Origin: a bacterium
GTDB taxonomy: Bacteria > Hinthialibacterota > Hinthialibacteria > Hinthialibacterales > Hinthialibacteraceae
DNA length: 64,000 nucleotides
Direction: 5' to 3'
Assembly: GCA_016125385.1 (NCBI GenBank)
Contig: WGLV01000050.1
Span: 58,454 to 122,453, forward strand
Numbering within the stretch: position 1 is the stretch's first letter; every line of letters begins with the position of its first letter. The notes below the pieces were generated by a model, which did not search any database, had not been told where the DNA came from, and worked only from the letters and a program-made list of their open reading frames with translations. Positions 1 through 64,000 of this stretch are shown here, in pieces. A program made the translations under genes and the position numbers.

Positions 1-3000
1 GCTCCAATCCTGTAAACGCGCGGAAATTCGAACGGGCAGTCCGTTCAGGGCGATTTCCGGATTCATTTCGGTGAAATGAATATGAGGCGGGATCATACGA
101 TGACGCAACGCGAGGATGGTTTTAACCAAACCCGCCAGCCCCGCCGCCGCTTCAAGATGGCCGAGATTGGTCTTGACCGAACCAAGCGTCAGAGGACGAT
201 CCTGTGGTCGGTTTTCAGCAAATACACCGCTCAGGGCCTTCATTTCGACAGGATCGCCCAGGAAAGTCCCGGTACCGTGCGCTTCCAGATAAGAAACCTG
301 ATCGGGAGAAACACCCGCGTCATGCATTGCCTGCCGGATGACTTCCATCTGCGCGGCGGGATTGGGCGCGGTCAGGCCGTTGCTGCGGCCATCCTGATTG
401 ATGGCGGAGCCGCGAATGACGGCCAGAACGCGATCGCCCTGCTTGAGCGCGGCGCTGAGGCGTTTGAGGACGACCACGGCGCAGCCCTCGCCGCGTACGT
501 ATCCATTCGCCGCGCGATCGAACGTCTTACAACGTCCATCGGGAGAGAGCATGCCCGCCCGGGCGAACGCAATGCTGAGTTCAGGCGACAGTAACAGGTT
601 GACGCCCGCCGCGAGGGCGAGCTCACACTCGCGGCGACGCAAATTCTGACAGGCGAGATGCACGGCGGTCAGCGATGAAGAACACGCCGTGTTGACCGCC
701 AGCGAAGGTCCGCGCAGATCGTAAAAATATGACAGCCGCCCGGCTGACACCGACGTGGACGAGCCCGTGCCGAAATAGGCGTGAAGGAATTCTTCTTCAG
801 ACGCCTTGACCTGAAGCGTTTCGTAATCGTGTGAAAAAACGCCGGTGAATACGCCCGTCGCGGAACCCGTCAACGTTCGAGGATCGATCCCGGCGTCCTC
901 CAGCGCATGCCAGCTGACTTCCATTAGCAGACGTTGCTGCGGGTCCATCGATTCCGCCTCACGAGGTGAAATCTGAAAGAACCCCGGGTCGAATTCATCG
1001 ACGCGGTCGAGCAGGCCGGCGAATTCGATTCCCGGGACGGACGCGGGATCGACGCCATAGTCCGCCAGATTCCATCGCGAATCAGGCACGCGCGTCACCG
1101 CGTCACGTCCTTCCGCCAGCAGCGACCAGAACGATTCGTCATCAACCGCGCCGCCGGGAAAACGAAACGCCATCCCGATCACCGCGATGGGGTCGTTCGA
1201 AACGGATTCCCGATCTTCCTCTTCATCAGGCGCGGCGGTTTTGTTCAACAACGAGAGCGTATTTAGAGCGAGTTGAGCGGTTTCGTTTTTCGGCGCGGAG
1301 CGTGTTTCAGTAAAATAGCGGGCAATGGCTTCAGGCGTTCCATACTCGAAGAAAAACGAAGATTCGAGCTCGGCGCCCATGCTTTTCCCAAGCATGAACT
1401 TCAATTCCATCAGATCGAGCGAATCGAGTCCCATTTCACGAAGCGAGCGCTGAAATCCATAGCCGCTTTTTCCGCGCGCGCCCAACAAAGATTGAATGCA
1501 GGTTTCAACCGATTCGCGAGGCGTCTGATGCGAGCCTGAGGCGGCATTCCGAGTAACCGAGGTTGAGACCATTGAGCACGGCAGCGATTCAGCGCCGTAC
1601 TCAATCAACACGCCAAAACCATCGTTATCCGCGTCTTCCGGACGATACCCGGACAGGGGTTTTACCAGCGCCGCGCCATGAGACGCATGAAAACGCAGGA
1701 TGGGATCAACGGGCAAGCCATCCGGATTTTTCCGGCGGATATATTCTTCCATCGTCTCCGCGCCGGATGATACGTAATCACGGCAGCGGGTCACGCCGAC
1801 CAGACGCTCCAGCCCCGGATGGAGAACATGCCACGTCATCACAAATTCGAGCAGACGATCGCCAAAGCCCTTGTCCTGCATTTCAGGCAGAACGTTCATG
1901 CCCAACAGCTGGAGGGTTCGCCCATCGTCATCATGAAGATCGAGAGCCTGATGGAAGGTTATGCCGTCCAATTTGGCGGGGTCGGCGATTCGCTGGGTGT
2001 ACACCGCTCCAGCGACCACACCGCCTGTCTCAATGACGAACTGGCCTTCAGGATACCGATTGAGACGGCGGCGAAGTTCGTTCTCATCAACTCGAAGCGG
2101 CGCCGCCCAGCAGCGTGTTTCCAATTGAAGAAGAGCAGGCAGATCGGCAAGCCGGGCCTGACGAATACGCCAGGGTTTCGATTCGAGCCAGTTCAGGGTG
2201 ATCCGGGTAAAAGGAAAAGCGCGCGGGTAGCGCTTGATATATTCACGCCGAGGAAACAGACCCGCCTCAGCCAGGCTGGTTAAAAACACGTGAGACTCAA
2301 CCAGATACTGACGCGAAAAAGCGTGATACGCGTCGAAATGAAGGTTTTCGCAATGGTCCAGATAGTCGAAGACGGTTCGTGGATCGAGACTATGCACTTC
2401 GAGCAGCACCAATCCGTGCCGTTCGGTAATTTCACTCCATCGTTCGAAATGTTCGACCAGACTCTGGATCATCACCGGCGCGGGAATCTCATCTCCAGAT
2501 GGCGCCACATACACGCCTTCAGTGGGGATGCGGCGGCGCTCTTCGGCTTCACCTGCGCGCAACGGTTCAATATAAGGGCGATCGTGATCGAGGAAGGAAC
2601 GAATATGCAGGACGGCGGCGGGATCGGAAACCCCGAGAGCCTTAAGATCGTCAAGCAATTCACGAGGCGCGCCAATATCGCCTTTCACAGTGAGATGAGG
2701 AATACCACGCAGCGTTTTCGCGGTTGCAGCCAGGGCGCGCTCGTTAAAATCAATACCGATCATCGTCACCGGGCGCGAAGCCAGTTCCCGGCCCCGGCGT
2801 GTACGATCGCGAATCACCTGATAGACGCGTTTGAGCAGGCTGCCGTCGCCTGATCCCATGTCGGCGACGTAATCCGGCTGTTCCTCCAGCGGAAGGCGGT
2901 TAAAAATCGCTTCAACGATTTCGTCCACGTCCGAGAAAAATTTTTCATGCTGAAAACCGCTGCCCACCACATTCAGCGTTCGATCAACATGCGTTTCATG

Positions 3001-3699
3001 TCCATCCGAATCGCGCTCGAAAACCGATTGCGCGTCGCCGAACAGCAGATCGCTCATCCTCATCAACATGGGACGATAAGACAACGCCGTCGCTGAAATG
3101 GGGGAACGCTCCACGATAAAACGTCCCAGCGGAGTCAGTTCGATGACGCTATCGCGCACGGCGCCCCATTGTTTGATATCAAAAAGATCGGCGATTTCAG
3201 CCTGAACGCGGGGCGAGAATGAATTAAGGCAAACACTCGTTTCCGTATCGGAAATCACACCGGCGGCATGCAGATGCATCAAGCAGGGCAGCAGCAGCAG
3301 ACCATCCAGCAGATCGGCGGTCAGAGGCGATGAAACGCCCCAGCGATCGCGGCACCGTTTCGACCATCCGCCGAGTTCGAGGTTGAATTCTCCACGGAAA
3401 TATTCAGCGAAAGGAAATTCGAGTAACTCGGCGGCGTTATCAGGTAGTTCTAGCCATTCCCTGCCCCGAATGGCGAGACTCAAACGGTTTTGTGAATCGA
3501 CATCCAACCAATCAAGCGACCGCAACATGCGAATGGCGGCGCGGAGATGACCGGAATTGGCGTTCAAACGCTGAGTGAGTTCATCGAAAGAAAGAGGGCG
3601 GCTTCGTTCAAGAAGCGAAAACAGCCCCCCGCGCTTGCACGCCGCTATCGTGGGGATCGTAACGTAACCGTGAATATAACGGTTCAGCGTCTCAAGCAT
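1..3699 (-). CDS. Type I polyketide synthase, N-terminal part: adaptor/AprA-like methyltransferase, GNAT-like decarboxylase, ACP, KS (runs off left end)
   Basis: Hand translation of several segments in one minus frame from ATG 3699 (GAGG upstream): [27 protein letters not shown]...ANSGHLR; [15 protein letters not shown]; DMGSGDG; [11 protein letters not shown]; [15 protein letters not shown]; [22 protein letters not shown]; [14 protein letters not shown]; [36 protein letters not shown]. No stop seen before position 1. Confidence 0.95.
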
Positions 3700-4077
3700 G
3701 AAAGCGCCTCATCACCAGGATTTTCATAACAGAGTTCAGACCACGCGGGCGCCAGGTTCCAAACCGTAACGCTTACGCGCATGATACGCCTTGAGGCCAT
3801 CACGCCGAAAAAATTCGCAGGAGCTTCCGTAAGAGAGAATCATGAACAAGGCAGGAAATTGACTTGTGTTGAGTGGATCAAGCATGAAAAAGCGCCGCGT
3901 CCGAACCGCGTAACAGGCGCTGCGTAAGCGAACCCCATCAAATCGATTCGCCGATGATCGCTTTATCTTACCCCATCTGATCATGGTCAAACACAAACTG
4001 GTTTATACAACCATAACCCCGGTTTTTTCTCACGCTACGCCGCCAAATACGAACCAAGCCAGCCTGAACGGCGGCGA

Positions 4078-4311
4078 TCAGATCGAACCTTGAACCGAGG
4101 CCTGCTCATCCATCTTTTTCCGCAAACTCAACGGTCTCATATCCGTCCAGACCTGATTGATATGGTCAAGACATTCCTGCTTGGATCCTGATGTTCCTTC
4201 CTCACGCCATCCAGGAGGGAGTTCACGGTCTTCAAACCAGATGGAATATTGTTCTTCGTGATTGACAACGACTTTATAACGCCGGTTATCTTCCTGTTCG
4301 TCCCAGGTCAT
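4078..4311 (-). CDS. mbtH: MbtH-like protein (NRPS adenylation-domain chaperone)
   Basis: Signature VVVNHEEQYSIW...P.GW...CLDHI..VWTDMRPLSLR with the three conserved Trp; GGAG RBS. Confidence 0.97.
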   Translation of the reverse strand: MTWDEQEDNRRYKVVVNHEEQYSIWFEDRELPPGWREEGTSGSKQECLDHINQVWTDMRPLSLRKKMDEQASVQGSI

Positions 4312-4346
4312 TGACGTCTCCTATAAGTCAAACCACCACAATCATG

Positions 4347-4382
4347 AAAAGGCTCGGCGCGCCTTACTCGCGCGCCGAGCCT
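4347..4382 (-). terminator. Stem-loop, probable intrinsic terminator between lipoprotein gene and mbtH
   Basis: Perfect 13-bp inverted repeat AGGCTCGGCGCGC/GCGCGCCGAGCCT followed by a short T run on the minus strand. Confidence 0.6.
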
Positions 4383-4392
4383 CACGAATTCA

Positions 4393-5592
4393 CTAATTCA
4401 GACTCTCATACGAAGTATTGAATCGATCGGGCAGCGATTCAAATCGTTCACGATACAGTTCGTCGGTGGTTTCTGAGGCTTTCAGACCGCCCGAGCCATG
4501 AATGAGGAACTGCTGGAGTTCCTGAAGAATCTTGGTGTCGCCCTGCATAATCTTCGCGATCTTATCGTTCATCGAAGCGATTTCAGCATCACTGTCGATC
4601 GATTTTACGTCGGGATCGTATTTTTCAACCGTCTCCATCGTTTGAGCCAGCAGGCCAATGATGCCCCGCAGGCTGGAGGCGGTCTGCACGATCTGCATTT
4701 TGGCCTGGCCGAGTTGCGTCTGAGCCTGGCGGATTTCATCCTGCTTCTTTGTCACGTCTTCACGCTCGTTGGTCAGCATGGTGTTGAAGATCAGCGGGGG
4801 AATCTTGGTGGTCGCAGCCTGTTTTTGAACGTCATCAAGCTCTTTCTGTTCTTTCTCCAACTGCTTCTGCAAATCCTCCAGCGCCTTGGTGGAGGCGCTG
4901 ACCGACGACACCGTATCAGCCAGTTTAACCAGCGACTGCATGTATTCAGTAAAGTAGCGGTAAACGACGCCCGCCGTGGAATACAGATCGCTGGGGTCGG
5001 GTTGAGCGTGGCGGCTCCAGTTCGTTACGTCATTGCTGAATTTGACGAATTCGTATTTCTTTTCTTCCGGCACGCCAAGCCAACGGCCGTCTTTCATTTT
5101 CGTGGCGTAATCCAAGCCCTTTGGAGAATCCTGAATGCTGAAAACGGTGTACAACACGCCATTAGGAAATGTGGTATCTTCGATCACGTATGGGTAGCAC
5201 AACACGCCGTACAGCAAAATGATCCTGTACATCGCCGCTGAGCCAAAATCGTTAAATTGGAGCGCGTTGCTCATCTGTTCGCTTAAAGAAAGGCCCGGAG
5301 CGAGAGTGGTTGTACTCGCTCGCCAGGGAGCGGGAATGGTCGCGCCAATCTGACCGGTCGCGGTGGGCGCCCAAGCGGCGTTGCCCGCTTCCACCGAGAA
5401 AAAGACAGGCAACTGGGCGTCATCAATCAACCGGACGGTTGAATCGACCACTTGCTGCGAGTAGTTTTTCGCGGTTTCGTTACGCACGTCAAGAAACGTC
5501 TTGTAGTGGGCGCTTTTCATGACGCAACCTTGATTCATTAAAGCAAACGCCACGATTACAGATAAAAACAGCGTGGATCGATTCAGTTTCAT
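4393..5592 (-). CDS. Hypothetical putative lipoprotein with C-terminal coiled coil
   Basis: MKLNRSTLFLSVIVAFALMNQG-C signal/lipobox-like N-terminus; Q/E/K-rich heptads in the C-terminal half; GGGGG RBS. Confidence 0.8.
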   Translation of the reverse strand: MKLNRSTLFLSVIVAFALMNQGCVMKSAHYKTFLDVRNETAKNYSQQVVDSTVRLIDDAQLPVFFSVEAGNAAWAPTATGQIGATIPAPWRASTTTLAPGLSLSEQMSNALQFNDFGSAAMYRIILLYGVLCYPYVIEDTTFPNGVLYTVFSIQDSPKGLDYATKMKDGRWLGVPEEKKYEFVKFSNDVTNWSRHAQPDPSDLYSTAGVVYRYFTEYMQSLVKLADTVSSVSASTKALEDLQKQLEKEQKELDDVQKQAATTKIPPLIFNTMLTNEREDVTKKQDEIRQAQTQLGQAKMQIVQTASSLRGIIGLLAQTMETVEKYDPDVKSIDSDAEIASMNDKIAKIMQGDTKILQELQQFLIHGSGGLKASETTDELYRERFESLPDRFNTSYESLN

Positions 5593-5663
5593 TTCCCCCT
5601 CTTTTCTTGGGCTTTCGAGCAAGCATTTGTTATCAAAACATTAAACCACTGTTGCGGAGAACG

Positions 5664-5692
5664 ATTATAATGGCATGAAATGGGGCTGTCAA
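5664..5692 (-). promoter_or_regulatory. Sigma-70 promoter, perfect consensus, facing lipoprotein-mbtH-PKS
   Basis: TTGACA-17 nt-TATAAT on the minus strand. Confidence 0.8.
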
Positions 5693-5755
5693 AATATAAA
5701 TTAACCAAAGTTCTTATCTTTTAAAATCGGATAGGTCAAAAATAAAAATCTTCGA

Positions 5756-5784
5756 TTGACTCGCATCGAATTATTGATTATAGT
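5756..5784 (+). promoter_or_regulatory. Sigma-70 promoter for the DUF697-ABC-SPFH operon
   Basis: TTGACT-17 nt-TATAGT about 80 nt upstream of ATG 5864. Confidence 0.7.
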
Positions 5785-5863
5785 GCGGTTGTTCTATTGA
5801 GATCATATCAATCTGCTCAAGCCCCCAATTTGTTAAACCAAACAAAGAATCCGAGGTAAAACG

Positions 5864-6424
5864 ATGACTACTGCACAGACCGCGACCGTAGAAGATGCGC
5901 CGATGGCGACGGAAGAACTCACCAGGGAAGAGCAGGCTCAACAAATCGTCAAGCGCAATATGTATTGGGCCATGGGCATCGGTCTTGTTCCCGCTCCGGC
6001 GGTGGACGTGATCGGCGTTCTGGCTTTTCAGGTTAAGTCCATCAAGGAATTATCGGACCTGTACGAGATTCCTTTCAGCGAACACAAAGTGAAGAATATT
6101 CTCGCCAGCCTGATCAGTGGATTGGGCGCTTCATCGGTCGCCGGCCTTCTGGCGGGCAGCATGATGAAGCTCGTTCCCGCTTTCGGGCCTCTCGCCTCCG
6201 CTCTGGCGATGCCGGTGAGCGCGGGCGCCCTGACATACGCGATTGGCCAGGTCTTCATTCAGCATTTTGAATGCGGCGGCACATTGCTCGATTTCAACGC
6301 CAAGAAAATTCGCGCTTATTTCCAGGAACAGTTCAAAGAAGGCGTTTCCGCCGCCAAGGAAATGAAAAGCGACAGCGCTTCGAGTTCGAGTTCATCGAGC
6401 TCATCAGCCAGCGCGAAAAAGTAA
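5864..6424 (+). CDS. DUF697/YcjF-family protein with poly-Ser tail
   Basis: WAMGIGLVPAPAVD...Q...ELSDLYEIPF...AGALTYAIGQVFIQHFECGG pattern typical of DUF697; GAGG RBS. Confidence 0.85.
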   Translation: MTTAQTATVEDAPMATEELTREEQAQQIVKRNMYWAMGIGLVPAPAVDVIGVLAFQVKSIKELSDLYEIPFSEHKVKNILASLISGLGASSVAGLLAGSMMKLVPAFGPLASALAMPVSAGALTYAIGQVFIQHFECGGTLLDFNAKKIRAYFQEQFKEGVSAAKEMKSDSASSSSSSSSSASAKK

Positions 6425-6446
6425 CGGCGCCCGATCGGACCAGTCA

Positions 6447-6650
6447 ATGCAACTCATCGCTATCTATATACTGCTCAGCATATTAGTCGCATTGGTCGGC
6501 TCGAACCGCCGTTTTGGTTTTTGGGGTTATCTTTTCGCTTCGATTGTCTTGACCCCGATTGGTGGATTGTTGTTACTGGTTCCGTCAGAACCGGCGCCCC
6601 CCAAAGAAAACAAACGCGCCAAAGACTGCGAAGAGACGGAATCGGAGTGA
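6447..6650 (+). CDS. Small two-TM membrane protein
   Basis: LVALVGSNRRFGFWGYLFASIVLTPIGGLLLL hydrophobic hairpin, lying inside the operon. Confidence 0.8.
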   Translation: MQLIAIYILLSILVALVGSNRRFGFWGYLFASIVLTPIGGLLLLVPSEPAPPKENKRAKDCEETESE

Positions 6651-6737
6651 CGAAGTCGATACCGTTCATGCAGGGAAACGGCGGGCGAGCGTCTGGGAAC
6701 CTCGCCGTTTCCCTCATTCCCCGCTTTTCCAATTGAT

Positions 6738-8417
6738 ATGGACTTTTTGAACTTCATCAAACAGGAATCCCAGGCGTTCAACAACCGGCTTCTCTTCCTG
6801 TTTCTACTGACCGGTCTGCTCCATTTTTTGATCCTGGCTTCCATTCTGTATTCCATCAATTCGATCGATCACCCCAGCACCCGCCATCTGGTCCTGTTCG
6901 TTATCAGCATTTACGCTTATATCCGGCTGGATGAATATTCGCTGAACCGGACGTCGGAAATCATTGAGGAGATCGTCGCCCAGATCCGGGTGCGATTAAC
7001 CGACAAAGTCAGGCGCGCCGATCTGATCGCTCTTGAGACATTAGGCAGCGGCCCCATCTATACCGCTTTGACCACCTATACCACCACCATCGCCGACGCG
7101 GCCAAATTGATTTCACGGCTGGTGATATCCGGCGCGCTGCTGGTCATCGCCTCGCTTTATATCGCCTGGCTGTCTTCATCGGGTTTTCTGTTCATCACCG
7201 CGATGGTCATGCTCAGCGTGTTCATCTATCGTCAGGTTGAAAGCAGTTATGAAGAGACCTTTCGCCTGGCCGAAGAAAAAGAGACCGGTTTCTTTCATCT
7301 GCTGAATCACCTGTTGTTCGGTTTCAAAGAACTGAAGCTCAACGACGCGAAAAATAACGATCTCTATAAGAACCATATCACCGTGAAAACCCGGGAAGCG
7401 GAGGAACTGCGCAGCGAAGCGTTCAAGCGGATGACCCGCATGATCATCTTCGCCCAGATATTCTGCTATACCATTCTCGGATCGCTCATATTCGTTTATC
7501 CCAAGATCGTCGATGAAAAACCGTCGATTCTGTTGCAGCTGATCGCTCTGGTTCTCTTTATCGCTTCCGGCCCCCTGCAGGAAGCGATGGGGACGTTTCC
7601 CTTCCTCGAACGCGCCAACGCCGCCGTCAGGAACATCCGCGATCTGGAATCCAAACTGGAGACCATTCTTCCCGAACCGCTGGCGAATAATGGCAACGGC
7701 ATGGAGCCCATGCCTGATGAGGATTTTGAAACGTTAAAACTTTCGCAGATTTCGTTTGAGTACGGACACATGCGCGTCGATTCACCGTTTCAGGTCGGCC
7801 CAATCGATCTGGAAATCAAAAAAGGTGAGATCGTATTTTTGATGGGAGGAAACGGCGCGGGCAAGTCAACGCTGTTAAAAGTGTTGACGGGCCTGTATCA
7901 TGCCAGTTCCGGCGCGATTTATTGTAATGGCCGAGCCGTTACGCGCCATAATATCAGCTGGTATCGCTCGTATTTCACCGCGGTGTTTCAGGATTTTCAC
8001 CTGTTCGACCGGTTGTACGGGGTCGAACAGGCCGATTTCGGCATGATTCGCGATTGGCTCGCGCGGTTGCAACTCGATCACAAAACCAAGGTGAACGCGG
8101 ACCTGTCGTTTCAGACGTTGGACCTCTCAGCGGGACAGAAAAAACGCATCGCCCTGTTGACGGCGGAACTGGACGACCGGGAGATCTACGTATTCGATGA
8201 ATGGGCGGCCGATCAGGATCCGCCATTTCGAAAATACTTTTATGAGACGTACCTGCAAGAGCTGAAAAGCCGGGGGAAAACCATCATCGCGGTCACTCAC
8301 GACGATAAGTATTATCACACCGCCGATCGCATTTATAACGTCTCATTCGGGCGGTTAACCGAATACGCTCCAACGCCGGTTACGCCAGCGAAACCGGATC
8401 GGCGTGGAAGAAAGTAA
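6738..8417 (+). CDS. Cyclic peptide export ABC transporter (PvdE/SyrD/YojI family), fused TMD-NBD
   Basis: About 6 TM segments; GFKELKLN; Walker A GGNGAGKST; LSAGQKKR; family signature FDEWAADQDP. Confidence 0.95.
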   Translation: MDFLNFIKQESQAFNNRLLFLFLLTGLLHFLILASILYSINSIDHPSTRHLVLFVISIYAYIRLDEYSLNRTSEIIEEIVAQIRVRLTDKVRRADLIALETLGSGPIYTALTTYTTTIADAAKLISRLVISGALLVIASLYIAWLSSSGFLFITAMVMLSVFIYRQVESSYEETFRLAEEKETGFFHLLNHLLFGFKELKLNDAKNNDLYKNHITVKTREAEELRSEAFKRMTRMIIFAQIFCYTILGSLIFVYPKIVDEKPSILLQLIALVLFIASGPLQEAMGTFPFLERANAAVRNIRDLESKLETILPEPLANNGNGMEPMPDEDFETLKLSQISFEYGHMRVDSPFQVGPIDLEIKKGEIVFLMGGNGAGKSTLLKVLTGLYHASSGAIYCNGRAVTRHNISWYRSYFTAVFQDFHLFDRLYGVEQADFGMIRDWLARLQLDHKTKVNADLSFQTLDLSAGQKKRIALLTAELDDREIYVFDEWAADQDPPFRKYFYETYLQELKSRGKTIIAVTHDDKYYHTADRIYNVSFGRLTEYAPTPVTPAKPDRRGRK

Positions 8418-8424
8418 ACGGACG

Positions 8425-9729
8425 ATGACCAGGAAATCCAAGCCATCAATCCTATTCGCGCCGTGGCGCTGGCTGATGAGGCTGTTAAAGCGCTGGATGC
8501 TGACGCTGGAAATTATTCTGGTGCTGTGTCTGCTGTTTCTCGTAATCTTCTGGCAACAGATCGTCATCACCGTCCAGTCGGGCGAACGCGGCGTTCTATT
8601 TAAGCGATTCAGCGGGACGGCGCTCTATCAGGATCCATACGAGGAAGGCGTTCATCTGATTTTCCCGTGGGACACCCTCTATATATACAACATCCGTGAA
8701 CAGCAGGTCGAGCATCAATTCACCGCGCTGTCGAAGGGCGGACTCAGCATTCAAATCGTGGTCTCGATTCGGTACCACCCCCATCGCCCCCTCTTCGAAA
8801 TGTCGGAACCGGAACTGACCGAGGTCATCGAGAAATACCATCCGGAATATTCCAAACAAATCAAGCAATTCATGGATGATAACGATATTGAATCGTATTC
8901 TGAACTGGTCGATCTGTTTAATGACAACATGCTGCATACCGCGATCGACAAAGAACACGCGGAAGCGTTTGAAAAATTGCCATTCTATGAAGAACTGTTT
9001 GAATATCTAAGCGATTATAAGTACGTATTAAACTTTCTCCATCAACAGATCGGCCCCGACTATCTGGAAAAAGTCATCATTCCAGAAATTCAGGCGTCGA
9101 TCCGTGAAGAAGTTGGCAAGTACGATCCGGAAGAAATTTATGAATCTTCAGGGAACGTGTTATCCGAATTTTTGAAAGACGCTTCATTCAACCTGACCCA
9201 GGAATTCATTTATCTGGATGACTTGCTCGTGAAGGAAATCATTCTTCCGCCCATTGTGAGGCAAGCCATCGAACAGAAGCTGCGCCAGGAGCAGATCGCG
9301 CTGGAATATGAATACCGACTGATTCAAAGCGAAAAAGAAGCGGAACGGAAACGCATTGAGGCCCAGGGAATTCATGACTTTCAGCAAATCGTCAGCGAAG
9401 GCATCTCGGACGCGCTCTTGCGCTGGCGCGGCATTGAAGCGACGCTTGAACTCTCCAAATCACAGAACGCAAAGCTGGTGATCATCGGGGGGCCTGACGG
9501 GCTTCCGCTAATTCTGAACACTGGGCTCGATCTGTCGGGCGGCTCGCGTCCCTCGGGAACCGCGACCCCGGCGACGGGCGTCATGTCCGCGACGGAGATT
9601 AACAGCATGACGTCGTCGTTCACCGATCCGGGCAAGGATTTCAATTCCAGTTTCAGTACGCCGGGAGGCGTCTCTGACGGAGTCGATTTGAATACCAGTT
9701 TGACGACGCCGGGCGGCACATCACATTAA
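8425..9729 (+). CDS. SPFH/prohibitin-family membrane protein with internal insertion
   Basis: TM then SGERGVLFKRF, EGVHLIFPW, SIRYHP, IGPDY, EAERKRIEAQGI, WRGIEATLELSKSQNAK; low-complexity S/T/G tail. Confidence 0.92.
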   Translation: MTRKSKPSILFAPWRWLMRLLKRWMLTLEIILVLCLLFLVIFWQQIVITVQSGERGVLFKRFSGTALYQDPYEEGVHLIFPWDTLYIYNIREQQVEHQFTALSKGGLSIQIVVSIRYHPHRPLFEMSEPELTEVIEKYHPEYSKQIKQFMDDNDIESYSELVDLFNDNMLHTAIDKEHAEAFEKLPFYEELFEYLSDYKYVLNFLHQQIGPDYLEKVIIPEIQASIREEVGKYDPEEIYESSGNVLSEFLKDASFNLTQEFIYLDDLLVKEIILPPIVRQAIEQKLRQEQIALEYEYRLIQSEKEAERKRIEAQGIHDFQQIVSEGISDALLRWRGIEATLELSKSQNAKLVIIGGPDGLPLILNTGLDLSGGSRPSGTATPATGVMSATEINSMTSSFTDPGKDFNSSFSTPGGVSDGVDLNTSLTTPGGTSH

Positions 9730-9753
9730 TCAGTTACTCGTAGCACGATCCCT

Positions 9754-9793
9754 CCGCCAGTGTTCGCCTAGTGTGACTCGCTGGCGGTTTTCT
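9754..9793 (+). terminator. Intrinsic terminator ending the export operon
   Basis: CCGCCAGTG...CGCTGGCGG followed by TTTTCT. Confidence 0.55.
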
Positions 9794-9890
9794 GTTGTCA
9801 TCTACATCGTCTTACAATATGGCGATTGAAATAAAGAAGCCGCCATCGGCTTCAAGCTCATTTGATTCCATTTCGCAGGGGAGAACTACG

Positions 9891-11930
9891 TTGAGAAAAA
9901 TATATATTTTGTCCGCCGTGATTTTCATCGCTCTTTGCATTCGCCAGCCGCTTTCTGTTGACAGTCAAGAATCAGGAAAAATCGCTCCATCAACGCCCTT
10001 CATCATCGCCGATTTTGAAGCCGCCTCGGATGCGGCGTCGTGGCAAGGTCTTCCCTGCCAACTTACCACTCGATACGCGGCGTCCGGCTCTCAGTCCATG
10101 TCATTCACGATTCCGAAGTGGCATGAAGGTGATGAAGAGCGCCCCGGCGTCATCTTGAATTTCAACGAAGGAACAGGTTTCGCCTTTAACGATTGGCCGG
10201 CCTATCGCACGCTCGTTGCGGAGGTATGGATCGATGGCGACGCGCCCGCCAGCCCGGGAATGCAGATTCGCGACAGCCGGGGCAGGAAAAGCTGGACCGC
10301 TTACGATACCTTCGCGCCCGGCGTTCATAGCCGGCTGGAACTGTCGCTGGATGACGCCGGCGCCGACATGAACATTCACGATGTCAATCAGATCGTCTTT
10401 TACGACCTGCGCCCTGATGAGACGTATACCGTAACCATCGACTGCATCAGGCTGATTCCAAAACTAAAACCTCCCATCGCTTCGTTTCGTCTTTTACAAC
10501 CGAATTACCGCAACCTGATCGCGCCGGATCAACAGGCGATCGCCATCGAAGCGTCTGACAACACCGTCAATTACGAAACGCCGGCGTCTCGATCGCAATG
10601 GCGGGTATTGCTGAATGAAGACGATGTTCTCCATCAAAAAGTTACGCGACGCGACACGCGATTGTCTATCGATACAACTGATATCCATACGCGGAAAATT
10701 CATATACGCGCGGAGCTGTTCGATCGAGACAATAAAAGCGTTCTGGCCAAACAGGAGTGGGAAGTAACGAAAGCCAGCCCGTCAGAGTATGACGATTTAA
10801 CCGTCCACATCGATGAAAACAACAACGCCATCGTCAATGGAAACGCGTTTTTCCCGCTTGGATGGTACAGCAATACCAGCGAAAAGTATCTGGACGAAAT
10901 CGCCGACAGCCCGTTCAACTGCATTCTGGCGTATGGAACGGATTTCGTGAAACGCACCGAGCTGCTTCACTATCTCGACCGCTTGCAGGAAAAAAACCTC
11001 AAACTGATTTATTGCATGAACGACATTTATCCCGGCGCGACCTACTTTGACGGAAAGGACTGGGAAGGCGTCACAGGAAATGAGAATATCGCTTCCGCCG
11101 TGGTCGACGCATACAAAAACCATCCCGCCATATTGGCCTGGTATCTGAATGATGAGTTACCACGCAGCATGGCGCCTCAGCTGGAACAATATTATCAGCG
11201 CGTGAAAAACGCCGATCCAAACCATCCCTGCTATATCGTCCTGTGCCAGCGCAAAGACTTGCCCCACTTGCAGCACACAACCGACATTCTGGGCGTCGAT
11301 CCCTACCCCATTCCACACGATCCAATCGTTTTTGTGAACGAGATGATCGACAAGGCGCGGGACGCGGTTCACGAGAGCAAGCCGATCTGGGCGGTATTGC
11401 AGGCGTTCGGCTGGTATCAATACAACTCAAAGAATCCCGATCGGGGTCATGTTCCAACGGAAGAAGAGCTATTGAAAGGACGCGCGCCGACGTATGAAGA
11501 AACGCGTTGCATGACGTATCTGGCGTTGACGCACGGCGCCAAAGGAATCATCTATTATTGCTATTACGATTTCCGCCTGCTGCCCGAATATGAAACGATG
11601 TGGAAGTGGATGAAAAGCATCGCGTCTGAAGTAAAAACACTTTCACCGGCCCTGCTGTCGAATGAAAATACGGCGGCGATCGCCGTTCATCCCGATACGG
11701 AAGAAATTCATACTTTGCTGAAAGAGAAGGATGGAAAAATCTATCTTCTCGCGGTGAATTCAAGCAGGGAATCGGTTGATGCGACGCTTCATTTTGACGG
11801 GATCAAAACAGCGATGGCGGAGCGGATGTTCGAAGACCATGCGCCTGTTCCAATTCAAACCCGAACGATGAAAACCTCATTCGCCCCGCTTGAAGCGCAT
11901 GTCTATGAACTAAGCGGTATTCAGAAATAG
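9891..11930 (+). CDS. Secreted putative glycoside hydrolase (CBM-like N-domain plus clan-A-like TIM barrel)
   Basis: TTG start after GGGGAG; signal peptide; NGNAFFPLGWY, HPAILAWYLNDE, DILGVDPYP, ALTHGAKGIIYY motifs. Confidence 0.7.
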   Translation: MRKIYILSAVIFIALCIRQPLSVDSQESGKIAPSTPFIIADFEAASDAASWQGLPCQLTTRYAASGSQSMSFTIPKWHEGDEERPGVILNFNEGTGFAFNDWPAYRTLVAEVWIDGDAPASPGMQIRDSRGRKSWTAYDTFAPGVHSRLELSLDDAGADMNIHDVNQIVFYDLRPDETYTVTIDCIRLIPKLKPPIASFRLLQPNYRNLIAPDQQAIAIEASDNTVNYETPASRSQWRVLLNEDDVLHQKVTRRDTRLSIDTTDIHTRKIHIRAELFDRDNKSVLAKQEWEVTKASPSEYDDLTVHIDENNNAIVNGNAFFPLGWYSNTSEKYLDEIADSPFNCILAYGTDFVKRTELLHYLDRLQEKNLKLIYCMNDIYPGATYFDGKDWEGVTGNENIASAVVDAYKNHPAILAWYLNDELPRSMAPQLEQYYQRVKNADPNHPCYIVLCQRKDLPHLQHTTDILGVDPYPIPHDPIVFVNEMIDKARDAVHESKPIWAVLQAFGWYQYNSKNPDRGHVPTEEELLKGRAPTYEETRCMTYLALTHGAKGIIYYCYYDFRLLPEYETMWKWMKSIASEVKTLSPALLSNENTAAIAVHPDTEEIHTLLKEKDGKIYLLAVNSSRESVDATLHFDGIKTAMAERMFEDHAPVPIQTRTMKTSFAPLEAHVYELSGIQK

Positions 11931-11942
11931 ATCATTTCCATC

Positions 11943-11983
11943 AAAAACCCGGACGGAGATCGTCTTCGTCCGGGTTTTCTTTT
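11943..11983. terminator. Bidirectional terminator
   Basis: AAAAACCCGGACG...CGTCCGGGTTTTCTTTT between convergent genes. Confidence 0.75.
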
Positions 11984-11992
11984 ATCAATCGA

Positions 11993-12589
11993 TTACTGAA
12001 TCGGTCCGCCCCGGGTAGCGAAGATATCGCCCGGTGACACGAGGCCGTTCGACGATTCATAGACGTATTTCATGCCCGCGTCAGATCGGCGAGCCAGGCC
12101 AATCACGTCGGAATCGCCCCAGGGAAATTCGCGCGCCTTGTTGGGACCGAAACTCAGGATCAAAAAACCGACCGTTCGTTCCCAAAAAGCATTACGCGCG
12201 TCGGCGCCCCCCGTATCGTTATACCACGCTCCACCGCCGTAATCGTAATAGGTCCGCTGGTTTGAAAAACTTCCCGTAGCGCCCATCCCATCCGAGGTGA
12301 AGGGATCGCGCGTGACTTCCGTGCCGCTGATATAGGCGATCGGCGTGGTGAGTTGACGCCAAGAACGGTCTTCCACATCGGGGCCGCCCCAATCGACGGG
12401 GTAACTGTTGTTATCCATCTGATACATCTGAAGGGCGGTGCTCAACGTTTTGACGTCGGCGCGAACGCGGGCGACTTTCGCCTTGATCTGTGCGTTCAAG
12501 AAGTTAGGAACCGCGATGGCGGCGAGAATTCCAATAATCGCGACAACGATCAGTAGCTCAATCAATGTAAACGCTTTACGATCCATCAT
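11993..12589 (-). CDS. Prepilin-type N-terminal cleavage/methylation domain protein (paralogue 1)
   Basis: KA/FTLIELLIVVAIIGILAAIAVPNFLNAQIKAK class III signal peptide with Glu5. Confidence 0.93.
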   Translation of the reverse strand: MMDRKAFTLIELLIVVAIIGILAAIAVPNFLNAQIKAKVARVRADVKTLSTALQMYQMDNNSYPVDWGGPDVEDRSWRQLTTPIAYISGTEVTRDPFTSDGMGATGSFSNQRTYYDYGGGAWYNDTGGADARNAFWERTVGFLILSFGPNKAREFPWGDSDVIGLARRSDAGMKYVYESSNGLVSPGDIFATRGGPIQ

Positions 12590-12760
12590 TCAGACTTGCC
12601 TCCTCGCTCCAATTAAAAAACAATCTTCCAGTTAACAGTCTCTACTCAATATATGAATTACAGGATCTCTGTTAGAGATTGATTCAATCGATCCGAGAAG
12701 GAACGGCGATTTCACCGCTCAAACAATTGTGAGATTAACCCGGTGCATCATGGGGAAAAT

Positions 12761-12797
12761 AAACCGGAGCGGGTCAGACGATCCCGCTCCGGTTTTT
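12761..12797. terminator. Intrinsic terminator downstream of the DUF6807 gene
   Basis: AAACCGGAGCGGG...CCCGCTCCGGTTTTT inverted repeat. Confidence 0.65.
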
Positions 12798-12810
12798 GGC
12801 GTTGCTGAAC

Positions 12811-14061
12811 TTATTCAAATTTCACTTCAATCCGTTCACGGTAAGCCTTGTCGGCTTCATCGACCTTGCCCGATTCGGCGCCGCCGCGATGAATCCACAG
12901 CCGGTATTTCAAGACCAGCGGGTCATCGCCCTGGCTCAGCGTGTATTTCGCCAGACCGGGCCACGAAACGCCCAGAAAACCGTAATGCCGGAGAATCCAG
13001 CCCGGCGGGAGCGGGGGCATCGGCTTGCCTTCCGAATCCACCGAGCCTTTCGGATTTTCAGGATGATCGGGCGAAATCAACACCGCGACGCCCGAGGTCC
13101 GCGAACCGCTGGCGGGTTGCGGCTGAAAGCGGGCGGAGAGATCGGCCCACCATGATGGGAACATCAGCGCATCTTTCGCGCGCATACCGCCGGCGGTGGT
13201 AATGGCGGTGTCTTCACGAGGCGAGAAGCGCAGGTTCATACCGCCATAGCCTTTTTGTTCGGTCTCGGTTCCCTGAATGGTGACGGGCGATTCAACCGCC
13301 TTCAACGTAACCTTCACGTCGATGGCCTGCCCAACGCCATTGGGGCGATAGACGACGAACTCGACCGTCTCATCGATCACCCGGCGTTCATCGATATACC
13401 ATCCATTCTGAACGCCCAATAAAGCGCAAACCGGCCCCGCCTCGCGGTAAAGCCATTTTTCGAATTTCTGATGGATGCCGTAAATCGTCCACAAATCGAA
13501 CTTGACGTCATTCACATAAACCGAGGGCCAGGCCCAGTGCAAACCGCGATGATGATAGTGATCCTTGGGGAAATCATCGGTCAGCACTTCGCCATCGATG
13601 CCATGTATGGGATGGACATACGTTGAACGGGTGCGATCCTCGGGCACGCCGTCCGGCAACTGCATTCCGTAGATGTACGTCATGATGGGGCGGCCGCAGT
13701 TAATTCGCAGATGGCCGTCACCGTCGTCATCAAACGAAAACCAGTCGTTAAAACGCGGCTCGCGCAGAGCGCCGCGCTTCTCTTTCATGTGCAAGGTGTT
13801 TTCATTCTGTCCATACCCGGCGGGCAGGATGAAGAAGAGATCGTCTGGAAATGCTTTAGACCGCTGAACCGCCAGCGGGAGTTCCACGCTGGGCGTTCCA
13901 TCATCATCCAGATTGACGAACCAGTCATGCGCGTCAGCCGAAAAAGCCGGGGCCTCGGCGTGAGCGCGAACGGGAACATCGACGGACAGCACAGACGGCC
14001 GCTCGATGATGACATTGGGCGCGGCGGTCAGAATCATCATCGCGAGAATAGAAGTAAGCAT
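12811..14061 (-). CDS. DUF6807 ('PmoA-family') secreted protein
   Basis: YVHPIHGIDGEVLTDDFPKDHYHHRGLHWAW and KGYGG motifs; signal peptide. Confidence 0.8.
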   Translation of the reverse strand: MLTSILAMMILTAAPNVIIERPSVLSVDVPVRAHAEAPAFSADAHDWFVNLDDDGTPSVELPLAVQRSKAFPDDLFFILPAGYGQNENTLHMKEKRGALREPRFNDWFSFDDDGDGHLRINCGRPIMTYIYGMQLPDGVPEDRTRSTYVHPIHGIDGEVLTDDFPKDHYHHRGLHWAWPSVYVNDVKFDLWTIYGIHQKFEKWLYREAGPVCALLGVQNGWYIDERRVIDETVEFVVYRPNGVGQAIDVKVTLKAVESPVTIQGTETEQKGYGGMNLRFSPREDTAITTAGGMRAKDALMFPSWWADLSARFQPQPASGSRTSGVAVLISPDHPENPKGSVDSEGKPMPPLPPGWILRHYGFLGVSWPGLAKYTLSQGDDPLVLKYRLWIHRGGAESGKVDEADKAYRERIEVKFE

Positions 14062-14090
14062 AATACCTCCCAAAAGTCAGATGGAATCGA

Positions 14091-14279
14091 TCACTTGTCT
14101 TTCAACAGCAATGCAATGGCGAGCAACAGGATCACTTCGGAGAAGTTGACGAAGCTGAGCGGACGAACCGGATAGGTTGAAAACTGTGCGCTGAGATCGA
14201 TTTGAAGCACTTTGAACGCGATGCCGACAATGATAGAAACAACAGCCGCATAGATGAGAATCGAGGCGAGTTTTTTCAT
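14091..14279 (-). CDS. Small two-TM membrane protein
   Basis: MKKLASILIYAAVVSIIVGIAFK...LLLAIALLL; GGAGG RBS. Confidence 0.7.
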   Translation of the reverse strand: MKKLASILIYAAVVSIIVGIAFKVLQIDLSAQFSTYPVRPLSFVNFSEVILLLAIALLLKDK

Positions 14280-14366
14280 CGATTGATCCTCCCGTTTATT
14301 CCTGTGTATGGTACAAGATTTCCAGTGAACACTATCGCATAAATTCCATCCGATCGCTAGCAGCAA

Positions 14367-15299
14367 TCAGCGCGGCATGGCTTTCCAGATCGATGACGGC
14401 ACGCGAAACACGGTTCCATGCCGCAGACCTTCGGGGACATGTAACTGGTTTGAAACATCTTCCCAGTTTTCAAAATCTCGGCTGCGTACGGCGCCGTATT
14501 CCCCCTTACGGTACTTATCAAAATAGACGTAACAATATTCGCCGATGCGGATCGCGGTGGGGCCTTCGGCCCAATCCTCCCCGCTGATGGGAGGCGTCGA
14601 TGAACTCCACGGCCCCAATGGGCTTTTTGAAAACGCCATCCGAATGTTTTTTTCAGGAGGCTTGAGCGTTTCGTTTTTGAGAAACATGACGAAATCATGC
14701 GGCCCGCGTTTGAAGATGGTCGAGTCGATCACGTTAAAACCGTCGTCATAAAATACGCGCGTATCGCTATAGGTTTCAAAATCTCGAGTCGTCGTGCAAT
14801 AGATACGGTGGTTGTAATCGGTTTCGCTGCTTCCACTGGTTTCAGTGAAGCGGCCGGGAATCGTGGTCGCCCAGAAAATAACGTATTGCTTCGACTCCTC
14901 GTCGTAAAAAATTTCCGGCGCCCAGCAGTTCCGGGCTTCCGGTTCGTGATCCATGACGGGGATATTGCGCTCGGCGGACCAGTGAATCAGATCGCTGGAA
15001 TGAGCGATTCCGATTCCATGTCCGCCCCAGCCGGTCGTCCAGACAAGATGAAAGCGCTGATCCGGCCCGAGCAGAACGCAGGGGTCTCGCATCAGTTTCG
15101 ATTCGCCGATATAGGGATGGAGAAAAGAATGTCCACCATTCAGCGCGGTCCAGTTCAGCCCGTCTTCGCTGGCGGCGAAGTGCAGACCGTCTTCTCCATT
15201 CCCCGTGAAATAAGAGAACAGCAGGCGCTCATTCGCTTTAGCGGTAAAACCTATCAAAAACAGGCAACATGCGGACAGAATCATTCGTTTCAGATTCAT
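14367..15299 (-). CDS. Glycoside hydrolase family 43-like beta-propeller
   Basis: GEDGLHFAASEDGLNW, MRDP, WAPEIFYD, VIDSTI, WAEGP, RHG motifs; signal peptide. Confidence 0.85.
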   Translation of the reverse strand: MNLKRMILSACCLFLIGFTAKANERLLFSYFTGNGEDGLHFAASEDGLNWTALNGGHSFLHPYIGESKLMRDPCVLLGPDQRFHLVWTTGWGGHGIGIAHSSDLIHWSAERNIPVMDHEPEARNCWAPEIFYDEESKQYVIFWATTIPGRFTETSGSSETDYNHRIYCTTTRDFETYSDTRVFYDDGFNVIDSTIFKRGPHDFVMFLKNETLKPPEKNIRMAFSKSPLGPWSSSTPPISGEDWAEGPTAIRIGEYCYVYFDKYRKGEYGAVRSRDFENWEDVSNQLHVPEGLRHGTVFRVPSSIWKAMPR

Positions 15300-15406
15300 T
15301 CCCATTTTCCTCCCGGATACATAGACCGAACTCAATTCGGAGATAGGATTTTCCCGCATTCTATGTTAAAAACTCTTTGAATCCAATTTGGAATGAGGGA
15401 GAGCTC

Positions 15407-16603
15407 ATGAAAATCCGATACTTGCCGATCGCGCTATTTCTCAGTCTGGCGTTACACGCTTCCACGGCGCCGTTATTCAAGCCGCTGGATCACGTCGTTC
15501 ACTTCAGCCCGATGTCGAGCGGCATTTATCTGGGCAGCCCGACCCTCCTGCGACTGCCTGACGGCGCCCTGCTCGCGGGAATGGACATGTTCGGCTCTAA
15601 CGCGCCCAAGCCAGCGGTCTCGCTTATTTTCCGGTCAGAAGATAACGGCGATACATGGCGTTGTATTTCGGAGATTCGCGGCAGTTTCTGGGCGAATCTG
15701 TTTCTTCACCGCGATCGGTTGTACTTTCTGGGGACTTCAAACCCCAACGGCTCCATAGTGATCCGGCGCAGCGATGACGGCGGCTATACCTGGACCGAAC
15801 CGGCGGACGAAAACAGCGGACTCCTCTTTCCTGAAGGCGACATGAAACACTATCACTGCGCGCCCATGCCGGTGGTTGAACACAAGGGCCGTCTTTATCG
15901 CGCATTTGAGAACAACGCGACCGAGCAATGGCCGGCGGGTTTTCGCTCGCTGGTGCTGTCTGTGGATGTGGACGCCGATCTTCTCAAAGCCTCGTCATGG
16001 CGAAAAAGCAACGAACTGATTTACGATCCCGACGCCGATCCGGCGGAATTCGGCACGGCTCCAGAGATTCCCGGTGGGAAGGCGGCGGGTTGGCTGGAAG
16101 GCAACGTCGTGGAAGCGCCCGATGGCGAGATGGTTAACATTCTTCGCGTGAACTCGGCGCCGGTTGTGAATCGAGCGGCGATCGTCCATATTCACGATGA
16201 AGGCCGGCGGGTTACGTTTGATCCCAAGACGGGATTCATCGAATTTCCCGGCGGGATGACCAAGTTCGCGATTCGCCGCGATCCTGAAAGCGGCCGTTAC
16301 TGGACTTTGGCGAACGGGAACACGAATCCCAAAAACCCGACTCAGCGCAACAGCCTGTCGCTGTATTCATCCAGCGATTTGATTCACTGGAAGCAGCACG
16401 CGGTTCTGCTGGAAGACCTCGACGACTATGAAAACATCGGCAACGAATCAAAGGTCGGTTTTCAATACGTTGATTTTCAATTCGATGGAGACGATATCAT
16501 TTTTCTTTCGCGGACCGCGTATAACGGCGCGCACTCATACCACGACGCGAACTATATGACTTTTCATCGCATCGAAAATTTCCGCGATCGTTTCAAGGAT
16601 TAA
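15407..16603 (+). CDS. BNR/Asp-box sialidase-fold protein
   Basis: Asp boxes SEDNGDTW and SDDGGYTW; GWLEGN; FQYVDF; signal peptide. Confidence 0.8.
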   Translation: MKIRYLPIALFLSLALHASTAPLFKPLDHVVHFSPMSSGIYLGSPTLLRLPDGALLAGMDMFGSNAPKPAVSLIFRSEDNGDTWRCISEIRGSFWANLFLHRDRLYFLGTSNPNGSIVIRRSDDGGYTWTEPADENSGLLFPEGDMKHYHCAPMPVVEHKGRLYRAFENNATEQWPAGFRSLVLSVDVDADLLKASSWRKSNELIYDPDADPAEFGTAPEIPGGKAAGWLEGNVVEAPDGEMVNILRVNSAPVVNRAAIVHIHDEGRRVTFDPKTGFIEFPGGMTKFAIRRDPESGRYWTLANGNTNPKNPTQRNSLSLYSSSDLIHWKQHAVLLEDLDDYENIGNESKVGFQYVDFQFDGDDIIFLSRTAYNGAHSYHDANYMTFHRIENFRDRFKD

Positions 16604-16615
16604 GAATCAAGACGA

Positions 16616-16816
16616 CTAATCCTGAATACTCAGATAGACGTTTGAGGCGGTGGACGATCGTGAGTACCCTGAATCCCGCATGGAAGCGGAAACGGCGCCG
16701 TTCTGTCCGGCGGATGAGATACCAGTACTGAATCCTGTGCTCATTGATCCGGTGGTTTCGCAGGCGGTCAAACCGAATACCAATGCGAGCGTGAGTACGA
16801 ACAACCAGCGATCCAT
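16616..16816 (-). CDS. Small lipoprotein
   Basis: MDRWLFVLTLALVFGLTA-C lipobox; GGAGG RBS. Confidence 0.65.
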   Translation of the reverse strand: MDRWLFVLTLALVFGLTACETTGSMSTGFSTGISSAGQNGAVSASMRDSGYSRSSTASNVYLSIQD

Positions 16817-16927
16817 AACGGTTTCCTCCGTGGCTTTTGTTTTTTCATTATACCGATACGATGAGTCACAAGCCAATCGGATTTTCCGGCGGGCTCGTGA
16901 TATCCGCAGGGAGAACGGCACTCCATC

Positions 16928-18013
16928 ATGCCCGCCATCGATTGGTTCTATCAATATCTTGCCAAGCCGGTTTTCTTTCAATTCGACCCTGAACGCGTGC
17001 ATGAATTCGTAATGCGTGGACTCGGTTTCACGCGCCCGTTCAAACCGCTGATCGCCTCCTGTTTGCGCGTGGAAGACGCCCGGCTCCATCAGACGATTCA
17101 CGGAGTGAAATTCGACAACCCGATCGGCCTCGCGGGCGGATTCGACAAAAACGCCCTCGCCGCCGATCTGTGGCCAATGTTCGGATTCGGTTTTTTCGAA
17201 ATCGGTACAGTGACTCCCCTTCCCCAGCCCGGCAACCCCAAACCCCGCCTGTTCCGGTATCCCGGCCGGGATGCCATCGTCAATCGCATGGGATTTAACA
17301 ATGACGGCGCGGACGCCATCGCCTCCCGGCTGGCGGCGTTATCCTCAAAGCAGACGCTTCGCGGAGTAATGGGCGTCAGTCTTGGCAAGCAGTTCAGCAC
17401 GCCAGTTGACGACCTCGACGCTGTGATCGGCGATTACCGCTCTTCGCTGGCGCGTTTGTACGAATACGGCGATTATTTCGCGGTCAATGTCAGTTCGCCC
17501 AATACGAAAAATCTTCGCGCGCTTCAGGAAAAGGGTTCGCTGGCGAACCTGCTTTCCGCCCTGAAGACCGATCTCGATGAAAGGGCAAAAACCGGCCCCG
17601 CCAAACCGTTCTACGTCAAACTGGCGCCCGATTTAAGCGATGTGCAGATCACCGAAGCGGTGGAAACGGCGCTCGGCGCGGGAGTGGACGGTTTTATCGC
17701 CACCAACACAACCAACCAGACCGGCGTGGAAGAAACCGGCGGGTTGAGCGGACGCCCGTTACGCGAGCGCTCGACGCAGGCGATCGCCCTGATCGCAAAC
17801 GTGACTGAAAAACGGGTACCAATCATGGGCGCGGGTGGAATTTTTGACGCGGCGGACGGGGTGGAAAAACTCGACGCCGGCGCTTGGCTTCTACAACTTT
17901 ATACCGGTTTTATCTATCAAGGTCCGGGCGTCGTGAGAGCGATTCTGAAGGGCATGCTGGAGGAAATGGACAAGCGCGGGTATCAGTCAATTCAGGATTT
18001 CAGAAAAAAATAA
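16928..18013 (+). CDS. pyrD: Quinone-dependent dihydroorotate dehydrogenase (class 2)
   Basis: DPERVH, NPIGLAGGFDKN, PQPGNPKPRLFR, NRMGFNN, VNVSSPNT, KLAPD, GGLSG. Confidence 0.97.
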   Translation: MPAIDWFYQYLAKPVFFQFDPERVHEFVMRGLGFTRPFKPLIASCLRVEDARLHQTIHGVKFDNPIGLAGGFDKNALAADLWPMFGFGFFEIGTVTPLPQPGNPKPRLFRYPGRDAIVNRMGFNNDGADAIASRLAALSSKQTLRGVMGVSLGKQFSTPVDDLDAVIGDYRSSLARLYEYGDYFAVNVSSPNTKNLRALQEKGSLANLLSALKTDLDERAKTGPAKPFYVKLAPDLSDVQITEAVETALGAGVDGFIATNTTNQTGVEETGGLSGRPLRERSTQAIALIANVTEKRVPIMGAGGIFDAADGVEKLDAGAWLLQLYTGFIYQGPGVVRAILKGMLEEMDKRGYQSIQDFRKK

Positions 18014-18039
18014 GCCTCAAACAGCATCGGCTCCGACGA

Positions 18040-18070
18040 AAACGCCGCTCCCGGAATGAGAGCGGCGTTT
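18040..18070. terminator. Bidirectional terminator
   Basis: AAACGCCGCTC...GAGCGGCGTTT between convergent genes. Confidence 0.65.
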
Positions 18071-18094
18071 ATAATTTTATCAAACGGCCGCCAA

Positions 18095-19663
18095 TCAGGC
18101 CGTCAGGTTCAACCAGCCCATATTCGCCTTCTTCAGCGCATAGCCGGTTTCCTGGAGATAATCGCCATAAGAAGCCATCCAGTGGAAACCGCGTGTTTCC
18201 TCATTCACCCGATCGGTATCCGCATCAAGCTGAACGTCGATTTGAGAGCGGCAGATCGCCATGAACGGATTGTCTACAATCTCGCCGGTGAAGCCCATCC
18301 AGCGTTCGAAATTGAAATCGGGATCGATCACTGTAATCTTTTCGCCCAGTTTCATTTCCACCTTGGGCGCGGCGCCATAGTCGGATTCGAAATGAGTGAG
18401 AATGCGCACTGGTTCGGCGTTTTCGCCATCCATCTTGCGAGGCGCGGTACAATGAGCCAACGTAACCAAGCCGTGATGAGGATAAGTCGGGTCATTGAGA
18501 AACACAGGCTTGTTGGAGAGGTAGCGCAATAGAATTCCCGAGGGAATCACCACGAAATCCGACTCGCAAAACGCCATCGCGCCTTCATCATTAATCAGAC
18601 TGAGCGGCATACAGGCGGTGGTTTCGGCGATCCCCATGACCGTGCCCATGCAGTTGTTAATAGTGAAAGCGTCAGTCTGAGCCTCCTGCATCAGTTTTTT
18701 GATGACGCCGGTCAGCAGAAAAGCCCGCGTCATGAACGCCGGATCGGTCTCAAGCGAAACACCTTCCTGCTTAAGATAGGCTTGCGCATCACGCTCGCAG
18801 CGTTTCATCAATTGCGGGTTATTCCGAGCCTGTTTAATGCGCTCGCCAAGATCGTCATACGTCACGTCGATGATCTCCATATTAAAGCGATCTCGTGTGC
18901 GTTGTGGGGCTTCGCGCCCTCCTTCGCCCCAGCCCGACGCGCCGCCCAGCGCGACGATGCGTTTGTTCATGGTGTTTTTCAGCGCATAGAGCGCCCTCAG
19001 TCGAAGCAACACGTCACCCACTTCATCGACGACGACGTCTTCAGGGCCGACGCCCGGTTGACCGAACTGATCCACCGTCTTGCGCAGATAGCGATTATGT
19101 ACGATCTCATACCACAGGTAGGTCGAACCGGTGCGATGCCGGACGAAGACCAGCGTCCACTTGTCCGGCGCGGACAAGGCCTCCAGCGTATTTCCCCAGC
19201 CTCCGGCGGCGTAGATCAGGGTTACGTCATACTCACCCTTTGCGATGTTCGACGCCTGATCGGGGTTCAGCGCTTCGACGATAGGGAGGATTTCAAGCGG
19301 GAACTCGGCTTGATCCTTCAGTTCACTCAGTTCGGATTGGACGCGCTGTTTTTCACCCGCGACGGCTTCAGGCGTTTGGACGTCGCCCCAGGATCGCCAG
19401 CTGGTTTTATCGCGGCGCTGAGGCAGGTCATACATCAGCACCGGTTGAACTTTTAATGTCTTTTTAATGGGCTGAACCGGCTCGTCTTCATCGCTGAAGG
19501 CCGACTGCGCGGCGAACGCCGATAGCGCGATTCCACTGACGGCGGCGGCGCTCATAAAGGTTCGGCGGGATACGCAATCGCCGGGATGGCTTGTACAGAT
19601 CGATTTCGTGCAACAGCGGCAAACCGAAGGGACGTCGTGAGAATGGGAATGCGATTGAGTCAT
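18095..19663 (-). CDS. L-fucose/L-arabinose isomerase-like protein with Tat signal
   Basis: SRRTFM twin-arginine signal; AFCESD, AHCTAP, THFES, CRSQ, GFHW motifs of the fucose-isomerase fold. Confidence 0.8.
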   Translation of the reverse strand: MTQSHSHSHDVPSVCRCCTKSICTSHPGDCVSRRTFMSAAAVSGIALSAFAAQSAFSDEDEPVQPIKKTLKVQPVLMYDLPQRRDKTSWRSWGDVQTPEAVAGEKQRVQSELSELKDQAEFPLEILPIVEALNPDQASNIAKGEYDVTLIYAAGGWGNTLEALSAPDKWTLVFVRHRTGSTYLWYEIVHNRYLRKTVDQFGQPGVGPEDVVVDEVGDVLLRLRALYALKNTMNKRIVALGGASGWGEGGREAPQRTRDRFNMEIIDVTYDDLGERIKQARNNPQLMKRCERDAQAYLKQEGVSLETDPAFMTRAFLLTGVIKKLMQEAQTDAFTINNCMGTVMGIAETTACMPLSLINDEGAMAFCESDFVVIPSGILLRYLSNKPVFLNDPTYPHHGLVTLAHCTAPRKMDGENAEPVRILTHFESDYGAAPKVEMKLGEKITVIDPDFNFERWMGFTGEIVDNPFMAICRSQIDVQLDADTDRVNEETRGFHWMASYGDYLQETGYALKKANMGWLNLTA

Positions 19664-19842
19664 GATGCTCCTCCAAAGGGTGAAACGGTCGAACTCCAGT
19701 GTGTGAAAATTCTTCCTGATAATCAATCATACGCGCATAAATGTCAATCATTTTTGTTGAGTGGATAAGAGAAAAGCAACAATCACACGGTTTCAATGAG
19801 CAACGTCATTGGGTCGCTAAATTCGTATTTTGCGATTTTACA

Positions 19843-19884
19843 TAAAAAAAGGCAAAAAAAACGCGCCAGAGTTCATCTGGCGCC
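19843..19884 (-). terminator. Intrinsic terminator
   Basis: GCGCCAGA-loop-TCTGGCGC followed by a long T tract on the minus strand. Confidence 0.75.
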
Positions 19885-20036
19885 AACGGGGCACAAGGCC
19901 CCCAGGGTTGAGGGCGATGAGGGAGGAGTTCGGTTTGCGTTTGCTAGGATCCGAGGCTCCTCACGCATCGTGTGGGCGATGTTTGGGTACTACGACTTCC
20001 ACGGCTATGTTTGACGGCTGATTCCCTTTTTCAGAT

Positions 20037-20354
20037 TCAGACTTTATCCAGATCGTTGATCTGATTTTCTTTTAACGCTTTCACGTAATGATCGAGTTCG
20101 TGCAACGTCGCGTCCGCTTTCGAGTATTTCTTGTCGCGCTTCGGGGGATGAAGCGCCCCGGCCTGCGCGCCAAACTCATCGGCGTCTACGTCCATATAGT
20201 TTAGCATACCGTTTTGCCGCGTATTTTTTTGTTTGCGCTTTTCCCGATCGGGGTTCCAGAAATACACCACGAAAAATGAAGCCGCGAGCGAGATGCAAAA
20301 CAGTATTTTGGTCAGGGGCGAGATCGAGTAAGTGATATAATCAATCATGTGCAT
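20037..20354 (-). CDS. Hypothetical single-TM protein
   Basis: 105 aa; one hydrophobic segment then a charged tail; GAGGG RBS. Confidence 0.7.
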   Translation of the reverse strand: MHMIDYITYSISPLTKILFCISLAASFFVVYFWNPDREKRKQKNTRQNGMLNYMDVDADEFGAQAGALHPPKRDKKYSKADATLHELDHYVKALKENQINDLDKV

Positions 20355-20392
20355 CGCGTCGTTCCCTCAACCAATGTTCGTCTATTTGAGAG

Positions 20393-20409
20393 AGCAACGG
20401 GAATGCCAA
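20393..20409 (-). promoter_or_regulatory. Sigma-54 (-24/-12) promoter
   Basis: TTGGCATTCCCGTTGCT on the minus strand, about 40 nt upstream of ATG 20354; matches TGGCA-N6-TTGC spacing. Confidence 0.6.
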
Positions 20410-20695
20410 CTCGCCTTCAACGCCACAATTTATTGACTATGTTACACTTACATCAACCTTCAATTTGATTATCAATTTGAAAGGCGGCAGGTTTCGCCTG
20501 GTATAATTTACCGAAGAGGAAAGAACCGCCGTTTTGATTCGCCCGAACTCGCGCGGCATGACACAATTCAAAATTCCAGCCATTCCAAGTCATTGTATTT
20601 CAAACCCGGTTTCTGACGGCTCCGCCCAGCGGCCGATTCGGCGGCTGGGCGGTTGAAACTCATTCAATCGTTTAATAGCGATCCGCTTACAATCG

Positions 20696-23194
20696 CTATT
20701 CCTCAGTCTTCTTCGCCGGCGAGGCGTCCTGCTCCATCGCGGCAGCGGCTTCAGAGAGTTTTTCTTCTTTCGCTTCCGGCAGTTTTCCGATAGCCGCCAC
20801 CTCGTCGCCTTCTTCCAGCCTGATCAGACGGACGCCCTGCGTGTTCCGCGAGATGGAGCGGATATCCGACACGCTGGTGCGAATCGCTACGCCGCCCTTG
20901 GTCACCATCATGAATTCATCTTCATCGAAACAGACCAGCACCCCGACGACCTTGCCATTGCGTTCGTTGGTCTGAATATCGATCACGCCCTTGCCGCCAC
21001 GATGTATCTTCCGGTATTGCGATACCTCGGTGCGTTTGCCATAACCGGATTGAGTCACGGTCAACAGAAAGGCGTCGTCGTTACACACCACCATGCCAAT
21101 GACCTCATCGTCGCCTTCGAGGCGGATGCCGGTTACGCCGCGCGCGGTGCGGCCCATGGCGCGCACGTCGCTTTCCTGAAAGCGAATCGCGACGCCGTTG
21201 CGGGTGGCGATTATGACCTCGTCGTTCCCGGTGGTTAACCAGACGCTCAGCAGTTCATCACCCTCATCAAGGCTGATGGCATTGATGCCGCCCTTGCGCG
21301 GATTCGAGAACGCGGTCAGATCGGTTTTCTTCACTACGCCCCTCTTGGTGGCCATGACGATGTAACGGCCTTCGATGAAGTCCGCCACGGGAAGCATGGC
21401 GGTGACGTGTTCATCCTTCTCCAGCTGGAGCAGATTGACGATAGCTTTGCCCTTGGAGGAACGCCCGGTTTCGGGCAATTCATATACCTTGAGCCAGTGA
21501 ACCCGCCCGCGATCGGTGAAAAAGAGAATGTAATGATGGGTGGAGGCGATGAAGAGATGTTCAACAAAATCTTCATCCTTGGTTGACATGGCGTTGATGC
21601 CGCGTCCGCCGCGCAACTGGCGCCGGTATACCGACGTGGCGATGCGCTTGATATAGCCGGTGTGGGATACCGTCACCACCATGTTTTCTTCAGCGATAAG
21701 GTCTTCGACCTCCAGGTCGGATGCTTCGTTGACGATCTGGGTACGGCGTTTGTCGCCAAAGCGCTCTTTGATCTTGAGCAGTTCGTCCTTCATGATGCTC
21801 ATCAGCAGACCGTCATCGCTAAGGATTTTGTTGTAGTATTCGATATCCTTTAAAAGTTGCTGGTATTCGTCTTCGAGTTTCTGACGTTCGAGACCGATGA
21901 GGCGCTGTAACTGCATTTCGAGAATGGCCTTGGCCTGAATCTCGGAGAGTTCAAAACGCGTCATCAGTTTCGCCATCGCTTCATCGCGGTCGTTCGACTT
22001 GCGAATCAGTTCAACGATTTCATCAATGTTGTCGACGGCGATGCGCAGGCCCTCGACGATATGCAGCCGGGCGAGCGCTTTATCGAGATCGTACTGGGTA
22101 CGCCGGGTGATGACTTCACGGCGGTGATTGACGAAATGTTCGATCAACTCGCGCAGGGTGAAATACTGCGGGCGATTGTCGATCAGGCCCAGCAGGATGA
22201 TGCCGAAGGTGGACTGCATGCGGGTGTTTTTGTAGAGCTGATTGAGGATGACGTCAAAGTTTTCACCCCGTTTCAACTCCACCACCACTCGCATGCCCTC
22301 GCGGTCGGATTCATCGCGAATGTCGGAGATGCCCTCGATCTTCTTGTTGCGCACCAGATCCGCGACTTCTTCAACCAGGCGCGCCTTGTTAACCATGTAG
22401 GGGATCTCGGTCACCACGATGGCTTCCTTACCCTGCGATAGCTGCTCGCGATGGGTGACCGCGCGCATGATGACGCGGCCGCGGCCGGTGGAATACGCTT
22501 CGGCGATGCCCGCGCGGCCGCAGATATAGGCGCCGGTGGGGAAATCGGGCCCCTTGATGTACTTCATCAACCCGCCGGTATCGATCTCGGGGTTTTCAAC
22601 GAAGGCGACGGTGGCGTCGATTACCTCGCTCAGGTTATGCGGAGGTATGTTGGTGGCCATACCGACCGCGATGCCGGCGGCGCCGTTAACCAGCAGGTTT
22701 GGTATCTCCGATGGAAGAATGACCGGTTCCTTCATCTGCCCGTCGAAGTTCGGCATGAAGTCGACCGTATTCTTTTCGATGTCGGTGGAAAGCGTTTCGG
22801 CAATGGCGGAGAGGCGTGCCTCGGTATACCGCATCGCCGCCGCGTTATCGCCGTCGACGGAGCCGAAGTTTCCCTGCCCGTCCACCAGCGGATAGCGGTA
22901 AGAGAAGTTCTGGGCCATACGGACGAGCGTATCGTAAATCGCGGAGTCGCCGTGCGGGTGGTATTTACCCATGGTCTCGCCGACGATACGGGCCGATTTT
23001 TTGTACGAGGAGCGATGCGAGAGACCGAGCTCCTTCATGGCGTAGACGATGCGGCGCTGAACGGGTTTGAGGCCGTCGCGTACATCAGGCAGGGCTCGCT
23101 GCACGATAACCGACATCGCGTAGCTGATATACGAGGTCTTCATTTCGTCTTCAATGTTGATTGGACGAATTCGCTCGTTATCGTTTGAAAACAT
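20696..23194 (-). CDS. gyrA: DNA gyrase subunit A
   Basis: [25 protein letters not shown], catalytic AAMRYTE, GyrA box QLRGGRG, C-terminal pinwheel repeats. Confidence 0.98.
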
Positions 23195-23527
23195 ATCGTT
23201 ACGTCTCCACTCTGGAATTGATCTGATTCAATCGGACCGGAGCCATGCGCTGAAGTTCAGGATTTTCGAGTTTGCACGCATGGCGAACAAACCGGACGAT
23301 CGCAGGGAGATGGGGCGCGGAACCGAAGCATCGGTATGGATGTTTTACTGGCAGGTTCTGAAACGCCTCAACCCTTGCCGCCGCATTCATTTTGAAATGC
23401 GGCGCACCGGATTTCATGCACTGATAATAAATAACGTAAACAGGAATAATATTTTACGCGGTTTATGACCTTAAAGCAATCCTTAAGCGTTGTTATGAGA
23501 AAGAGATATCTCAAGCGTAAATGGCCC

Positions 23528-23544
23528 TTGGCCACTCTCTTGCA
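23528..23544 (+). promoter_or_regulatory. Possible sigma-54 promoter
   Basis: TTGGCCACTCTCTTGCA has correct GG/GC spacing but is an imperfect match; lies upstream of the ORF at 23674. Confidence 0.35.
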
Positions 23545-23673
23545 TTCAATATTATATTATGTACTGCAAACAAATTTTTTGTGTCATAATCAGTTATTCT
23601 CAATGACGGGGAAAATCTTATCCGCCCTGATTCCCCCAACCTGAAAACGGTTCACATTCAAAACCTTCACGCC

Positions 23674-24486
23674 ATGCGACTCTCCAACCGTTTCACCCAT
23701 TCCACGATCAACATGTTCTGGATTCCGTTCATGCTGATCGGCTCAACCTTTCCGGTGTACGCCTCGCTGACTGGATACGAACACGAAACCGTCCGATTCG
23801 TCTCGTTTCTGGTCGAAACGCACACGAGCGTAATCCACGCGAAAGACGACGTGCGCGAACAGGTGTTGTGGCAGGATATTTACCTCGATCTGGCACAGGG
23901 CCGAGGCGTCACCCGCGTGATTGAGGGGGCGACGAAGCCAGCGAATTTCTCGCAACCCGAATTGACGGTTGTGATGACTGGCGACGAGGTATCACAAATC
24001 GATCACCGCAACCACCGCGTCCTGGTAGGTGATTACCACCCCGCGACCGTGGAAAGTTCTACCTTCCTCTACGCGGGGCGCGTCTATCGCGGGGTTATGC
24101 TGGCGGATGCGATTGAATCGGCAAGCGGCGAACAAATTACCAACGAAAATAATGGCGTCCGGCGAATTGAATTCGGCGATAAGAGCGCCCTGCATGGCGT
24201 GGTCATTACACTGGATAAACAGAATCACGTTAGGTCGCTTCAAGACAACGAGCGTCAGTATCAATGCGAATGGAAACAGATTGAATCTGGCGGCTTCTGG
24301 TATGTCGCTCATCTGCGCTATTCGCTGGAGCTGGGAATCAGGCGAACCGTCATTGAGGATACCGTGCATGAATGCCGCGTGTACGACTCGCTTCCCGACG
24401 CGTTTTTCCAGCCGGTGTATCCGGAATCATACAGGTTGAAAGACTTGAGAAAACTGTTGCGTCCCCCTTCATCCCTTTCCAAGTAA
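23674..24486 (+). CDS. Hypothetical exported beta-rich protein
   Basis: 270-aa ORF with hydrophobic N-terminus; no recognised family; start uncertain. Confidence 0.6.
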   Translation: MRLSNRFTHSTINMFWIPFMLIGSTFPVYASLTGYEHETVRFVSFLVETHTSVIHAKDDVREQVLWQDIYLDLAQGRGVTRVIEGATKPANFSQPELTVVMTGDEVSQIDHRNHRVLVGDYHPATVESSTFLYAGRVYRGVMLADAIESASGEQITNENNGVRRIEFGDKSALHGVVITLDKQNHVRSLQDNERQYQCEWKQIESGGFWYVAHLRYSLELGIRRTVIEDTVHECRVYDSLPDAFFQPVYPESYRLKDLRKLLRPPSSLSK

Positions 24487-24568
24487 AGCAACCTGTTAGA
24501 TACTGATAACCGGATGTAAATCAGATGCTATCAACGGTTCAAACCTAAAAGTCCACGGAGGATCGATC

Positions 24569-26062
24569 ATGCGCAGCACACCCATCGGGATCGCCATGCT
24601 GAATGACGAGCGCGAGCACGTGTACACGCAAAATAACCCGGAAAACCGGAAAGTCGTCGACAGCTGGGCCGACCTGATTCGAAAGAAACTGAAAAACATC
24701 GACGGTTCCGCGCCGGAACTGGTGGTGGGCAGCGACATCATCGTCAATGTCCGCACCGCCCAGAAGGTCGGCGAAGAATTTTCACGCGCCAACGTAAAAC
24801 AGGTCATCATGCTGTACAACGTGTGGAACTTTCCCTTCCTGGCCTGGCCGTTTCTCAACAGTCTGGGCGACGTGCCCGTATTGAGCCTGTCGAATAATAA
24901 CGGCAAGTTTCCTGGAAACGTGGGGTTGCTGGCGACGGACGGCGCCCTGCGGCAGGCAGGTAAGCGTACCCATCGAATCGTCGGAGACCTGAAAGACAAG
25001 AAGACGCAACAGCGCGTACTCGACTGGATTCGCGCCAGCCAGGCGGTCACGACCATCCACAACGAAGTCTTCGGCCTGTACGGCGGCCATTCGATGGGAA
25101 TGGAAACGGGCTTCGCCCACCTGACGCCGACGCTGAAATCGCTGGGATGCACGGTTCGCCAGATCGACCAGCTCTGGCTGCTGAAAGCGATGGAAGACGT
25201 CGATTCAAGCGAAGTTAAAAAAGGCCGTGAATGGTTCGAAAGTTTGCTGGGCAACCGGCTGCTGTACGATGGAAAGATGCTGACGCCGGAGACGCTGGAA
25301 CGGCAGATCGCATTGTACCTCGCGATGAAGGCGGTGAACGAAGACAAGGGCTTCGATTTCTGCGGCCTGAAGGGTCAACGCGAATTGACTGAGTACGTAT
25401 GTCTTGGCGACGTTCCTGAAATGATTATGAACGATCCCTACGACTGGAACGGCCCCAAGGAATCGGTGGTGTGTTCGACCGAGGCTGATTTTTACGCGGC
25501 GGTCACCATGCAGTTGATGAAATATATCTCGGGCGGGCTGCCTACGCTGTTCATGGATGTGCGCCTGTATCACCCCAAGCAGGATATCTGGGACTGGTGC
25601 AACTCGGGCAACCACTCCAGCTGGTTCGCCGCGCAAAGCATGAAGCCGGAAAAGAACTTCAAAAAGATCACTTTCCACCCCGCGCTTGAATACTATTTCA
25701 AAGCGGGCGGCGCCTCGGTTGAGTTCGACGCCGCGCCCGGCGAAATGACGTTCGCGCGCCTTGGGCTGTGGGATGAGAAACCATACATGGTGATCGTTAG
25801 AGGCAAATCGCTCGATCTACCAGCCAAGGATCGTAAAAAACTGAACGATGAAACCAACCCTACCTGGCCGCACGTTCACGCGCGCCTTGAGTGCGATTTC
25901 GAGGAATTCACCAGCGTGTTCCCCTGCAACCACGTGCTGGGCGTGGAAGGCAACCGGGTTCAGGCGCTGGTTTACCTGTGTGAAATCAGCGGTATCACGC
26001 CGGTGGTTCTGGGCAAGACCGCCAAAGGCCTCTACCCGCCCATCTGGGATCAGGTTAAATAA
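24569..26062 (+). CDS. L-fucose isomerase-family protein (cytoplasmic)
   Basis: GGHSMGMET, GLKGQRELTEY, NDPYDWNGPKE, STEAD, LFMDVR, CNSG, TWPH, NH, all FucI-like. Confidence 0.88.
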   Translation: MRSTPIGIAMLNDEREHVYTQNNPENRKVVDSWADLIRKKLKNIDGSAPELVVGSDIIVNVRTAQKVGEEFSRANVKQVIMLYNVWNFPFLAWPFLNSLGDVPVLSLSNNNGKFPGNVGLLATDGALRQAGKRTHRIVGDLKDKKTQQRVLDWIRASQAVTTIHNEVFGLYGGHSMGMETGFAHLTPTLKSLGCTVRQIDQLWLLKAMEDVDSSEVKKGREWFESLLGNRLLYDGKMLTPETLERQIALYLAMKAVNEDKGFDFCGLKGQRELTEYVCLGDVPEMIMNDPYDWNGPKESVVCSTEADFYAAVTMQLMKYISGGLPTLFMDVRLYHPKQDIWDWCNSGNHSSWFAAQSMKPEKNFKKITFHPALEYYFKAGGASVEFDAAPGEMTFARLGLWDEKPYMVIVRGKSLDLPAKDRKKLNDETNPTWPHVHARLECDFEEFTSVFPCNHVLGVEGNRVQALVYLCEISGITPVVLGKTAKGLYPPIWDQVK

Positions 26063-26148
26063 GCGCTGATTTACGCAACACGATGCGGTACAATAACGGG
26101 GACGCGAAAAGCGTCCCCGTTTTCATGAAACAACGAGAGGAGCCGGAC

Positions 26149-26571
26149 ATGAGCGATCGCTGCATCTGGGGAAAGATACTTCGCATTCTTGATGAGCAAC
26201 GAATCATCGTCAGCGCGGGTTTTGAACAGGGAGTCGGACCGGGCGACCATTTTCATATCATACAGATCGGCGAGGAAATCAACGATCCGGAGAGCGGCGA
26301 AGCGCTGGGTCAGTTGCACACCATCAAGGCCGAAGTGGCCGCCGTTCACGTGCAGGACAAAATCAGCCTGATGATGCCGTTAAGCGAACAGCAGATACGG
26401 CCCGACACCGTGCTCTCCGCCGTGCTGGCGCAGACCAGCAGCACCTCGCGCACGCCGCTCGAACCTAATCGCGGACGTCTTTACGTCAGGCCCACGCAGG
26501 TTCACGGCCGCGGCCCAATCGATCCCATTGAAGTCGGCGATACGGTGCGGTCGGTCTTCGCAAAAAAGTAG
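26149..26571 (+). CDS. Hypothetical protein (FlgT C-terminal-like beta domain)
   Basis: IIVSAGFEQGVGPGDHF...GEEINDPESGEALG pattern; GAGGAG RBS. Confidence 0.7.
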   Translation: MSDRCIWGKILRILDEQRIIVSAGFEQGVGPGDHFHIIQIGEEINDPESGEALGQLHTIKAEVAAVHVQDKISLMMPLSEQQIRPDTVLSAVLAQTSSTSRTPLEPNRGRLYVRPTQVHGRGPIDPIEVGDTVRSVFAKK

Positions 26572-26587
26572 GAGAAAAAACTACAAG

Positions 26588-27277
26588 ATGTGTATGATTG
26601 AAGAATTTGTGCAATTAATCCCTAAATCCTTGCTTTCCAAGTCCGGAAAAGTGTTCTATTCGGGTAGGGCTGCTTTTAGTTCTTCATCTCTGATATATAT
26701 ACTCGGGTTAAATCCGGGTGGGTCGCCAGTAAAACAGAAGTCGGAAACCGTCGAGTTGGACGTTCTGAATGATCTACCAGAAGAATGGTCGGCATACTGT
26801 GATGAATCTTGGTTGAATAACCCACCGGGTACGCACGGGCTCCAACCGAGAGTATTGCATTTGTTAAAAAAAACTAAATTAGATCCACGGAGGATTCCAT
26901 CAAGCAACTTAATCTTTGAAAGATCATCTTCCTCGAAGGATTTAAAAGGCCGATTCAATCAACTTGCGGAAGAATGTTGGCCTTTCCATCAACGAGTTAT
27001 AGACAGCCTCGAAATTCGCATAATTCTTTGTTTGGGAATAAACACTGGTAATTGGGTGGCCAGAAAAATTGGAGCCAATCTAGAAATCGATCATTTCACT
27101 GAAAAAAACAAAAGATGCTGGCGATCAACAGCCTTGAAAAATTCTACCGGCCTTTGCGTGGTCAAATTGACCCATCCTAGCAGAGCGAATTGGAAAGCAC
27201 TTGCTACCGATCCGACACAGCTTGTAGAAAGTGTTCTAAACAAGATTCACTCTAAAAAACCGGCATCGCATTGTTGA
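26588..27277 (+). CDS. Uracil-DNA glycosylase superfamily protein (AT-rich)
   Basis: ILGLNPGG motif A-like, SNLIF, ILCLG, LTHPS motif B-like. Confidence 0.7.
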   Translation: MCMIEEFVQLIPKSLLSKSGKVFYSGRAAFSSSSLIYILGLNPGGSPVKQKSETVELDVLNDLPEEWSAYCDESWLNNPPGTHGLQPRVLHLLKKTKLDPRRIPSSNLIFERSSSSKDLKGRFNQLAEECWPFHQRVIDSLEIRIILCLGINTGNWVARKIGANLEIDHFTEKNKRCWRSTALKNSTGLCVVKLTHPSRANWKALATDPTQLVESVLNKIHSKKPASHC

Positions 27278-27278
27278 T

Positions 27279-28484
27279 TTACTTCAACGCCGCGTCGCAT
27301 GACTTGCGCAGATAGTCTTCAAACGCCCAGTCGCCGCTCTGGCCGGTTTGACGGGTAATGACCAGATCAAGGCTCGGGACGAACGCGATGTATTGACCGC
27401 CGGAGCCGGGTTTGGCCCGGGCGTCAGCGGGAATGCCGTCTCCGCTGCGTCCGCTTTCTCCGGTTAAACGCGAGGGCAGTTCCCACCCAAGTGAGAATGT
27501 CTGGGGATTGAGTTTCCAGCGCATTTCCGGCGTTTTAACATCGCTGGACGGCTCGCCCGTCCGATCGACGAACCATTTCGGGATCACCTGACGATCTTCC
27601 CACCGGCCGCCGCGCAACATGCAGTACGCGATGCGAGCCAGATCTCGCGCCGGCATACCTAGCCCGTGACTGGGGTGACGCCCCACTTTTTCGCTTCCAT
27701 CAAAATACTGAAACCACCAATGTTCGACGCCGATAGGTTTGAACAACGCTTCAATCGCGAACTGGTCATACGGTTTGCCCGTGACGGTCTCGCAGACCAG
27801 CGCCGCATGGTCGAGCGCGTGCGTTGAATATCCGCATCCCTCACCAGGATCGAAGGCCAGCCGGGCCGTGCGTTCATCTCCGCTGTGACCGAGCACGTAA
27901 TCCCACGAACCGTCATTCGGAGCGCCGACCGCCTCTGGACAGATCCCCGAGGTATGATTTAGAAGTTGTTTGACCGTGATTTGAGCTTTGCGGGGATCGC
28001 TGAGCGGTTGAGCCCAGGGGATGAAATCGAACGCCGGGTCGTCAAACGTCATTTCCCGAGGCGTCTCGCCATGCTGGCTTCGTTCCGAAGCGATGGCGAG
28101 CACGGTCGCGCAAATCGCTTTCGAGACGGAAGCGACGCGGCGGGAATCGGTGATCGAGCTGTTTCCACGTTCAACTTCGAGAACGATATAGCCGTTGCGA
28201 ATCACCACGGCGGCGAATGGCCGGTCGTCCGACTGAAGAAGCCACTCTTTCAGCTCATCCAATTTGGAGTGATCCATGCCCGCCAACGTACGGATATCGC
28301 CGGGTCGCTCCAGTTTTCGCCACCCGCCCTGCGATTCCGGCGGAGGGAAATAAGCCATACCAGCCTGCTCATTATTTTGAACCAACAGCCGCGACCCGCC
28401 TTTGGCTCTCATGTCGGCAGGCATCACCGCCAATAGTGAAGCGGCGCTCATCCAGATTAAAATTGAGAAAAGATTTCGCCACAT
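27279..28484 (-). CDS. Serine hydrolase, beta-lactamase class C-like
   Basis: SxxK (SVSK), ITVKQLLNHTSG, FDPG...YS, GSGGQY, DLVI; signal peptide. Confidence 0.88.
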   Translation of the reverse strand: MWRNLFSILIWMSAASLLAVMPADMRAKGGSRLLVQNNEQAGMAYFPPPESQGGWRKLERPGDIRTLAGMDHSKLDELKEWLLQSDDRPFAAVVIRNGYIVLEVERGNSSITDSRRVASVSKAICATVLAIASERSQHGETPREMTFDDPAFDFIPWAQPLSDPRKAQITVKQLLNHTSGICPEAVGAPNDGSWDYVLGHSGDERTARLAFDPGEGCGYSTHALDHAALVCETVTGKPYDQFAIEALFKPIGVEHWWFQYFDGSEKVGRHPSHGLGMPARDLARIAYCMLRGGRWEDRQVIPKWFVDRTGEPSSDVKTPEMRWKLNPQTFSLGWELPSRLTGESGRSGDGIPADARAKPGSGGQYIAFVPSLDLVITRQTGQSGDWAFEDYLRKSCDAALK

Positions 28485-28580
28485 GATGAATCTCCCGCAT
28501 TGAGTTTCCGCTTCGCTCGCGCCAATGGCGCGTTATCCATTGTCGCACCCGAAGATGGATTCATGCAACATCAAGACGCA

Positions 28581-29606
28581 TCAGAGTCTTTTCACCCGCG
28601 GATTTCTGAAATAGACCGCCCGTTTGTAATCATTTCGCTGCAGTGCGATGCTTCCCATCGCGGAGTGGCTCGCAAGAGTTGGGATGGAATTCAGCGCGAA
28701 TCCATTGATGACGACGGTCTGATTTATCCTCACCCAGACGCGGCCGTCGAGATAAACGATCTCATACGCGTCCCACTCGCCGATGGGGCCGCGCGGGTCG
28801 GAAGTCGGCGCGACGAATCGCTCGATCGCTCCATTCGAGTGCGGCGTAAGAGGTTCGCCCATCGTCGCATCCAGTTGAATCTCGACCCGGTCATCGCGTT
28901 TGTATATTTCTTTCAGAGGTGTATGGATCAGAACTCCACTGTTACCACGTTCCTCGAATTTCGCGTCGAATCGCAATACGAAATTCCCAAATTGTTTTTT
29001 GGAGATCACCGCCCAGTAATCCCAACCGCCGACTTTCAACACGCCGCCTTCCTCGACTTTGGGACCGGCTTTTTCCAGCCCCTGAATTATCCATCCGCCG
29101 GGATGCTCGGCGTTCATCTCATCGAACAGCGGCTCAAACTCCGCGTCATCAATGTCATAAAGAGCAATGATTTCCGTGTTACCCGGCTGATGCAGACCGG
29201 CTGATTTGGAGTCAACCGGTCGAGCTGTTGGTTCATCCGGCGGGCTCAGCGCCGGCGAAGAGGACGTGAATGGATAATCAGCAGAGGGTGTAGGTTCGGA
29301 CGATTCCTCGATCGGAGCGGGCGTTTGAGTTACGGCAAGTGGCTGAGACGGAGAAACCGGCACGGATGGAATCAACCTTTGCAATTCATCTGCTCGTGAG
29401 GGAATTTCTTTCCGCAACGCATCGATTTGCTCGTTCAATGAGTCGAGCCGTGTATTTATGGCTTCCTCAAGCGTGAGCTTCGCGGGCGCTTCATGAAGAG
29501 ACGCCGCGATGGACTGAATCGCCTGGTGATTCCGGTATTCGCCATATCCGACCGCAATGAATCCAAACAGCAATAAAAATCCGATGATCCAAGTGGATTT
29601 ATTCAT
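28581..29606 (-). CDS. Membrane-anchored DUF1080 (3-keto-disaccharide hydrolase-like) protein
   Basis: N-terminal TM, coiled coil, Pro-rich linker, then FGNFVLRFD, GNSGV, EIQL, GEW, GSIALQ, VYFRN. Confidence 0.85.
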   Translation of the reverse strand: MNKSTWIIGFLLLFGFIAVGYGEYRNHQAIQSIAASLHEAPAKLTLEEAINTRLDSLNEQIDALRKEIPSRADELQRLIPSVPVSPSQPLAVTQTPAPIEESSEPTPSADYPFTSSSPALSPPDEPTARPVDSKSAGLHQPGNTEIIALYDIDDAEFEPLFDEMNAEHPGGWIIQGLEKAGPKVEEGGVLKVGGWDYWAVISKKQFGNFVLRFDAKFEERGNSGVLIHTPLKEIYKRDDRVEIQLDATMGEPLTPHSNGAIERFVAPTSDPRGPIGEWDAYEIVYLDGRVWVRINQTVVINGFALNSIPTLASHSAMGSIALQRNDYKRAVYFRNPRVKRL

Positions 29607-29664
29607 CCCGCCCCCTCCTTATGTCATCGATACATCGTATATATCGATAACACGCCATGACGGG

Positions 29665-29976
29665 CTAATGCAACGGGGGGATGATGATCGCACAGAGGTA
29701 GGGGAACTCCTGTTGATCGCGCAGTCGAAATACAGCTCCGTTTTCTGGCGGAATCACTTTGGCGGGATCGGTCTCGTTATAGATCACCGTCTCCACCTCC
29801 AACTCGCCGAGTTGTTTGCTTTCCTCCGATAATGCGCGGCCATAGATATACAGGCCCTTTAAAAGCAAAACCCGGCCGAACAGTTCCGGCCGGGTTGAGA
29901 GATCGAGATTGAGCCCCAGCTGAAGACGAGGGCGATTCAGATTCATCAGAAAGCGGATTTTCTCTTCCCGCTGCAT
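29665..29976 (-). CDS. Hypothetical protein
   Basis: 103-aa ORF tightly packed in a minus-strand run. Confidence 0.55.
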   Translation of the reverse strand: MQREEKIRFLMNLNRPRLQLGLNLDLSTRPELFGRVLLLKGLYIYGRALSEESKQLGELEVETVIYNETDPAKVIPPENGAVFRLRDQQEFPYLCAIIIPPLH

Positions 29977-29983
29977 CGCTGGT

Positions 29984-31603
29984 TCAGCCGCCGGATTCAG
30001 CCCGGTTGATCTTTGACGGAGGCTGTTTTTCCACTTCGACGGAGCGCACCGCCATCGAGCCGTTAATCACGGCGAATCGGAAATCGGAAGCGCCGTTCTC
30101 GCGATTGACGAATCGCGCGTCCTCCAGCGTGACCTCCTTCGTCACCCACTGCCGGGTGTTGCGGCAGGTGACGCGCGGCGCCGCCTTATAGGCGCCGTTC
30201 AGCGTCGCGCTGGAATCGTGCGAATCATATTCAAGAACATGCGACTGAAAACCGTCGTCCCAATAGGTATAGCGCACATGCAGCGTCACCTTCTGGTCGT
30301 AATAGAAGGGATCGACGACGGAGAAATACATATACCCCGTGCCCGCTTCATCGGTTTGGGCGCAGCCTTCACCGCCGATCACCGCGTTATGTACCGGGCC
30401 GTCGGGTTGCCCCGGAACCAACCGGATTCCGGATGACGAGCCATTCGCGCCCAGCGTCACGGAAACCGCCGACGCGTCTTTATACTCGGATCCTTCCGTC
30501 GATGGCGGGCGCGGGACTGGATCGGGATGCACGAGTTCAATGGTCTCGGTTCCCTTCTCTCCCGCTTTGAAAAGGTCGACGTAATGGCGCGTCAGCTGAA
30601 TGTATTGATCGCCATACTCACGTGAATCGCAGATGCTGGTACCTTCGTGCATCTCGTTCCAGGTTTCGACCAGAACGATACGCGCGGTGCTGTTAAGAAT
30701 CTGATTCCATCCCCAGCGATAGAAGTTTCCGTTTTCCCGCTCGCGGATGGGCGTCGAGCGCCCCGGCACGGCGGAGTCGTTGTAGCCGGCCCCGACCTGC
30801 GCGACGCGGCTGTTGATATACGGACCGCTGAGAGCCGCCCCCCATTGCGTAACGCCGTCGGTGTTTCCGCCCCATGAATTATCACGGATAATGAAGGGAC
30901 GCATGCCGAAATCCTGCTGGAATCGATCGTAAACGTATTCAAACAGAGTCGCGTCATGCGCCATGGCGAACGAGGATGAATACAAAACAACCAGCGGGCG
31001 GCCTCCGACGGCGGCCCAGTTGCGCGGTTCGATCTGGTAGAAGAAATCGCGGATGGTGCGATAGAAGATGTCTTTCCCCTCTTCTTCACGCAGGTCGTAC
31101 TTTTCACTGCGGCCCACTTCACCGCGCGTACCCGGCAGCAGCGTACTGGTATCATAAAACAGGCCGATCTTTGGACTGGGTTTGCCCTCGGCGCGGCGTT
31201 TTTCTATCGCCCATTGCAGCGGCCCCAGCCCATTCACGCTGAACGAGATGTCTGATTTGAAATAGTTATCAACCACGCCCCAATAGACCGGCATGATGAA
31301 ATCAAGCCCCGCCTTGACGCAATCGTCCAACTGCTTTGCATGCCATTCAGCGCTGTTGAAGCTGACCGATTCGGGATCGGGGTAGTGATCCTGCAGAATA
31401 TCGATGGTATGAGCGCCGTCGTTGAAGAAGTGATGATCGGGATACGAGTACCAATAAAAGTAATGTGTACCCACGATCTTTTCACTGTTCGAAAACGATT
31501 CGATATCGTTCAAGGCGCCAGCGGACCACACCGGCCTGAACTGGGGCGCGGCTGACGCGGGCAACACGAACAAGGCGATGAGCATAAGACGTGCGAGTTT
31601 CAT
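29984..31603 (-). CDS. DUF5010/GH99-like glycoside hydrolase with C-terminal CBM-like domain
   Basis: THYFYWY, AGLDFIMPVYWG, IGLFYDT, ETWNEMHEGT; signal peptide. Confidence 0.8.
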   Translation of the reverse strand: MKLARLMLIALFVLPASAAPQFRPVWSAGALNDIESFSNSEKIVGTHYFYWYSYPDHHFFNDGAHTIDILQDHYPDPESVSFNSAEWHAKQLDDCVKAGLDFIMPVYWGVVDNYFKSDISFSVNGLGPLQWAIEKRRAEGKPSPKIGLFYDTSTLLPGTRGEVGRSEKYDLREEEGKDIFYRTIRDFFYQIEPRNWAAVGGRPLVVLYSSSFAMAHDATLFEYVYDRFQQDFGMRPFIIRDNSWGGNTDGVTQWGAALSGPYINSRVAQVGAGYNDSAVPGRSTPIRERENGNFYRWGWNQILNSTARIVLVETWNEMHEGTSICDSREYGDQYIQLTRHYVDLFKAGEKGTETIELVHPDPVPRPPSTEGSEYKDASAVSVTLGANGSSSGIRLVPGQPDGPVHNAVIGGEGCAQTDEAGTGYMYFSVVDPFYYDQKVTLHVRYTYWDDGFQSHVLEYDSHDSSATLNGAYKAAPRVTCRNTRQWVTKEVTLEDARFVNRENGASDFRFAVINGSMAVRSVEVEKQPPSKINRAESGG

Positions 31604-31633
31604 TGAATCGCCTCCCTGAAAAATAGTCGTTAC

Positions 31634-31954
31634 TTACTTCGCTTCTTCGTCGCCCAGAATCACCTCGATGGCCGATGTATGAATCTCGACCTTGGTGTTT
31701 TCGCCGATTTTCACCGCGGCGGTTTCGCCTTTCACGCCGATGATCGTCGCGTACAAACCGCCCTTGGTGATGATGCGGTCGCCTTTTTTGAGCTGGGCCA
31801 CGCTCTGTTTGTGTTTCTCCTGCTGTTTTTGTTGCGGGCGGATCAGCAGAAAATAAAAGATCAGAAAGATCACGCCGAACATGACGAAGGTCTGCATGAT
31901 GCCGGCCATCGGGTCGGGATTTTGAACGGCTCCTTGGGCGAGGACGAAAAACAT
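31634..31954 (-). CDS. yajC: Preprotein translocase subunit YajC
   Basis: IFYFLLIRPQQKQQEKH...LKKGDRIITKGGLY. Confidence 0.95.
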   Translation of the reverse strand: MFFVLAQGAVQNPDPMAGIMQTFVMFGVIFLIFYFLLIRPQQKQQEKHKQSVAQLKKGDRIITKGGLYATIIGVKGETAAVKIGENTKVEIHTSAIEVILGDEEAK

Positions 31955-32164
31955 ATTGCATAACTCCTTATGAGAGAAGATATTACACGTTCGGGGCGCG
32001 ATGCCGCCGCGCCGCGATGATCTTCACAGTATAGGCAATCGAAGCGCGGGAAAGAAGGCGGTTGGGGGATTGACGAACGGGGGCGCTCCGTTAAGATGAT
32101 GACTGAATGAGGGGCTGTCGAGTGCGAGTCAGCGTCTTCATTTTCCTCAAAAGAGCCGATCCGT

Positions 32165-32237
32165 TGGGGCGTAGACGAATGGTAAAGTCACCGGTCTTTG
32201 GAACCGGAGTTTGTAGGTTCGACTCCTACCGCCCCAG
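32165..32237 (+). tRNA. tRNA-Gln (TTG)
   Basis: Acceptor stem TGGGGCG/CGCCCCA; anticodon arm CCGGT-CTTTGGA-ACCGG; T-loop GTTCGAC; CCA not encoded. Confidence 0.95.
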
Positions 32238-32397
32238 TGTTTAATTCCCTCACTTTTCCAACCATTTTCCAATTGCATTGAATGAGCCTATTCGCTGTTT
32301 TAACCGCGGCGATTATCTATTTCACATATTTCGGATATTGCGATTCAATATTGTTCAATTCAGAGATTGAATCTCAGGCGTTTATGGAGCATGAATC

Positions 32398-32616
32398 ATG
32401 GCGCAATCCTTTACCATTAATCTTCCCGCCGATGTTAAACAGGAAATCGATGAACTTTCGCAATTAGACGGCGTCTCTCCCGATGAAATCGTTGGCAGAG
32501 CCGTCAAACAGCATATTTTCCGGCGAAAGTTCCATTCATTACGAGAGAAAATGGCTGCGACAGCGCAAGACCAGGGAACATCGACCGATCAGGATGTGTT
32601 CGACCGCGTCTCATGA
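32398..32616 (+). CDS. Ribbon-helix-helix (CopG-like) antitoxin
   Basis: FTINLPADVKQEIDELSQLDGVSPDEIVGRAVK...TDQDVFDRVS; ATGA overlap with the downstream PIN gene. Confidence 0.8.
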   Translation: MAQSFTINLPADVKQEIDELSQLDGVSPDEIVGRAVKQHIFRRKFHSLREKMAATAQDQGTSTDQDVFDRVS

Positions 32617-33027
32617 GGATTGTTCTTGTTACAAATGTTTTCTTCGCCGCCCTGGTTGCTGACGGCGTATGTTCCGAATTACTTTAGCACTGCGCATTTT
32701 CTCACAAAATTATCTCATCCAATTTCATTTTCAACGAATTACATAGAGTCCTGGTTCAAGAATTCAAATGTGAAGAACATGTCGTCAACGAGTCCGTCGT
32801 TCTACTCAAATCGCAAACAGAGATCATAATTCCCCAATCCCTGAAACATCCAACATACAGGGATACAGACAACGATCAAAATCTCGGCACAGCGCTGGCG
32901 GGGCATGCGGATTGCATTGTCACCGGCGACAAGGATTTGTTAATTCTCTAGAAATTTTAAAGGTATTCCCATATTGCTACCGAGTGATTTTTCTGATTTT
33001 GAAATTCAAATGGAGTATACATCGTGA
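32613..33027 (+). pseudogene. PIN-domain toxin pseudogene
   Basis: MRIVLVTNV (first catalytic Asp lost); in-frame TAG at codon 25; continues RDTDND...ADCIVTGDKDLL; then stop/frameshift before FKGIPILLPSDF. Confidence 0.85.
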
Positions 33028-33208
33028 TCAAGCAGTGCTGTAACCATTCCCAAAATTACTCCGTAATTCAATATCAGATTACAGAACTTATCAGCTTCGC
33101 ATCGCTATTTTTCCTTGACTCCACGCCGCAAATTCCATAGGGTGAGTGACGGTCATTCCGCGTTTCGGCGCGCGGAGACCGCAAATTCATTGGAAAGCGG
33201 GTTATATC

Positions 33209-34264
33209 ATGCGGATTCATCTCGCGCTGATCCTGTCTGGCCTGATGCTGATCTCCTTACACGCCCAATGCACGTGTTTCTCGTTCGATACGCCTGAGGG
33301 GCCGGTATTCGGCGCGAACCTCGAACTTTTCATACCCGGCGACGGGCTGGTTTACGTCAATCCACGCGGGATCGAGAAAGAAGGCTTCCAGGCCAGTTCG
33401 AACGGCGCGACGGCGAAGTGGGTTTCAAAATACGGCAGCGTCACCTTCAACCTGGCGGGCCGTGAATTCGCCGCCGGCGGTATGAATGAGGCGGGGCTGG
33501 TGGTCGGCGCGCTGGAACTGAAAGCCACGGAGCTGCCCGAGCCCGACGACCGGCCGCCGCTGCCGATCGGGACCTGGGTTCAATACGTGCTGGATACATG
33601 CGATTCTGTGGATGACGTGATTAAGACGGATTCCAAAGTGCGCATTGAAGACCAGGCTTCGCCCAGCCATTTTCTGATTGTGGACGCGGAGGGCGACGGC
33701 GCCGTGATCGAATTTATGGATGGGAAGCTCGTGTACTACACCGGCCCCGATATGCCGGTCAAGGCGCTGACCTACATGCGCTACGAGCGCGCTCTCGCCT
33801 CGCTGAGAATGGGCGGTCCGCGCTGGTGGTGGTCGAACCCCGGTGAGTCGGCGCAACAATTCGCTAAAGCGGAGGCGCGCAACAAGGAATACAATCCTGA
33901 GACCGACGGCAGCGCGGTGCGATACGCGTTCACGACGTTATCTTACATCGTCGGCTTCCCCATCACCAAATGGAACATCGTCTATGACATCAACAAACGC
34001 GAGGTCTGGTACCGCACGGCGGACAGCACGGCGACCAAGCATATTACGATGAGCAAACTCGATCTCTCGTGCGAATCGTCATATCGAATGCTTGACGTGA
34101 ACGAGAAGATCGATGGCGACGTGGAGGAAGAGTTCATCCCCTACGATTCCAGCCTTAATCTGCGGTTTTTCAAAACTTTTTGTGAACGCAGCGGCATCGA
34201 CATCTCCGAAGAAGACGCCATCGGAGTCACGCGTCATATCGATCGATTCAAGTGCGCTGAATAA
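33209..34264 (+). CDS. Linear amide C-N hydrolase (choloylglycine hydrolase/penicillin V acylase-like Ntn family), secreted
   Basis: Signal peptide then C-T-C-F; WVSKYGSVTFN; GGMNEAGL; WVQYVLD. Confidence 0.85.
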   Translation: MRIHLALILSGLMLISLHAQCTCFSFDTPEGPVFGANLELFIPGDGLVYVNPRGIEKEGFQASSNGATAKWVSKYGSVTFNLAGREFAAGGMNEAGLVVGALELKATELPEPDDRPPLPIGTWVQYVLDTCDSVDDVIKTDSKVRIEDQASPSHFLIVDAEGDGAVIEFMDGKLVYYTGPDMPVKALTYMRYERALASLRMGGPRWWWSNPGESAQQFAKAEARNKEYNPETDGSAVRYAFTTLSYIVGFPITKWNIVYDINKREVWYRTADSTATKHITMSKLDLSCESSYRMLDVNEKIDGDVEEEFIPYDSSLNLRFFKTFCERSGIDISEEDAIGVTRHIDRFKCAE

Positions 34265-34265
34265 A

Positions 34266-35192
34266 TCAGAAGAACTCGGGCAACAGATCGCGGGCGTGAG
34301 GGCGGATGCGATCCGCTTCATCACGCGGAATCGAGCGGTAAGGCCAGCGTAGCGCGGGGCTGATATCACACCATCCGCCGATCATCGCCAAAAGACGATC
34401 CGCCGCCTGATGTGAATACCCCCGATCCACGATCCACGGTTCGATGTACATCCGCATGAATGCCTGGATGCGGCTCTCAAGTTCCAGCGCCGATTCCATA
34501 TCGGTTCGCATCCCATCCGTCCAGCGTTGCGCCGCCGAAGGATTCAGACACGCGACGTTTGAATACGCGCCGTGCGCGCCGCGGCGCATCCCGCTGGCGA
34601 GGTGATGCCCCGGCACGAAGACCGACAGCCCTCGTGCGCATTCTCTCACCCGCCGATACCAGTCATCGCCGCCGCCCCCCACCTTCACTCCGATGAACGA
34701 AGGAACCTGCTCATGAATCGAGCGCCAGTCTTCCGGCTGCAATACGCGTTTGGCGAACGAAGGGTTATACAACACCAGCCCTACTGGATGCGCGGCCTCA
34801 GCCATGCGTTGAAAAAAATCGAGCGTTTCATCATCGTTCAATGGAAACCAGTCAGGCAAAACGATTTGTACCGCGCCGGGCTGAAGCGGGGCGATCCGCC
34901 TGAGTCGCTGAAGAGACGCCCACGGGCTGGGGTGGCTCACGCCGAGTTGAAACGCTTTGCCCGCCCGATTACAGTAATCCGCAATGATGAGGCTGATCTC
35001 GTCAAATTCGTCTTCAGTCTGATTGTAAAACTCGCTGCTTGTCCCGTTGGTATAGATTCCATCCACGCCGGATTCCAGCAAAATTGCAATCTGATCGCGC
35101 AACCGGCTATAATCGATCCGGTTGTCATTCAGCCACGGGATCAATACCGGCGCCCAGTTTCCTTTCAGCTCGTTCCAGACGAGAGGTTTCAT
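34266..35192 (-). CDS. Dihydrodipicolinate synthase/class I aldolase family protein
   Basis: GVDGIYTNGTSSEF, LVLYNP, IGVKV Schiff-base Lys. Confidence 0.88.
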   Translation of the reverse strand: MKPLVWNELKGNWAPVLIPWLNDNRIDYSRLRDQIAILLESGVDGIYTNGTSSEFYNQTEDEFDEISLIIADYCNRAGKAFQLGVSHPSPWASLQRLRRIAPLQPGAVQIVLPDWFPLNDDETLDFFQRMAEAAHPVGLVLYNPSFAKRVLQPEDWRSIHEQVPSFIGVKVGGGGDDWYRRVRECARGLSVFVPGHHLASGMRRGAHGAYSNVACLNPSAAQRWTDGMRTDMESALELESRIQAFMRMYIEPWIVDRGYSHQAADRLLAMIGGWCDISPALRWPYRSIPRDEADRIRPHARDLLPEFF

Positions 35193-35224
35193 GTCCGCGC
35201 CTTTCCGTTGTGGATTTTCAATCG

Positions 35225-36037
35225 ATGAAAACGATTCATTTTTATCTGCACAGTTACGGCGAACACGATGAAAACAACAAAATCGGCCCGGTAACCTGGC
35301 CGCATTTCGATCTCTTGTTCGTGCATGAAGGCGAGATCTTTCTCCATCTGCTGGAGGGCGATCACATTCGCCTGGGCGAGCGTCAGGGCGTGTTGATTTA
35401 CCCGCTGACCCCTTTTCAGGGATACGCGCTCACTGAAATCGCCAGGACATCGGTTCAGCATTTCGACATCAACAAAGACGCTCATTACAAACCTCAGGTC
35501 GTTCAATCCCTGCTGGGCAAAAGCCGCGGATACGAGATTTTTCAAGGCGAGTATTCGCCGAACCTGTTCCACAACATCGACCTGACCATCCGGTGGGCCA
35601 CTTACGAAGACGATCCATTTTTATACGACCTGCGCGTGGCGGCGATGGTGCTGGTTCTCGGCGAATTAAAATCGAAAAAATTCCAGAAACGCAAGATGAA
35701 CCATCATGAAGAGGCCATCGCCGATCTGGTGGATCGGTTGCGCGTCAACTGGCGGGCACACGGCATGAGCGTGGATGACATGGCCCGTGAAGTGGAGCTT
35801 TCAACCAGTCATTTCCGGGCGTTGTTCCGCAACTTCGTCGGTGCGTCGCCCGGCCAGTTTTTATTCAACCTGCGCATGCTCGAAGCCAAACGCTACCTGC
35901 GCGAGACTCTCACGCCCATCAAGGAAATCAGCGAAAAATTAGGTTATAAAAACCTGTCTCATTTTTACCGCGCGTTTAAATCGCATGAAAGCATCTCTCC
36001 CAGAGAATACCGCGATAAGAACATCATCCGCGGTTGA
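35225..36037 (+). CDS. AraC-family transcriptional regulator
   Basis: C-terminal double HTH: SVDDMA...LSTSHFRALF...IKEISEKLGYKNLSHFYRAFK...SPREYR. Confidence 0.92.
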   Translation: MKTIHFYLHSYGEHDENNKIGPVTWPHFDLLFVHEGEIFLHLLEGDHIRLGERQGVLIYPLTPFQGYALTEIARTSVQHFDINKDAHYKPQVVQSLLGKSRGYEIFQGEYSPNLFHNIDLTIRWATYEDDPFLYDLRVAAMVLVLGELKSKKFQKRKMNHHEEAIADLVDRLRVNWRAHGMSVDDMAREVELSTSHFRALFRNFVGASPGQFLFNLRMLEAKRYLRETLTPIKEISEKLGYKNLSHFYRAFKSHESISPREYRDKNIIRG

Positions 36038-37232
36038 GATCGACGCCGGTTTCGACCTCGCTCGCGGGCGCGAGCCATTGCAGGGTGAAGATCGCCAGAG
36101 TGATTCGACTGTATCCATCCCGTTCATACAGACAAGCGATGCGCCCGTCCGGCAACGCCGCGAGGCAGGAATACGCGGAAGATCCGTCGTACAGTTCGCG
36201 CTCGATCAGCCAGGTTTCACCCTCGTCATAACTCATTCTGACTGTCATGTGGACTCGGTTGGATGAACTGGCGGGGTTAGAGAACAGCACGCGGCTTTTT
36301 CCATTTTCCGGCCAGGAATAGCGCAATATCGAAGCCTGGCAGATCGGTTCAACCAGCCGCTCATCGAACGAGAGGCCGCCCCAAGTTTCACCGCCGTCAC
36401 GGCTGATTGAAACGGCTCGTTTTCCGCCTTTGGATTCATCCCCTCCTTCTGAACCCCAATAGTTCCGCATGTTCATCATCAGGTTTCCATCCGCCTGTTC
36501 GACAACCTGGCATTCATCCGTGTATTTGCCGACCGTGCCGCCCAGCGTCCAGTTTTCGCCGCCATCATCACTGTAAAATGCGTGAGACATCTTGATCCAT
36601 TTTCCATCCACTTGTTCACGATGGTCGCACGGAATAACCAGCCTGCCTTTGTGAGGCTCACGCTGTTTCTGAATTCCAACGCCCGGTCCAGTGGCGTACC
36701 AGCCCCAGCCCTCTTTTTTGACGCTCGCGGTGATCAGGCGAGGTTCGCTCCAGGTGAGACCATCGTCATCGCTGAACGTCACGAGCACATCGTCATTGTT
36801 TCGGCAGAATGTCAGCCAGATTCGTCCTGTGGCGCCGTCCACCACGGGGCACGGGTTGCCGATGGTGATCTTATCCGTACCGCCTTCTTCATAAACAACG
36901 TTCTGCTCGGACCACGTTTTTCCTGCATCGATGCTGCGTTTGACGACCAGATCAATATCGCCATGATCGCCGCCTCCGGTTTTGCGGCCCTCACAAAATG
37001 CAAGCAGGCTCCCTTTTTTCGTCACCAGAAGGGCGGGGATACGATAGGTGTGATATCCATCCGTTCCTCCGGTGAATACATCCTGCTGAAAGAGTTGAGC
37101 GGCTTGAGCGATGAGCGCGTTATGATTCCCATCCGGTTGATTCGCGATTTGCGGGTCGCCTGCATGGGTGCACGGTACGATCAGCAACGCAGTGAATACA
37201 ATCTGAAAAAAGAAGAAGGTTATTCTTTTCAT
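36024..37232 (-). CDS. Exo-alpha-sialidase (GH33)
   Basis: YRIP motif, CEGRK, several Asp boxes (SIDAGKTW, SDDDGLTW, SDDGGENW, SRDGGETW, SYDEGETW), DECQ, AYS; signal peptide. Confidence 0.92.
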   Translation of the reverse strand: MKRITFFFFQIVFTALLIVPCTHAGDPQIANQPDGNHNALIAQAAQLFQQDVFTGGTDGYHTYRIPALLVTKKGSLLAFCEGRKTGGGDHGDIDLVVKRSIDAGKTWSEQNVVYEEGGTDKITIGNPCPVVDGATGRIWLTFCRNNDDVLVTFSDDDGLTWSEPRLITASVKKEGWGWYATGPGVGIQKQREPHKGRLVIPCDHREQVDGKWIKMSHAFYSDDGGENWTLGGTVGKYTDECQVVEQADGNLMMNMRNYWGSEGGDESKGGKRAVSISRDGGETWGGLSFDERLVEPICQASILRYSWPENGKSRVLFSNPASSSNRVHMTVRMSYDEGETWLIERELYDGSSAYSCLAALPDGRIACLYERDGYSRITLAIFTLQWLAPASEVETGVDLNRG

Positions 37233-37646
37233 GATTTCTCCCCAGAATGGATTTAATGGAACAAACCGGAATCCATTGTAGAGAATATTAGAAATTCTCC
37301 AAGAAAAAATTAGCGTACGCATCACCGTTTCAAGATTTTTTTCAATCGTTTATGGTAATACGAGAAAAAGCAAATTATTTCAAAAACATGAATATTTCTT
37401 ATATTTAATCAACATATAAGCCCTGTATCCGAACTGAAATCTTTCCTTTCAATCTAGTCATAAATGGCAAATAAACAATCATTACCGGTAAAGACACGTT
37501 GAAGTTTTTCTCTTATGATTCTTTCAGATTGACAACCTCATTCTCTGAACGGTTAAGCGACCCGCAGTCCCCACCCAGCCAGTTCAACTCGATTGCATCA
37601 ACGGTTCGCTTTCAATTTCATTTCATTTTTATCTGGAGGAAATCAA

Positions 37647-39692
37647 ATGAACCGATTGCCGTCTTATCTCTTTGCACTATCGTGCACGTTTTTCATCTCA
37701 GGCCTCACATTCGCACAGGAGCAGCCAATTCCGATCGTTCAGGATGGTTCGCTGGTGGAAGCATACGCGGAAGTCGTTGGCGACGCATGGACACAGGCCG
37801 ATGGTTATCTGCAACAACAGGGGACCCATCAATATCTCTGGGCCAAGCCCGTCATTGGACCGGGCGACTTTCACGTAACCGCCGTATTGAAGCTCCAGGA
37901 GCGATTCAATGATGAAGGACGCGGCTCGGCGGCGTCTTTCGCCATCAATGACATGCTTCAATCGGATGGAGCGAATGGAAGCAATTTCGGATTCGTCGGG
38001 GGTAGCGGAGAGCTCTTCACCGAAGGTAATTTCGTGGCGAGTTTTACCGACTTGGGCGATACGCCCATCATGGAAGATCAGGATTTCACGCTCGATTTCA
38101 TCCGTGAAGGCGATACTTACCGCTTTCTGCTCGATGGTAATGAAGTGCTGTCGCTGCCCGCGCCTGAAGAAGCGGGCGATCCCGTATTCCGCAGCGGATA
38201 CTATCGCGTCGGACTGCGACCGTGGCGCAGCCACATGTTTATTAAATCATTTACGATCGTATCGGGTGCGGCGAGTTTCGACCCGATTGAAGACAAAATC
38301 GAAATCGTCGCCAATGGCGTCGAGAAAAACGCGGTCGAAGTGGGTGAACCTTGGATCGACGACGATGGTTTTATCGAAAATTTCGAAACAGGTAATTTTA
38401 TCTTCAGCGACAGACCCATATTCGGTTCCAATTATCATGTGGTGGCCCGCCTGCAGATGGAGGATTTTGATGGCAGCGCCGCGGCCTTTACCATTAACGG
38501 CGACAGCAACGTTGGCTTTTCAGGCGGAAGCGGAACCATGTTTCTGGAAGGTCCATTCTTTTCGAACGCCCCTTCTCTCAGCATCGCTCCCCCCATTGAA
38601 GCCAACACGTATTTTGATTTTGAGATGATCAGCCAGGATCAGAAATTGCGGTTTCTGATCGACGGACAGGAAATTCTAGCGATGGATCAGCCCGGCGATT
38701 TCGTCGGTTTCGTTGGATTCCGGCCCTGGCGGAGCGTGATGCGCATCGCTGATTTTTACGTGGAGCCGTTACAGGAAACCGTCGTGGTTCCACCGGAGGT
38801 CGTCCGCTCTATGGCCGAAGGACGAGCCGCCGTCTTTATGCCCGGCGAAACAATAGCTGGAGTCCGGTTAACCGCCACGGTCGCGGAAGGCCAGACCAGT
38901 AATGCGGTAATTACAGACGTCCTGCCCGAAGGTTGGAGTGCGCAAAACCTGCAAGCGGATAATGGAAGCGCTTCATACGCCAATGGCCGGATCACATGGA
39001 GCCTGGATAACGCACAGAGCAGCGTACGACTGACCTACGATCTATCCGCTCCGAGCGATCCGGCCAGCACCAAAGCGGAGTTCAGCGGATCGGTCGATAC
39101 GACCGGCGTGGATGGCTTGATTACCGGTCTTGATGAACTCGTGCAGGCGGTTGGCCCCAATCAGGAAGTCTACATCGTGCGGGATGGAAGATTGACCGAA
39201 TACGCTGAAACGCTTGGCGAGCCCTGGCTCGAAGTAGCGGGAGCGATGGAACGGACCGGGACGAATAACTTTTTGTTGAGCTCCGTCGCGGTCGCCGACG
39301 TCGATTATGAAATCGATGCAGAGCTGACTCTGTTCGGAGTCGGCGGAACCGCATCCTCCATCAATATCCGGACGGTTCCGGGCGGCGCACAAAGCAATTT
39401 TGGTTTTGAAGGCGGCGGTGGAACCTTTTTCGTGGAAGGCCCCTTCTTCGATCCTCGGCCCAGCTTCGACTACACCACCATCGCGGAAGCGGTTCCCTTC
39501 ACTTTCGCCATGCAGCGCACAGGAACCAGCGTCGATTTTCTCATGGACGATCAGGTGATCCACACCGAAGAAGAAAATCACGGTGAAGCGTTCACCATCG
39601 GGCTTCGTCCTTGGCGCAGCCGGATGCAGGTCAGAGAATTCGTGATCCGCACATTCGCTGCCACAGCGGTTCCGGAATGGCCGCTCTATTAA
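37647..39692 (+). CDS. Secreted protein with three ConA-like repeats and an Ig-like spacer; C-terminus VPEWPLY
   Basis: Signal peptide; three repeats each with G(D/E)xW, SNxGFxGG, FxEG and GxRPWRSxM; GGAGG RBS. Confidence 0.85.
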   Translation: MNRLPSYLFALSCTFFISGLTFAQEQPIPIVQDGSLVEAYAEVVGDAWTQADGYLQQQGTHQYLWAKPVIGPGDFHVTAVLKLQERFNDEGRGSAASFAINDMLQSDGANGSNFGFVGGSGELFTEGNFVASFTDLGDTPIMEDQDFTLDFIREGDTYRFLLDGNEVLSLPAPEEAGDPVFRSGYYRVGLRPWRSHMFIKSFTIVSGAASFDPIEDKIEIVANGVEKNAVEVGEPWIDDDGFIENFETGNFIFSDRPIFGSNYHVVARLQMEDFDGSAAAFTINGDSNVGFSGGSGTMFLEGPFFSNAPSLSIAPPIEANTYFDFEMISQDQKLRFLIDGQEILAMDQPGDFVGFVGFRPWRSVMRIADFYVEPLQETVVVPPEVVRSMAEGRAAVFMPGETIAGVRLTATVAEGQTSNAVITDVLPEGWSAQNLQADNGSASYANGRITWSLDNAQSSVRLTYDLSAPSDPASTKAEFSGSVDTTGVDGLITGLDELVQAVGPNQEVYIVRDGRLTEYAETLGEPWLEVAGAMERTGTNNFLLSSVAVADVDYEIDAELTLFGVGGTASSINIRTVPGGAQSNFGFEGGGGTFFVEGPFFDPRPSFDYTTIAEAVPFTFAMQRTGTSVDFLMDDQVIHTEEENHGEAFTIGLRPWRSRMQVREFVIRTFAATAVPEWPLY

Positions 39693-39781
39693 CCGGAAAG
39701 ACCGTGTGAGTTACAATCGCGGGACGTTTTTCATTCACCGAAAGACGTCCCGCCCTTCACCCATTAGCACTGAGGGGACCC

Positions 39782-40375
39782 ATGGACCGGAAGAACGCAT
39801 TTACGTTAATCGAACTATTAATCGTCGTGGCGATCATCGGCATCCTCGCCGCGATCGCCGTCCCCAACTTTTTAAACGCGCAGATCAAGGCGAAAGTCGC
39901 CCGGGTGCAGGCTGACTTTCAGGCCTTCAGCGTGGCGCTTGAAACCTACAGCCTGGATAACGGCAAGTACCCCGTCGTCAACAACTGCGGCGCCGTGGAT
40001 GACCCGATGCTGTTCAGCGGACTGATGGCGTTGCGCCCACTGACCACGCCGGTTTCGTACATGAGCACGTTGTACAAAGACCCGTTCAACGAAGACGGCG
40101 AAGCGCTTACGCCGGGCGGCAGTCAACTGAACCCGCTCGGGTATTACTGGTACATGGATCGGTACGGCCGCTCGTATGGTGGATGCGGCGCCACGGCGGG
40201 TTCGCGTTTCTTTCAGAACAAAAACCAGCAGTGGTCGATGAAAAGCGTCGGGCCTGACAAACAGGAAAACGTCAACGGTTTTCTGGGCAGCAACGAACAG
40301 GGTTACGTCACCATTCTCTATGACATGACCAACGGCCTGAACAGCCTGGGCGACGTCTATCGCTTCGGCCCCTGA
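39782..40375 (+). CDS. Prepilin-type N-terminal cleavage/methylation domain protein (paralogue 2)
   Basis: NA/FTLIELLIVVAIIGILAAIAVPNFLNAQIKAK. Confidence 0.93.
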   Translation: MDRKNAFTLIELLIVVAIIGILAAIAVPNFLNAQIKAKVARVQADFQAFSVALETYSLDNGKYPVVNNCGAVDDPMLFSGLMALRPLTTPVSYMSTLYKDPFNEDGEALTPGGSQLNPLGYYWYMDRYGRSYGGCGATAGSRFFQNKNQQWSMKSVGPDKQENVNGFLGSNEQGYVTILYDMTNGLNSLGDVYRFGP

Positions 40376-40451
40376 TATCATGTTTCCGGTGTTTCCGGAG
40401 ATTCATTGTTGGGGATGGTCGTTTTCAATTCTATTGTGAGAGTAAAACTCA

Positions 40452-41930
40452 ATGTCATCCGGTTTTCATATTATCGATTACGCCGTTTTGTTCGCCTACC
40501 TGGCCGCCATGATCGGCATCGGTTTTTATTTTTCCCGCAGGGAAGACACCACGGAGCGCTTCTTTGTGGGAAACCGGAAAATCGCGTGGTGGGCGGTGGG
40601 CGTTTCGATTTTCGCGACGCAGCTCAGCGCCATCACTTACATTTCGATCCCCGGCATGGCGTTTGAAAACGACTGGGCCTGGCTGGTATTCAATCTGGGG
40701 ATTCCTGTCGTCGGCGTGTTCGTCATTACGTTTTTCCTGCCGATTTACCGCAAGAAACAATACACATCGATCTATGAAATTCTTGAAGAGCGTTTCGGCC
40801 CCGAGACACGCGCCTATGGCGCTCTGGCGTACATACTCATGCAGGTCGGCCGGGTAGCGATCGTACTTTATCTGCCCGCGCTGGCGTTGGCGGAGGTCAC
40901 CGGCGCGCCGGTCTACTGGATGATCATACTGATGGGCGTACTCGCGACGGTATACACCGTCATGGGAGGAATCGAGGTCGTGATCTGGACCGACGTCGTG
41001 CAGGCGATCGTGTTGGTGGCCGGCGCCGTATTGGCGATTTTTCTGATCGGGATGAAAGTCGACGGAGGCTTCACCGGCATCATCGACATCGGCCGGGCGA
41101 ATCAGAAATTCGCCATGATCCATACTGACCCAGGCGTTTCCAAAGACCTGATCTGGTTTATTCTGATCGGGGCGTTTTTCACCAATCTGGTCCCCTACGC
41201 GTCAGACCAGACCGTGGTTCAGCGTTATTTCACGGTCGAATCAGACCGTGAAGCGCGTAATTGTCTCTGGCTCAGCGTTCTGGTTTCGGTTCCAGCATCG
41301 TTTCTATTTTTCTTTCTCGGAACCGCCTTGTACGCGTTTTACTCGACGCACCCGGGTTTGTTGCAGGATGGCATCCAATACGACCGGATTTTCCCCTACT
41401 TTATCGTTCACGAAGTACCCGCCGGCGTTTCGGGTCTGCTCATCGCCGCGATCTTCGCCGGCTCGATGTCCAGTCTCGATTCGAGCCTGAACTCAATCGC
41501 CACGGTTTGTGTGACGGACTTTTATAAACGCTTCCGCAACCCGAAAAGCAGCGACCGGCAACGCTTGCGCCTCGCCCAGATCATCACCATCGTCTCGGGC
41601 GCACTCGCGACCATCGTGGCCATTCAGGTCGCGGAAAGCCTGTTGAGCCATCCCGAACAGAAAGGCGCGTGGGATTTGTTCGTCGCGGTACAAGGTCTTC
41701 TTGGTGGAGTTCTTGCTGGCGTATTTTGCGTAGGCTTGTTTACCCGGCGCGCGAATCAGATGGGCGTCGTCTCCGGTCTGGTGATCAGCACCGCCCTGCT
41801 GGCGATCGTCAAGTATGAATTCCAGTGGCACTCCCAGACCTACGCCGCGCTCGGAATCGTTTCCGCGTTCACGATCAGTTATGTGTTCAGCATAATCACC
41901 AGCCCCGCCCGGCGGGCCGATCGATCATAA
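40452..41930 (+). CDS. Sodium:solute symporter, SiaT-like sialic acid transporter
   Basis: SIFATQLSAITYISIPG, WTDVVQ, DQTVVQRY, MSSLDSSLNS; adjacent to nanA/nanM. Confidence 0.9.
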   Translation: MSSGFHIIDYAVLFAYLAAMIGIGFYFSRREDTTERFFVGNRKIAWWAVGVSIFATQLSAITYISIPGMAFENDWAWLVFNLGIPVVGVFVITFFLPIYRKKQYTSIYEILEERFGPETRAYGALAYILMQVGRVAIVLYLPALALAEVTGAPVYWMIILMGVLATVYTVMGGIEVVIWTDVVQAIVLVAGAVLAIFLIGMKVDGGFTGIIDIGRANQKFAMIHTDPGVSKDLIWFILIGAFFTNLVPYASDQTVVQRYFTVESDREARNCLWLSVLVSVPASFLFFFLGTALYAFYSTHPGLLQDGIQYDRIFPYFIVHEVPAGVSGLLIAAIFAGSMSSLDSSLNSIATVCVTDFYKRFRNPKSSDRQRLRLAQIITIVSGALATIVAIQVAESLLSHPEQKGAWDLFVAVQGLLGGVLAGVFCVGLFTRRANQMGVVSGLVISTALLAIVKYEFQWHSQTYAALGIVSAFTISYVFSIITSPARRADRS

Positions 41931-41961
41931 TGCTTCATTGAAGCCCGGAAGGAATCAATGT

Positions 41962-42891
41962 ATGCCTGACAAACTCAACGGTCTTATCGCGGCATCGCAC
42001 ACCCCGATGCATTCCGACGGTTCTATTCATTTTGACATCATCGAAAGCCAGGTTCAGTTTTACCGCGACAACCCCATCGACGGAGCGTTTATCTGCGGCA
42101 CGACCGGTGAGGGGAAACTGTTGAGTCTGGATGAGCGGAAACAAGTCGCCGAGCGATGGCTTGAATGCAGCCGGGGTGATTTTCCTGTGGTGATTCACGT
42201 TGGCGATGACTGCCTCAGCGATTGCGTCAGCCTGGCGAAACACGCGCAGGAACGCGGCGCGTTCGCGATCTCTACTCTGGCGCCGAGTTATTACCGCCCC
42301 GCCGACGTCGCGGACCTGGTTGATTATTGTCAGGCGGTGGCGAGCGCGGCCCCCAAACTGCCATTTTATTTTTACCACATTCCAACGCTCACTCACGTGC
42401 ATTTTTCCATGCTGGATTTTCTTATGCTGGCCGAGAAGCAAATTCCCACTCTGGCGGGAATCAAATACACGCATAACGATTTCGTCGACCTTCTGGCCTG
42501 TCAGCGATTCAATCAGGGGCGATACAACATCCTTTTTGGCCGCGATGAGTCGCTTCTCGCTGCGCTGTCGTATGGAATCGATGGAGCGGTAGGCAGCACC
42601 TACAATTACGCCGCGCCATTGTACAAAGCGCTCATTCAGGCGTTTCAGGACGGCAAACTGGACGAAGCGCGCGATCTGCAGGCCGCTTCAATTGAACTGA
42701 TTCGCGTCATCACCCGCTATAACGAAATCGCCGCGGGCAAAGCGATCATGACGCATCTCGGCGTTGATTGCGGCTCCGTGCGCGCTCCCCTGAAACCGCT
42801 TCGGGAAAATGAACGCGCCTGCATTGACAGCGCGCTTCAACAAAATCGATTTGAACCCTTTTTATGCAAACAGGGTTGCCATTCCAACTAA
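41962..42891 (+). CDS. nanA: N-acetylneuraminate lyase
   Basis: GTTGE, YFYHIP, GIKYT catalytic Lys, GRDE, GSTYN. Confidence 0.88.
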   Translation: MPDKLNGLIAASHTPMHSDGSIHFDIIESQVQFYRDNPIDGAFICGTTGEGKLLSLDERKQVAERWLECSRGDFPVVIHVGDDCLSDCVSLAKHAQERGAFAISTLAPSYYRPADVADLVDYCQAVASAAPKLPFYFYHIPTLTHVHFSMLDFLMLAEKQIPTLAGIKYTHNDFVDLLACQRFNQGRYNILFGRDESLLAALSYGIDGAVGSTYNYAAPLYKALIQAFQDGKLDEARDLQAASIELIRVITRYNEIAAGKAIMTHLGVDCGSVRAPLKPLRENERACIDSALQQNRFEPFLCKQGCHSN

Positions 42892-42902
42892 GGGATCGAC
42901 TG

Positions 42903-43961
42903 ATGCGTATTACACGAACCGTTTTTACTCTATGCGCCCTCTGCCTGGTTCCCGCCTTCGGAATCACAGACGAGACGCATATTGAATGGAAACAACTCCC
43001 GAAACGCCCCATCGCGGTTGGCGGTCAATTCGCCGGAATCAGCAACGGCGCGTTACTGGCGGCGGGCGGCGGGGCGTTCCCTACTCCATTGTTTGAAGGG
43101 GGAAAAAAGGTCTGGGTCGACTCGATTTTCGTGCTCGAACCCGATGCGTCTGAGTGGAAACCCGCTGGAGCGTTGTCCCGACCATTAGCTTACGGAGCCT
43201 CAGTGAGCGATCAAAAAGGACTGATTCTGATCGGCGGCGGCGATGCGGAAACGCATTACACGAGCGTGACTCGCCTAATCTGGAAAGACGGAACGATTGA
43301 ACATCAATCTCTGCCGGATCTGCCTCAACCGTGCGCGTTTCAGGCGGCGGCGCTCATCGGTTCCACTCTGTATGTCGCTGGCGGACAATCAAGCCCCAAA
43401 ACTTCGGAAGCGCTTCATACTTTCTGGCGCCTCGATCTGAAACAACCTCAGGAAGGCTGGCGCTCGCTGGAGGCATGGCCGGGTCCGGGCCGTATTCTGC
43501 CTGTGGCAGGGACATCAGGGAACGATTTTTATCTGTTCAGTGGTTGTGAACTGTATAGCGATCAGAATGGAGAGACGAAACGGCGCTATCTGACTGACGC
43601 ATACCGATATCGACCAGGCAACGGCTGGGAGCGATTGCCCGATCTCCCCCGCCCCGCTACCGGGGCGCCGACTCCCGCATTAACAGCGAATGACCAGATC
43701 ATGATCTTCAGCGGCGACAGCGGCGAATACGCGGATCGCGTATGGGAACTGAAAGACAAACACCCCGGATTCGATCGGGATATCATCTCGTTCGACTTGA
43801 AAACAAATCAATGGCGGCGCGCAGGCGGCGTGCCGTTCAGTCTTGCGACAACCCCTTCCGTTCAATGGCGCGGTTGTTACATCATCCCTGGTGGAGAGGA
43901 TCGTCCGGGACACCGAACCCCTGTCGTTTACAGCGGGAAAATATCACCGGAGCATCCATAA
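42903..43961 (+). CDS. nanM: Kelch-repeat N-acetylneuraminate mutarotase-like protein
   Basis: Kelch GG repeats, PLAYGAS, WPGPGR, GGEDRPGHRTP; signal peptide; nan context. Confidence 0.8.
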   Translation: MRITRTVFTLCALCLVPAFGITDETHIEWKQLPKRPIAVGGQFAGISNGALLAAGGGAFPTPLFEGGKKVWVDSIFVLEPDASEWKPAGALSRPLAYGASVSDQKGLILIGGGDAETHYTSVTRLIWKDGTIEHQSLPDLPQPCAFQAAALIGSTLYVAGGQSSPKTSEALHTFWRLDLKQPQEGWRSLEAWPGPGRILPVAGTSGNDFYLFSGCELYSDQNGETKRRYLTDAYRYRPGNGWERLPDLPRPATGAPTPALTANDQIMIFSGDSGEYADRVWELKDKHPGFDRDIISFDLKTNQWRRAGGVPFSLATTPSVQWRGCYIIPGGEDRPGHRTPVVYSGKISPEHP

Positions 43962-44455
43962 GGTTTAACTCTTTCAGCGATGTTTTACCTCGCGCCATCG
44001 CGATCTAAAAGAAGTATCTTTTATAAATTGACAACAGGTTTTTTCCTCCAATCGGAATGGTGTTATCAGCAAAAACCATTAGATTCATCATCATCTACAA
44101 AATATAAAATCATTGGTCATTCAATAAATCAAAAGCAATTCAGATGATTTGTTTTAGATTACAGTAATTTCCTCAGTTACAAATCCCACATGTAAAAGAT
44201 GAACGGCAATCAATCATAAGAACATAATATATCACTTAATTTCAAAATACTCTCCTCTCCCATAAAGTCAAATATTTCAGAATGATGCTTCATCGGCTCT
44301 CAAGAATAAAAACCACCCTTTCATTATCAGACCAATCAGAGATTATATCTTGGACTTAAATTTGCAGTACACATGGCATGACTTTCAAGTACTCAACGAG
44401 CCGGAATCGGAGAATTCACAAACTCCACACCATGAGATTACAGGGAGTAAATATC

Positions 44456-46141
44456 ATGAAGTTAACTATTGGAGGAAAGATGGCGCTTGGCTTTGGCGTG
44501 GTCATCGGTTTAACGGTGGCGTTATCCGCCTTTACGTATTACAGCCTGAACAGACTCGCTCAATTGGAACACCTGACGGCGGAGCGTTCGAACGAAGCGT
44601 CTCTTGCCATGGAAGCCAGCGGGATGGGGCCGGAACTCTATCAGATCATCGCCGACGCGATTATCAATCGCGATTTGGACGAAACAGCGACGAGCTGGAA
44701 TGAGGTGAAAACCGAGGCGCTGGACGATCTGAAAAACCTTGCCAGCGTTGCGGATACTCCGGAAGAAATCAATCTCGTTCAAAAAGGGGATACCGCATTG
44801 AAAAACGTGATCTCAACGTTTGAAACTCAATTTCTCCCTATTCTTCAATCGACGGAAGGCATAAATAAGCAAATAACCGATATGGATGACGTCATCGACG
44901 AGTATGTCAACGACATTCATACCCCGCTGCTGACGGTCTCCCAAATGTTTGAAAAAGCCAGCGAAGACGCGGAAGAGCTATTTGCTGAGGTCCGTCAATC
45001 CACGCTTTTCACGATCGCCGTTTTCAGCGTTGTCGTCATTCTGGCGTCATTACTCATCGCTTGGAGAATCACGCTGATGATCGTACGTCCCATTAAAGAG
45101 ATTGCTCACGCTACGGAACGCATTGCGGAGGGCGACCTGACGACGGAAATCAACATTGATTCCAGCGACGAAATCGGCCAGATGGCCGCTCAATTCTCCA
45201 GCATGGTCGCTAACCTGCGTAAAGTAATCGCCGGAATCCAGGAATCATCGCAACAACTTGCCTCCAGCAGCGAAGAGTTATCATCAGCCGCTCAGAATCT
45301 CTCCAACGCCGCCACCGAGCAGGCGTCCAGTCTCGAAGAAACCAGCGCTTCCATTGAAGAACTGACCAGTTCCATCGATCAGAACGCGGAAAACTCGAGC
45401 CAGGCGAATTCCGTTACCTCAAGCGCCGTCGGTGAAGCCGATCGGGGCGGACAAGCCGTCATGGAAACGGTCGTCGCCATGAAAAAGATCGCCGAGCAGA
45501 TCGGCATCATCAATGACATCGCCGATCAGACCAATCTGCTGGCGCTTAACGCCGCGATCGAAGCGGCTCGCGCCGGCGAAATGGGTAAGGGATTCGCTGT
45601 GGTGGCGGTTGAGGTCAGAAAACTGGCGGAAAGAAGTCAACATGCCGCGAAAGAGATTAATGAACTGGCGGTCAGCAGCGTAAAAAAGGCGGAAGACGCG
45701 GGCGGAATGATTCAACGCGTGGTTCCCGCCATTCAGGAAGCCTCGCGCCTGGTTCAGGAGATCGCGGCCGCGTCAGAAGAACAGGCGGGCGGGTCTGAAC
45801 AGATTCGAACGGCGCTGGGACAACTCGATCAGGTCACTCAGCAGAACTCGAGCTCATCCGAAGAAATCTCATCATCCAGTGAAGAACTGGCTGAACAGGC
45901 CCAGATGCTTCAGGAGATGATCGCGCAATTCAAAATCTCCAATCAGCCTGATAATAAACGGTTCCAATCCAAAACAGCGTCTCCGGCGCGCGGCGGGTAT
46001 ACAACCAACGCCAGTTTCAAAACCGGATCATCAACGGATACCCACGCGTCCAGGTTGAGACCGTATCTCGACGAGGATGACCACTCCGTCAAGCGATTCG
46101 AAGTAACCCAGAACGGGCGCGATGAATTTGAGGAGTTTTAA
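44456..46141 (+). CDS. Methyl-accepting chemotaxis protein
   Basis: Two TMs, 4-helix-bundle-like sensor, [43 protein letters not shown]-terminal pentapeptide EFEEF. Confidence 0.97.
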
Positions 46142-46190
46142 TACAAGAAGTCAGTATTCTCAAAAATGAAGTGTTTGATGAATGCGCATC

Positions 46191-46224
46191 ATCCCGTGAA
46201 TTGAGTACAATTCACGGGATTTTT
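46191..46224 (+). terminator. Intrinsic terminator
   Basis: ATCCCGTGAATTG-AGTA-CAATTCACGGGAT followed by TTTT. Confidence 0.75.
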
Positions 46225-46396
46225 GTTTATAAAAAGCATTTTTGATGACCAACCTGATCGATCGATTCAGTGATTATTTTTTGGTGATTTATTTTTTACC
46301 ATACTACTGCTTATCGATTTACATTGATTCGCTCCCGCCTTACTGTTAACTTACATACAAACATATGCTCACATCCACATGCCAAGGTTATCCATC

Positions 46397-46984
46397 ATGA
46401 ACAGGCGCATCAAAACCGGTTTTACGTTGATTGAACTCCTCATTGTGGTCGCGATAATCGGCATCCTCGCCGCCATCGCCGTGCCGAATTTTCTCAACGC
46501 TCAGATCAAGGCGAAAATCGCCCGCGTCCATGCGGACGTTCGTGGCCTGTCTACCGCGATCGAGATGTATTCACTCGACCATAATTCCTACCCGTGGTTC
46601 AATGGGTATGGGTACCCCGCGCAATACAATGCGATTTCATACAGGTTAATTCCGCTGACCACTCCGGTCTCGTATTGCGACCTGAGCGTTTGCGATCCAT
46701 TTCTGGAGTTGCAGGGAGCAGAGGGATACGAAGACGAGATGTTGCGCGAATCGTACAATTACCGGAATTATCAATGTTTTTCGGAAGCCTATCACTGGAA
46801 CGTCTACGCTTTGAACAGCCTCGGGCCCGACCGCATCGCGAACAAAGGGCTTCAGGTTGAGCCGTGGGCGCGAGGGATGGTCGCGCCGGAAACGGTGACG
46901 ATCTATCAGTCGAGTAATGGATTGATCAGCGCTGGAGACATGCCTCATACCGGCGGAGACACGCGCTACCGGAATCCAGATTAA
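46397..46984 (+). CDS. Prepilin-type N-terminal cleavage/methylation domain protein (paralogue 3)
   Basis: TG/FTLIELLIVVAIIGILAAIAVPNFLNAQIKAK. Confidence 0.93.
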   Translation: MNRRIKTGFTLIELLIVVAIIGILAAIAVPNFLNAQIKAKIARVHADVRGLSTAIEMYSLDHNSYPWFNGYGYPAQYNAISYRLIPLTTPVSYCDLSVCDPFLELQGAEGYEDEMLRESYNYRNYQCFSEAYHWNVYALNSLGPDRIANKGLQVEPWARGMVAPETVTIYQSSNGLISAGDMPHTGGDTRYRNPD

Positions 46985-47051
46985 CACGCCTCACGTCTCA
47001 AACGTGCTACGATACCTTCCTGTTCATTCGACGCGACAGGGAGGGAACGCC

Positions 47052-47921
47052 ATGAAGATCAATCGCCGCCGCTTTTGTTTGTATTCAACCGCTCTATTGA
47101 GCCTGCCCACCCGCTGGGCCGGCGCGGCGGCGTCCTGCCGCATTGGAATCGTCACTGACCCGCATTACGCCGACGTCGATACGCGAGGGACGCGGCACTA
47201 CCGCGATTCGCTGGAGAAAATGATCGAATGCGTCGATGAACTGAACGCGCAAGGAGCTGAGTTTCTCGTTGAGATCGGCGACCTGAAAGATCAGGACGAC
47301 AAACCCGATGAAAAAGCGACGCTGGCATACCTGACACGGATCGAAACCATGCTGGCGAAATTCCAGGGCCCCCGCTATCACGTGCTGGGCAACCACGACA
47401 TGGACAGCCTATCGAAAGAGCAGTTCATGAGCCGAATTGAAAACTCGGGAATCGAAGGCGCGCGAACCTATTATTCATTCGATCGGAACGGAATGCATTT
47501 CATCATTCTCGACGCAACGTTCAACGGCGATGGAACGCCCTACGATCGCGGAAATTTTAAATGGACTGACGCGAATATTCCGACGGAAGAATTAAACTGG
47601 CTGCGCGAGGATCTCCAGTCATCCGACTCGCCCGCAATCGTATTCGTCCATCAATTGCTTGACGGTGAGGGCGACGTCTATATCAATAACGCTGCGGAGG
47701 TTCGGGAGATTCTGGAAGAATCGGGTAAAACGCTGGCCGTCTTTCAGGGCCACCATCATCCCGGCCAGTACAACCGGATCAACGGGATTCATTACTACAC
47801 GCTGAAGGGCATGGTCGAAGGCGCCGGGCGGGAAAACAATTCCTTCGCCATTGTTGAAATCAATCCGGACAAGATCATCGTGAAGGGGTACAAACGCGCC
47901 GTCTCCGCTGAATGGGCCTAG
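47052..47921 (+). CDS. Calcineurin-like metallophosphoesterase, probable Tat substrate
   Basis: NRRRF signal; DxH (TDPHY), GDL, GNHD, GHHH motifs. Confidence 0.9.
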   Translation: MKINRRRFCLYSTALLSLPTRWAGAAASCRIGIVTDPHYADVDTRGTRHYRDSLEKMIECVDELNAQGAEFLVEIGDLKDQDDKPDEKATLAYLTRIETMLAKFQGPRYHVLGNHDMDSLSKEQFMSRIENSGIEGARTYYSFDRNGMHFIILDATFNGDGTPYDRGNFKWTDANIPTEELNWLREDLQSSDSPAIVFVHQLLDGEGDVYINNAAEVREILEESGKTLAVFQGHHHPGQYNRINGIHYYTLKGMVEGAGRENNSFAIVEINPDKIIVKGYKRAVSAEWA

Positions 47922-47952
47922 TTCGTTTCTCCCGTTTGCTTCAAAACATGCA

Positions 47953-47979
47953 AGCCGCGAGGTTATCTCGCGGCTTTTT
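47953..47979 (+). terminator. Intrinsic terminator
   Basis: AAGCCGCGAG-GTTAT-CTCGCGGCTTTTT. Confidence 0.7.
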
Positions 47980-48046
47980 CATGATTCCATCCTGTGAAAC
48001 AATGGTAAAAATCAGGCTTATTCAATTAAATTCGACAGGAGCCGTC

Positions 48047-49900
48047 ATGCACATTCTTCGTTTTGATTTCATTTTCGCCATAGCCATCGGATTCGCGTTT
48101 TCACAATCCGTCCATTCGGATGAACTCTCATCGCCCGACGGGAATGTGACATTCGAAATCACCTTGGGCGACCAGAATCAGGCGGCCTTTTCTCTTCAAT
48201 ACCATAACCAGACAATTCTTCGCGATTCAAGATTGGGGTTTGAGCTGAGTGACGGCTCCAACCTCGTCGATCATCTGACGATGACCGCAGGACCTGTTTC
48301 AGAAATCAACGAGCCGTGGCGGCCCGTTTATGGGGAGCGTGATATGATCCCCAATCACTACCGTCAGGCGCGATTCGACTTCGCCGGGATGCAGGCGCCC
48401 GGCCGCCGTTTTTCTCTGGAGGTCCGCGTCTACAACGAAGGCGCGGCGTTTCGATACACCATCCCGGAACAGGAGGGGATGGACGAATTCGCGTGTAAAA
48501 ACGAACTGACGGAATTCAGATTTCAGGATGATTTTTTCGCCTATGAAGAACACGGAACCGAAGGCGATTACCGGCGTGTTCCCATCACTTCGATCGAGCC
48601 AAAATGCGAGACGCCGCTGACGATTGAACTCGGAAGCAATGACGTAAATAACCGGCGCGTGGCCTGCATCATGGAAGCCCACGTCGAAGATTACCCGCGC
48701 ATGTGGCTGTCGCGAGGATCATCGGAAGGTCCGAGCCTGAAAGCGCAACTGGGTGGTCCAGTGAATCGTAAAACGCCGTTCGCAACGCCCTGGCGGTTTA
48801 TTCTACTCGGAGAACGCCCCGGCGATCTGGCCGAGCGCAGTTACATGATGCACAATCTCAATCCCCCCAACCGCATCGAAGACCCGTCATGGATTCACCC
48901 CGGCAAAGCGATCCGCTGTACCCGGCTCGACACCGGAAATGGCAAAGCATACATCGATTTCGCCGCTGAACATCAGTTGCAATACGTGCATTTCGACGCG
49001 GGCTGGTACGGCCCGGAGCGCGACGAGGCCTCCGACCCGCGAACGCCGATCGCGGGATTCGACATCCAGACGCTGCTTCAATACGCCGCGTCGAAAAACA
49101 TCAGCGTCAGCGTGTACGTCAACCGCATCGCATTACACAAGTATCTGGATGAGATTCTTCCGTTGTATGAAGAATGGGGTATTAAAGCGATCAAGTTTGG
49201 ATTCGTCGCCGTGGGCAAGCAGGAAGAAATGAAATGGATTTACGACGCCGTCGCCAAAGCGGCGGCGCATCATATCGTCATCGACATACATGACTCATAC
49301 CGTCCCACCGGGCAGAGCCGGACGTATCCGAACCTGCTTACGCAGGAAGGCATCCAGGGCAACGAACACATGCCGAAGCCCGAACACAACGTCACCCTGC
49401 CTTTCACCCGCTTTCCCGCCGGGGCAGGCGATTATACGGTGTGTTACTATAACAACCGCATCCGGACGACGCACGCCCATCAACTGGCGGCTTCGGTGGT
49501 GTTTTACAGCCCGATGCAGTTCCTTTTCTGGTACGATCATCCCAGCCAATCGCATGGCGAACCCGAGTTGAAATTTTTCGACGACCTCAAGACGACGTGG
49601 GATGAAACGCACGTCATTGATGACCGGATCGGCGATTATGTCTCTATCGCGCGGCGGAACGGAGATGAGTGGTTTATCGGCGGCATGACGGATGAGAACG
49701 CCCGCGCGTTGACGATTCCTTTAAGCTTTCTGAAACCAGGCTCGCGCTACCGGGCGGAAATTTACCGTGACGACCTGTCGCCAGACGCCAGCGGCACGAA
49801 GGTCGCGATCGAACGTAGAGACATCACCAGCGAGGACGTCATCCAGGCGGACCTCGCCTCGAGCGGCGGTGTCGCGATTCATCTCACGCCGATTCAATAG
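48047..49900 (+). CDS. Glycoside hydrolase family 97
   Basis: SPDG, YNEGAAFRY, TPWR, DPSWIHPGK, FDAGWYG, RTYPNLLTQEGIQGNE, LPFTR...DYT. Confidence 0.93.
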   Translation: MHILRFDFIFAIAIGFAFSQSVHSDELSSPDGNVTFEITLGDQNQAAFSLQYHNQTILRDSRLGFELSDGSNLVDHLTMTAGPVSEINEPWRPVYGERDMIPNHYRQARFDFAGMQAPGRRFSLEVRVYNEGAAFRYTIPEQEGMDEFACKNELTEFRFQDDFFAYEEHGTEGDYRRVPITSIEPKCETPLTIELGSNDVNNRRVACIMEAHVEDYPRMWLSRGSSEGPSLKAQLGGPVNRKTPFATPWRFILLGERPGDLAERSYMMHNLNPPNRIEDPSWIHPGKAIRCTRLDTGNGKAYIDFAAEHQLQYVHFDAGWYGPERDEASDPRTPIAGFDIQTLLQYAASKNISVSVYVNRIALHKYLDEILPLYEEWGIKAIKFGFVAVGKQEEMKWIYDAVAKAAAHHIVIDIHDSYRPTGQSRTYPNLLTQEGIQGNEHMPKPEHNVTLPFTRFPAGAGDYTVCYYNNRIRTTHAHQLAASVVFYSPMQFLFWYDHPSQSHGEPELKFFDDLKTTWDETHVIDDRIGDYVSIARRNGDEWFIGGMTDENARALTIPLSFLKPGSRYRAEIYRDDLSPDASGTKVAIERRDITSEDVIQADLASSGGVAIHLTPIQ

Positions 49901-49986
49901 AAAATGTCGTTATGGTGTGATTCAATCATGTCAGCGAGATCACCTTGAATTGGCTCCGGACACTCATTGAAACAGGGGATTATGCA

Positions 49987-51018
49987 ATGAAAACATTTTC
50001 CGCGATATCGCTATTCACGGTGCTGCTATTTACTGTGTTTATTCCCGCTCATGCCGCGCGTATGGGCGAGAACGCCATTCTAATGGAAGAGATGATTTTC
50101 GAGAACGCGCCGTTTCCATCGTGTCACGCCTCCTCCATCGTTGAAGTCGAGCCGCGCGTATATCTGGCGGCGTGGTTCGGCGGCAAAGGCGAAGGCGACC
50201 CCAGCGTGGGCATCTGGATGGCGCGGCGCGATGAAAACGGTTGGAGCGGCGTCCGCGAAGTCGCCTCGCATTCCGGCGTACCCTGCTGGAACCCGGTTCT
50301 TTTCCAAACGCCGGACGGTGAAACGCTGCTGTTCTATAAGGCGGGGCCGAATCCCCGTGAATGGTCGGGATTGTTGAAACGCTCACACGACGGCGGTATG
50401 ACGTGGTCCGATGATGAACTGCTGCCGGCGGGCGTATTGGGACCGATTCGCGCCAAGCCGATACTGCTACATGACGGGACGCTGTTGTGCCCATCGTCGG
50501 TCGAGAGCTGGCAGACTTGGGCGTGCTGGATGGAGATGACGAAGGATTTCGGCAAGACGTGGGAAAAGCATGGCCCGATCTTCGTTCCCGATCAACTCAA
50601 CGGGATCATTCAACCAACCGTGTTCGTGGCGGATGACGGCTCGTTGAAGATGTTTTGCCGATCGAGAGGCATCGGTCATATTTGCGCATCGTCTTCAACC
50701 GATGGAGGCAAGACATGGGCGCCGGCTCATCCCATTGAATTGCCCAACCCAAGCGCGGGCATTGATTGCGTCAAAATGAGCGACGGGCGCGCGGTGATGA
50801 TTTATAACCACACGACCCGGGGCCGCCATAACCTGAGCCTCGCGGTATCCAGCGACGATGGAAACACGTGGAAGCAATGTGTGGTGCTGGAAGACCAACC
50901 CGGCGAGTATTCGTATCCCGCGATGATCCAGGGAAGCGACGGCAAGCTGCACGCGACGTATACCTACCGGCGCGAGCGGATCAAACACGTTGTCGTCGAC
51001 CCACGCTCGATTCAATAG
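49987..51018 (+). CDS. BNR/Asp-box sialidase-fold protein
   Basis: CHASSI, WFGG, WNPVL, Asp boxes SHDGGMTW, STDGGKTW, SDDGNTW; EYSYP. Confidence 0.85.
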   Translation: MKTFSAISLFTVLLFTVFIPAHAARMGENAILMEEMIFENAPFPSCHASSIVEVEPRVYLAAWFGGKGEGDPSVGIWMARRDENGWSGVREVASHSGVPCWNPVLFQTPDGETLLFYKAGPNPREWSGLLKRSHDGGMTWSDDELLPAGVLGPIRAKPILLHDGTLLCPSSVESWQTWACWMEMTKDFGKTWEKHGPIFVPDQLNGIIQPTVFVADDGSLKMFCRSRGIGHICASSSTDGGKTWAPAHPIELPNPSAGIDCVKMSDGRAVMIYNHTTRGRHNLSLAVSSDDGNTWKQCVVLEDQPGEYSYPAMIQGSDGKLHATYTYRRERIKHVVVDPRSIQ

Positions 51019-51073
51019 ACGCCAAACTCTTGTTCAGGTTGAACGAACCGAAAATTGAGTTTTTTCATTCAAG

Positions 51074-52336
51074 TCACGTATCTGGATGAATCCCGGCGCG
51101 GCAGGGGATATACAGCGAGCCGCGCAGTCCATATCCCTTCGCGCCGGGTTTTACCATGAACGGACACATTTCGAGACGAAGATCAAGCCCTTCATAAAAA
51201 TTAAAATTCGACCCCGGTCCTTCTTCTCGTTGGGTAAAGCCTACGTTCAGACTATACGCTCCCGCCAACAGGTTCAGAGAGTCGAAAGTGAAGACCGTTT
51301 TACCTTCCCCCTGAATGGAAGAGACGTCTCCCACAGTGACATCGGTGGCGACGGTGGCGAGTTCACGGCCTTCATCGTCCATGATAGCGACGCCAAAGAT
51401 GGGATATGCAATCGGGGTTGGGCATTTCCACGTCAGTTCAATGGTCACCGTTTCGCCGGTTTCAAAGACATAGCGCTCGCCATCGGCGGCGCTCATACGA
51501 ACATCGGTCACATGCGCGTCGAAGCGCCCGAAACGGTTACGCCGCATGATCTCGGCGGAGGGCGATTCGCCGCGCTTTCGCGCCTGTTCGAACTGATGTT
51601 GTTTGTACAACGTAACCATTTCATACGGGCGGCCGTCACCCAGCAGAACGCCCTGATTCAGCACCAGCGCGCGATCGCACAATGACACAATCGCGTCCAG
51701 ATCGTGTGAGACGACGAAAATGGTTTTGCCCGAATTGCGTAACTGGCGCACGTGGTCTTTGCATTTACGCTGAAAACTCTGATCGCCCACCGCGAGAATC
51801 TCATCGATCAGCAGTACGTCAGGGTTCACGAACACGCCGATCGCGAATCCCAGACGCAGATACATGCCCGACGAATAATGCTTGACCGGCGAATCGATGA
51901 ATTCATGCAGTTCGCTGAACGCGATAATGTCGTCTATGCGTTCGGTCAAAACATTTCGGGGGATGCCAAGCAGAGAGCCCGAAAGATACACGTTTTCACG
52001 GCCCGTCATGTCGGGGTGAAAGCCAACGCCTACTTCAAGCAGGCTGGAGACGGTTCCTCGCACGTCTACTTCGCCTGTACTGGGCGTCGTGATGCCGGCG
52101 ATGAGCTTGAGCAGCGTGCTCTTTCCGGAACCGTTATCGCCGATCAGTCCGACGATCTCGCCGGGGTGCACGTCAAACGAAACGCCGCGCAACGCATGAA
52201 TAACGCGCTCGGAACGCTGAACGCGCCCGGCGCGTAGAACGGTCTCCTTGAAAGTCGATTGACGTTCAGCGGAAAGGATATACTGTTTGCCGGCGTCGCG
52301 GCACGACACCACGGCTTCGGCGTTGGCGACGCTCAT
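51074..52336 (-). CDS. wzt: Polysaccharide ABC exporter ATP-binding subunit with C-terminal Wzt domain
   Basis: GDNGSGKST, GFHPDMTGRENV, VKHYSSGM, IDEILAVGDQSFQRKC; ATGA overlap with the argH stop. Confidence 0.88.
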   Translation of the reverse strand: MSVANAEAVVSCRDAGKQYILSAERQSTFKETVLRAGRVQRSERVIHALRGVSFDVHPGEIVGLIGDNGSGKSTLLKLIAGITTPSTGEVDVRGTVSSLLEVGVGFHPDMTGRENVYLSGSLLGIPRNVLTERIDDIIAFSELHEFIDSPVKHYSSGMYLRLGFAIGVFVNPDVLLIDEILAVGDQSFQRKCKDHVRQLRNSGKTIFVVSHDLDAIVSLCDRALVLNQGVLLGDGRPYEMVTLYKQHQFEQARKRGESPSAEIMRRNRFGRFDAHVTDVRMSAADGERYVFETGETVTIELTWKCPTPIAYPIFGVAIMDDEGRELATVATDVTVGDVSSIQGEGKTVFTFDSLNLLAGAYSLNVGFTQREEGPGSNFNFYEGLDLRLEMCPFMVKPGAKGYGLRGSLYIPCRAGIHPDT

Positions 52337-53820
52337 TTCATCCACTCGCCACTAAGACAATAACGCCGCGCGGTATCGAGCCGTTTGCGTTCGGCGCCGA
52401 GCCAGGCGCGATTCGTCTTCAGTTGGCGCGACATTTTTTTCGCGTGGCTTTTAACCCGCTTGGGATGCGGCGCGCCCGCGTGATCGCGTTGCATAACGCA
52501 TCGCACCGGATCGGCGAGCGCCTTGAATTCGGATTCGCTCAACGGCTTCAGCCCCGCCTCGCTCAACACCGCGTTCAAGCCATCCATAGTGAAGCGGTCG
52601 CCCGATTCTCGGCCGACCGCTTCCGACATCAGTTTATAGGTTTTGCGAAATGGAATCGCACGGGTTTGGGCCAGCGCGTCGGCGACGTCGACGGCGTTGA
52701 GAAAGCCACGTTCCGCCGCCTCGCGCATCCGGTCTTCACGAACCGTCAGCCCTGATACGACTTCCGCGAGAATCGCGGCGGCGCCGCTCGCCTCGCGCAC
52801 CGCGTCCATGAACAGGTATTTCGTCCACTGAGCGTCTTTGTTATACCCGAAAAAATTGGATAGATTGGTGGAAAGCAGCGATACGCCGTATCCGGTCACG
52901 GCGCTCGCCTTGGCCTTGATCGCTTCAGCGAAATCGGGGTTGCGTTTCTGCGGCATGATCGAACTGCCGGTGGTGAAGCTGGAGGGCAGCCCCAAAAAAC
53001 CAAACTCGTCCGTGGAAAAGAGAATTAGCCCCTGCGACATCGCCGAGAGCCGTTTGAATGACAGAGCCATCGCCTGCACGATCTCGGTTTCCGCCTCGCC
53101 GCGCGAATCGACCGCGTCGAGGGTGTTTTCACGCGGGGCGTCAAAGCCCAGCAGGCGCGCGGTCAGCGCGCGATCGAGCGGCCAGGTGGTTCCATACGAC
53201 GCGGCGGCGCCAAGCGGACATTGATTGACGCGGGCGTACAACGCGCGATAACGTTCCACGTCGCGCAACACGCCCTGCGCATAGGCCGCGCACCAGTGCC
53301 CCCATGTGGTGATGGTCGCCTTGCGATGATGAGTGTATCCCGGCATGACGGCGCCGGCGTATGTCTGGGCGGAATGGATCAGGGCGGCGGCCAGAGCGGT
53401 CAGTTCAGTGCATAACATGAGAATGACTTCACGGGCGTATTGCGCCATGTCGGCCGCGACCTGATCGTTGCGGCTGCGGCCGCTGTGCAGACGCCCGCCG
53501 ATTTCTTCACCGCATTGTTCTGTCAGCCACGATTCGATGTTGATGTGAACGTCTTCCAGAGCGGGGTCGAGTTTCCACGCGCCCGCGCGCCATTGAGATT
53601 CCAGCTCGCGCAGCGCTTTGAGAAGGCGCTTGATCTGCGCGTTGGTGTATACGCCGATACGCAACAGCCCGGCGGCGTGCGCGGCGTTAGTCCATACATC
53701 ACAGGGGACGAGATCGTGATCGGCTTCACGAACGGCGACCACGTCGCGCCCGGCTGAAAACGCCACGAAGGCTTCACGCGCGGCGCCTTTGGAATCGCTA
53801 TGCCAGATTGGTTTCGCCAT
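52333..53820 (-). CDS. argH: Argininosuccinate lyase
   Basis: EDVH, LHSGRSRNDQV, MPGYTH, TGSSIMPQKRNPD, YNKD. Confidence 0.93.
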   Translation of the reverse strand: MAKPIWHSDSKGAAREAFVAFSAGRDVVAVREADHDLVPCDVWTNAAHAAGLLRIGVYTNAQIKRLLKALRELESQWRAGAWKLDPALEDVHINIESWLTEQCGEEIGGRLHSGRSRNDQVAADMAQYAREVILMLCTELTALAAALIHSAQTYAGAVMPGYTHHRKATITTWGHWCAAYAQGVLRDVERYRALYARVNQCPLGAAASYGTTWPLDRALTARLLGFDAPRENTLDAVDSRGEAETEIVQAMALSFKRLSAMSQGLILFSTDEFGFLGLPSSFTTGSSIMPQKRNPDFAEAIKAKASAVTGYGVSLLSTNLSNFFGYNKDAQWTKYLFMDAVREASGAAAILAEVVSGLTVREDRMREAAERGFLNAVDVADALAQTRAIPFRKTYKLMSEAVGRESGDRFTMDGLNAVLSEAGLKPLSESEFKALADPVRCVMQRDHAGAPHPKRVKSHAKKMSRQLKTNRAWLGAERKRLDTARRYCLSGEWMK

Positions 53821-53891
53821 CGGTTATATTCCCGTGCAGTCGTTTGATTTCAGTATAGAAGCATACGCGCCTGACGCGGAGAAGCGAGGCG

Positions 53892-54980
53892 TCACCACAA
53901 ACGCATCTGAACAATACGCTCTGGCAGTTCTTCATCCAGATCGCGCGGTTCGTCAAAGCCCGCGGTGCGCACGCCCAGCAGACGGATCTTATCGCCATGC
54001 AACGGCACCCGTTCCAGGAGCGATTTCGTCACGTTCGCGATGCGTTCCGCGTCATCGGTGGCTTCTTCAATCGTCGTGGCGCGAGTCACGATATGAAAAT
54101 CCTCAAAGCGGATTTTGATGCCGATGGTATGCGCCTTCAGCTGTTTCCGGTTCAATCGCCGCGCCACCATCTCGGCCAGATCGCCCAGAATCACCTTCAT
54201 CGCTTCGAGATCGGACATATCCGTCGAAAAAGTTCGTTCCTGCGAAACCGATTTAGGCGCGCGAGCCGACACGACGGGCGCATCGTCTTCGCCGAACGCC
54301 AGTTGCCGCAGACGCGATCCATACTTGCGGCCAAGGAACTCCTGAAGTTCCTCCACAGAGCGTTCGCGCAGGTCGGAAACGGTGAACACCTTCATAATCT
54401 TGAGACGCTGTTCGGTTTTGGGCCCCACGCCGGGTATCACCCGCACCGCCAGCGGCGCCAGAAAATTGATCGCTTCTTCAGGCCGGATGATAAAAAGCCC
54501 ATCCGGCTTTTTGAAATCAGAAGCGATTTTCGCGAGAAACTTGTTCGGCCCAATCCCAACCGACGCGGTCAGATGAGTTTCATCGAGGATATCTTTTTTC
54601 AGACGGCGGCTCATCGAAAGCGCATGATCGAAGTCGCACACCTGCGACGAAACATCAAGATAGGCCTCATCCAGCGATACCGGTTCAATCAGATCGGTGA
54701 TTTCATGAAAAATGGCGTGAATCAGTTGTGACGCTTCGCGGTATGCCTGAAAACGCGGAGGGCGCAGAATCGCCTGTGGACAAAGGCGCAACGCCTGAGA
54801 CGTGGACATGGCCGAGCGGCATCCAAATTTGCGCGCTTCGTATGAAGCCGCACACACGACGCCCCGATCGGACGGGCTTCCGCCGACGATCACCGCTTTT
54901 CCCAGCAGTTCAGGGAAATCGCGTTGTTCGACGGATGCGAAAAACGCATCCATGTCCACATGTAGAATAATGCGAGAAAT
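53892..54980 (-). CDS. dinB: DNA polymerase IV (probable ATT start at 54980)
   Basis: ILHVDMDAFFASVEQRD, ASYEARKFG, SLDEAYLD, NKFLAKIASD, RLLGV; GAGGTG RBS 7 nt before the ATT. Confidence 0.95.
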   Translation of the reverse strand: MSRIILHVDMDAFFASVEQRDFPELLGKAVIVGGSPSDRGVVCAASYEARKFGCRSAMSTSQALRLCPQAILRPPRFQAYREASQLIHAIFHEITDLIEPVSLDEAYLDVSSQVCDFDHALSMSRRLKKDILDETHLTASVGIGPNKFLAKIASDFKKPDGLFIIRPEEAINFLAPLAVRVIPGVGPKTEQRLKIMKVFTVSDLRERSVEELQEFLGRKYGSRLRQLAFGEDDAPVVSARAPKSVSQERTFSTDMSDLEAMKVILGDLAEMVARRLNRKQLKAHTIGIKIRFEDFHIVTRATTIEEATDDAERIANVTKSLLERVPLHGDKIRLLGVRTAGFDEPRDLDEELPERIVQMRLW

Positions 54981-55117
54981 GGCGTTTCACCTCAACCCGA
55001 ATCGGGTTCACGCCCCGGACGATCGCCCGGGAATTGATTCCAACTTCCATTATTCACACGCGCATACACCCGTTTTTTTTTAGCGGGTCATACTACGCCC
55101 GGAATATGATCTTCGCG

Positions 55118-55639
55118 TCATTCCGCATCGTACGTCACGATGGTATGAACCGGGTTCGGCTGCAATGCGCCGCGTCCATTCAAAAACGTCAACTCAACTA
55201 CGCACGACACGCCTTCGACTTTGCACTCGCAGCGCTTCATCAGTTCCAGCGCGGCGCCCAGCGTTCCGCCTGTAGCGAGCAGGTCGTCAATCACAACGAC
55301 GGTTTCACCCGGCTGGAGCGAATCTTTATGAACCTCAATCGTGGCCTGCCCGTATTCGAGATCGTACGACTGCGAATACGTTTCCCACGGCAGTTTGTTA
55401 GGCTTTCTCAACACGACCAGCCCCGCATTCAGTTTCAGGGCCAACGGCGCGCCGAATAGAAAACCTCGCGATTCGATCGAGACGATTTTGTCAATCTTAC
55501 GCCCTTCATACGGTTTCGCCAACTCGTCAATCGTCCAGGCGAAAGCGCCGGGATTTAACAGCAGGGGGGTAATGTCAATAAAATTAATACCCGGTTTGGG
55601 AAAATCAGGCACGGTGCGAAAAATCGATTTCAAATCCAC
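55118..55639 (-). CDS. apt: Adenine phosphoribosyltransferase
   Basis: PDFPKPGINFIDI, IESRGF, RKPNKLP, LEYG, IDDLLATGGT; GTG start after AAGGAG. Confidence 0.96.
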   Translation of the reverse strand: MDLKSIFRTVPDFPKPGINFIDITPLLLNPGAFAWTIDELAKPYEGRKIDKIVSIESRGFLFGAPLALKLNAGLVVLRKPNKLPWETYSQSYDLEYGQATIEVHKDSLQPGETVVVIDDLLATGGTLGAALELMKRCECKVEGVSCVVELTFLNGRGALQPNPVHTIVTYDAE

Positions 55640-55685
55640 AAGGTTCTCCTTTTGGCCGCCGTGACCACAATCACGAGGCGGGCGT

Positions 55686-56543
55686 TCATAAAAAATCAGC
55701 GGGTTGTTCTCCGCTCTGTTCCAGCATTTCACGAATGGCCTGCATGGCCTCGTTTTGCAATTGGCGAACTCGCTCTCGCGTGAGATCAAGCCGATCGGCG
55801 ATCTCGTTCACGCCCAACGGTTCCTCTCCATCCAGGCCAAATCGACGTATCAGAATGAATCGCTGCCGGTCGTTGAGCCGGTCGAGATACGTCATGACTC
55901 GCTCATCGCGCGAGAGCAGCGAGACTTCATGATCGGGCCGGGGCGAAATGGAGTCTTCGAGACGGATGTTATGGTCTTCACTCTCATCCGCGCCCGAAAG
56001 CGGCTCGATCATGTTGGGCGAAAAGATCAGATCGACCAGGTCCTGCGCCTGTGACGAAGTCATTTCTGCTTCCAGCGCTTCCTGCATCTCCCACGGCGCC
56101 GGATCGCCGCCCTTCTCCTGGGCGAGCGATTTATAGATCTGTTTAGCGCGGTATAGCATCTCGCGCTTGTGAGACGGCAGCCTGACGATGCTGCCCTGAT
56201 TGGACACCGACCGGTTGATGAACTGGCGGATCCACCAGGTCGCATAGGTGCTGAACCGGCAGTTTCTGCTCAGATCAAATTTTTCGACGGCGCGAATCAG
56301 CCCGAGATTCCCTTCCTCGATCAGGTCCATCAACCCGAGGCCCTGATTCTGATATCGTTTGGCGATGTTCACCACCAGACGCAGATTGCTCAGAATCAGG
56401 CGGCCGCGCGCGTCGGCGTCACCGCGCTTGGTTTTCGTAATCAGGTCGACTTCTTCATCCGCTGAAAGCAGGGGATATTTGCCCAGATCGCGCAGATAGA
56501 GACCGACAAGATGGCTATCCCCATGATCTTCGACGAATGGCAT
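55686..56543 (-). CDS. Sigma-70 family factor, RpoS-like (no region 1.1)
   Basis: [60 protein letters not shown]. Confidence 0.93.
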
Positions 56544-56711
56544 CGGCTCGGGTCCGCGAATGATTCAGAATCGGGTAATCCGTCTTCAGATTTTTATCCG
56601 GATAACGAAATTGTCATTCACCATTGCAGCGCATTTTCGCCTTGCGAGTCGATTCAATGTAGACAACCTGTCAGCGAGCACCGCAACGCCTATTGTATTA
56701 CAATGATTGAA

Positions 56712-56740
56712 ACTCTAGGATGACCCCCATACGATGTCAA
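56712..56740 (-). promoter_or_regulatory. Sigma-70 promoter for the sigma-apt-dinB-argH-wzt run
   Basis: TTGACA-17 nt-TAGAGT on the minus strand. Confidence 0.55.
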
Positions 56741-56845
56741 GCAGGTTTTGCAGCAGAGATGAAAGAGGCTCTCCGCTTGCTTGACGCGCCGGAACCATGC
56801 CGGTAATTTGACCGGGAATCAATACCCTCACGAACGGTTCACACG

Positions 56846-58258
56846 GTGAATTCACAATCCGCGATTCATGTCTTAAAAGATTTCAGCCGCAAACCGGAGG
56901 CGCTGGCAAGCGGCGCCGTGGCCATTCTGATTATCGGGCTGGTGTGGCTGTTTCCATCCGAATGGATGCTGCTTGGCGTATTGGGTGCGTTCGTCACCGC
57001 CGTAGCAATTTATTACGGTTACGAATATTTCCCATTGGCGTTGTTTTTGACCATTCCCTTCTCCATTGAGTTTCAGATCGCGGACGCCACGCGCATCACC
57101 CTGCCGACGGAAGCGCTGATCCCGTTTCTCACCCTGCTTTGGATCGGCGAGATCATCAAAAATGGCAAAATCCGTTACCGTCCCAGTATGATGAACTGGG
57201 GCGTATTTATGCTGTATTCCATAATGATCGGCTCCCTATTTTACACCTATGAGCCAGTCGCCACGATCAAAGCCTGTATTCGTGACACCGGTTACATTCT
57301 GGCTGGTTACTATCTGATCCCCCGTTTCATTACATCGAGAAACAGGTTAGCCACGCTGCTGTTCATGGGCGGCGCCGCACAAATATTGCTGGTGGTTTAC
57401 GGATTGGGCACGCAGGCCGTCTGGGGCGTTAAAATCTACGGCGATCTCGCGTATCCATTTTTTATTGAACACTGTATATACGCCGCGTATATCGTTATCG
57501 CCTTCGCTTTTTTCATGGCGTATATGCTTGAGCAGCCGCCTGGACCAGTTCGCAATATGCTGGGAGCGCTCACCGCGTTGATCGGCATGGCGATACTACT
57601 CACGTTCGTTCGCGCGGCGTGGATCAGCGTCTTTTTTCTTCTGTTGTTCTATCTGATCCAGTTCCGGCACAAAAAATCTTCCGTCGATCTGATACTGCTG
57701 CTGATTTATCTGGCGCTCATCGGATTCGTCGTTCTTGTCGGTACGGGGTTGGGCGAGATCCTGCTAATGCGGATAGAAACCATTTCCGACTTTCAATACG
57801 TCGCCAATTACGAGCGTATTGGACGATGGGTCACGGCGTGGAAGATTTGGACGATTCACCCCTGGTTTGGAACCGGCTGGGGATCGTATCCCGATCAATA
57901 TTTCGATTACGTCAGTCCTGAATATATGAACGTGTGGTCGGCGGGAATCCGCATGGGGGCTCACAACCTGTATCTTGAACTGCTCGCGGAAACCGGAGTT
58001 TGCGGGTTATTCGTCTATCTGATCGCCATGTACATATTTTTCCGGGAAGCGCTGCTGTTGCAGAGCCAGACCCGCGATCCCCTGATCCGGACTTTTCTCG
58101 TCGCGCTGCAGGGCGCGATGCTCACCTATTTGATTCACGCGTTTCTCAACAACCTTGGGCCTTCAGACAAGATCGGCGTCACGTTCTGGTGTTTGATGGG
58201 GATGCTGCCCGCCTGCCGTCACATCATCACCCGTGAACGCATGGCGGCGGCGCAATAA
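56846..58258 (+). CDS. O-antigen ligase/Wzy_C family membrane protein
   Basis: Multi-TM; TFVRAAW; ER...W; HPWFGTGWG; AHNLYLELLAETG. Confidence 0.9.
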   Translation: MNSQSAIHVLKDFSRKPEALASGAVAILIIGLVWLFPSEWMLLGVLGAFVTAVAIYYGYEYFPLALFLTIPFSIEFQIADATRITLPTEALIPFLTLLWIGEIIKNGKIRYRPSMMNWGVFMLYSIMIGSLFYTYEPVATIKACIRDTGYILAGYYLIPRFITSRNRLATLLFMGGAAQILLVVYGLGTQAVWGVKIYGDLAYPFFIEHCIYAAYIVIAFAFFMAYMLEQPPGPVRNMLGALTALIGMAILLTFVRAAWISVFFLLLFYLIQFRHKKSSVDLILLLIYLALIGFVVLVGTGLGEILLMRIETISDFQYVANYERIGRWVTAWKIWTIHPWFGTGWGSYPDQYFDYVSPEYMNVWSAGIRMGAHNLYLELLAETGVCGLFVYLIAMYIFFREALLLQSQTRDPLIRTFLVALQGAMLTYLIHAFLNNLGPSDKIGVTFWCLMGMLPACRHIITRERMAAAQ

Positions 58259-58353
58259 TCGCCCATCGGGATTTATTTGAAATCAATTCGGGATACTGTA
58301 TTCAAAATCCTTCCGCTTGAACCCCCTTGCTTTCCTCAGGTAGGATAGTTCAG

Positions 58354-58427
58354 GCGCCTGTAGCTCAGCAGGATAGAGCAACGGATTCCTAATCCGTGGG
58401 TCGCGCGTTCGAATCGCGCCAGGCGCA
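58354..58427 (+). tRNA. tRNA-Arg (CCT)
   Basis: Acceptor stem GCGCCTG/CAGGCGC; D-arm AGCTCAGCAGGATAGAGC; anticodon arm ACGGA-TTCCTAA-TCCGT; T-loop GTTCGAA. Confidence 0.95.
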
Positions 58428-58462
58428 TTTTATTACCATCCTTTACGATCGGGGATCAAATT

Positions 58463-59761
58463 ATGAGTGACCTGAAACGAAGAAGTTTTTTGCAAAGCAG
58501 CGGCGCCACGCTGGCCGCCGGAGCGCTGATCGGAACGTCGAAAGCCTGGGCGGGCGCCAACGATACGATCCGCGTGGGGTGCATCGGTCTGCACGGACGC
58601 GGACAGACGCACATCAAAGAACATCAGGAGAAAGAGAACGTCGAAGTCGTCGCGCTCTGTGACGTAGACAACAACGTACTGACGGAACGCGCCAGCCAGT
58701 TTGAAGAGAAATATGACAAAAAACCAAAGACGTTCAATGACATGCGCGAAGTCTTCGATCAGCAGGATATCGACGCGGTGAGCGTCGCCACGCCGAACCA
58801 CTGGCACGCGCTGGCCACCATCTGGGCCTGTCAGGCGGGCAAAGACGTGTACGTGGAGAAACCCGGCTGCCATAACATTTATGAAGGCCGCAAGATGATT
58901 GAGGCGGCGTACAAATATCGCCGCATCGTTCAACACGGGGTGCAGCTGCGCAGCTCAGCCGCCTTGCAGGAAGCGGTCAAACTGCTGCGTGAAGGCGTAA
59001 TCGGCGACGTATATCTGGCGCGCGGCCTGTGCTTCCGTACCCGCGCCTCGATCGGCCATAAACCCTCGGAATGGGCGCCGGATTATCTGAATTACAACCT
59101 CTGGCTGGGTCCAGCCCAATGGCGGCCCTATTCGCAGAACATCGTTCACTATAACTGGCACTGGCATTGGGATTTCGGTAACGGCGACGTGGGCAACCAG
59201 GGCGTGCATGAAACCGATATGTGCATGTGGGGGCTGGGAGTCGACAATACCCTGCCCGACCAGGTCACCGCGATGGGCGGCAAATTTCTGTGGGACGACG
59301 ACAAGGAAACGCCCGAACTGCTTTCGACGCTGTACAAATTCACGTCACTGAACAAGATGATCCAGTTTGAAACTCGCCCGTGGCGCACCAATGAAGAAGC
59401 GGGAGTCGGCGTCGGCAACATCTTTTACGGCAAAGACGGCTACATGGTCGTCAAAGGGTATGGAACGTTTGAAACCTACCTCGGCCCCAAAAACGAGCCC
59501 GGTCCGAAAGGCAGCGAGGGCGGCGACCACTTCGCCAACTTCCACAAAGCGGTGCGCAGCCGCAATATGTCGGACCAGAACGGACCTGTCGAAACCATCC
59601 ACTATTCATCCGCCATCGCCCACATGGGCAACATCGCGTTCCGCGTCAAAGACCGGCTCGAATTCGATCCACAGCTCGAACGCTTCGTCAATAACGATGA
59701 AGCCAATACGTTTCTCTCGCGCGACTATCGCGGCGAGTTCGTCGTACCGGAAATCGTCTGA
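58463..59761 (+). CDS. Gfo/Idh/MocA oxidoreductase, Tat-exported
   Basis: KRRSFL signal; GCIGLHGRG; ATPNHWH; GKDVYVEKP; GDVGNQGVH. Confidence 0.93.
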   Translation: MSDLKRRSFLQSSGATLAAGALIGTSKAWAGANDTIRVGCIGLHGRGQTHIKEHQEKENVEVVALCDVDNNVLTERASQFEEKYDKKPKTFNDMREVFDQQDIDAVSVATPNHWHALATIWACQAGKDVYVEKPGCHNIYEGRKMIEAAYKYRRIVQHGVQLRSSAALQEAVKLLREGVIGDVYLARGLCFRTRASIGHKPSEWAPDYLNYNLWLGPAQWRPYSQNIVHYNWHWHWDFGNGDVGNQGVHETDMCMWGLGVDNTLPDQVTAMGGKFLWDDDKETPELLSTLYKFTSLNKMIQFETRPWRTNEEAGVGVGNIFYGKDGYMVVKGYGTFETYLGPKNEPGPKGSEGGDHFANFHKAVRSRNMSDQNGPVETIHYSSAIAHMGNIAFRVKDRLEFDPQLERFVNNDEANTFLSRDYRGEFVVPEIV

Positions 59762-59787
59762 CATTGATTTAGATCGATCGCAACAAG

Positions 59788-59820
59788 AAAAACGCCCGTT
59801 CAAAAGTGAACGGGCGTTTT
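59788..59820. terminator. Bidirectional terminator
   Basis: AAAAACGCCCGTTCA-AAAG-TGAACGGGCGTTTT between convergent genes. Confidence 0.75.
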
Positions 59821-59843
59821 CAGTTTTCAACGAAGAAATTCGG

Positions 59844-62800
59844 CTAATACAGCGACCACTCCGTCACGCCGGGCTGAACCGGATGCAGGAACTGATCGGA
59901 TTGCAGCGCTTTGAGGGTCAGCCGCACTTCATCAATCGCCCCTTCCACGACGTCCGCCGTTCCCACGCCCGCGAGGCGGCGAGCGCCGACCAGCACGGGC
60001 AGGTCGCTGTCAACTCGCAACTCGTCGAAATTGGCGCCATCGCCGGCATGAATAAGCCTGACTTCCTTACGGACTCCATCAATGTAAAGACGGACGCGAT
60101 TCAAGACCCCGGCCGCGTTCAGATCAAGCACGGCGGCGTAGTGATGAAACGCTCCGTCATCAGGAACAGCGCCAGCCGCCGATGAAACATGCAGCCGCCC
60201 GGTATAATCATCGTTGCGGTCTCCATCGTTAAAGAAGAATTCCAGCGCGCCGGGCTGAGTTAGTCCAACGCCAAACCGCCAGACGCCGTCATTGGCGGCG
60301 TTCAGCTCATCATAGCGGTCCAGCAGAATGGCGGGGCCTTCAGAGTTGAGAATTTTGGCATAACACTCCATCGTCAATTCACGCCGTGCGTCAAGCGCCG
60401 GTTCCGTTCCACCGAACTGGAATCCATCTCCGTTGTGGCCGGAGAGGTCAAGAGCGGCGTTGTTCGGCGCTCCCGTCAGCGGAACCGGATTTTCGGCCCC
60501 GGGCGTCATCGCGGCGGCTGCCCCCAGCAGTTTCCCCGTGAAGAATCGGCCGGCTTCGTCGTTCAGATTGTTTTCGAAGCGGAAATACGCGATGGTCGAG
60601 CCATACGCGGGCGGAGCGGTCGGCGCGGCGGTTACGGAAACTCCGGCTGACTGTTTGCGATCCGCGGTAACGGTGCGGATCGTGAATCGATAGGTGATCC
60701 CATTGATCAATTGATTGATCCGGACGCGGTGATCGCCGCGCGGCGTCGATTCAACCAGCACGTTTTGGGAATTGTATACGTCGACGCGAATCACATCCGA
60801 TGAAGCGATGGGATCCCATTCGAGAATCGCGGCTCCGTCCAGATTGGAGACTCGGGCGTTCACCACGTCAGGCGCGGCAAGCCCCGTGTTGACGGTAAAG
60901 CGCGTCGGCGACGACCAATCCGACCAGGCGGTTCCGTTCGACAATTTCCAACGCATATTCCATTGATACGTGGAACCAGCGCCCAGCGCGGTCGCGGGGA
61001 CCTGAACCTGAGTCGAAGCGCCGCTTGAAACCGACGTCGTCCACACGGGGGATTCGAACGACTGGCCATCCAGTTGAATACGCCATTGCGCTTCGGTTAC
61101 GGAACCCTGCCCGGGAGTATTAACCTGAAGAGTCAGTGCTCGTTGCGTCACCGCCGTTCCATTCGCGGGTGATGTATTGACAGGCTGAGCGGGACGATCG
61201 GCGGGACGAATATCCGTGTTTGAGCGGATAAAATCACGCCGCGCCGAGATATACGCCTTTACCTGCGAGGCCATCTGAGAGAGTTGACCTTGCGCGTTCC
61301 ATCGCTGCTGGTTTTCAAGCAACGCATTCTGGAGATAAGACCAGTACGCATCAACGACGGGGTTCAGCGCCTCGGGCGTGAACAGAGTGTCCGTCAATTC
61401 AAGCAATCGGTCGTAATAGCGTTGGCGGTATTCTGGCACGCTGAGAAACTTTTTGCGCAGCGCGTTGATTCCATAAAATGAGCCAACATCCGAACCATCC
61501 AGTACGCTGATCTCTGAATTCAACGGGAAATTCATCCCCGTGATGGTCAACCCCCAGGTATCCTGTGCGTCGTTCGGGTAAATCGACCAGCGCCCGTCGG
61601 CGGTCCGGACCGGAAGATAGTTCTTTTCGATGCTGTCGTACTGGGTTGTTAACGCAACCGCCGCCAGATAATTGATATACTGTTCGACGTTGAAGTTACG
61701 TTCAAAAAAGGCCTTCGGGTCCGTCGCGGAGTTCATCGCTTCGATGAAATCGACCAGGGTTTGAACGTCATTTTCCTTACCGATCTCATTTTCATAGATC
61801 TTCGAATACACGGCGGGATCAGACTCAACCGCTAATGTCGCCCGGCGCGACCCGACGCCCGCGCGGTAGACCTGTGTATCATCGGGCAGGTTGTGGTTTT
61901 CAAGGAAATCTTCGTTCGGCTGTTCGATTTCCAGATATAGACCGTGATACTCGCCGTTCAACATCAACCGGACGTGCCGTGTTTCCGGCGCGGGCAAACC
62001 CACTTTGTTGAAGATGCCATAAGCGAGGTGTTCAAGAAAACCGGATTCACCGTCCAGTAACGGAGTGGTGTGGTTATTGGCGTTCAGATTGACGACGCGC
62101 TTCCCATGAAGCCGGTCACCGCGTGGGAACTGTATTTTCCAGCTCTTTTTCAGATCGCCAGAGCCCTCGCCCCGGAAGCGGACTCCGCCGCCGTTATACA
62201 AATCGATCGCCTCGCCATCGACGACGAGAATACAAGGTTGTTCATCATTGGTATCGGGATTACGGGTTAGAAACGCAAGTTTGGATTGTTCCATAAAAAG
62301 ACGAACGGTTGGGTATCCGCCATCCGACTCGGATCCATTTTTCACGTAGATCAACCGATCGCGCGTCAGGTCATCTTGAATTGGCCGTGACGCCCAGGCG
62401 CCTTTGCCGTCACGAGCGGAAATGTAATACCGCCAGATTTCATCCGGCTGGATGGTTTCCAACTCGTTTAAAACAACCGCGTATCGTCCATCGCCCGGAA
62501 CCAGATCGCCGTGCGTGCCATCGTCAAACATCGGTGCCGTCTTCCAGTCATCCAGAAACAATCCCTGCCCTGATGATACGCTCAAGCGCTGATAGTTGAG
62601 CAGGACGTCGGTGACGCCGTCTTCATCACGAACCTGAGTCGAAATAACGATCGAATCTTCATCCTCTTCGCCCGAGGTTTGCGTTCGCGCGATTCCCATC
62701 AGAGGAATCAGCGTAAAGTCAGAGCTGCCGAGATCAACGTTATGTCCCTGAACGGCGAGAACGTTTCGTCCCACGCGCAAATTTTCAATAAAGGCGGAGA

Positions 62801-64000
62801 CATCGATATCATCAATGGCGCCCTGTCCATCGTCGACGCTGGCGCCGTGGTTGCCGTCCGCGGAATCGTTATAACGCGGCGGGCTTCCGCTCACGTTGTT
62901 ACGAGCGATTTCGACGCCGTTCAGATAGGCGACGTATGAATCGTCAAAATCGATGGCGAAGAGCAACTGGGTGATGCCCTTCAAACTCGTCAGCGTAAAG
63001 GCGCGGCGCATGTACACGCTCAGGAAATTGCCCTGCATGTCGGAAAGGACGGTTGCGTCGTCACCATCGCCGTAGCCAATGCCGGACGGGCCCTGTTCCC
63101 AAGCGGTATCGCTGAAGTCGACGGAATTCCAATCGCTGGGCGGCTCTTCCGTTCCTTTGAAATACCGCCAGGTATCGCCCTGATTCACCACAATGCTGAA
63201 ATCCGTGTCCTGTTGCTGTGAAGTCGCCGTCGGAGTAACAGGCGTATGTCCCAGATCGGTAATGCGAGGGGGGGTGTTGGAAACAATGTGACTATTCTGG
63301 ACGCCCGGGCTCATGGGCTCACCGCTCGCCCAGTTTTGAGCGATGGCGTTATCGCCGAATGGCGCCGTCAGTTCCAGCGAAACGCCCTCCCCGTCAGGGC
63401 GTGCGGGCCAGGGGTATTCGTCGCCATAATCAACATAGTCGATCACGACGCCCGCCCGGTTCGTCAGTGCGATGGCCTCGCCGCCGTTATCGAGCGCAAG
63501 GAAAAAGTCTCCGGTTTTGTTGGAAACGCTGGGATAGCGCGAACGATCTTTACAAACCAGCAGATAACCGCCGCCGGAAATCACCGTGCCGGGGGAAAAG
63601 GTATACTCCACTCCCGTCGTGAACGACCAGCCGGAAACATCGACTGTGGCCGTCCCGCGATTGTGCAGCTCGATAAACTCCAGATTCAGGCCGCCATATT
63701 CTTCATCAGGCGGATGGTAAAAAATTTCATTGATCACGATGTTGAAATCGTAATAATTGGCATCCGTGATGGCGCGGGCGTTGACCTTACCGGGAGTTCC
63801 ACCGTTCGGTGAAACCGCCCAGTTGTTCGATTCTTCGCTGGGCCGGTTCGACTGCAACAATTCCAGCGAGCCGCCTTCGCCGTCGGCGCCGCGCGGCCAC
63901 TGGTTGTTATCGTTATACGAAACCGATGAAATCAGGCGGTCGTTTGGATCGAATAGCCGAACGCTGTCTCCGTTGTCTCCCAGGCCGAACGGCAAACCGG
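59844..64000 (-). CDS. Large multidomain protein: lamin-tail domains, choice-of-anchor-X-like segment, CotH kinase, FN3-like, LamG-like; C-terminus VTEWSLY (5' end beyond window)
   Basis: IVINEIFYHP...EFIELHN...DVSGW (lamin tail); MFDDGTHGD...GDGRY; RFRG...KKSWKIQF, NGEYHGLYLEIEQ (CotH); GAIDEVRL (LamG). The frame stays open to the window end. Confidence 0.9.
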   Translation of the reverse strand, partial: GLPFGLGDNGDSVRLFDPNDRLISSVSYNDNNQWPRGADGEGGSLELLQSNRPSEESNNWAVSPNGGTPGKVNARAITDANYYDFNIVINEIFYHPPDEEYGGLNLEFIELHNRGTATVDVSGWSFTTGVEYTFSPGTVISGGGYLLVCKDRSRYPSVSNKTGDFFLALDNGGEAIALTNRAGVVIDYVDYGDEYPWPARPDGEGVSLELTAPFGDNAIAQNWASGEPMSPGVQNSHIVSNTPPRITDLGHTPVTPTATSQQQDTDFSIVVNQGDTWRYFKGTEEPPSDWNSVDFSDTAWEQGPSGIGYGDGDDATVLSDMQGNFLSVYMRRAFTLTSLKGITQLLFAIDFDDSYVAYLNGVEIARNNVSGSPPRYNDSADGNHGASVDDGQGAIDDIDVSAFIENLRVGRNVLAVQGHNVDLGSSDFTLIPLMGIARTQTSGEEDEDSIVISTQVRDEDGVTDVLLNYQRLSVSSGQGLFLDDWKTAPMFDDGTHGDLVPGDGRYAVVLNELETIQPDEIWRYYISARDGKGAWASRPIQDDLTRDRLIYVKNGSESDGGYPTVRLFMEQSKLAFLTRNPDTNDEQPCILVVDGEAIDLYNGGGVRFRGEGSGDLKKSWKIQFPRGDRLHGKRVVNLNANNHTTPLLDGESGFLEHLAYGIFNKVGLPAPETRHVRLMLNGEYHGLYLEIEQPNEDFLENHNLPDDTQVYRAGVGSRRATLAVESDPAVYSKIYENEIGKENDVQTLVDFIEAMNSATDPKAFFERNFNVEQYINYLAAVALTTQYDSIEKNYLPVRTADGRWSIYPNDAQDTWGLTITGMNFPLNSEISVLDGSDVGSFYGINALRKKFLSVPEYRQRYYDRLLELTDTLFTPEALNPVVDAYWSYLQNALLENQQRWNAQGQLSQMASQVKAYISARRDFIRSNTDIRPADRPAQPVNTSPANGTAVTQRALTLQVNTPGQGSVTEAQWRIQLDGQSFESPVWTTSVSSGASTQVQVPATALGAGSTYQWNMRWKLSNGTAWSDWSSPTRFTVNTGLAAPDVVNARVSNLDGAAILEWDPIASSDVIRVDVYNSQNVLVESTPRGDHRVRINQLINGITYRFTIRTVTADRKQSAGVSVTAAPTAPPAYGSTIAYFRFENNLNDEAGRFFTGKLLGAAAAMTPGAENPVPLTGAPNNAALDLSGHNGDGFQFGGTEPALDARRELTMECYAKILNSEGPAILLDRYDELNAANDGVWRFGVGLTQPGALEFFFNDGDRNDDYTGRLHVSSAAGAVPDDGAFHHYAAVLDLNAAGVLNRVRLYIDGVRKEVRLIHAGDGANFDELRVDSDLPVLVGARRLAGVGTADVVEGAIDEVRLTLKALQSDQFLHPVQPGVTEWSLY

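Follow-up and report, generated by a model that had tools for sequence, protein, structure and literature searches.

Capture of polysaccharides by surface fibres is an idea already in print: Planctomycetes have been reported to bear dextran-binding, pili-like fibres, and those of a polymer degrader to bind polysaccharide before uptake (PMC5394234). In the type IV pilus of Streptococcus sanguinis, minor pilins (the PilA-PilC complex and PilB) carry lectin and vWA modules (PMC9934059, PMC8179133), and in Planctopirus the DUF1559 paralogues number 68, of which two are essential (PMC10632474).

Here we describe three prepilin-like genes from a genome of Hinthialibacterota (OLB16), located in a window of 64,000 nucleotides (the whole stretch of DNA that was analysed). 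A first-pass annotation of the window had noted three prepilin-like paralogues with common motifs, each beside carbohydrate genes, and had proposed interchangeable pilin subunits with variable heads acting in substrate capture, analogous in role to SusD.

Three genes of the window belong to an 81-copy pseudopilin family

All three ORFs were recovered (Table 1). Their pairwise identity is about 50%, and the motifs listed in the first-pass annotation are invariant columns of the alignment. In the third copy, the alternative start is an internal Met of the longer ORF, from which a more typical 8-residue leader results. Each copy matches Pfam N_methyl and, over no more than profile positions 2-40 of 108, the beginning of T2SSG (PF08334; 20.8-25.9 bits, cut-off 21). 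TIGR01710 scored 61.6-63.8 bits, under its equivalog cut-off of 88.85, and was still the top match for each. The first copy probably forms its own transcription unit, with a promoter-like site upstream (12675-12648) and a 16-bp hairpin directly past the stop (11944-11978), both of them consensus matches only. On its upstream side the third copy has a terminator-like hairpin (46191-46220), and it ends 19 nt ahead of the Metallophos gene.

Table 1 Pseudopilin genes and neighbouring features in the window
Feature	Position	Strand	Details
GspG-type orphan pseudopilin paralogue, first copy	11993..12589	-	198 aa; Pfam N_methyl + T2SSG; family HMM 350.9 bits
DUF6807 protein	12811-14073	-	Pfam; upstream of first copy, same strand
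GH43-like protein	14367-15359	-	Pfam; upstream of first copy, same strand
BNR_2 sialidase-like gene	36024..37325	-	Pfam BNR_2, E 3e-33; divergent from 699-aa gene
Secreted 699-aa protein	37593..39692	+	Three repeats of an unassigned domain; C-terminal W-P-L-Y tail; faint DUF6250 only
GspG-type orphan pseudopilin paralogue, nan-linked copy	39782..40375	+	197 aa; ORF + Pfam N_methyl/T2SSG
Sodium:solute symporter (SSF)	40452-41930	+	Pfam SSF; downstream of nan-linked copy
DHDPS/NanA-like lyase	41938-42891	+	Pfam DHDPS
NANM/Kelch epimerase-like protein	42864-43961	+	Pfam NANM
GspG-type orphan pseudopilin paralogue, third copy	46379..46984	+	201 aa; alternative start 46397; Pfam N_methyl/T2SSG
Metallophos phosphoesterase	47004-47921	+	Pfam
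GH97	47912-49900	+	Pfam
BNR_2 protein	49945-51018	+	Pfam

The three genes fall into a single lineage-specific family, made up of orphan major pseudopilins of the GspG type, so that the paralogues first noted, real as they are, make up a small part of the set: at ≥85 bits, a family HMM detected 81 copies in this genome, or about 2% of its genes (family and neighbour counts rest on the calls of a custom simple gene caller). Below these, scores fall to ≤69 bits; looser counts gave 98 HMM matches at E≤1e-3 and 86 six-frame matches at E≤1e-20. In a survey of the phylum, all 35 genomes and all 27 genera searched contained the family, with 30 to at least 93 copies each.

A short basic leader characterizes the 81 copies, with G (52) or A (29) at position -1, and every one of them combines this residue with F+1 and E+5; G14 is present in 77 and P22 in 80. 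Of the 73 copies that were scanned against profile models, all matched N_methyl (PF07963) and TIGR02532, and 31 matched Pfam T2SSG at E≤1e-3. Five models matched all 73, among which TIGR01710 (NCBIfam GspG) gave the lowest E-value (4.3e-20). Four Pfam families in all matched any scanned copy, SusD not being one of them. At E≤1e-3, none of the 73 matched DUF1559 (PF07596, SBP_bac_10) or H-X9-DG (TIGR04294), and the parallel drawn earlier with the DUF1559 families of Planctomycetes is thus one of analogy and not of membership. The fold is that of GspG, the polymerising major pseudopilin type, and not of a solute-binding protein, and four loops enlarge it by about 65 residues in all; an N-G-L-x-S-x-G-D motif is conserved at the place equivalent to the C-terminal calcium-binding loop of GspG. 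W, Y and F together account for 13.4% of the family heads compared with a proteome mean of 8.8%, as the "aromatic-rich" segments of the first-pass annotation would suggest. Given that the two classical, cluster-encoded GspG heads of the same genome reach 12.2%, this richness is a trait of pseudopilins.

Over the first 36 mature residues, the 81 paralogues show 84% identity as protein and only 74% as DNA, and codons for identical residues differ in 52% of cases: the near-invariant first helix is kept by purifying selection. The loops differ among paralogues and are conserved among orthologues, with an identity across genera of 75-90% in one orthologue group and 53-57% in two others. When 19 related genomes were searched, most copies tested had a single orthologue in 8 to 19 of them (two had one in just 5 and 3, respectively). 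The idea of interchangeable subunits with variable heads sits well with these data, from the prepilin signals in every copy to the constant helix and the orthologue-specific loops.

Carbohydrate genes are weakly and unstably associated with the family

Most neighbour names assigned at first pass were confirmed (DUF6807, SSF, DHDPS, NANM, Metallophos, GH97 and BNR_2), the exception being a 711-aa "GH-like" gene with only faint GH42/GH2 matches (E 0.03-0.05). By their domains, the genes at 40452..43961 are predicted to serve sialic-acid-type catabolism. The window as a whole is unusually well supplied with carbohydrate genes (about 14 of its 46 genes by hand count; control, 29 of 261), and neighbours in a single window of this kind overstate the link to glycan loci.

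Genome-wide, carbohydrate-related genes made up 43 of 264 neighbours within ±2 positions (16.3%) and 26-29 of 261 in the control (10-11%), a 1.5-1.8-fold enrichment (OR 1.6-1.8, p 0.04-0.10). In a permutation test, five abundant sugar families, chosen post hoc, contributed 164 genes, of which 20 lay within ±2 of a copy, with 11.5 expected (P 0.016); the co-directional downstream gene was carbohydrate-related in 12 of 44 cases (OR 3.0, p 0.007, uncorrected and likewise post hoc). Counted by copy, 32 of 81 had a carbohydrate gene within ±2, compared with 38 of 114 control positions (p 0.45). The other 49 had none, and many copies adjoin housekeeping genes, such as those for RelA/SpoT, FtsK, MetH, RpoD, SMC and MreB. 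Of the 34 sulfatase genes only 3, and of the 69 GFO genes only 6, lie near a copy, and none of the 264 neighbours matched a TonB-dependent receptor (TonB_dep_Rec).

Only the nan-linked copy, alone among the three, has conserved synteny. Downstream of its orthologues, the sialic-acid-type genes, SSS and NanA included, are kept in four of five loci (L001, L003, L004 and L005, not L002), and the BNR_2 sialidase-like gene encoded upstream in the window recurs at L001 and L005. Orthologues of the third copy (57-68% identical) occur in 15 of 19 family genomes, with Metallophos, GH97 and BNR_2 found within ±6 kb in none of the ten loci fetched. Those of the first copy (61-74% identical, in other genera) had DUF6807/GH43 beside them in none of six fetched loci, nor did any of the six share a neighbour with the window. 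Among the loci examined, both adjacencies are thus confined to this genome. Further enzyme neighbours were similarly fleeting beside orthologues of other copies (SGL, fucosidase and AP_endonuc_2, each 0/11; GFO, 1/11). We infer that the family is only weakly tied to carbohydrate genes, by adjacencies that are unstable in evolution. That each copy lies beside carbohydrate genes in a SusD-like role does not hold as a rule.

Assembly machinery is encoded elsewhere in the genome

Searches of the genome returned 2 matches for Peptidase_A24, 11 over the cut-off for T2SSE, 14 matched stretches for T2SSF and 8 matches for Secretin. Two prepilin peptidases, at least four T2SS-like clusters and type IV pilus ATPases are encoded, all away from the window, and none of the four families had a match on the window's contig. 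The remark that no pilus or T2SS machinery adjoins the three genes was therefore correct, and the peptidase, ATPase, platform and secretin genes that it had suggested locating are all found elsewhere in the genome. The 81 copies all lie outside the T2SS-like clusters (on contigs C2, C8, C50 and C53), and just one of them has a machinery gene as its neighbour, GspF-like and located on contig C71.

Conserved partners are secreted proteins with a C-terminal tail

In three of five orthologous loci, the nan-linked pilin is preceded by a counterpart of the 699-aa protein, these partners ending in WSIY, WSLY and WSLY. Stable pairs also exist for other copies: of 11 orthologous loci, 9 encode a protein with three LamG domains downstream of the pilin; a 1009-aa protein whose gene overlaps the pilin stop is present in 8 of 8; and a 429-aa tail protein lies upstream in 3 of 3. 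Proteins ending in W-x-[LM]-[YF], the 699-aa protein among them, number 35 in the genome, with 0.6 expected by chance. They have Sec-type N-termini and carry CBM9, CBM96, LamG, CotH+LTD or no assigned domain, and none has a GH catalytic domain. By sequence, the conserved partners appear to be large secreted proteins of a non-enzymatic kind, with LamG, CBM or no recognised domains and a phylum-specific W-x-L-Y tail.

For six of these 35, a gene directly adjacent and co-directional belongs to the pseudopilin family (null 1.2, P 0.001), a link noticed after three of the six cases had already been seen; leaving these out, the count is 3 of 32 for positions ±1 (null 1.08, P 0.09) and 5 of 32 within ±2 (P 0.07). 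Pairing concerns a subset on either side: just 6-8 of the 81 copies adjoin a tail protein, and no family member is encoded within two positions of 27-29 of the 35 tail proteins. Further pairs were found in other genomes (L120, L164 and L183), and a comparison of conserved synteny with tail presence gave 4/5 against 2/14 (p 0.017; hand-assembled, small numbers). The glycan-capture idea persists in a modified form, with a subset of copies stably paired to secreted lectin-/CBM-type proteins.

Discussion

Given the weak and evolutionarily unstable adjacency to enzymes, the family may be regarded as a genome-wide pool that is not part of individual glycan loci. We give an even chance to a model in which this pool supplies interchangeable pseudopilin subunits, a subset of them coupled to tail-bearing binders. 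Prepilin peptidases encoded elsewhere would cleave the copies, which would enter shared type-IV-filament machines as interchangeable subunits, so that a short pseudopilus or pilus could show any of about 80 head surfaces. The stable, co-directional pairing of some copies with tail-bearing secreted proteins (LamG, CBM or unassigned domains) suggests a fibre that either exports these binders or keeps hold of them, which may provide the cell with pilus-based polymer capture. In a bolder form that we consider unlikely, the roughly 80 pseudopilins and 35-50 secreted T-x-V-x-D-W-x-L-Y proteins would be two halves of an undescribed, phylum-specific type IV filament secretion/display system for modular polymer capture, the tail being a signal for sorting or docking that heads or pseudopilus recognise and the paralogue-specific heads acting as adaptors that export or hold particular lectin-/CBM-type binders.

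The family could also be membrane-bound rather than filamentous, the prepilin signal serving export and inner-membrane anchoring and the heads acting as periplasmic tethered binding or scaffold proteins, comparable to the Sulfolobus bindosome. That 80 of 81 genes are not adjacent to any assembly gene agrees with this, as does the frequency of solo transcription units (41% of copies, 29% of all genes); class III signal peptides on Sulfolobus sugar-binding proteins offer a precedent (PMC3047682), and the similarly expanded DUF1559 family has no known function (PMC10632474). We nevertheless rate it as rather unlikely, for a helix kept near-invariant in 81 old paralogues despite saturated synonymous change points to more constraint than cleavage or anchoring need and fits packing in a common filament core; G14 and P22 are typical of assembling pilins, and the fold is that of the polymerising major pseudopilin.

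That each paralogue is instead a dedicated SusD-like capture unit, its head binding the substrate of its own carbohydrate locus, would account for the excess of sugar-related neighbours, including that in the post hoc tests, and for the persistence of SSS and NanA beside the nan-linked copy. It strikes us as improbable in view of the copies that have no such neighbour or adjoin housekeeping genes, the per-copy comparison, the few sulfatase and GFO genes nearby, and the lack of conserved enzyme neighbours at orthologous loci; orthologues in ten genera have no flanking gene in common, and neither SusD nor TonB-dependent receptors were matched among copies scanned and neighbours, respectively. 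A repertoire of alternative major subunits, switched to evade fibre-binding phages or predators, would likewise explain a large set of subunits whose core is constant and whose exposed loops vary, the genes being dispersed, often monocistronic and with no shared upstream motif found among them. We hold it to be very improbable: conserved across genera, the loops show a pN/pS of 0.09-0.42 between orthologues (pS about 0.8), the opposite of diversifying selection, most tested copies persist as single orthologues, and no sign of cassette recombination or recent gene conversion was seen (in the conserved 5' part, none of 3160 pairs exceeded 95% DNA identity).

The pool of pseudopilins with coupled binders is thus the reading that we carry forward. 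A candidate phylum of polymer degraders devotes about 2% of its genes to one secretion-pilus subunit type, in parallel to the unexplained DUF1559 expansion of Planctomycetes, from which domain and lineage differ. Loops kept across genera and stable lectin/CBM tail partners turn the vague notion that pili catch polysaccharides into concrete, testable gene pairs.

Comparison with known systems

With GspG (EpsG, PulG, XcpT; TIGR01710, PF08334), the family shares the prepilin leader, F+1, E+5, G14 and P22, as well as the order of core motifs (P-x-DPF, Y-x-Y, S-x-G-x-D and a C-terminal G-D-I region, without a conserved disulfide). It departs from GspG in its enlarged loops, in the sub-equivalog scores of the window copies (62-64 bits), in an N-terminal helix whose sequence is nearer to that of the type IVa pilins from Geobacter and Myxococcus, and in having 81 dispersed copies instead of one within a gsp operon (with GspE, GspF and minor pseudopilins). 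The DUF1559 and H-X9-DG families of Planctomycetota, Verrucomicrobiota and Lentisphaerota are likewise very large, dispersed and lineage-wide with a prepilin N-terminus; the present family has another C-terminal domain, is shorter (about 195 aa mature) and belongs to another phylum. With SusD it would share solely the role first proposed, surface substrate capture, since it differs in fold and family, has neither a lipoprotein signal nor an adjoining SusC partner, and its genes are not bound to loci.

Unlike the dextran-binding fibres of Planctomycetes (PMC5394234), the fibre of Hinthialibacterota is predicted from genes, and the phylum is another one. The pili of S. sanguinis (PMC9934059, PMC8179133) resemble it in associating a type IV filament with concanavalin/LamG-type glycan-binding modules, a physical link that is putative here. 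There the module is fused to a pilin within a pilus operon, whereas the LamG/CBM proteins of Hinthialibacterota are separate genes whose products have Sec-type N-termini and a C-terminal tail.

A dispersed family of GspG-type pseudopilins

The three prepilin-like ORFs described in the first-pass annotation are all present in the window, although the third one starts at 46379, the originally assigned 46397 being an internal Met of this otherwise real ORF. The three proteins share ~50% pairwise identity, and the motifs earlier listed as common to them correspond to the invariant columns of their alignment. In each, Pfam recognized the N-terminal methylation motif plus the first 35–40 positions of T2SSG, and the best NCBIfam model was GspG (TIGR01710; 62–64 bits, with a cut-off of 88.85 bits). 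The earlier remark that no pilus or T2SS machinery lies adjacent extends to the window's contig, which contains no peptidase, ATPase, platform, or secretin match; prepilin peptidases and machines are encoded elsewhere in this genome. Positions 1–3699 of the window (minus strand) contain, by our own gene call, the 3′ portion of a very large ORF (~4936 aa) that extends past the window's start.

Pseudopilin and tail-protein genes located in the window
Feature	Coordinates	Strand	Basis
Pseudopilin ORF	11993–12589	minus	ORF call
Pseudopilin ORF, linked to sialic-acid-type (nan) genes	39782–40375	plus	ORF call
Pseudopilin ORF, third copy	46379–46984	plus	ORF call
Tail protein, 699 aa	37593–39692		W-x-[LM]-[YF] end
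Tail protein, 1532 aa, CotH+LTD	59844–64000, continuing to C58:122895		W-x-[LM]-[YF] end

The three copies are indeed dispersed, but the genome total is 81. The assembly holding the window comprises 5.53 Mb in 77 contigs, for which our simple codon-usage caller returned 4128 genes (87% coding). Searching the called proteins with an HMM of the three window copies yielded 98 matches at E ≤ 1e-3. Of these, 81 score ≥85 bits; all others, classical pseudopilins within T2SS clusters among them, score ≤69 bits. A six-frame motif scan of the assembly gave 99 matches. The 81 genes are spread over 41 contigs with only seven adjacent pairs, constitute solo transcription units in 41% of cases (29% for other genes), and are surrounded by wider same-strand gaps (median ~130 nt vs. 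57 nt). Their 200 nt upstream regions contain no conserved position indicative of a shared element, only T-rich k-mers. All 35 searched genomes of the phylum (27 genera) harbor family matches at E ≤ 1e-20, from 30 to at least 93 each, scores being computed for no more than 93 of the up to 307 first-look candidates per genome, and a profile of 73 members retrieved 3385 cluster representatives at E ≤ 1e-30 from 1.84 billion proteins. In public data, close relatives go under the names Candidatus Hinthialibacter, ‘Omnitrophota’ MAGs, or simply ‘bacterium’.

Only one family member adjoins a machinery gene. It belongs to a mini-cluster on another contig of the same genome (C71:56739–60653) that encodes an ECF sigma factor, a zf-HC2 anti-sigma factor, the divergent family pseudopilin, a GspF-like platform protein (362 aa), and a protein of 352 aa whose N-terminus resembles that of prepilins. 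Some family copies carry in-frame stops: one TAA each in three different orthologues of a related genome, G008 (C26:48052–48627, C14:84197–84793, and C161:2565–3131), one TAA in a copy of the window's own genome (C37:82972–83541), and TGA in two matches of G022 and one of G007. Pseudogenes, assembly errors, and recoding are candidate explanations.

Invariant helix and paralogue-specific heads

Leaders are basic and mostly 4–7 residues long. Across the 81 copies, residue −1 is G (52) or A (29), E occupies position +5 without exception, and G14 and P22 are found in 77 and 80 copies, respectively. Domain scans took in 73 members, the other eight lying outside the fetched loci. N_methyl and TIGR01710 were detected in all 73—the latter giving the scan's lowest E-value (4.3e-20)—and T2SSG in 31, while none of the 73 matched DUF1559 or the H-X9-DG model TIGR04294. 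Over the 36 N-terminal residues of the mature proteins, identity is 84% at the protein level and only 74% in DNA, 52% of the codons for identical residues differ, and 0 of 3160 pairs exceeds 95% DNA identity in this coding part, indicating that the constant helix is kept by selection and not by gene conversion.

The loops that resist alignment across paralogues show 75–90% identity among orthologues of the nan-linked copy, and 53–57% in the orthologue groups of the other two window copies. Head loops of the three groups have a pN/pS of 0.09–0.42, a rough measure because synonymous sites are saturated (pS ~0.8). Each head thus constitutes a conserved, paralogue-specific surface. As a possible sign of glycan binding we had also considered the aromatic-rich composition of the heads, and rejected it since classical GspG heads of the same genome are similar.

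Carbohydrate genes in the vicinity of family members

The neighbors named in the first-pass annotation (DUF6807, SSF, DHDPS, NANM, Metallophos, GH97, and BNR_2) were upheld; for the 711-aa gene called ‘GH-like’, matches were no more than faint. For genome-wide statistics, two categories (glycan-degrading/-binding families and sugar uptake/catabolism families) were set before viewing the control, and we classed by hand the matches of all 264 non-family genes one or two places away from the 81 copies and, as the control, of 261 genes in 38 randomly chosen blocks of seven genes.

Carbohydrate-related genes near family members and in control blocks
Comparison	Family	Control	Statistic
Within ±2	43/264 (16.3%)	26/261 (10.0%)	OR 1.76, p = 0.038
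Within ±2, carbohydrate esterases counted in control	43/264	29/261 (11.1%)	OR 1.56, p = 0.099
Degrading/binding families alone	8.7%	5.7–6.9%	not significant
±1 alone	23/140		p = 0.16
Copies with ≥1 carbohydrate gene within ±2	32/81	38/114 positions	p = 0.45

The association with enzymes is weak and unstable. In a whole-genome permutation with five abundant families—Sulfatase (34 genes), 3keto-disac_hyd (24), Laminin_G_3 (9), GFO_IDH_MocA (69), and AP_endonuc_2 (29), picked after the neighbors were known—20 of 164 genes fell within ±2 of a copy (11.5 expected; P = 0.016), with only Laminin_G_3 (3/9) and AP_endonuc_2 (5/29) individually notable. Co-directional downstream genes were carbohydrate-related in 12 of 44 cases (OR 3.0, p = 0.007; a post hoc subgroup, uncorrected). 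By hand count, ~14 of the 46 window genes are carbohydrate genes, about three times the control richness, which explains the initial impression of a carbohydrate link. Large neighbors without a Pfam match (≥500 aa) showed no excess in a hand count (~17/264 vs. 13/261 in the control) and were dropped.

GFO_IDH_MocA (69), AP_endonuc_2 (29), and 3keto-disac_hyd/DUF1080 (24) are greatly expanded genome-wide, with representation in the window at 28581–29606 and 58463–59761. Together, these three families have been linked to oxidative 3-keto-glycoside cleavage.

Conserved neighborhoods and tail-bearing partners

Neighborhood conservation is more telling about a carbohydrate link than neighbor statistics. 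Orthologues of the nan-linked copy (80–87% identity) are followed by SSS and NanA genes in four of five loci and preceded by the 699-aa gene in three of five. For the 46379 copy, whose orthologues (57–68% identity) occur in 15 of 19 related genomes, a search of ±6 kb showed Metallophos, GH97, and BNR_2 to be missing from every one of ten fetched loci, and DUF6807, GH43, and the 711-aa gene were absent beside the 11993 orthologues (61–74% identity) in all six fetched loci. Save for one pair, different genera share no flanking genes inside either of these two groups. Adjacency to carbohydrate genes is consequently conserved for the nan-linked copy but not for the other two. The window's sialic-acid-type locus (34266–43961) is apparently complete, in a candidate phylum, and mostly kept in four related genomes. 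Besides the pseudopilin and the 699-aa tail protein, it encodes a BNR_2 sialidase, an SSS transporter, a NanA-like lyase, a NANM-like epimerase, and an AraC regulator, and it has a second DHDPS-like gene.

We extended this comparison to nine co-directional pairs (out of 44) separated by ≤61 nt; the downstream gene was carbohydrate-related in six of them and not in the other three. Each search contributed at most its 12 best loci, taken with ±1.5 kb of flank.

Recurrence of the downstream gene beside pseudopilin orthologues
Downstream gene	Loci	Remark
SGL	0/11	some lower-identity loci may be paralogues
Fucosidase	0/11	one locus without room
AP_endonuc_2	0/11	8 with full room; some lower-identity loci may be paralogues
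GFO	1/11	
Peptidase_S66	0/5	
LamG ×3 protein, 686 aa	9/11	gap 12 nt
1009-aa protein, no Pfam match	8/8	overlaps pilin stop by 44 nt
LamG protein, 492 aa	2/11	
Peripla_BP_2	2/3	429-aa gene 5′ of pilin kept in 3/3 loci

Conserved partners end in W-S-L-Y, W-P-L-Y, W-A-L-F, W-L-M-Y, or F-R-L-Y. The pattern W-x-[LM]-[YF]-stop terminates 35 proteins of the genome (0.6 expected by chance; median length 624 aa), with an extended consensus of T-x-V-x-D-W-x-L-Y. Six of the 35 are immediate neighbors of family genes, all co-directional (null 1.2, P = 0.001), and eight lie within ±2 (null 2.4, P = 0.003); a broader tail pattern gave 8 of 51 immediate neighbors (P = 0.0004). Three of the six adjacent cases were known before the tail test was framed, and once these are removed, P rises to 0.09 at ±1 (3 of 32) and to 0.07 at ±2 (5 of 32). 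In other genomes, tail ORFs abut pilin genes non-orthologous to these pairs at three loci (L120, L164, and L183), and two loci (L004 and L005) have orthologous pilin–tail pairs. The 699-aa protein retained its tail in all three orthologues. In a small, hand-assembled comparison, the partner was kept in most loci for four of five tail-bearing neighbors vs. 2 of 14 other tested neighbors (p = 0.017).

Fifteen of the 35 tail proteins match Pfam: CotH+LTD (4), CBM9 (3), Laminin_G_3 (2), and CBM96, FG-GAP, Lcl_C, PPC, DUF4403, and a faint DUF6250 as single cases. By Pfam, none of the 35 contains a glycoside hydrolase catalytic domain. For the repeats of the 699-aa protein, Pfam at E ≤ 0.1 yielded no more than faint similarity to DUF6250, LRR_adjacent, and DUF11. 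At C48:112541–117403, a pseudopilin is followed after 12 nt by a tail-bearing protein with three LamG domains—a pair kept in 9 of 11 genera—and then by a LamG+BNR_4 protein without tail.

A shared fiber with separate binders?

We are thus dealing with a multicopy, phylum-wide family of GspG fold whose helix and loops are both under selection, a subset of which is stably paired with tail-bearing, non-enzymatic proteins. In the reading we put forward, family members would be cleaved and then assembled as pooled subunits into a common fiber, their heads may contact the tails of the partners, and the whole could serve in polymer capture. Cleavage and common-fiber assembly are suggested because the invariant helix exceeds what cleavage and anchoring need; the same excess speaks against a membrane-tethered, non-filament role, which we consider unlikely. 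We give the pooled-subunit reading about an even chance of being right, its binder-coupling part being the less secure.

The original proposal, SusD-like pilins each serving the glycan genes of its own locus, draws on the raised share of carbohydrate neighbors and on the retained SSS and NanA genes of the nan-linked copy; the enzyme neighbors of the two other window copies, however, fail to recur beside orthologues, and we regard this proposal as improbable. Less probable still is a repertoire for surface variation: the heads are conserved among orthologues, with the low pN/pS of their loops, which argues against a fast-changing set of decoys.

Near relatives of the functional idea have been published for the lectin-carrying minor pilins of S. 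sanguinis (PMC9934059, PMC8179133), the dextran-binding fibers of Planctomycetes (PMC5394234), and the Sulfolobus bindosome (PMC3047682); the accessible part of the paper describing the phylum names Tad pili only (PMC9324843). A literature search of main texts, largely from outside subscription journals, returned nothing on this family, its tie to the tail, or pseudopilin–binder pairs. Among known systems, GspG is the one whose fold the family has and to whose working we also liken it, yet the window copies score below the equivalog level, and the family lacks a gsp operon setting. In copy number and dispersal the family is similar to the expansions of DUF1559 and H-X9-DG proteins in PVC phyla, but it belongs to neither.
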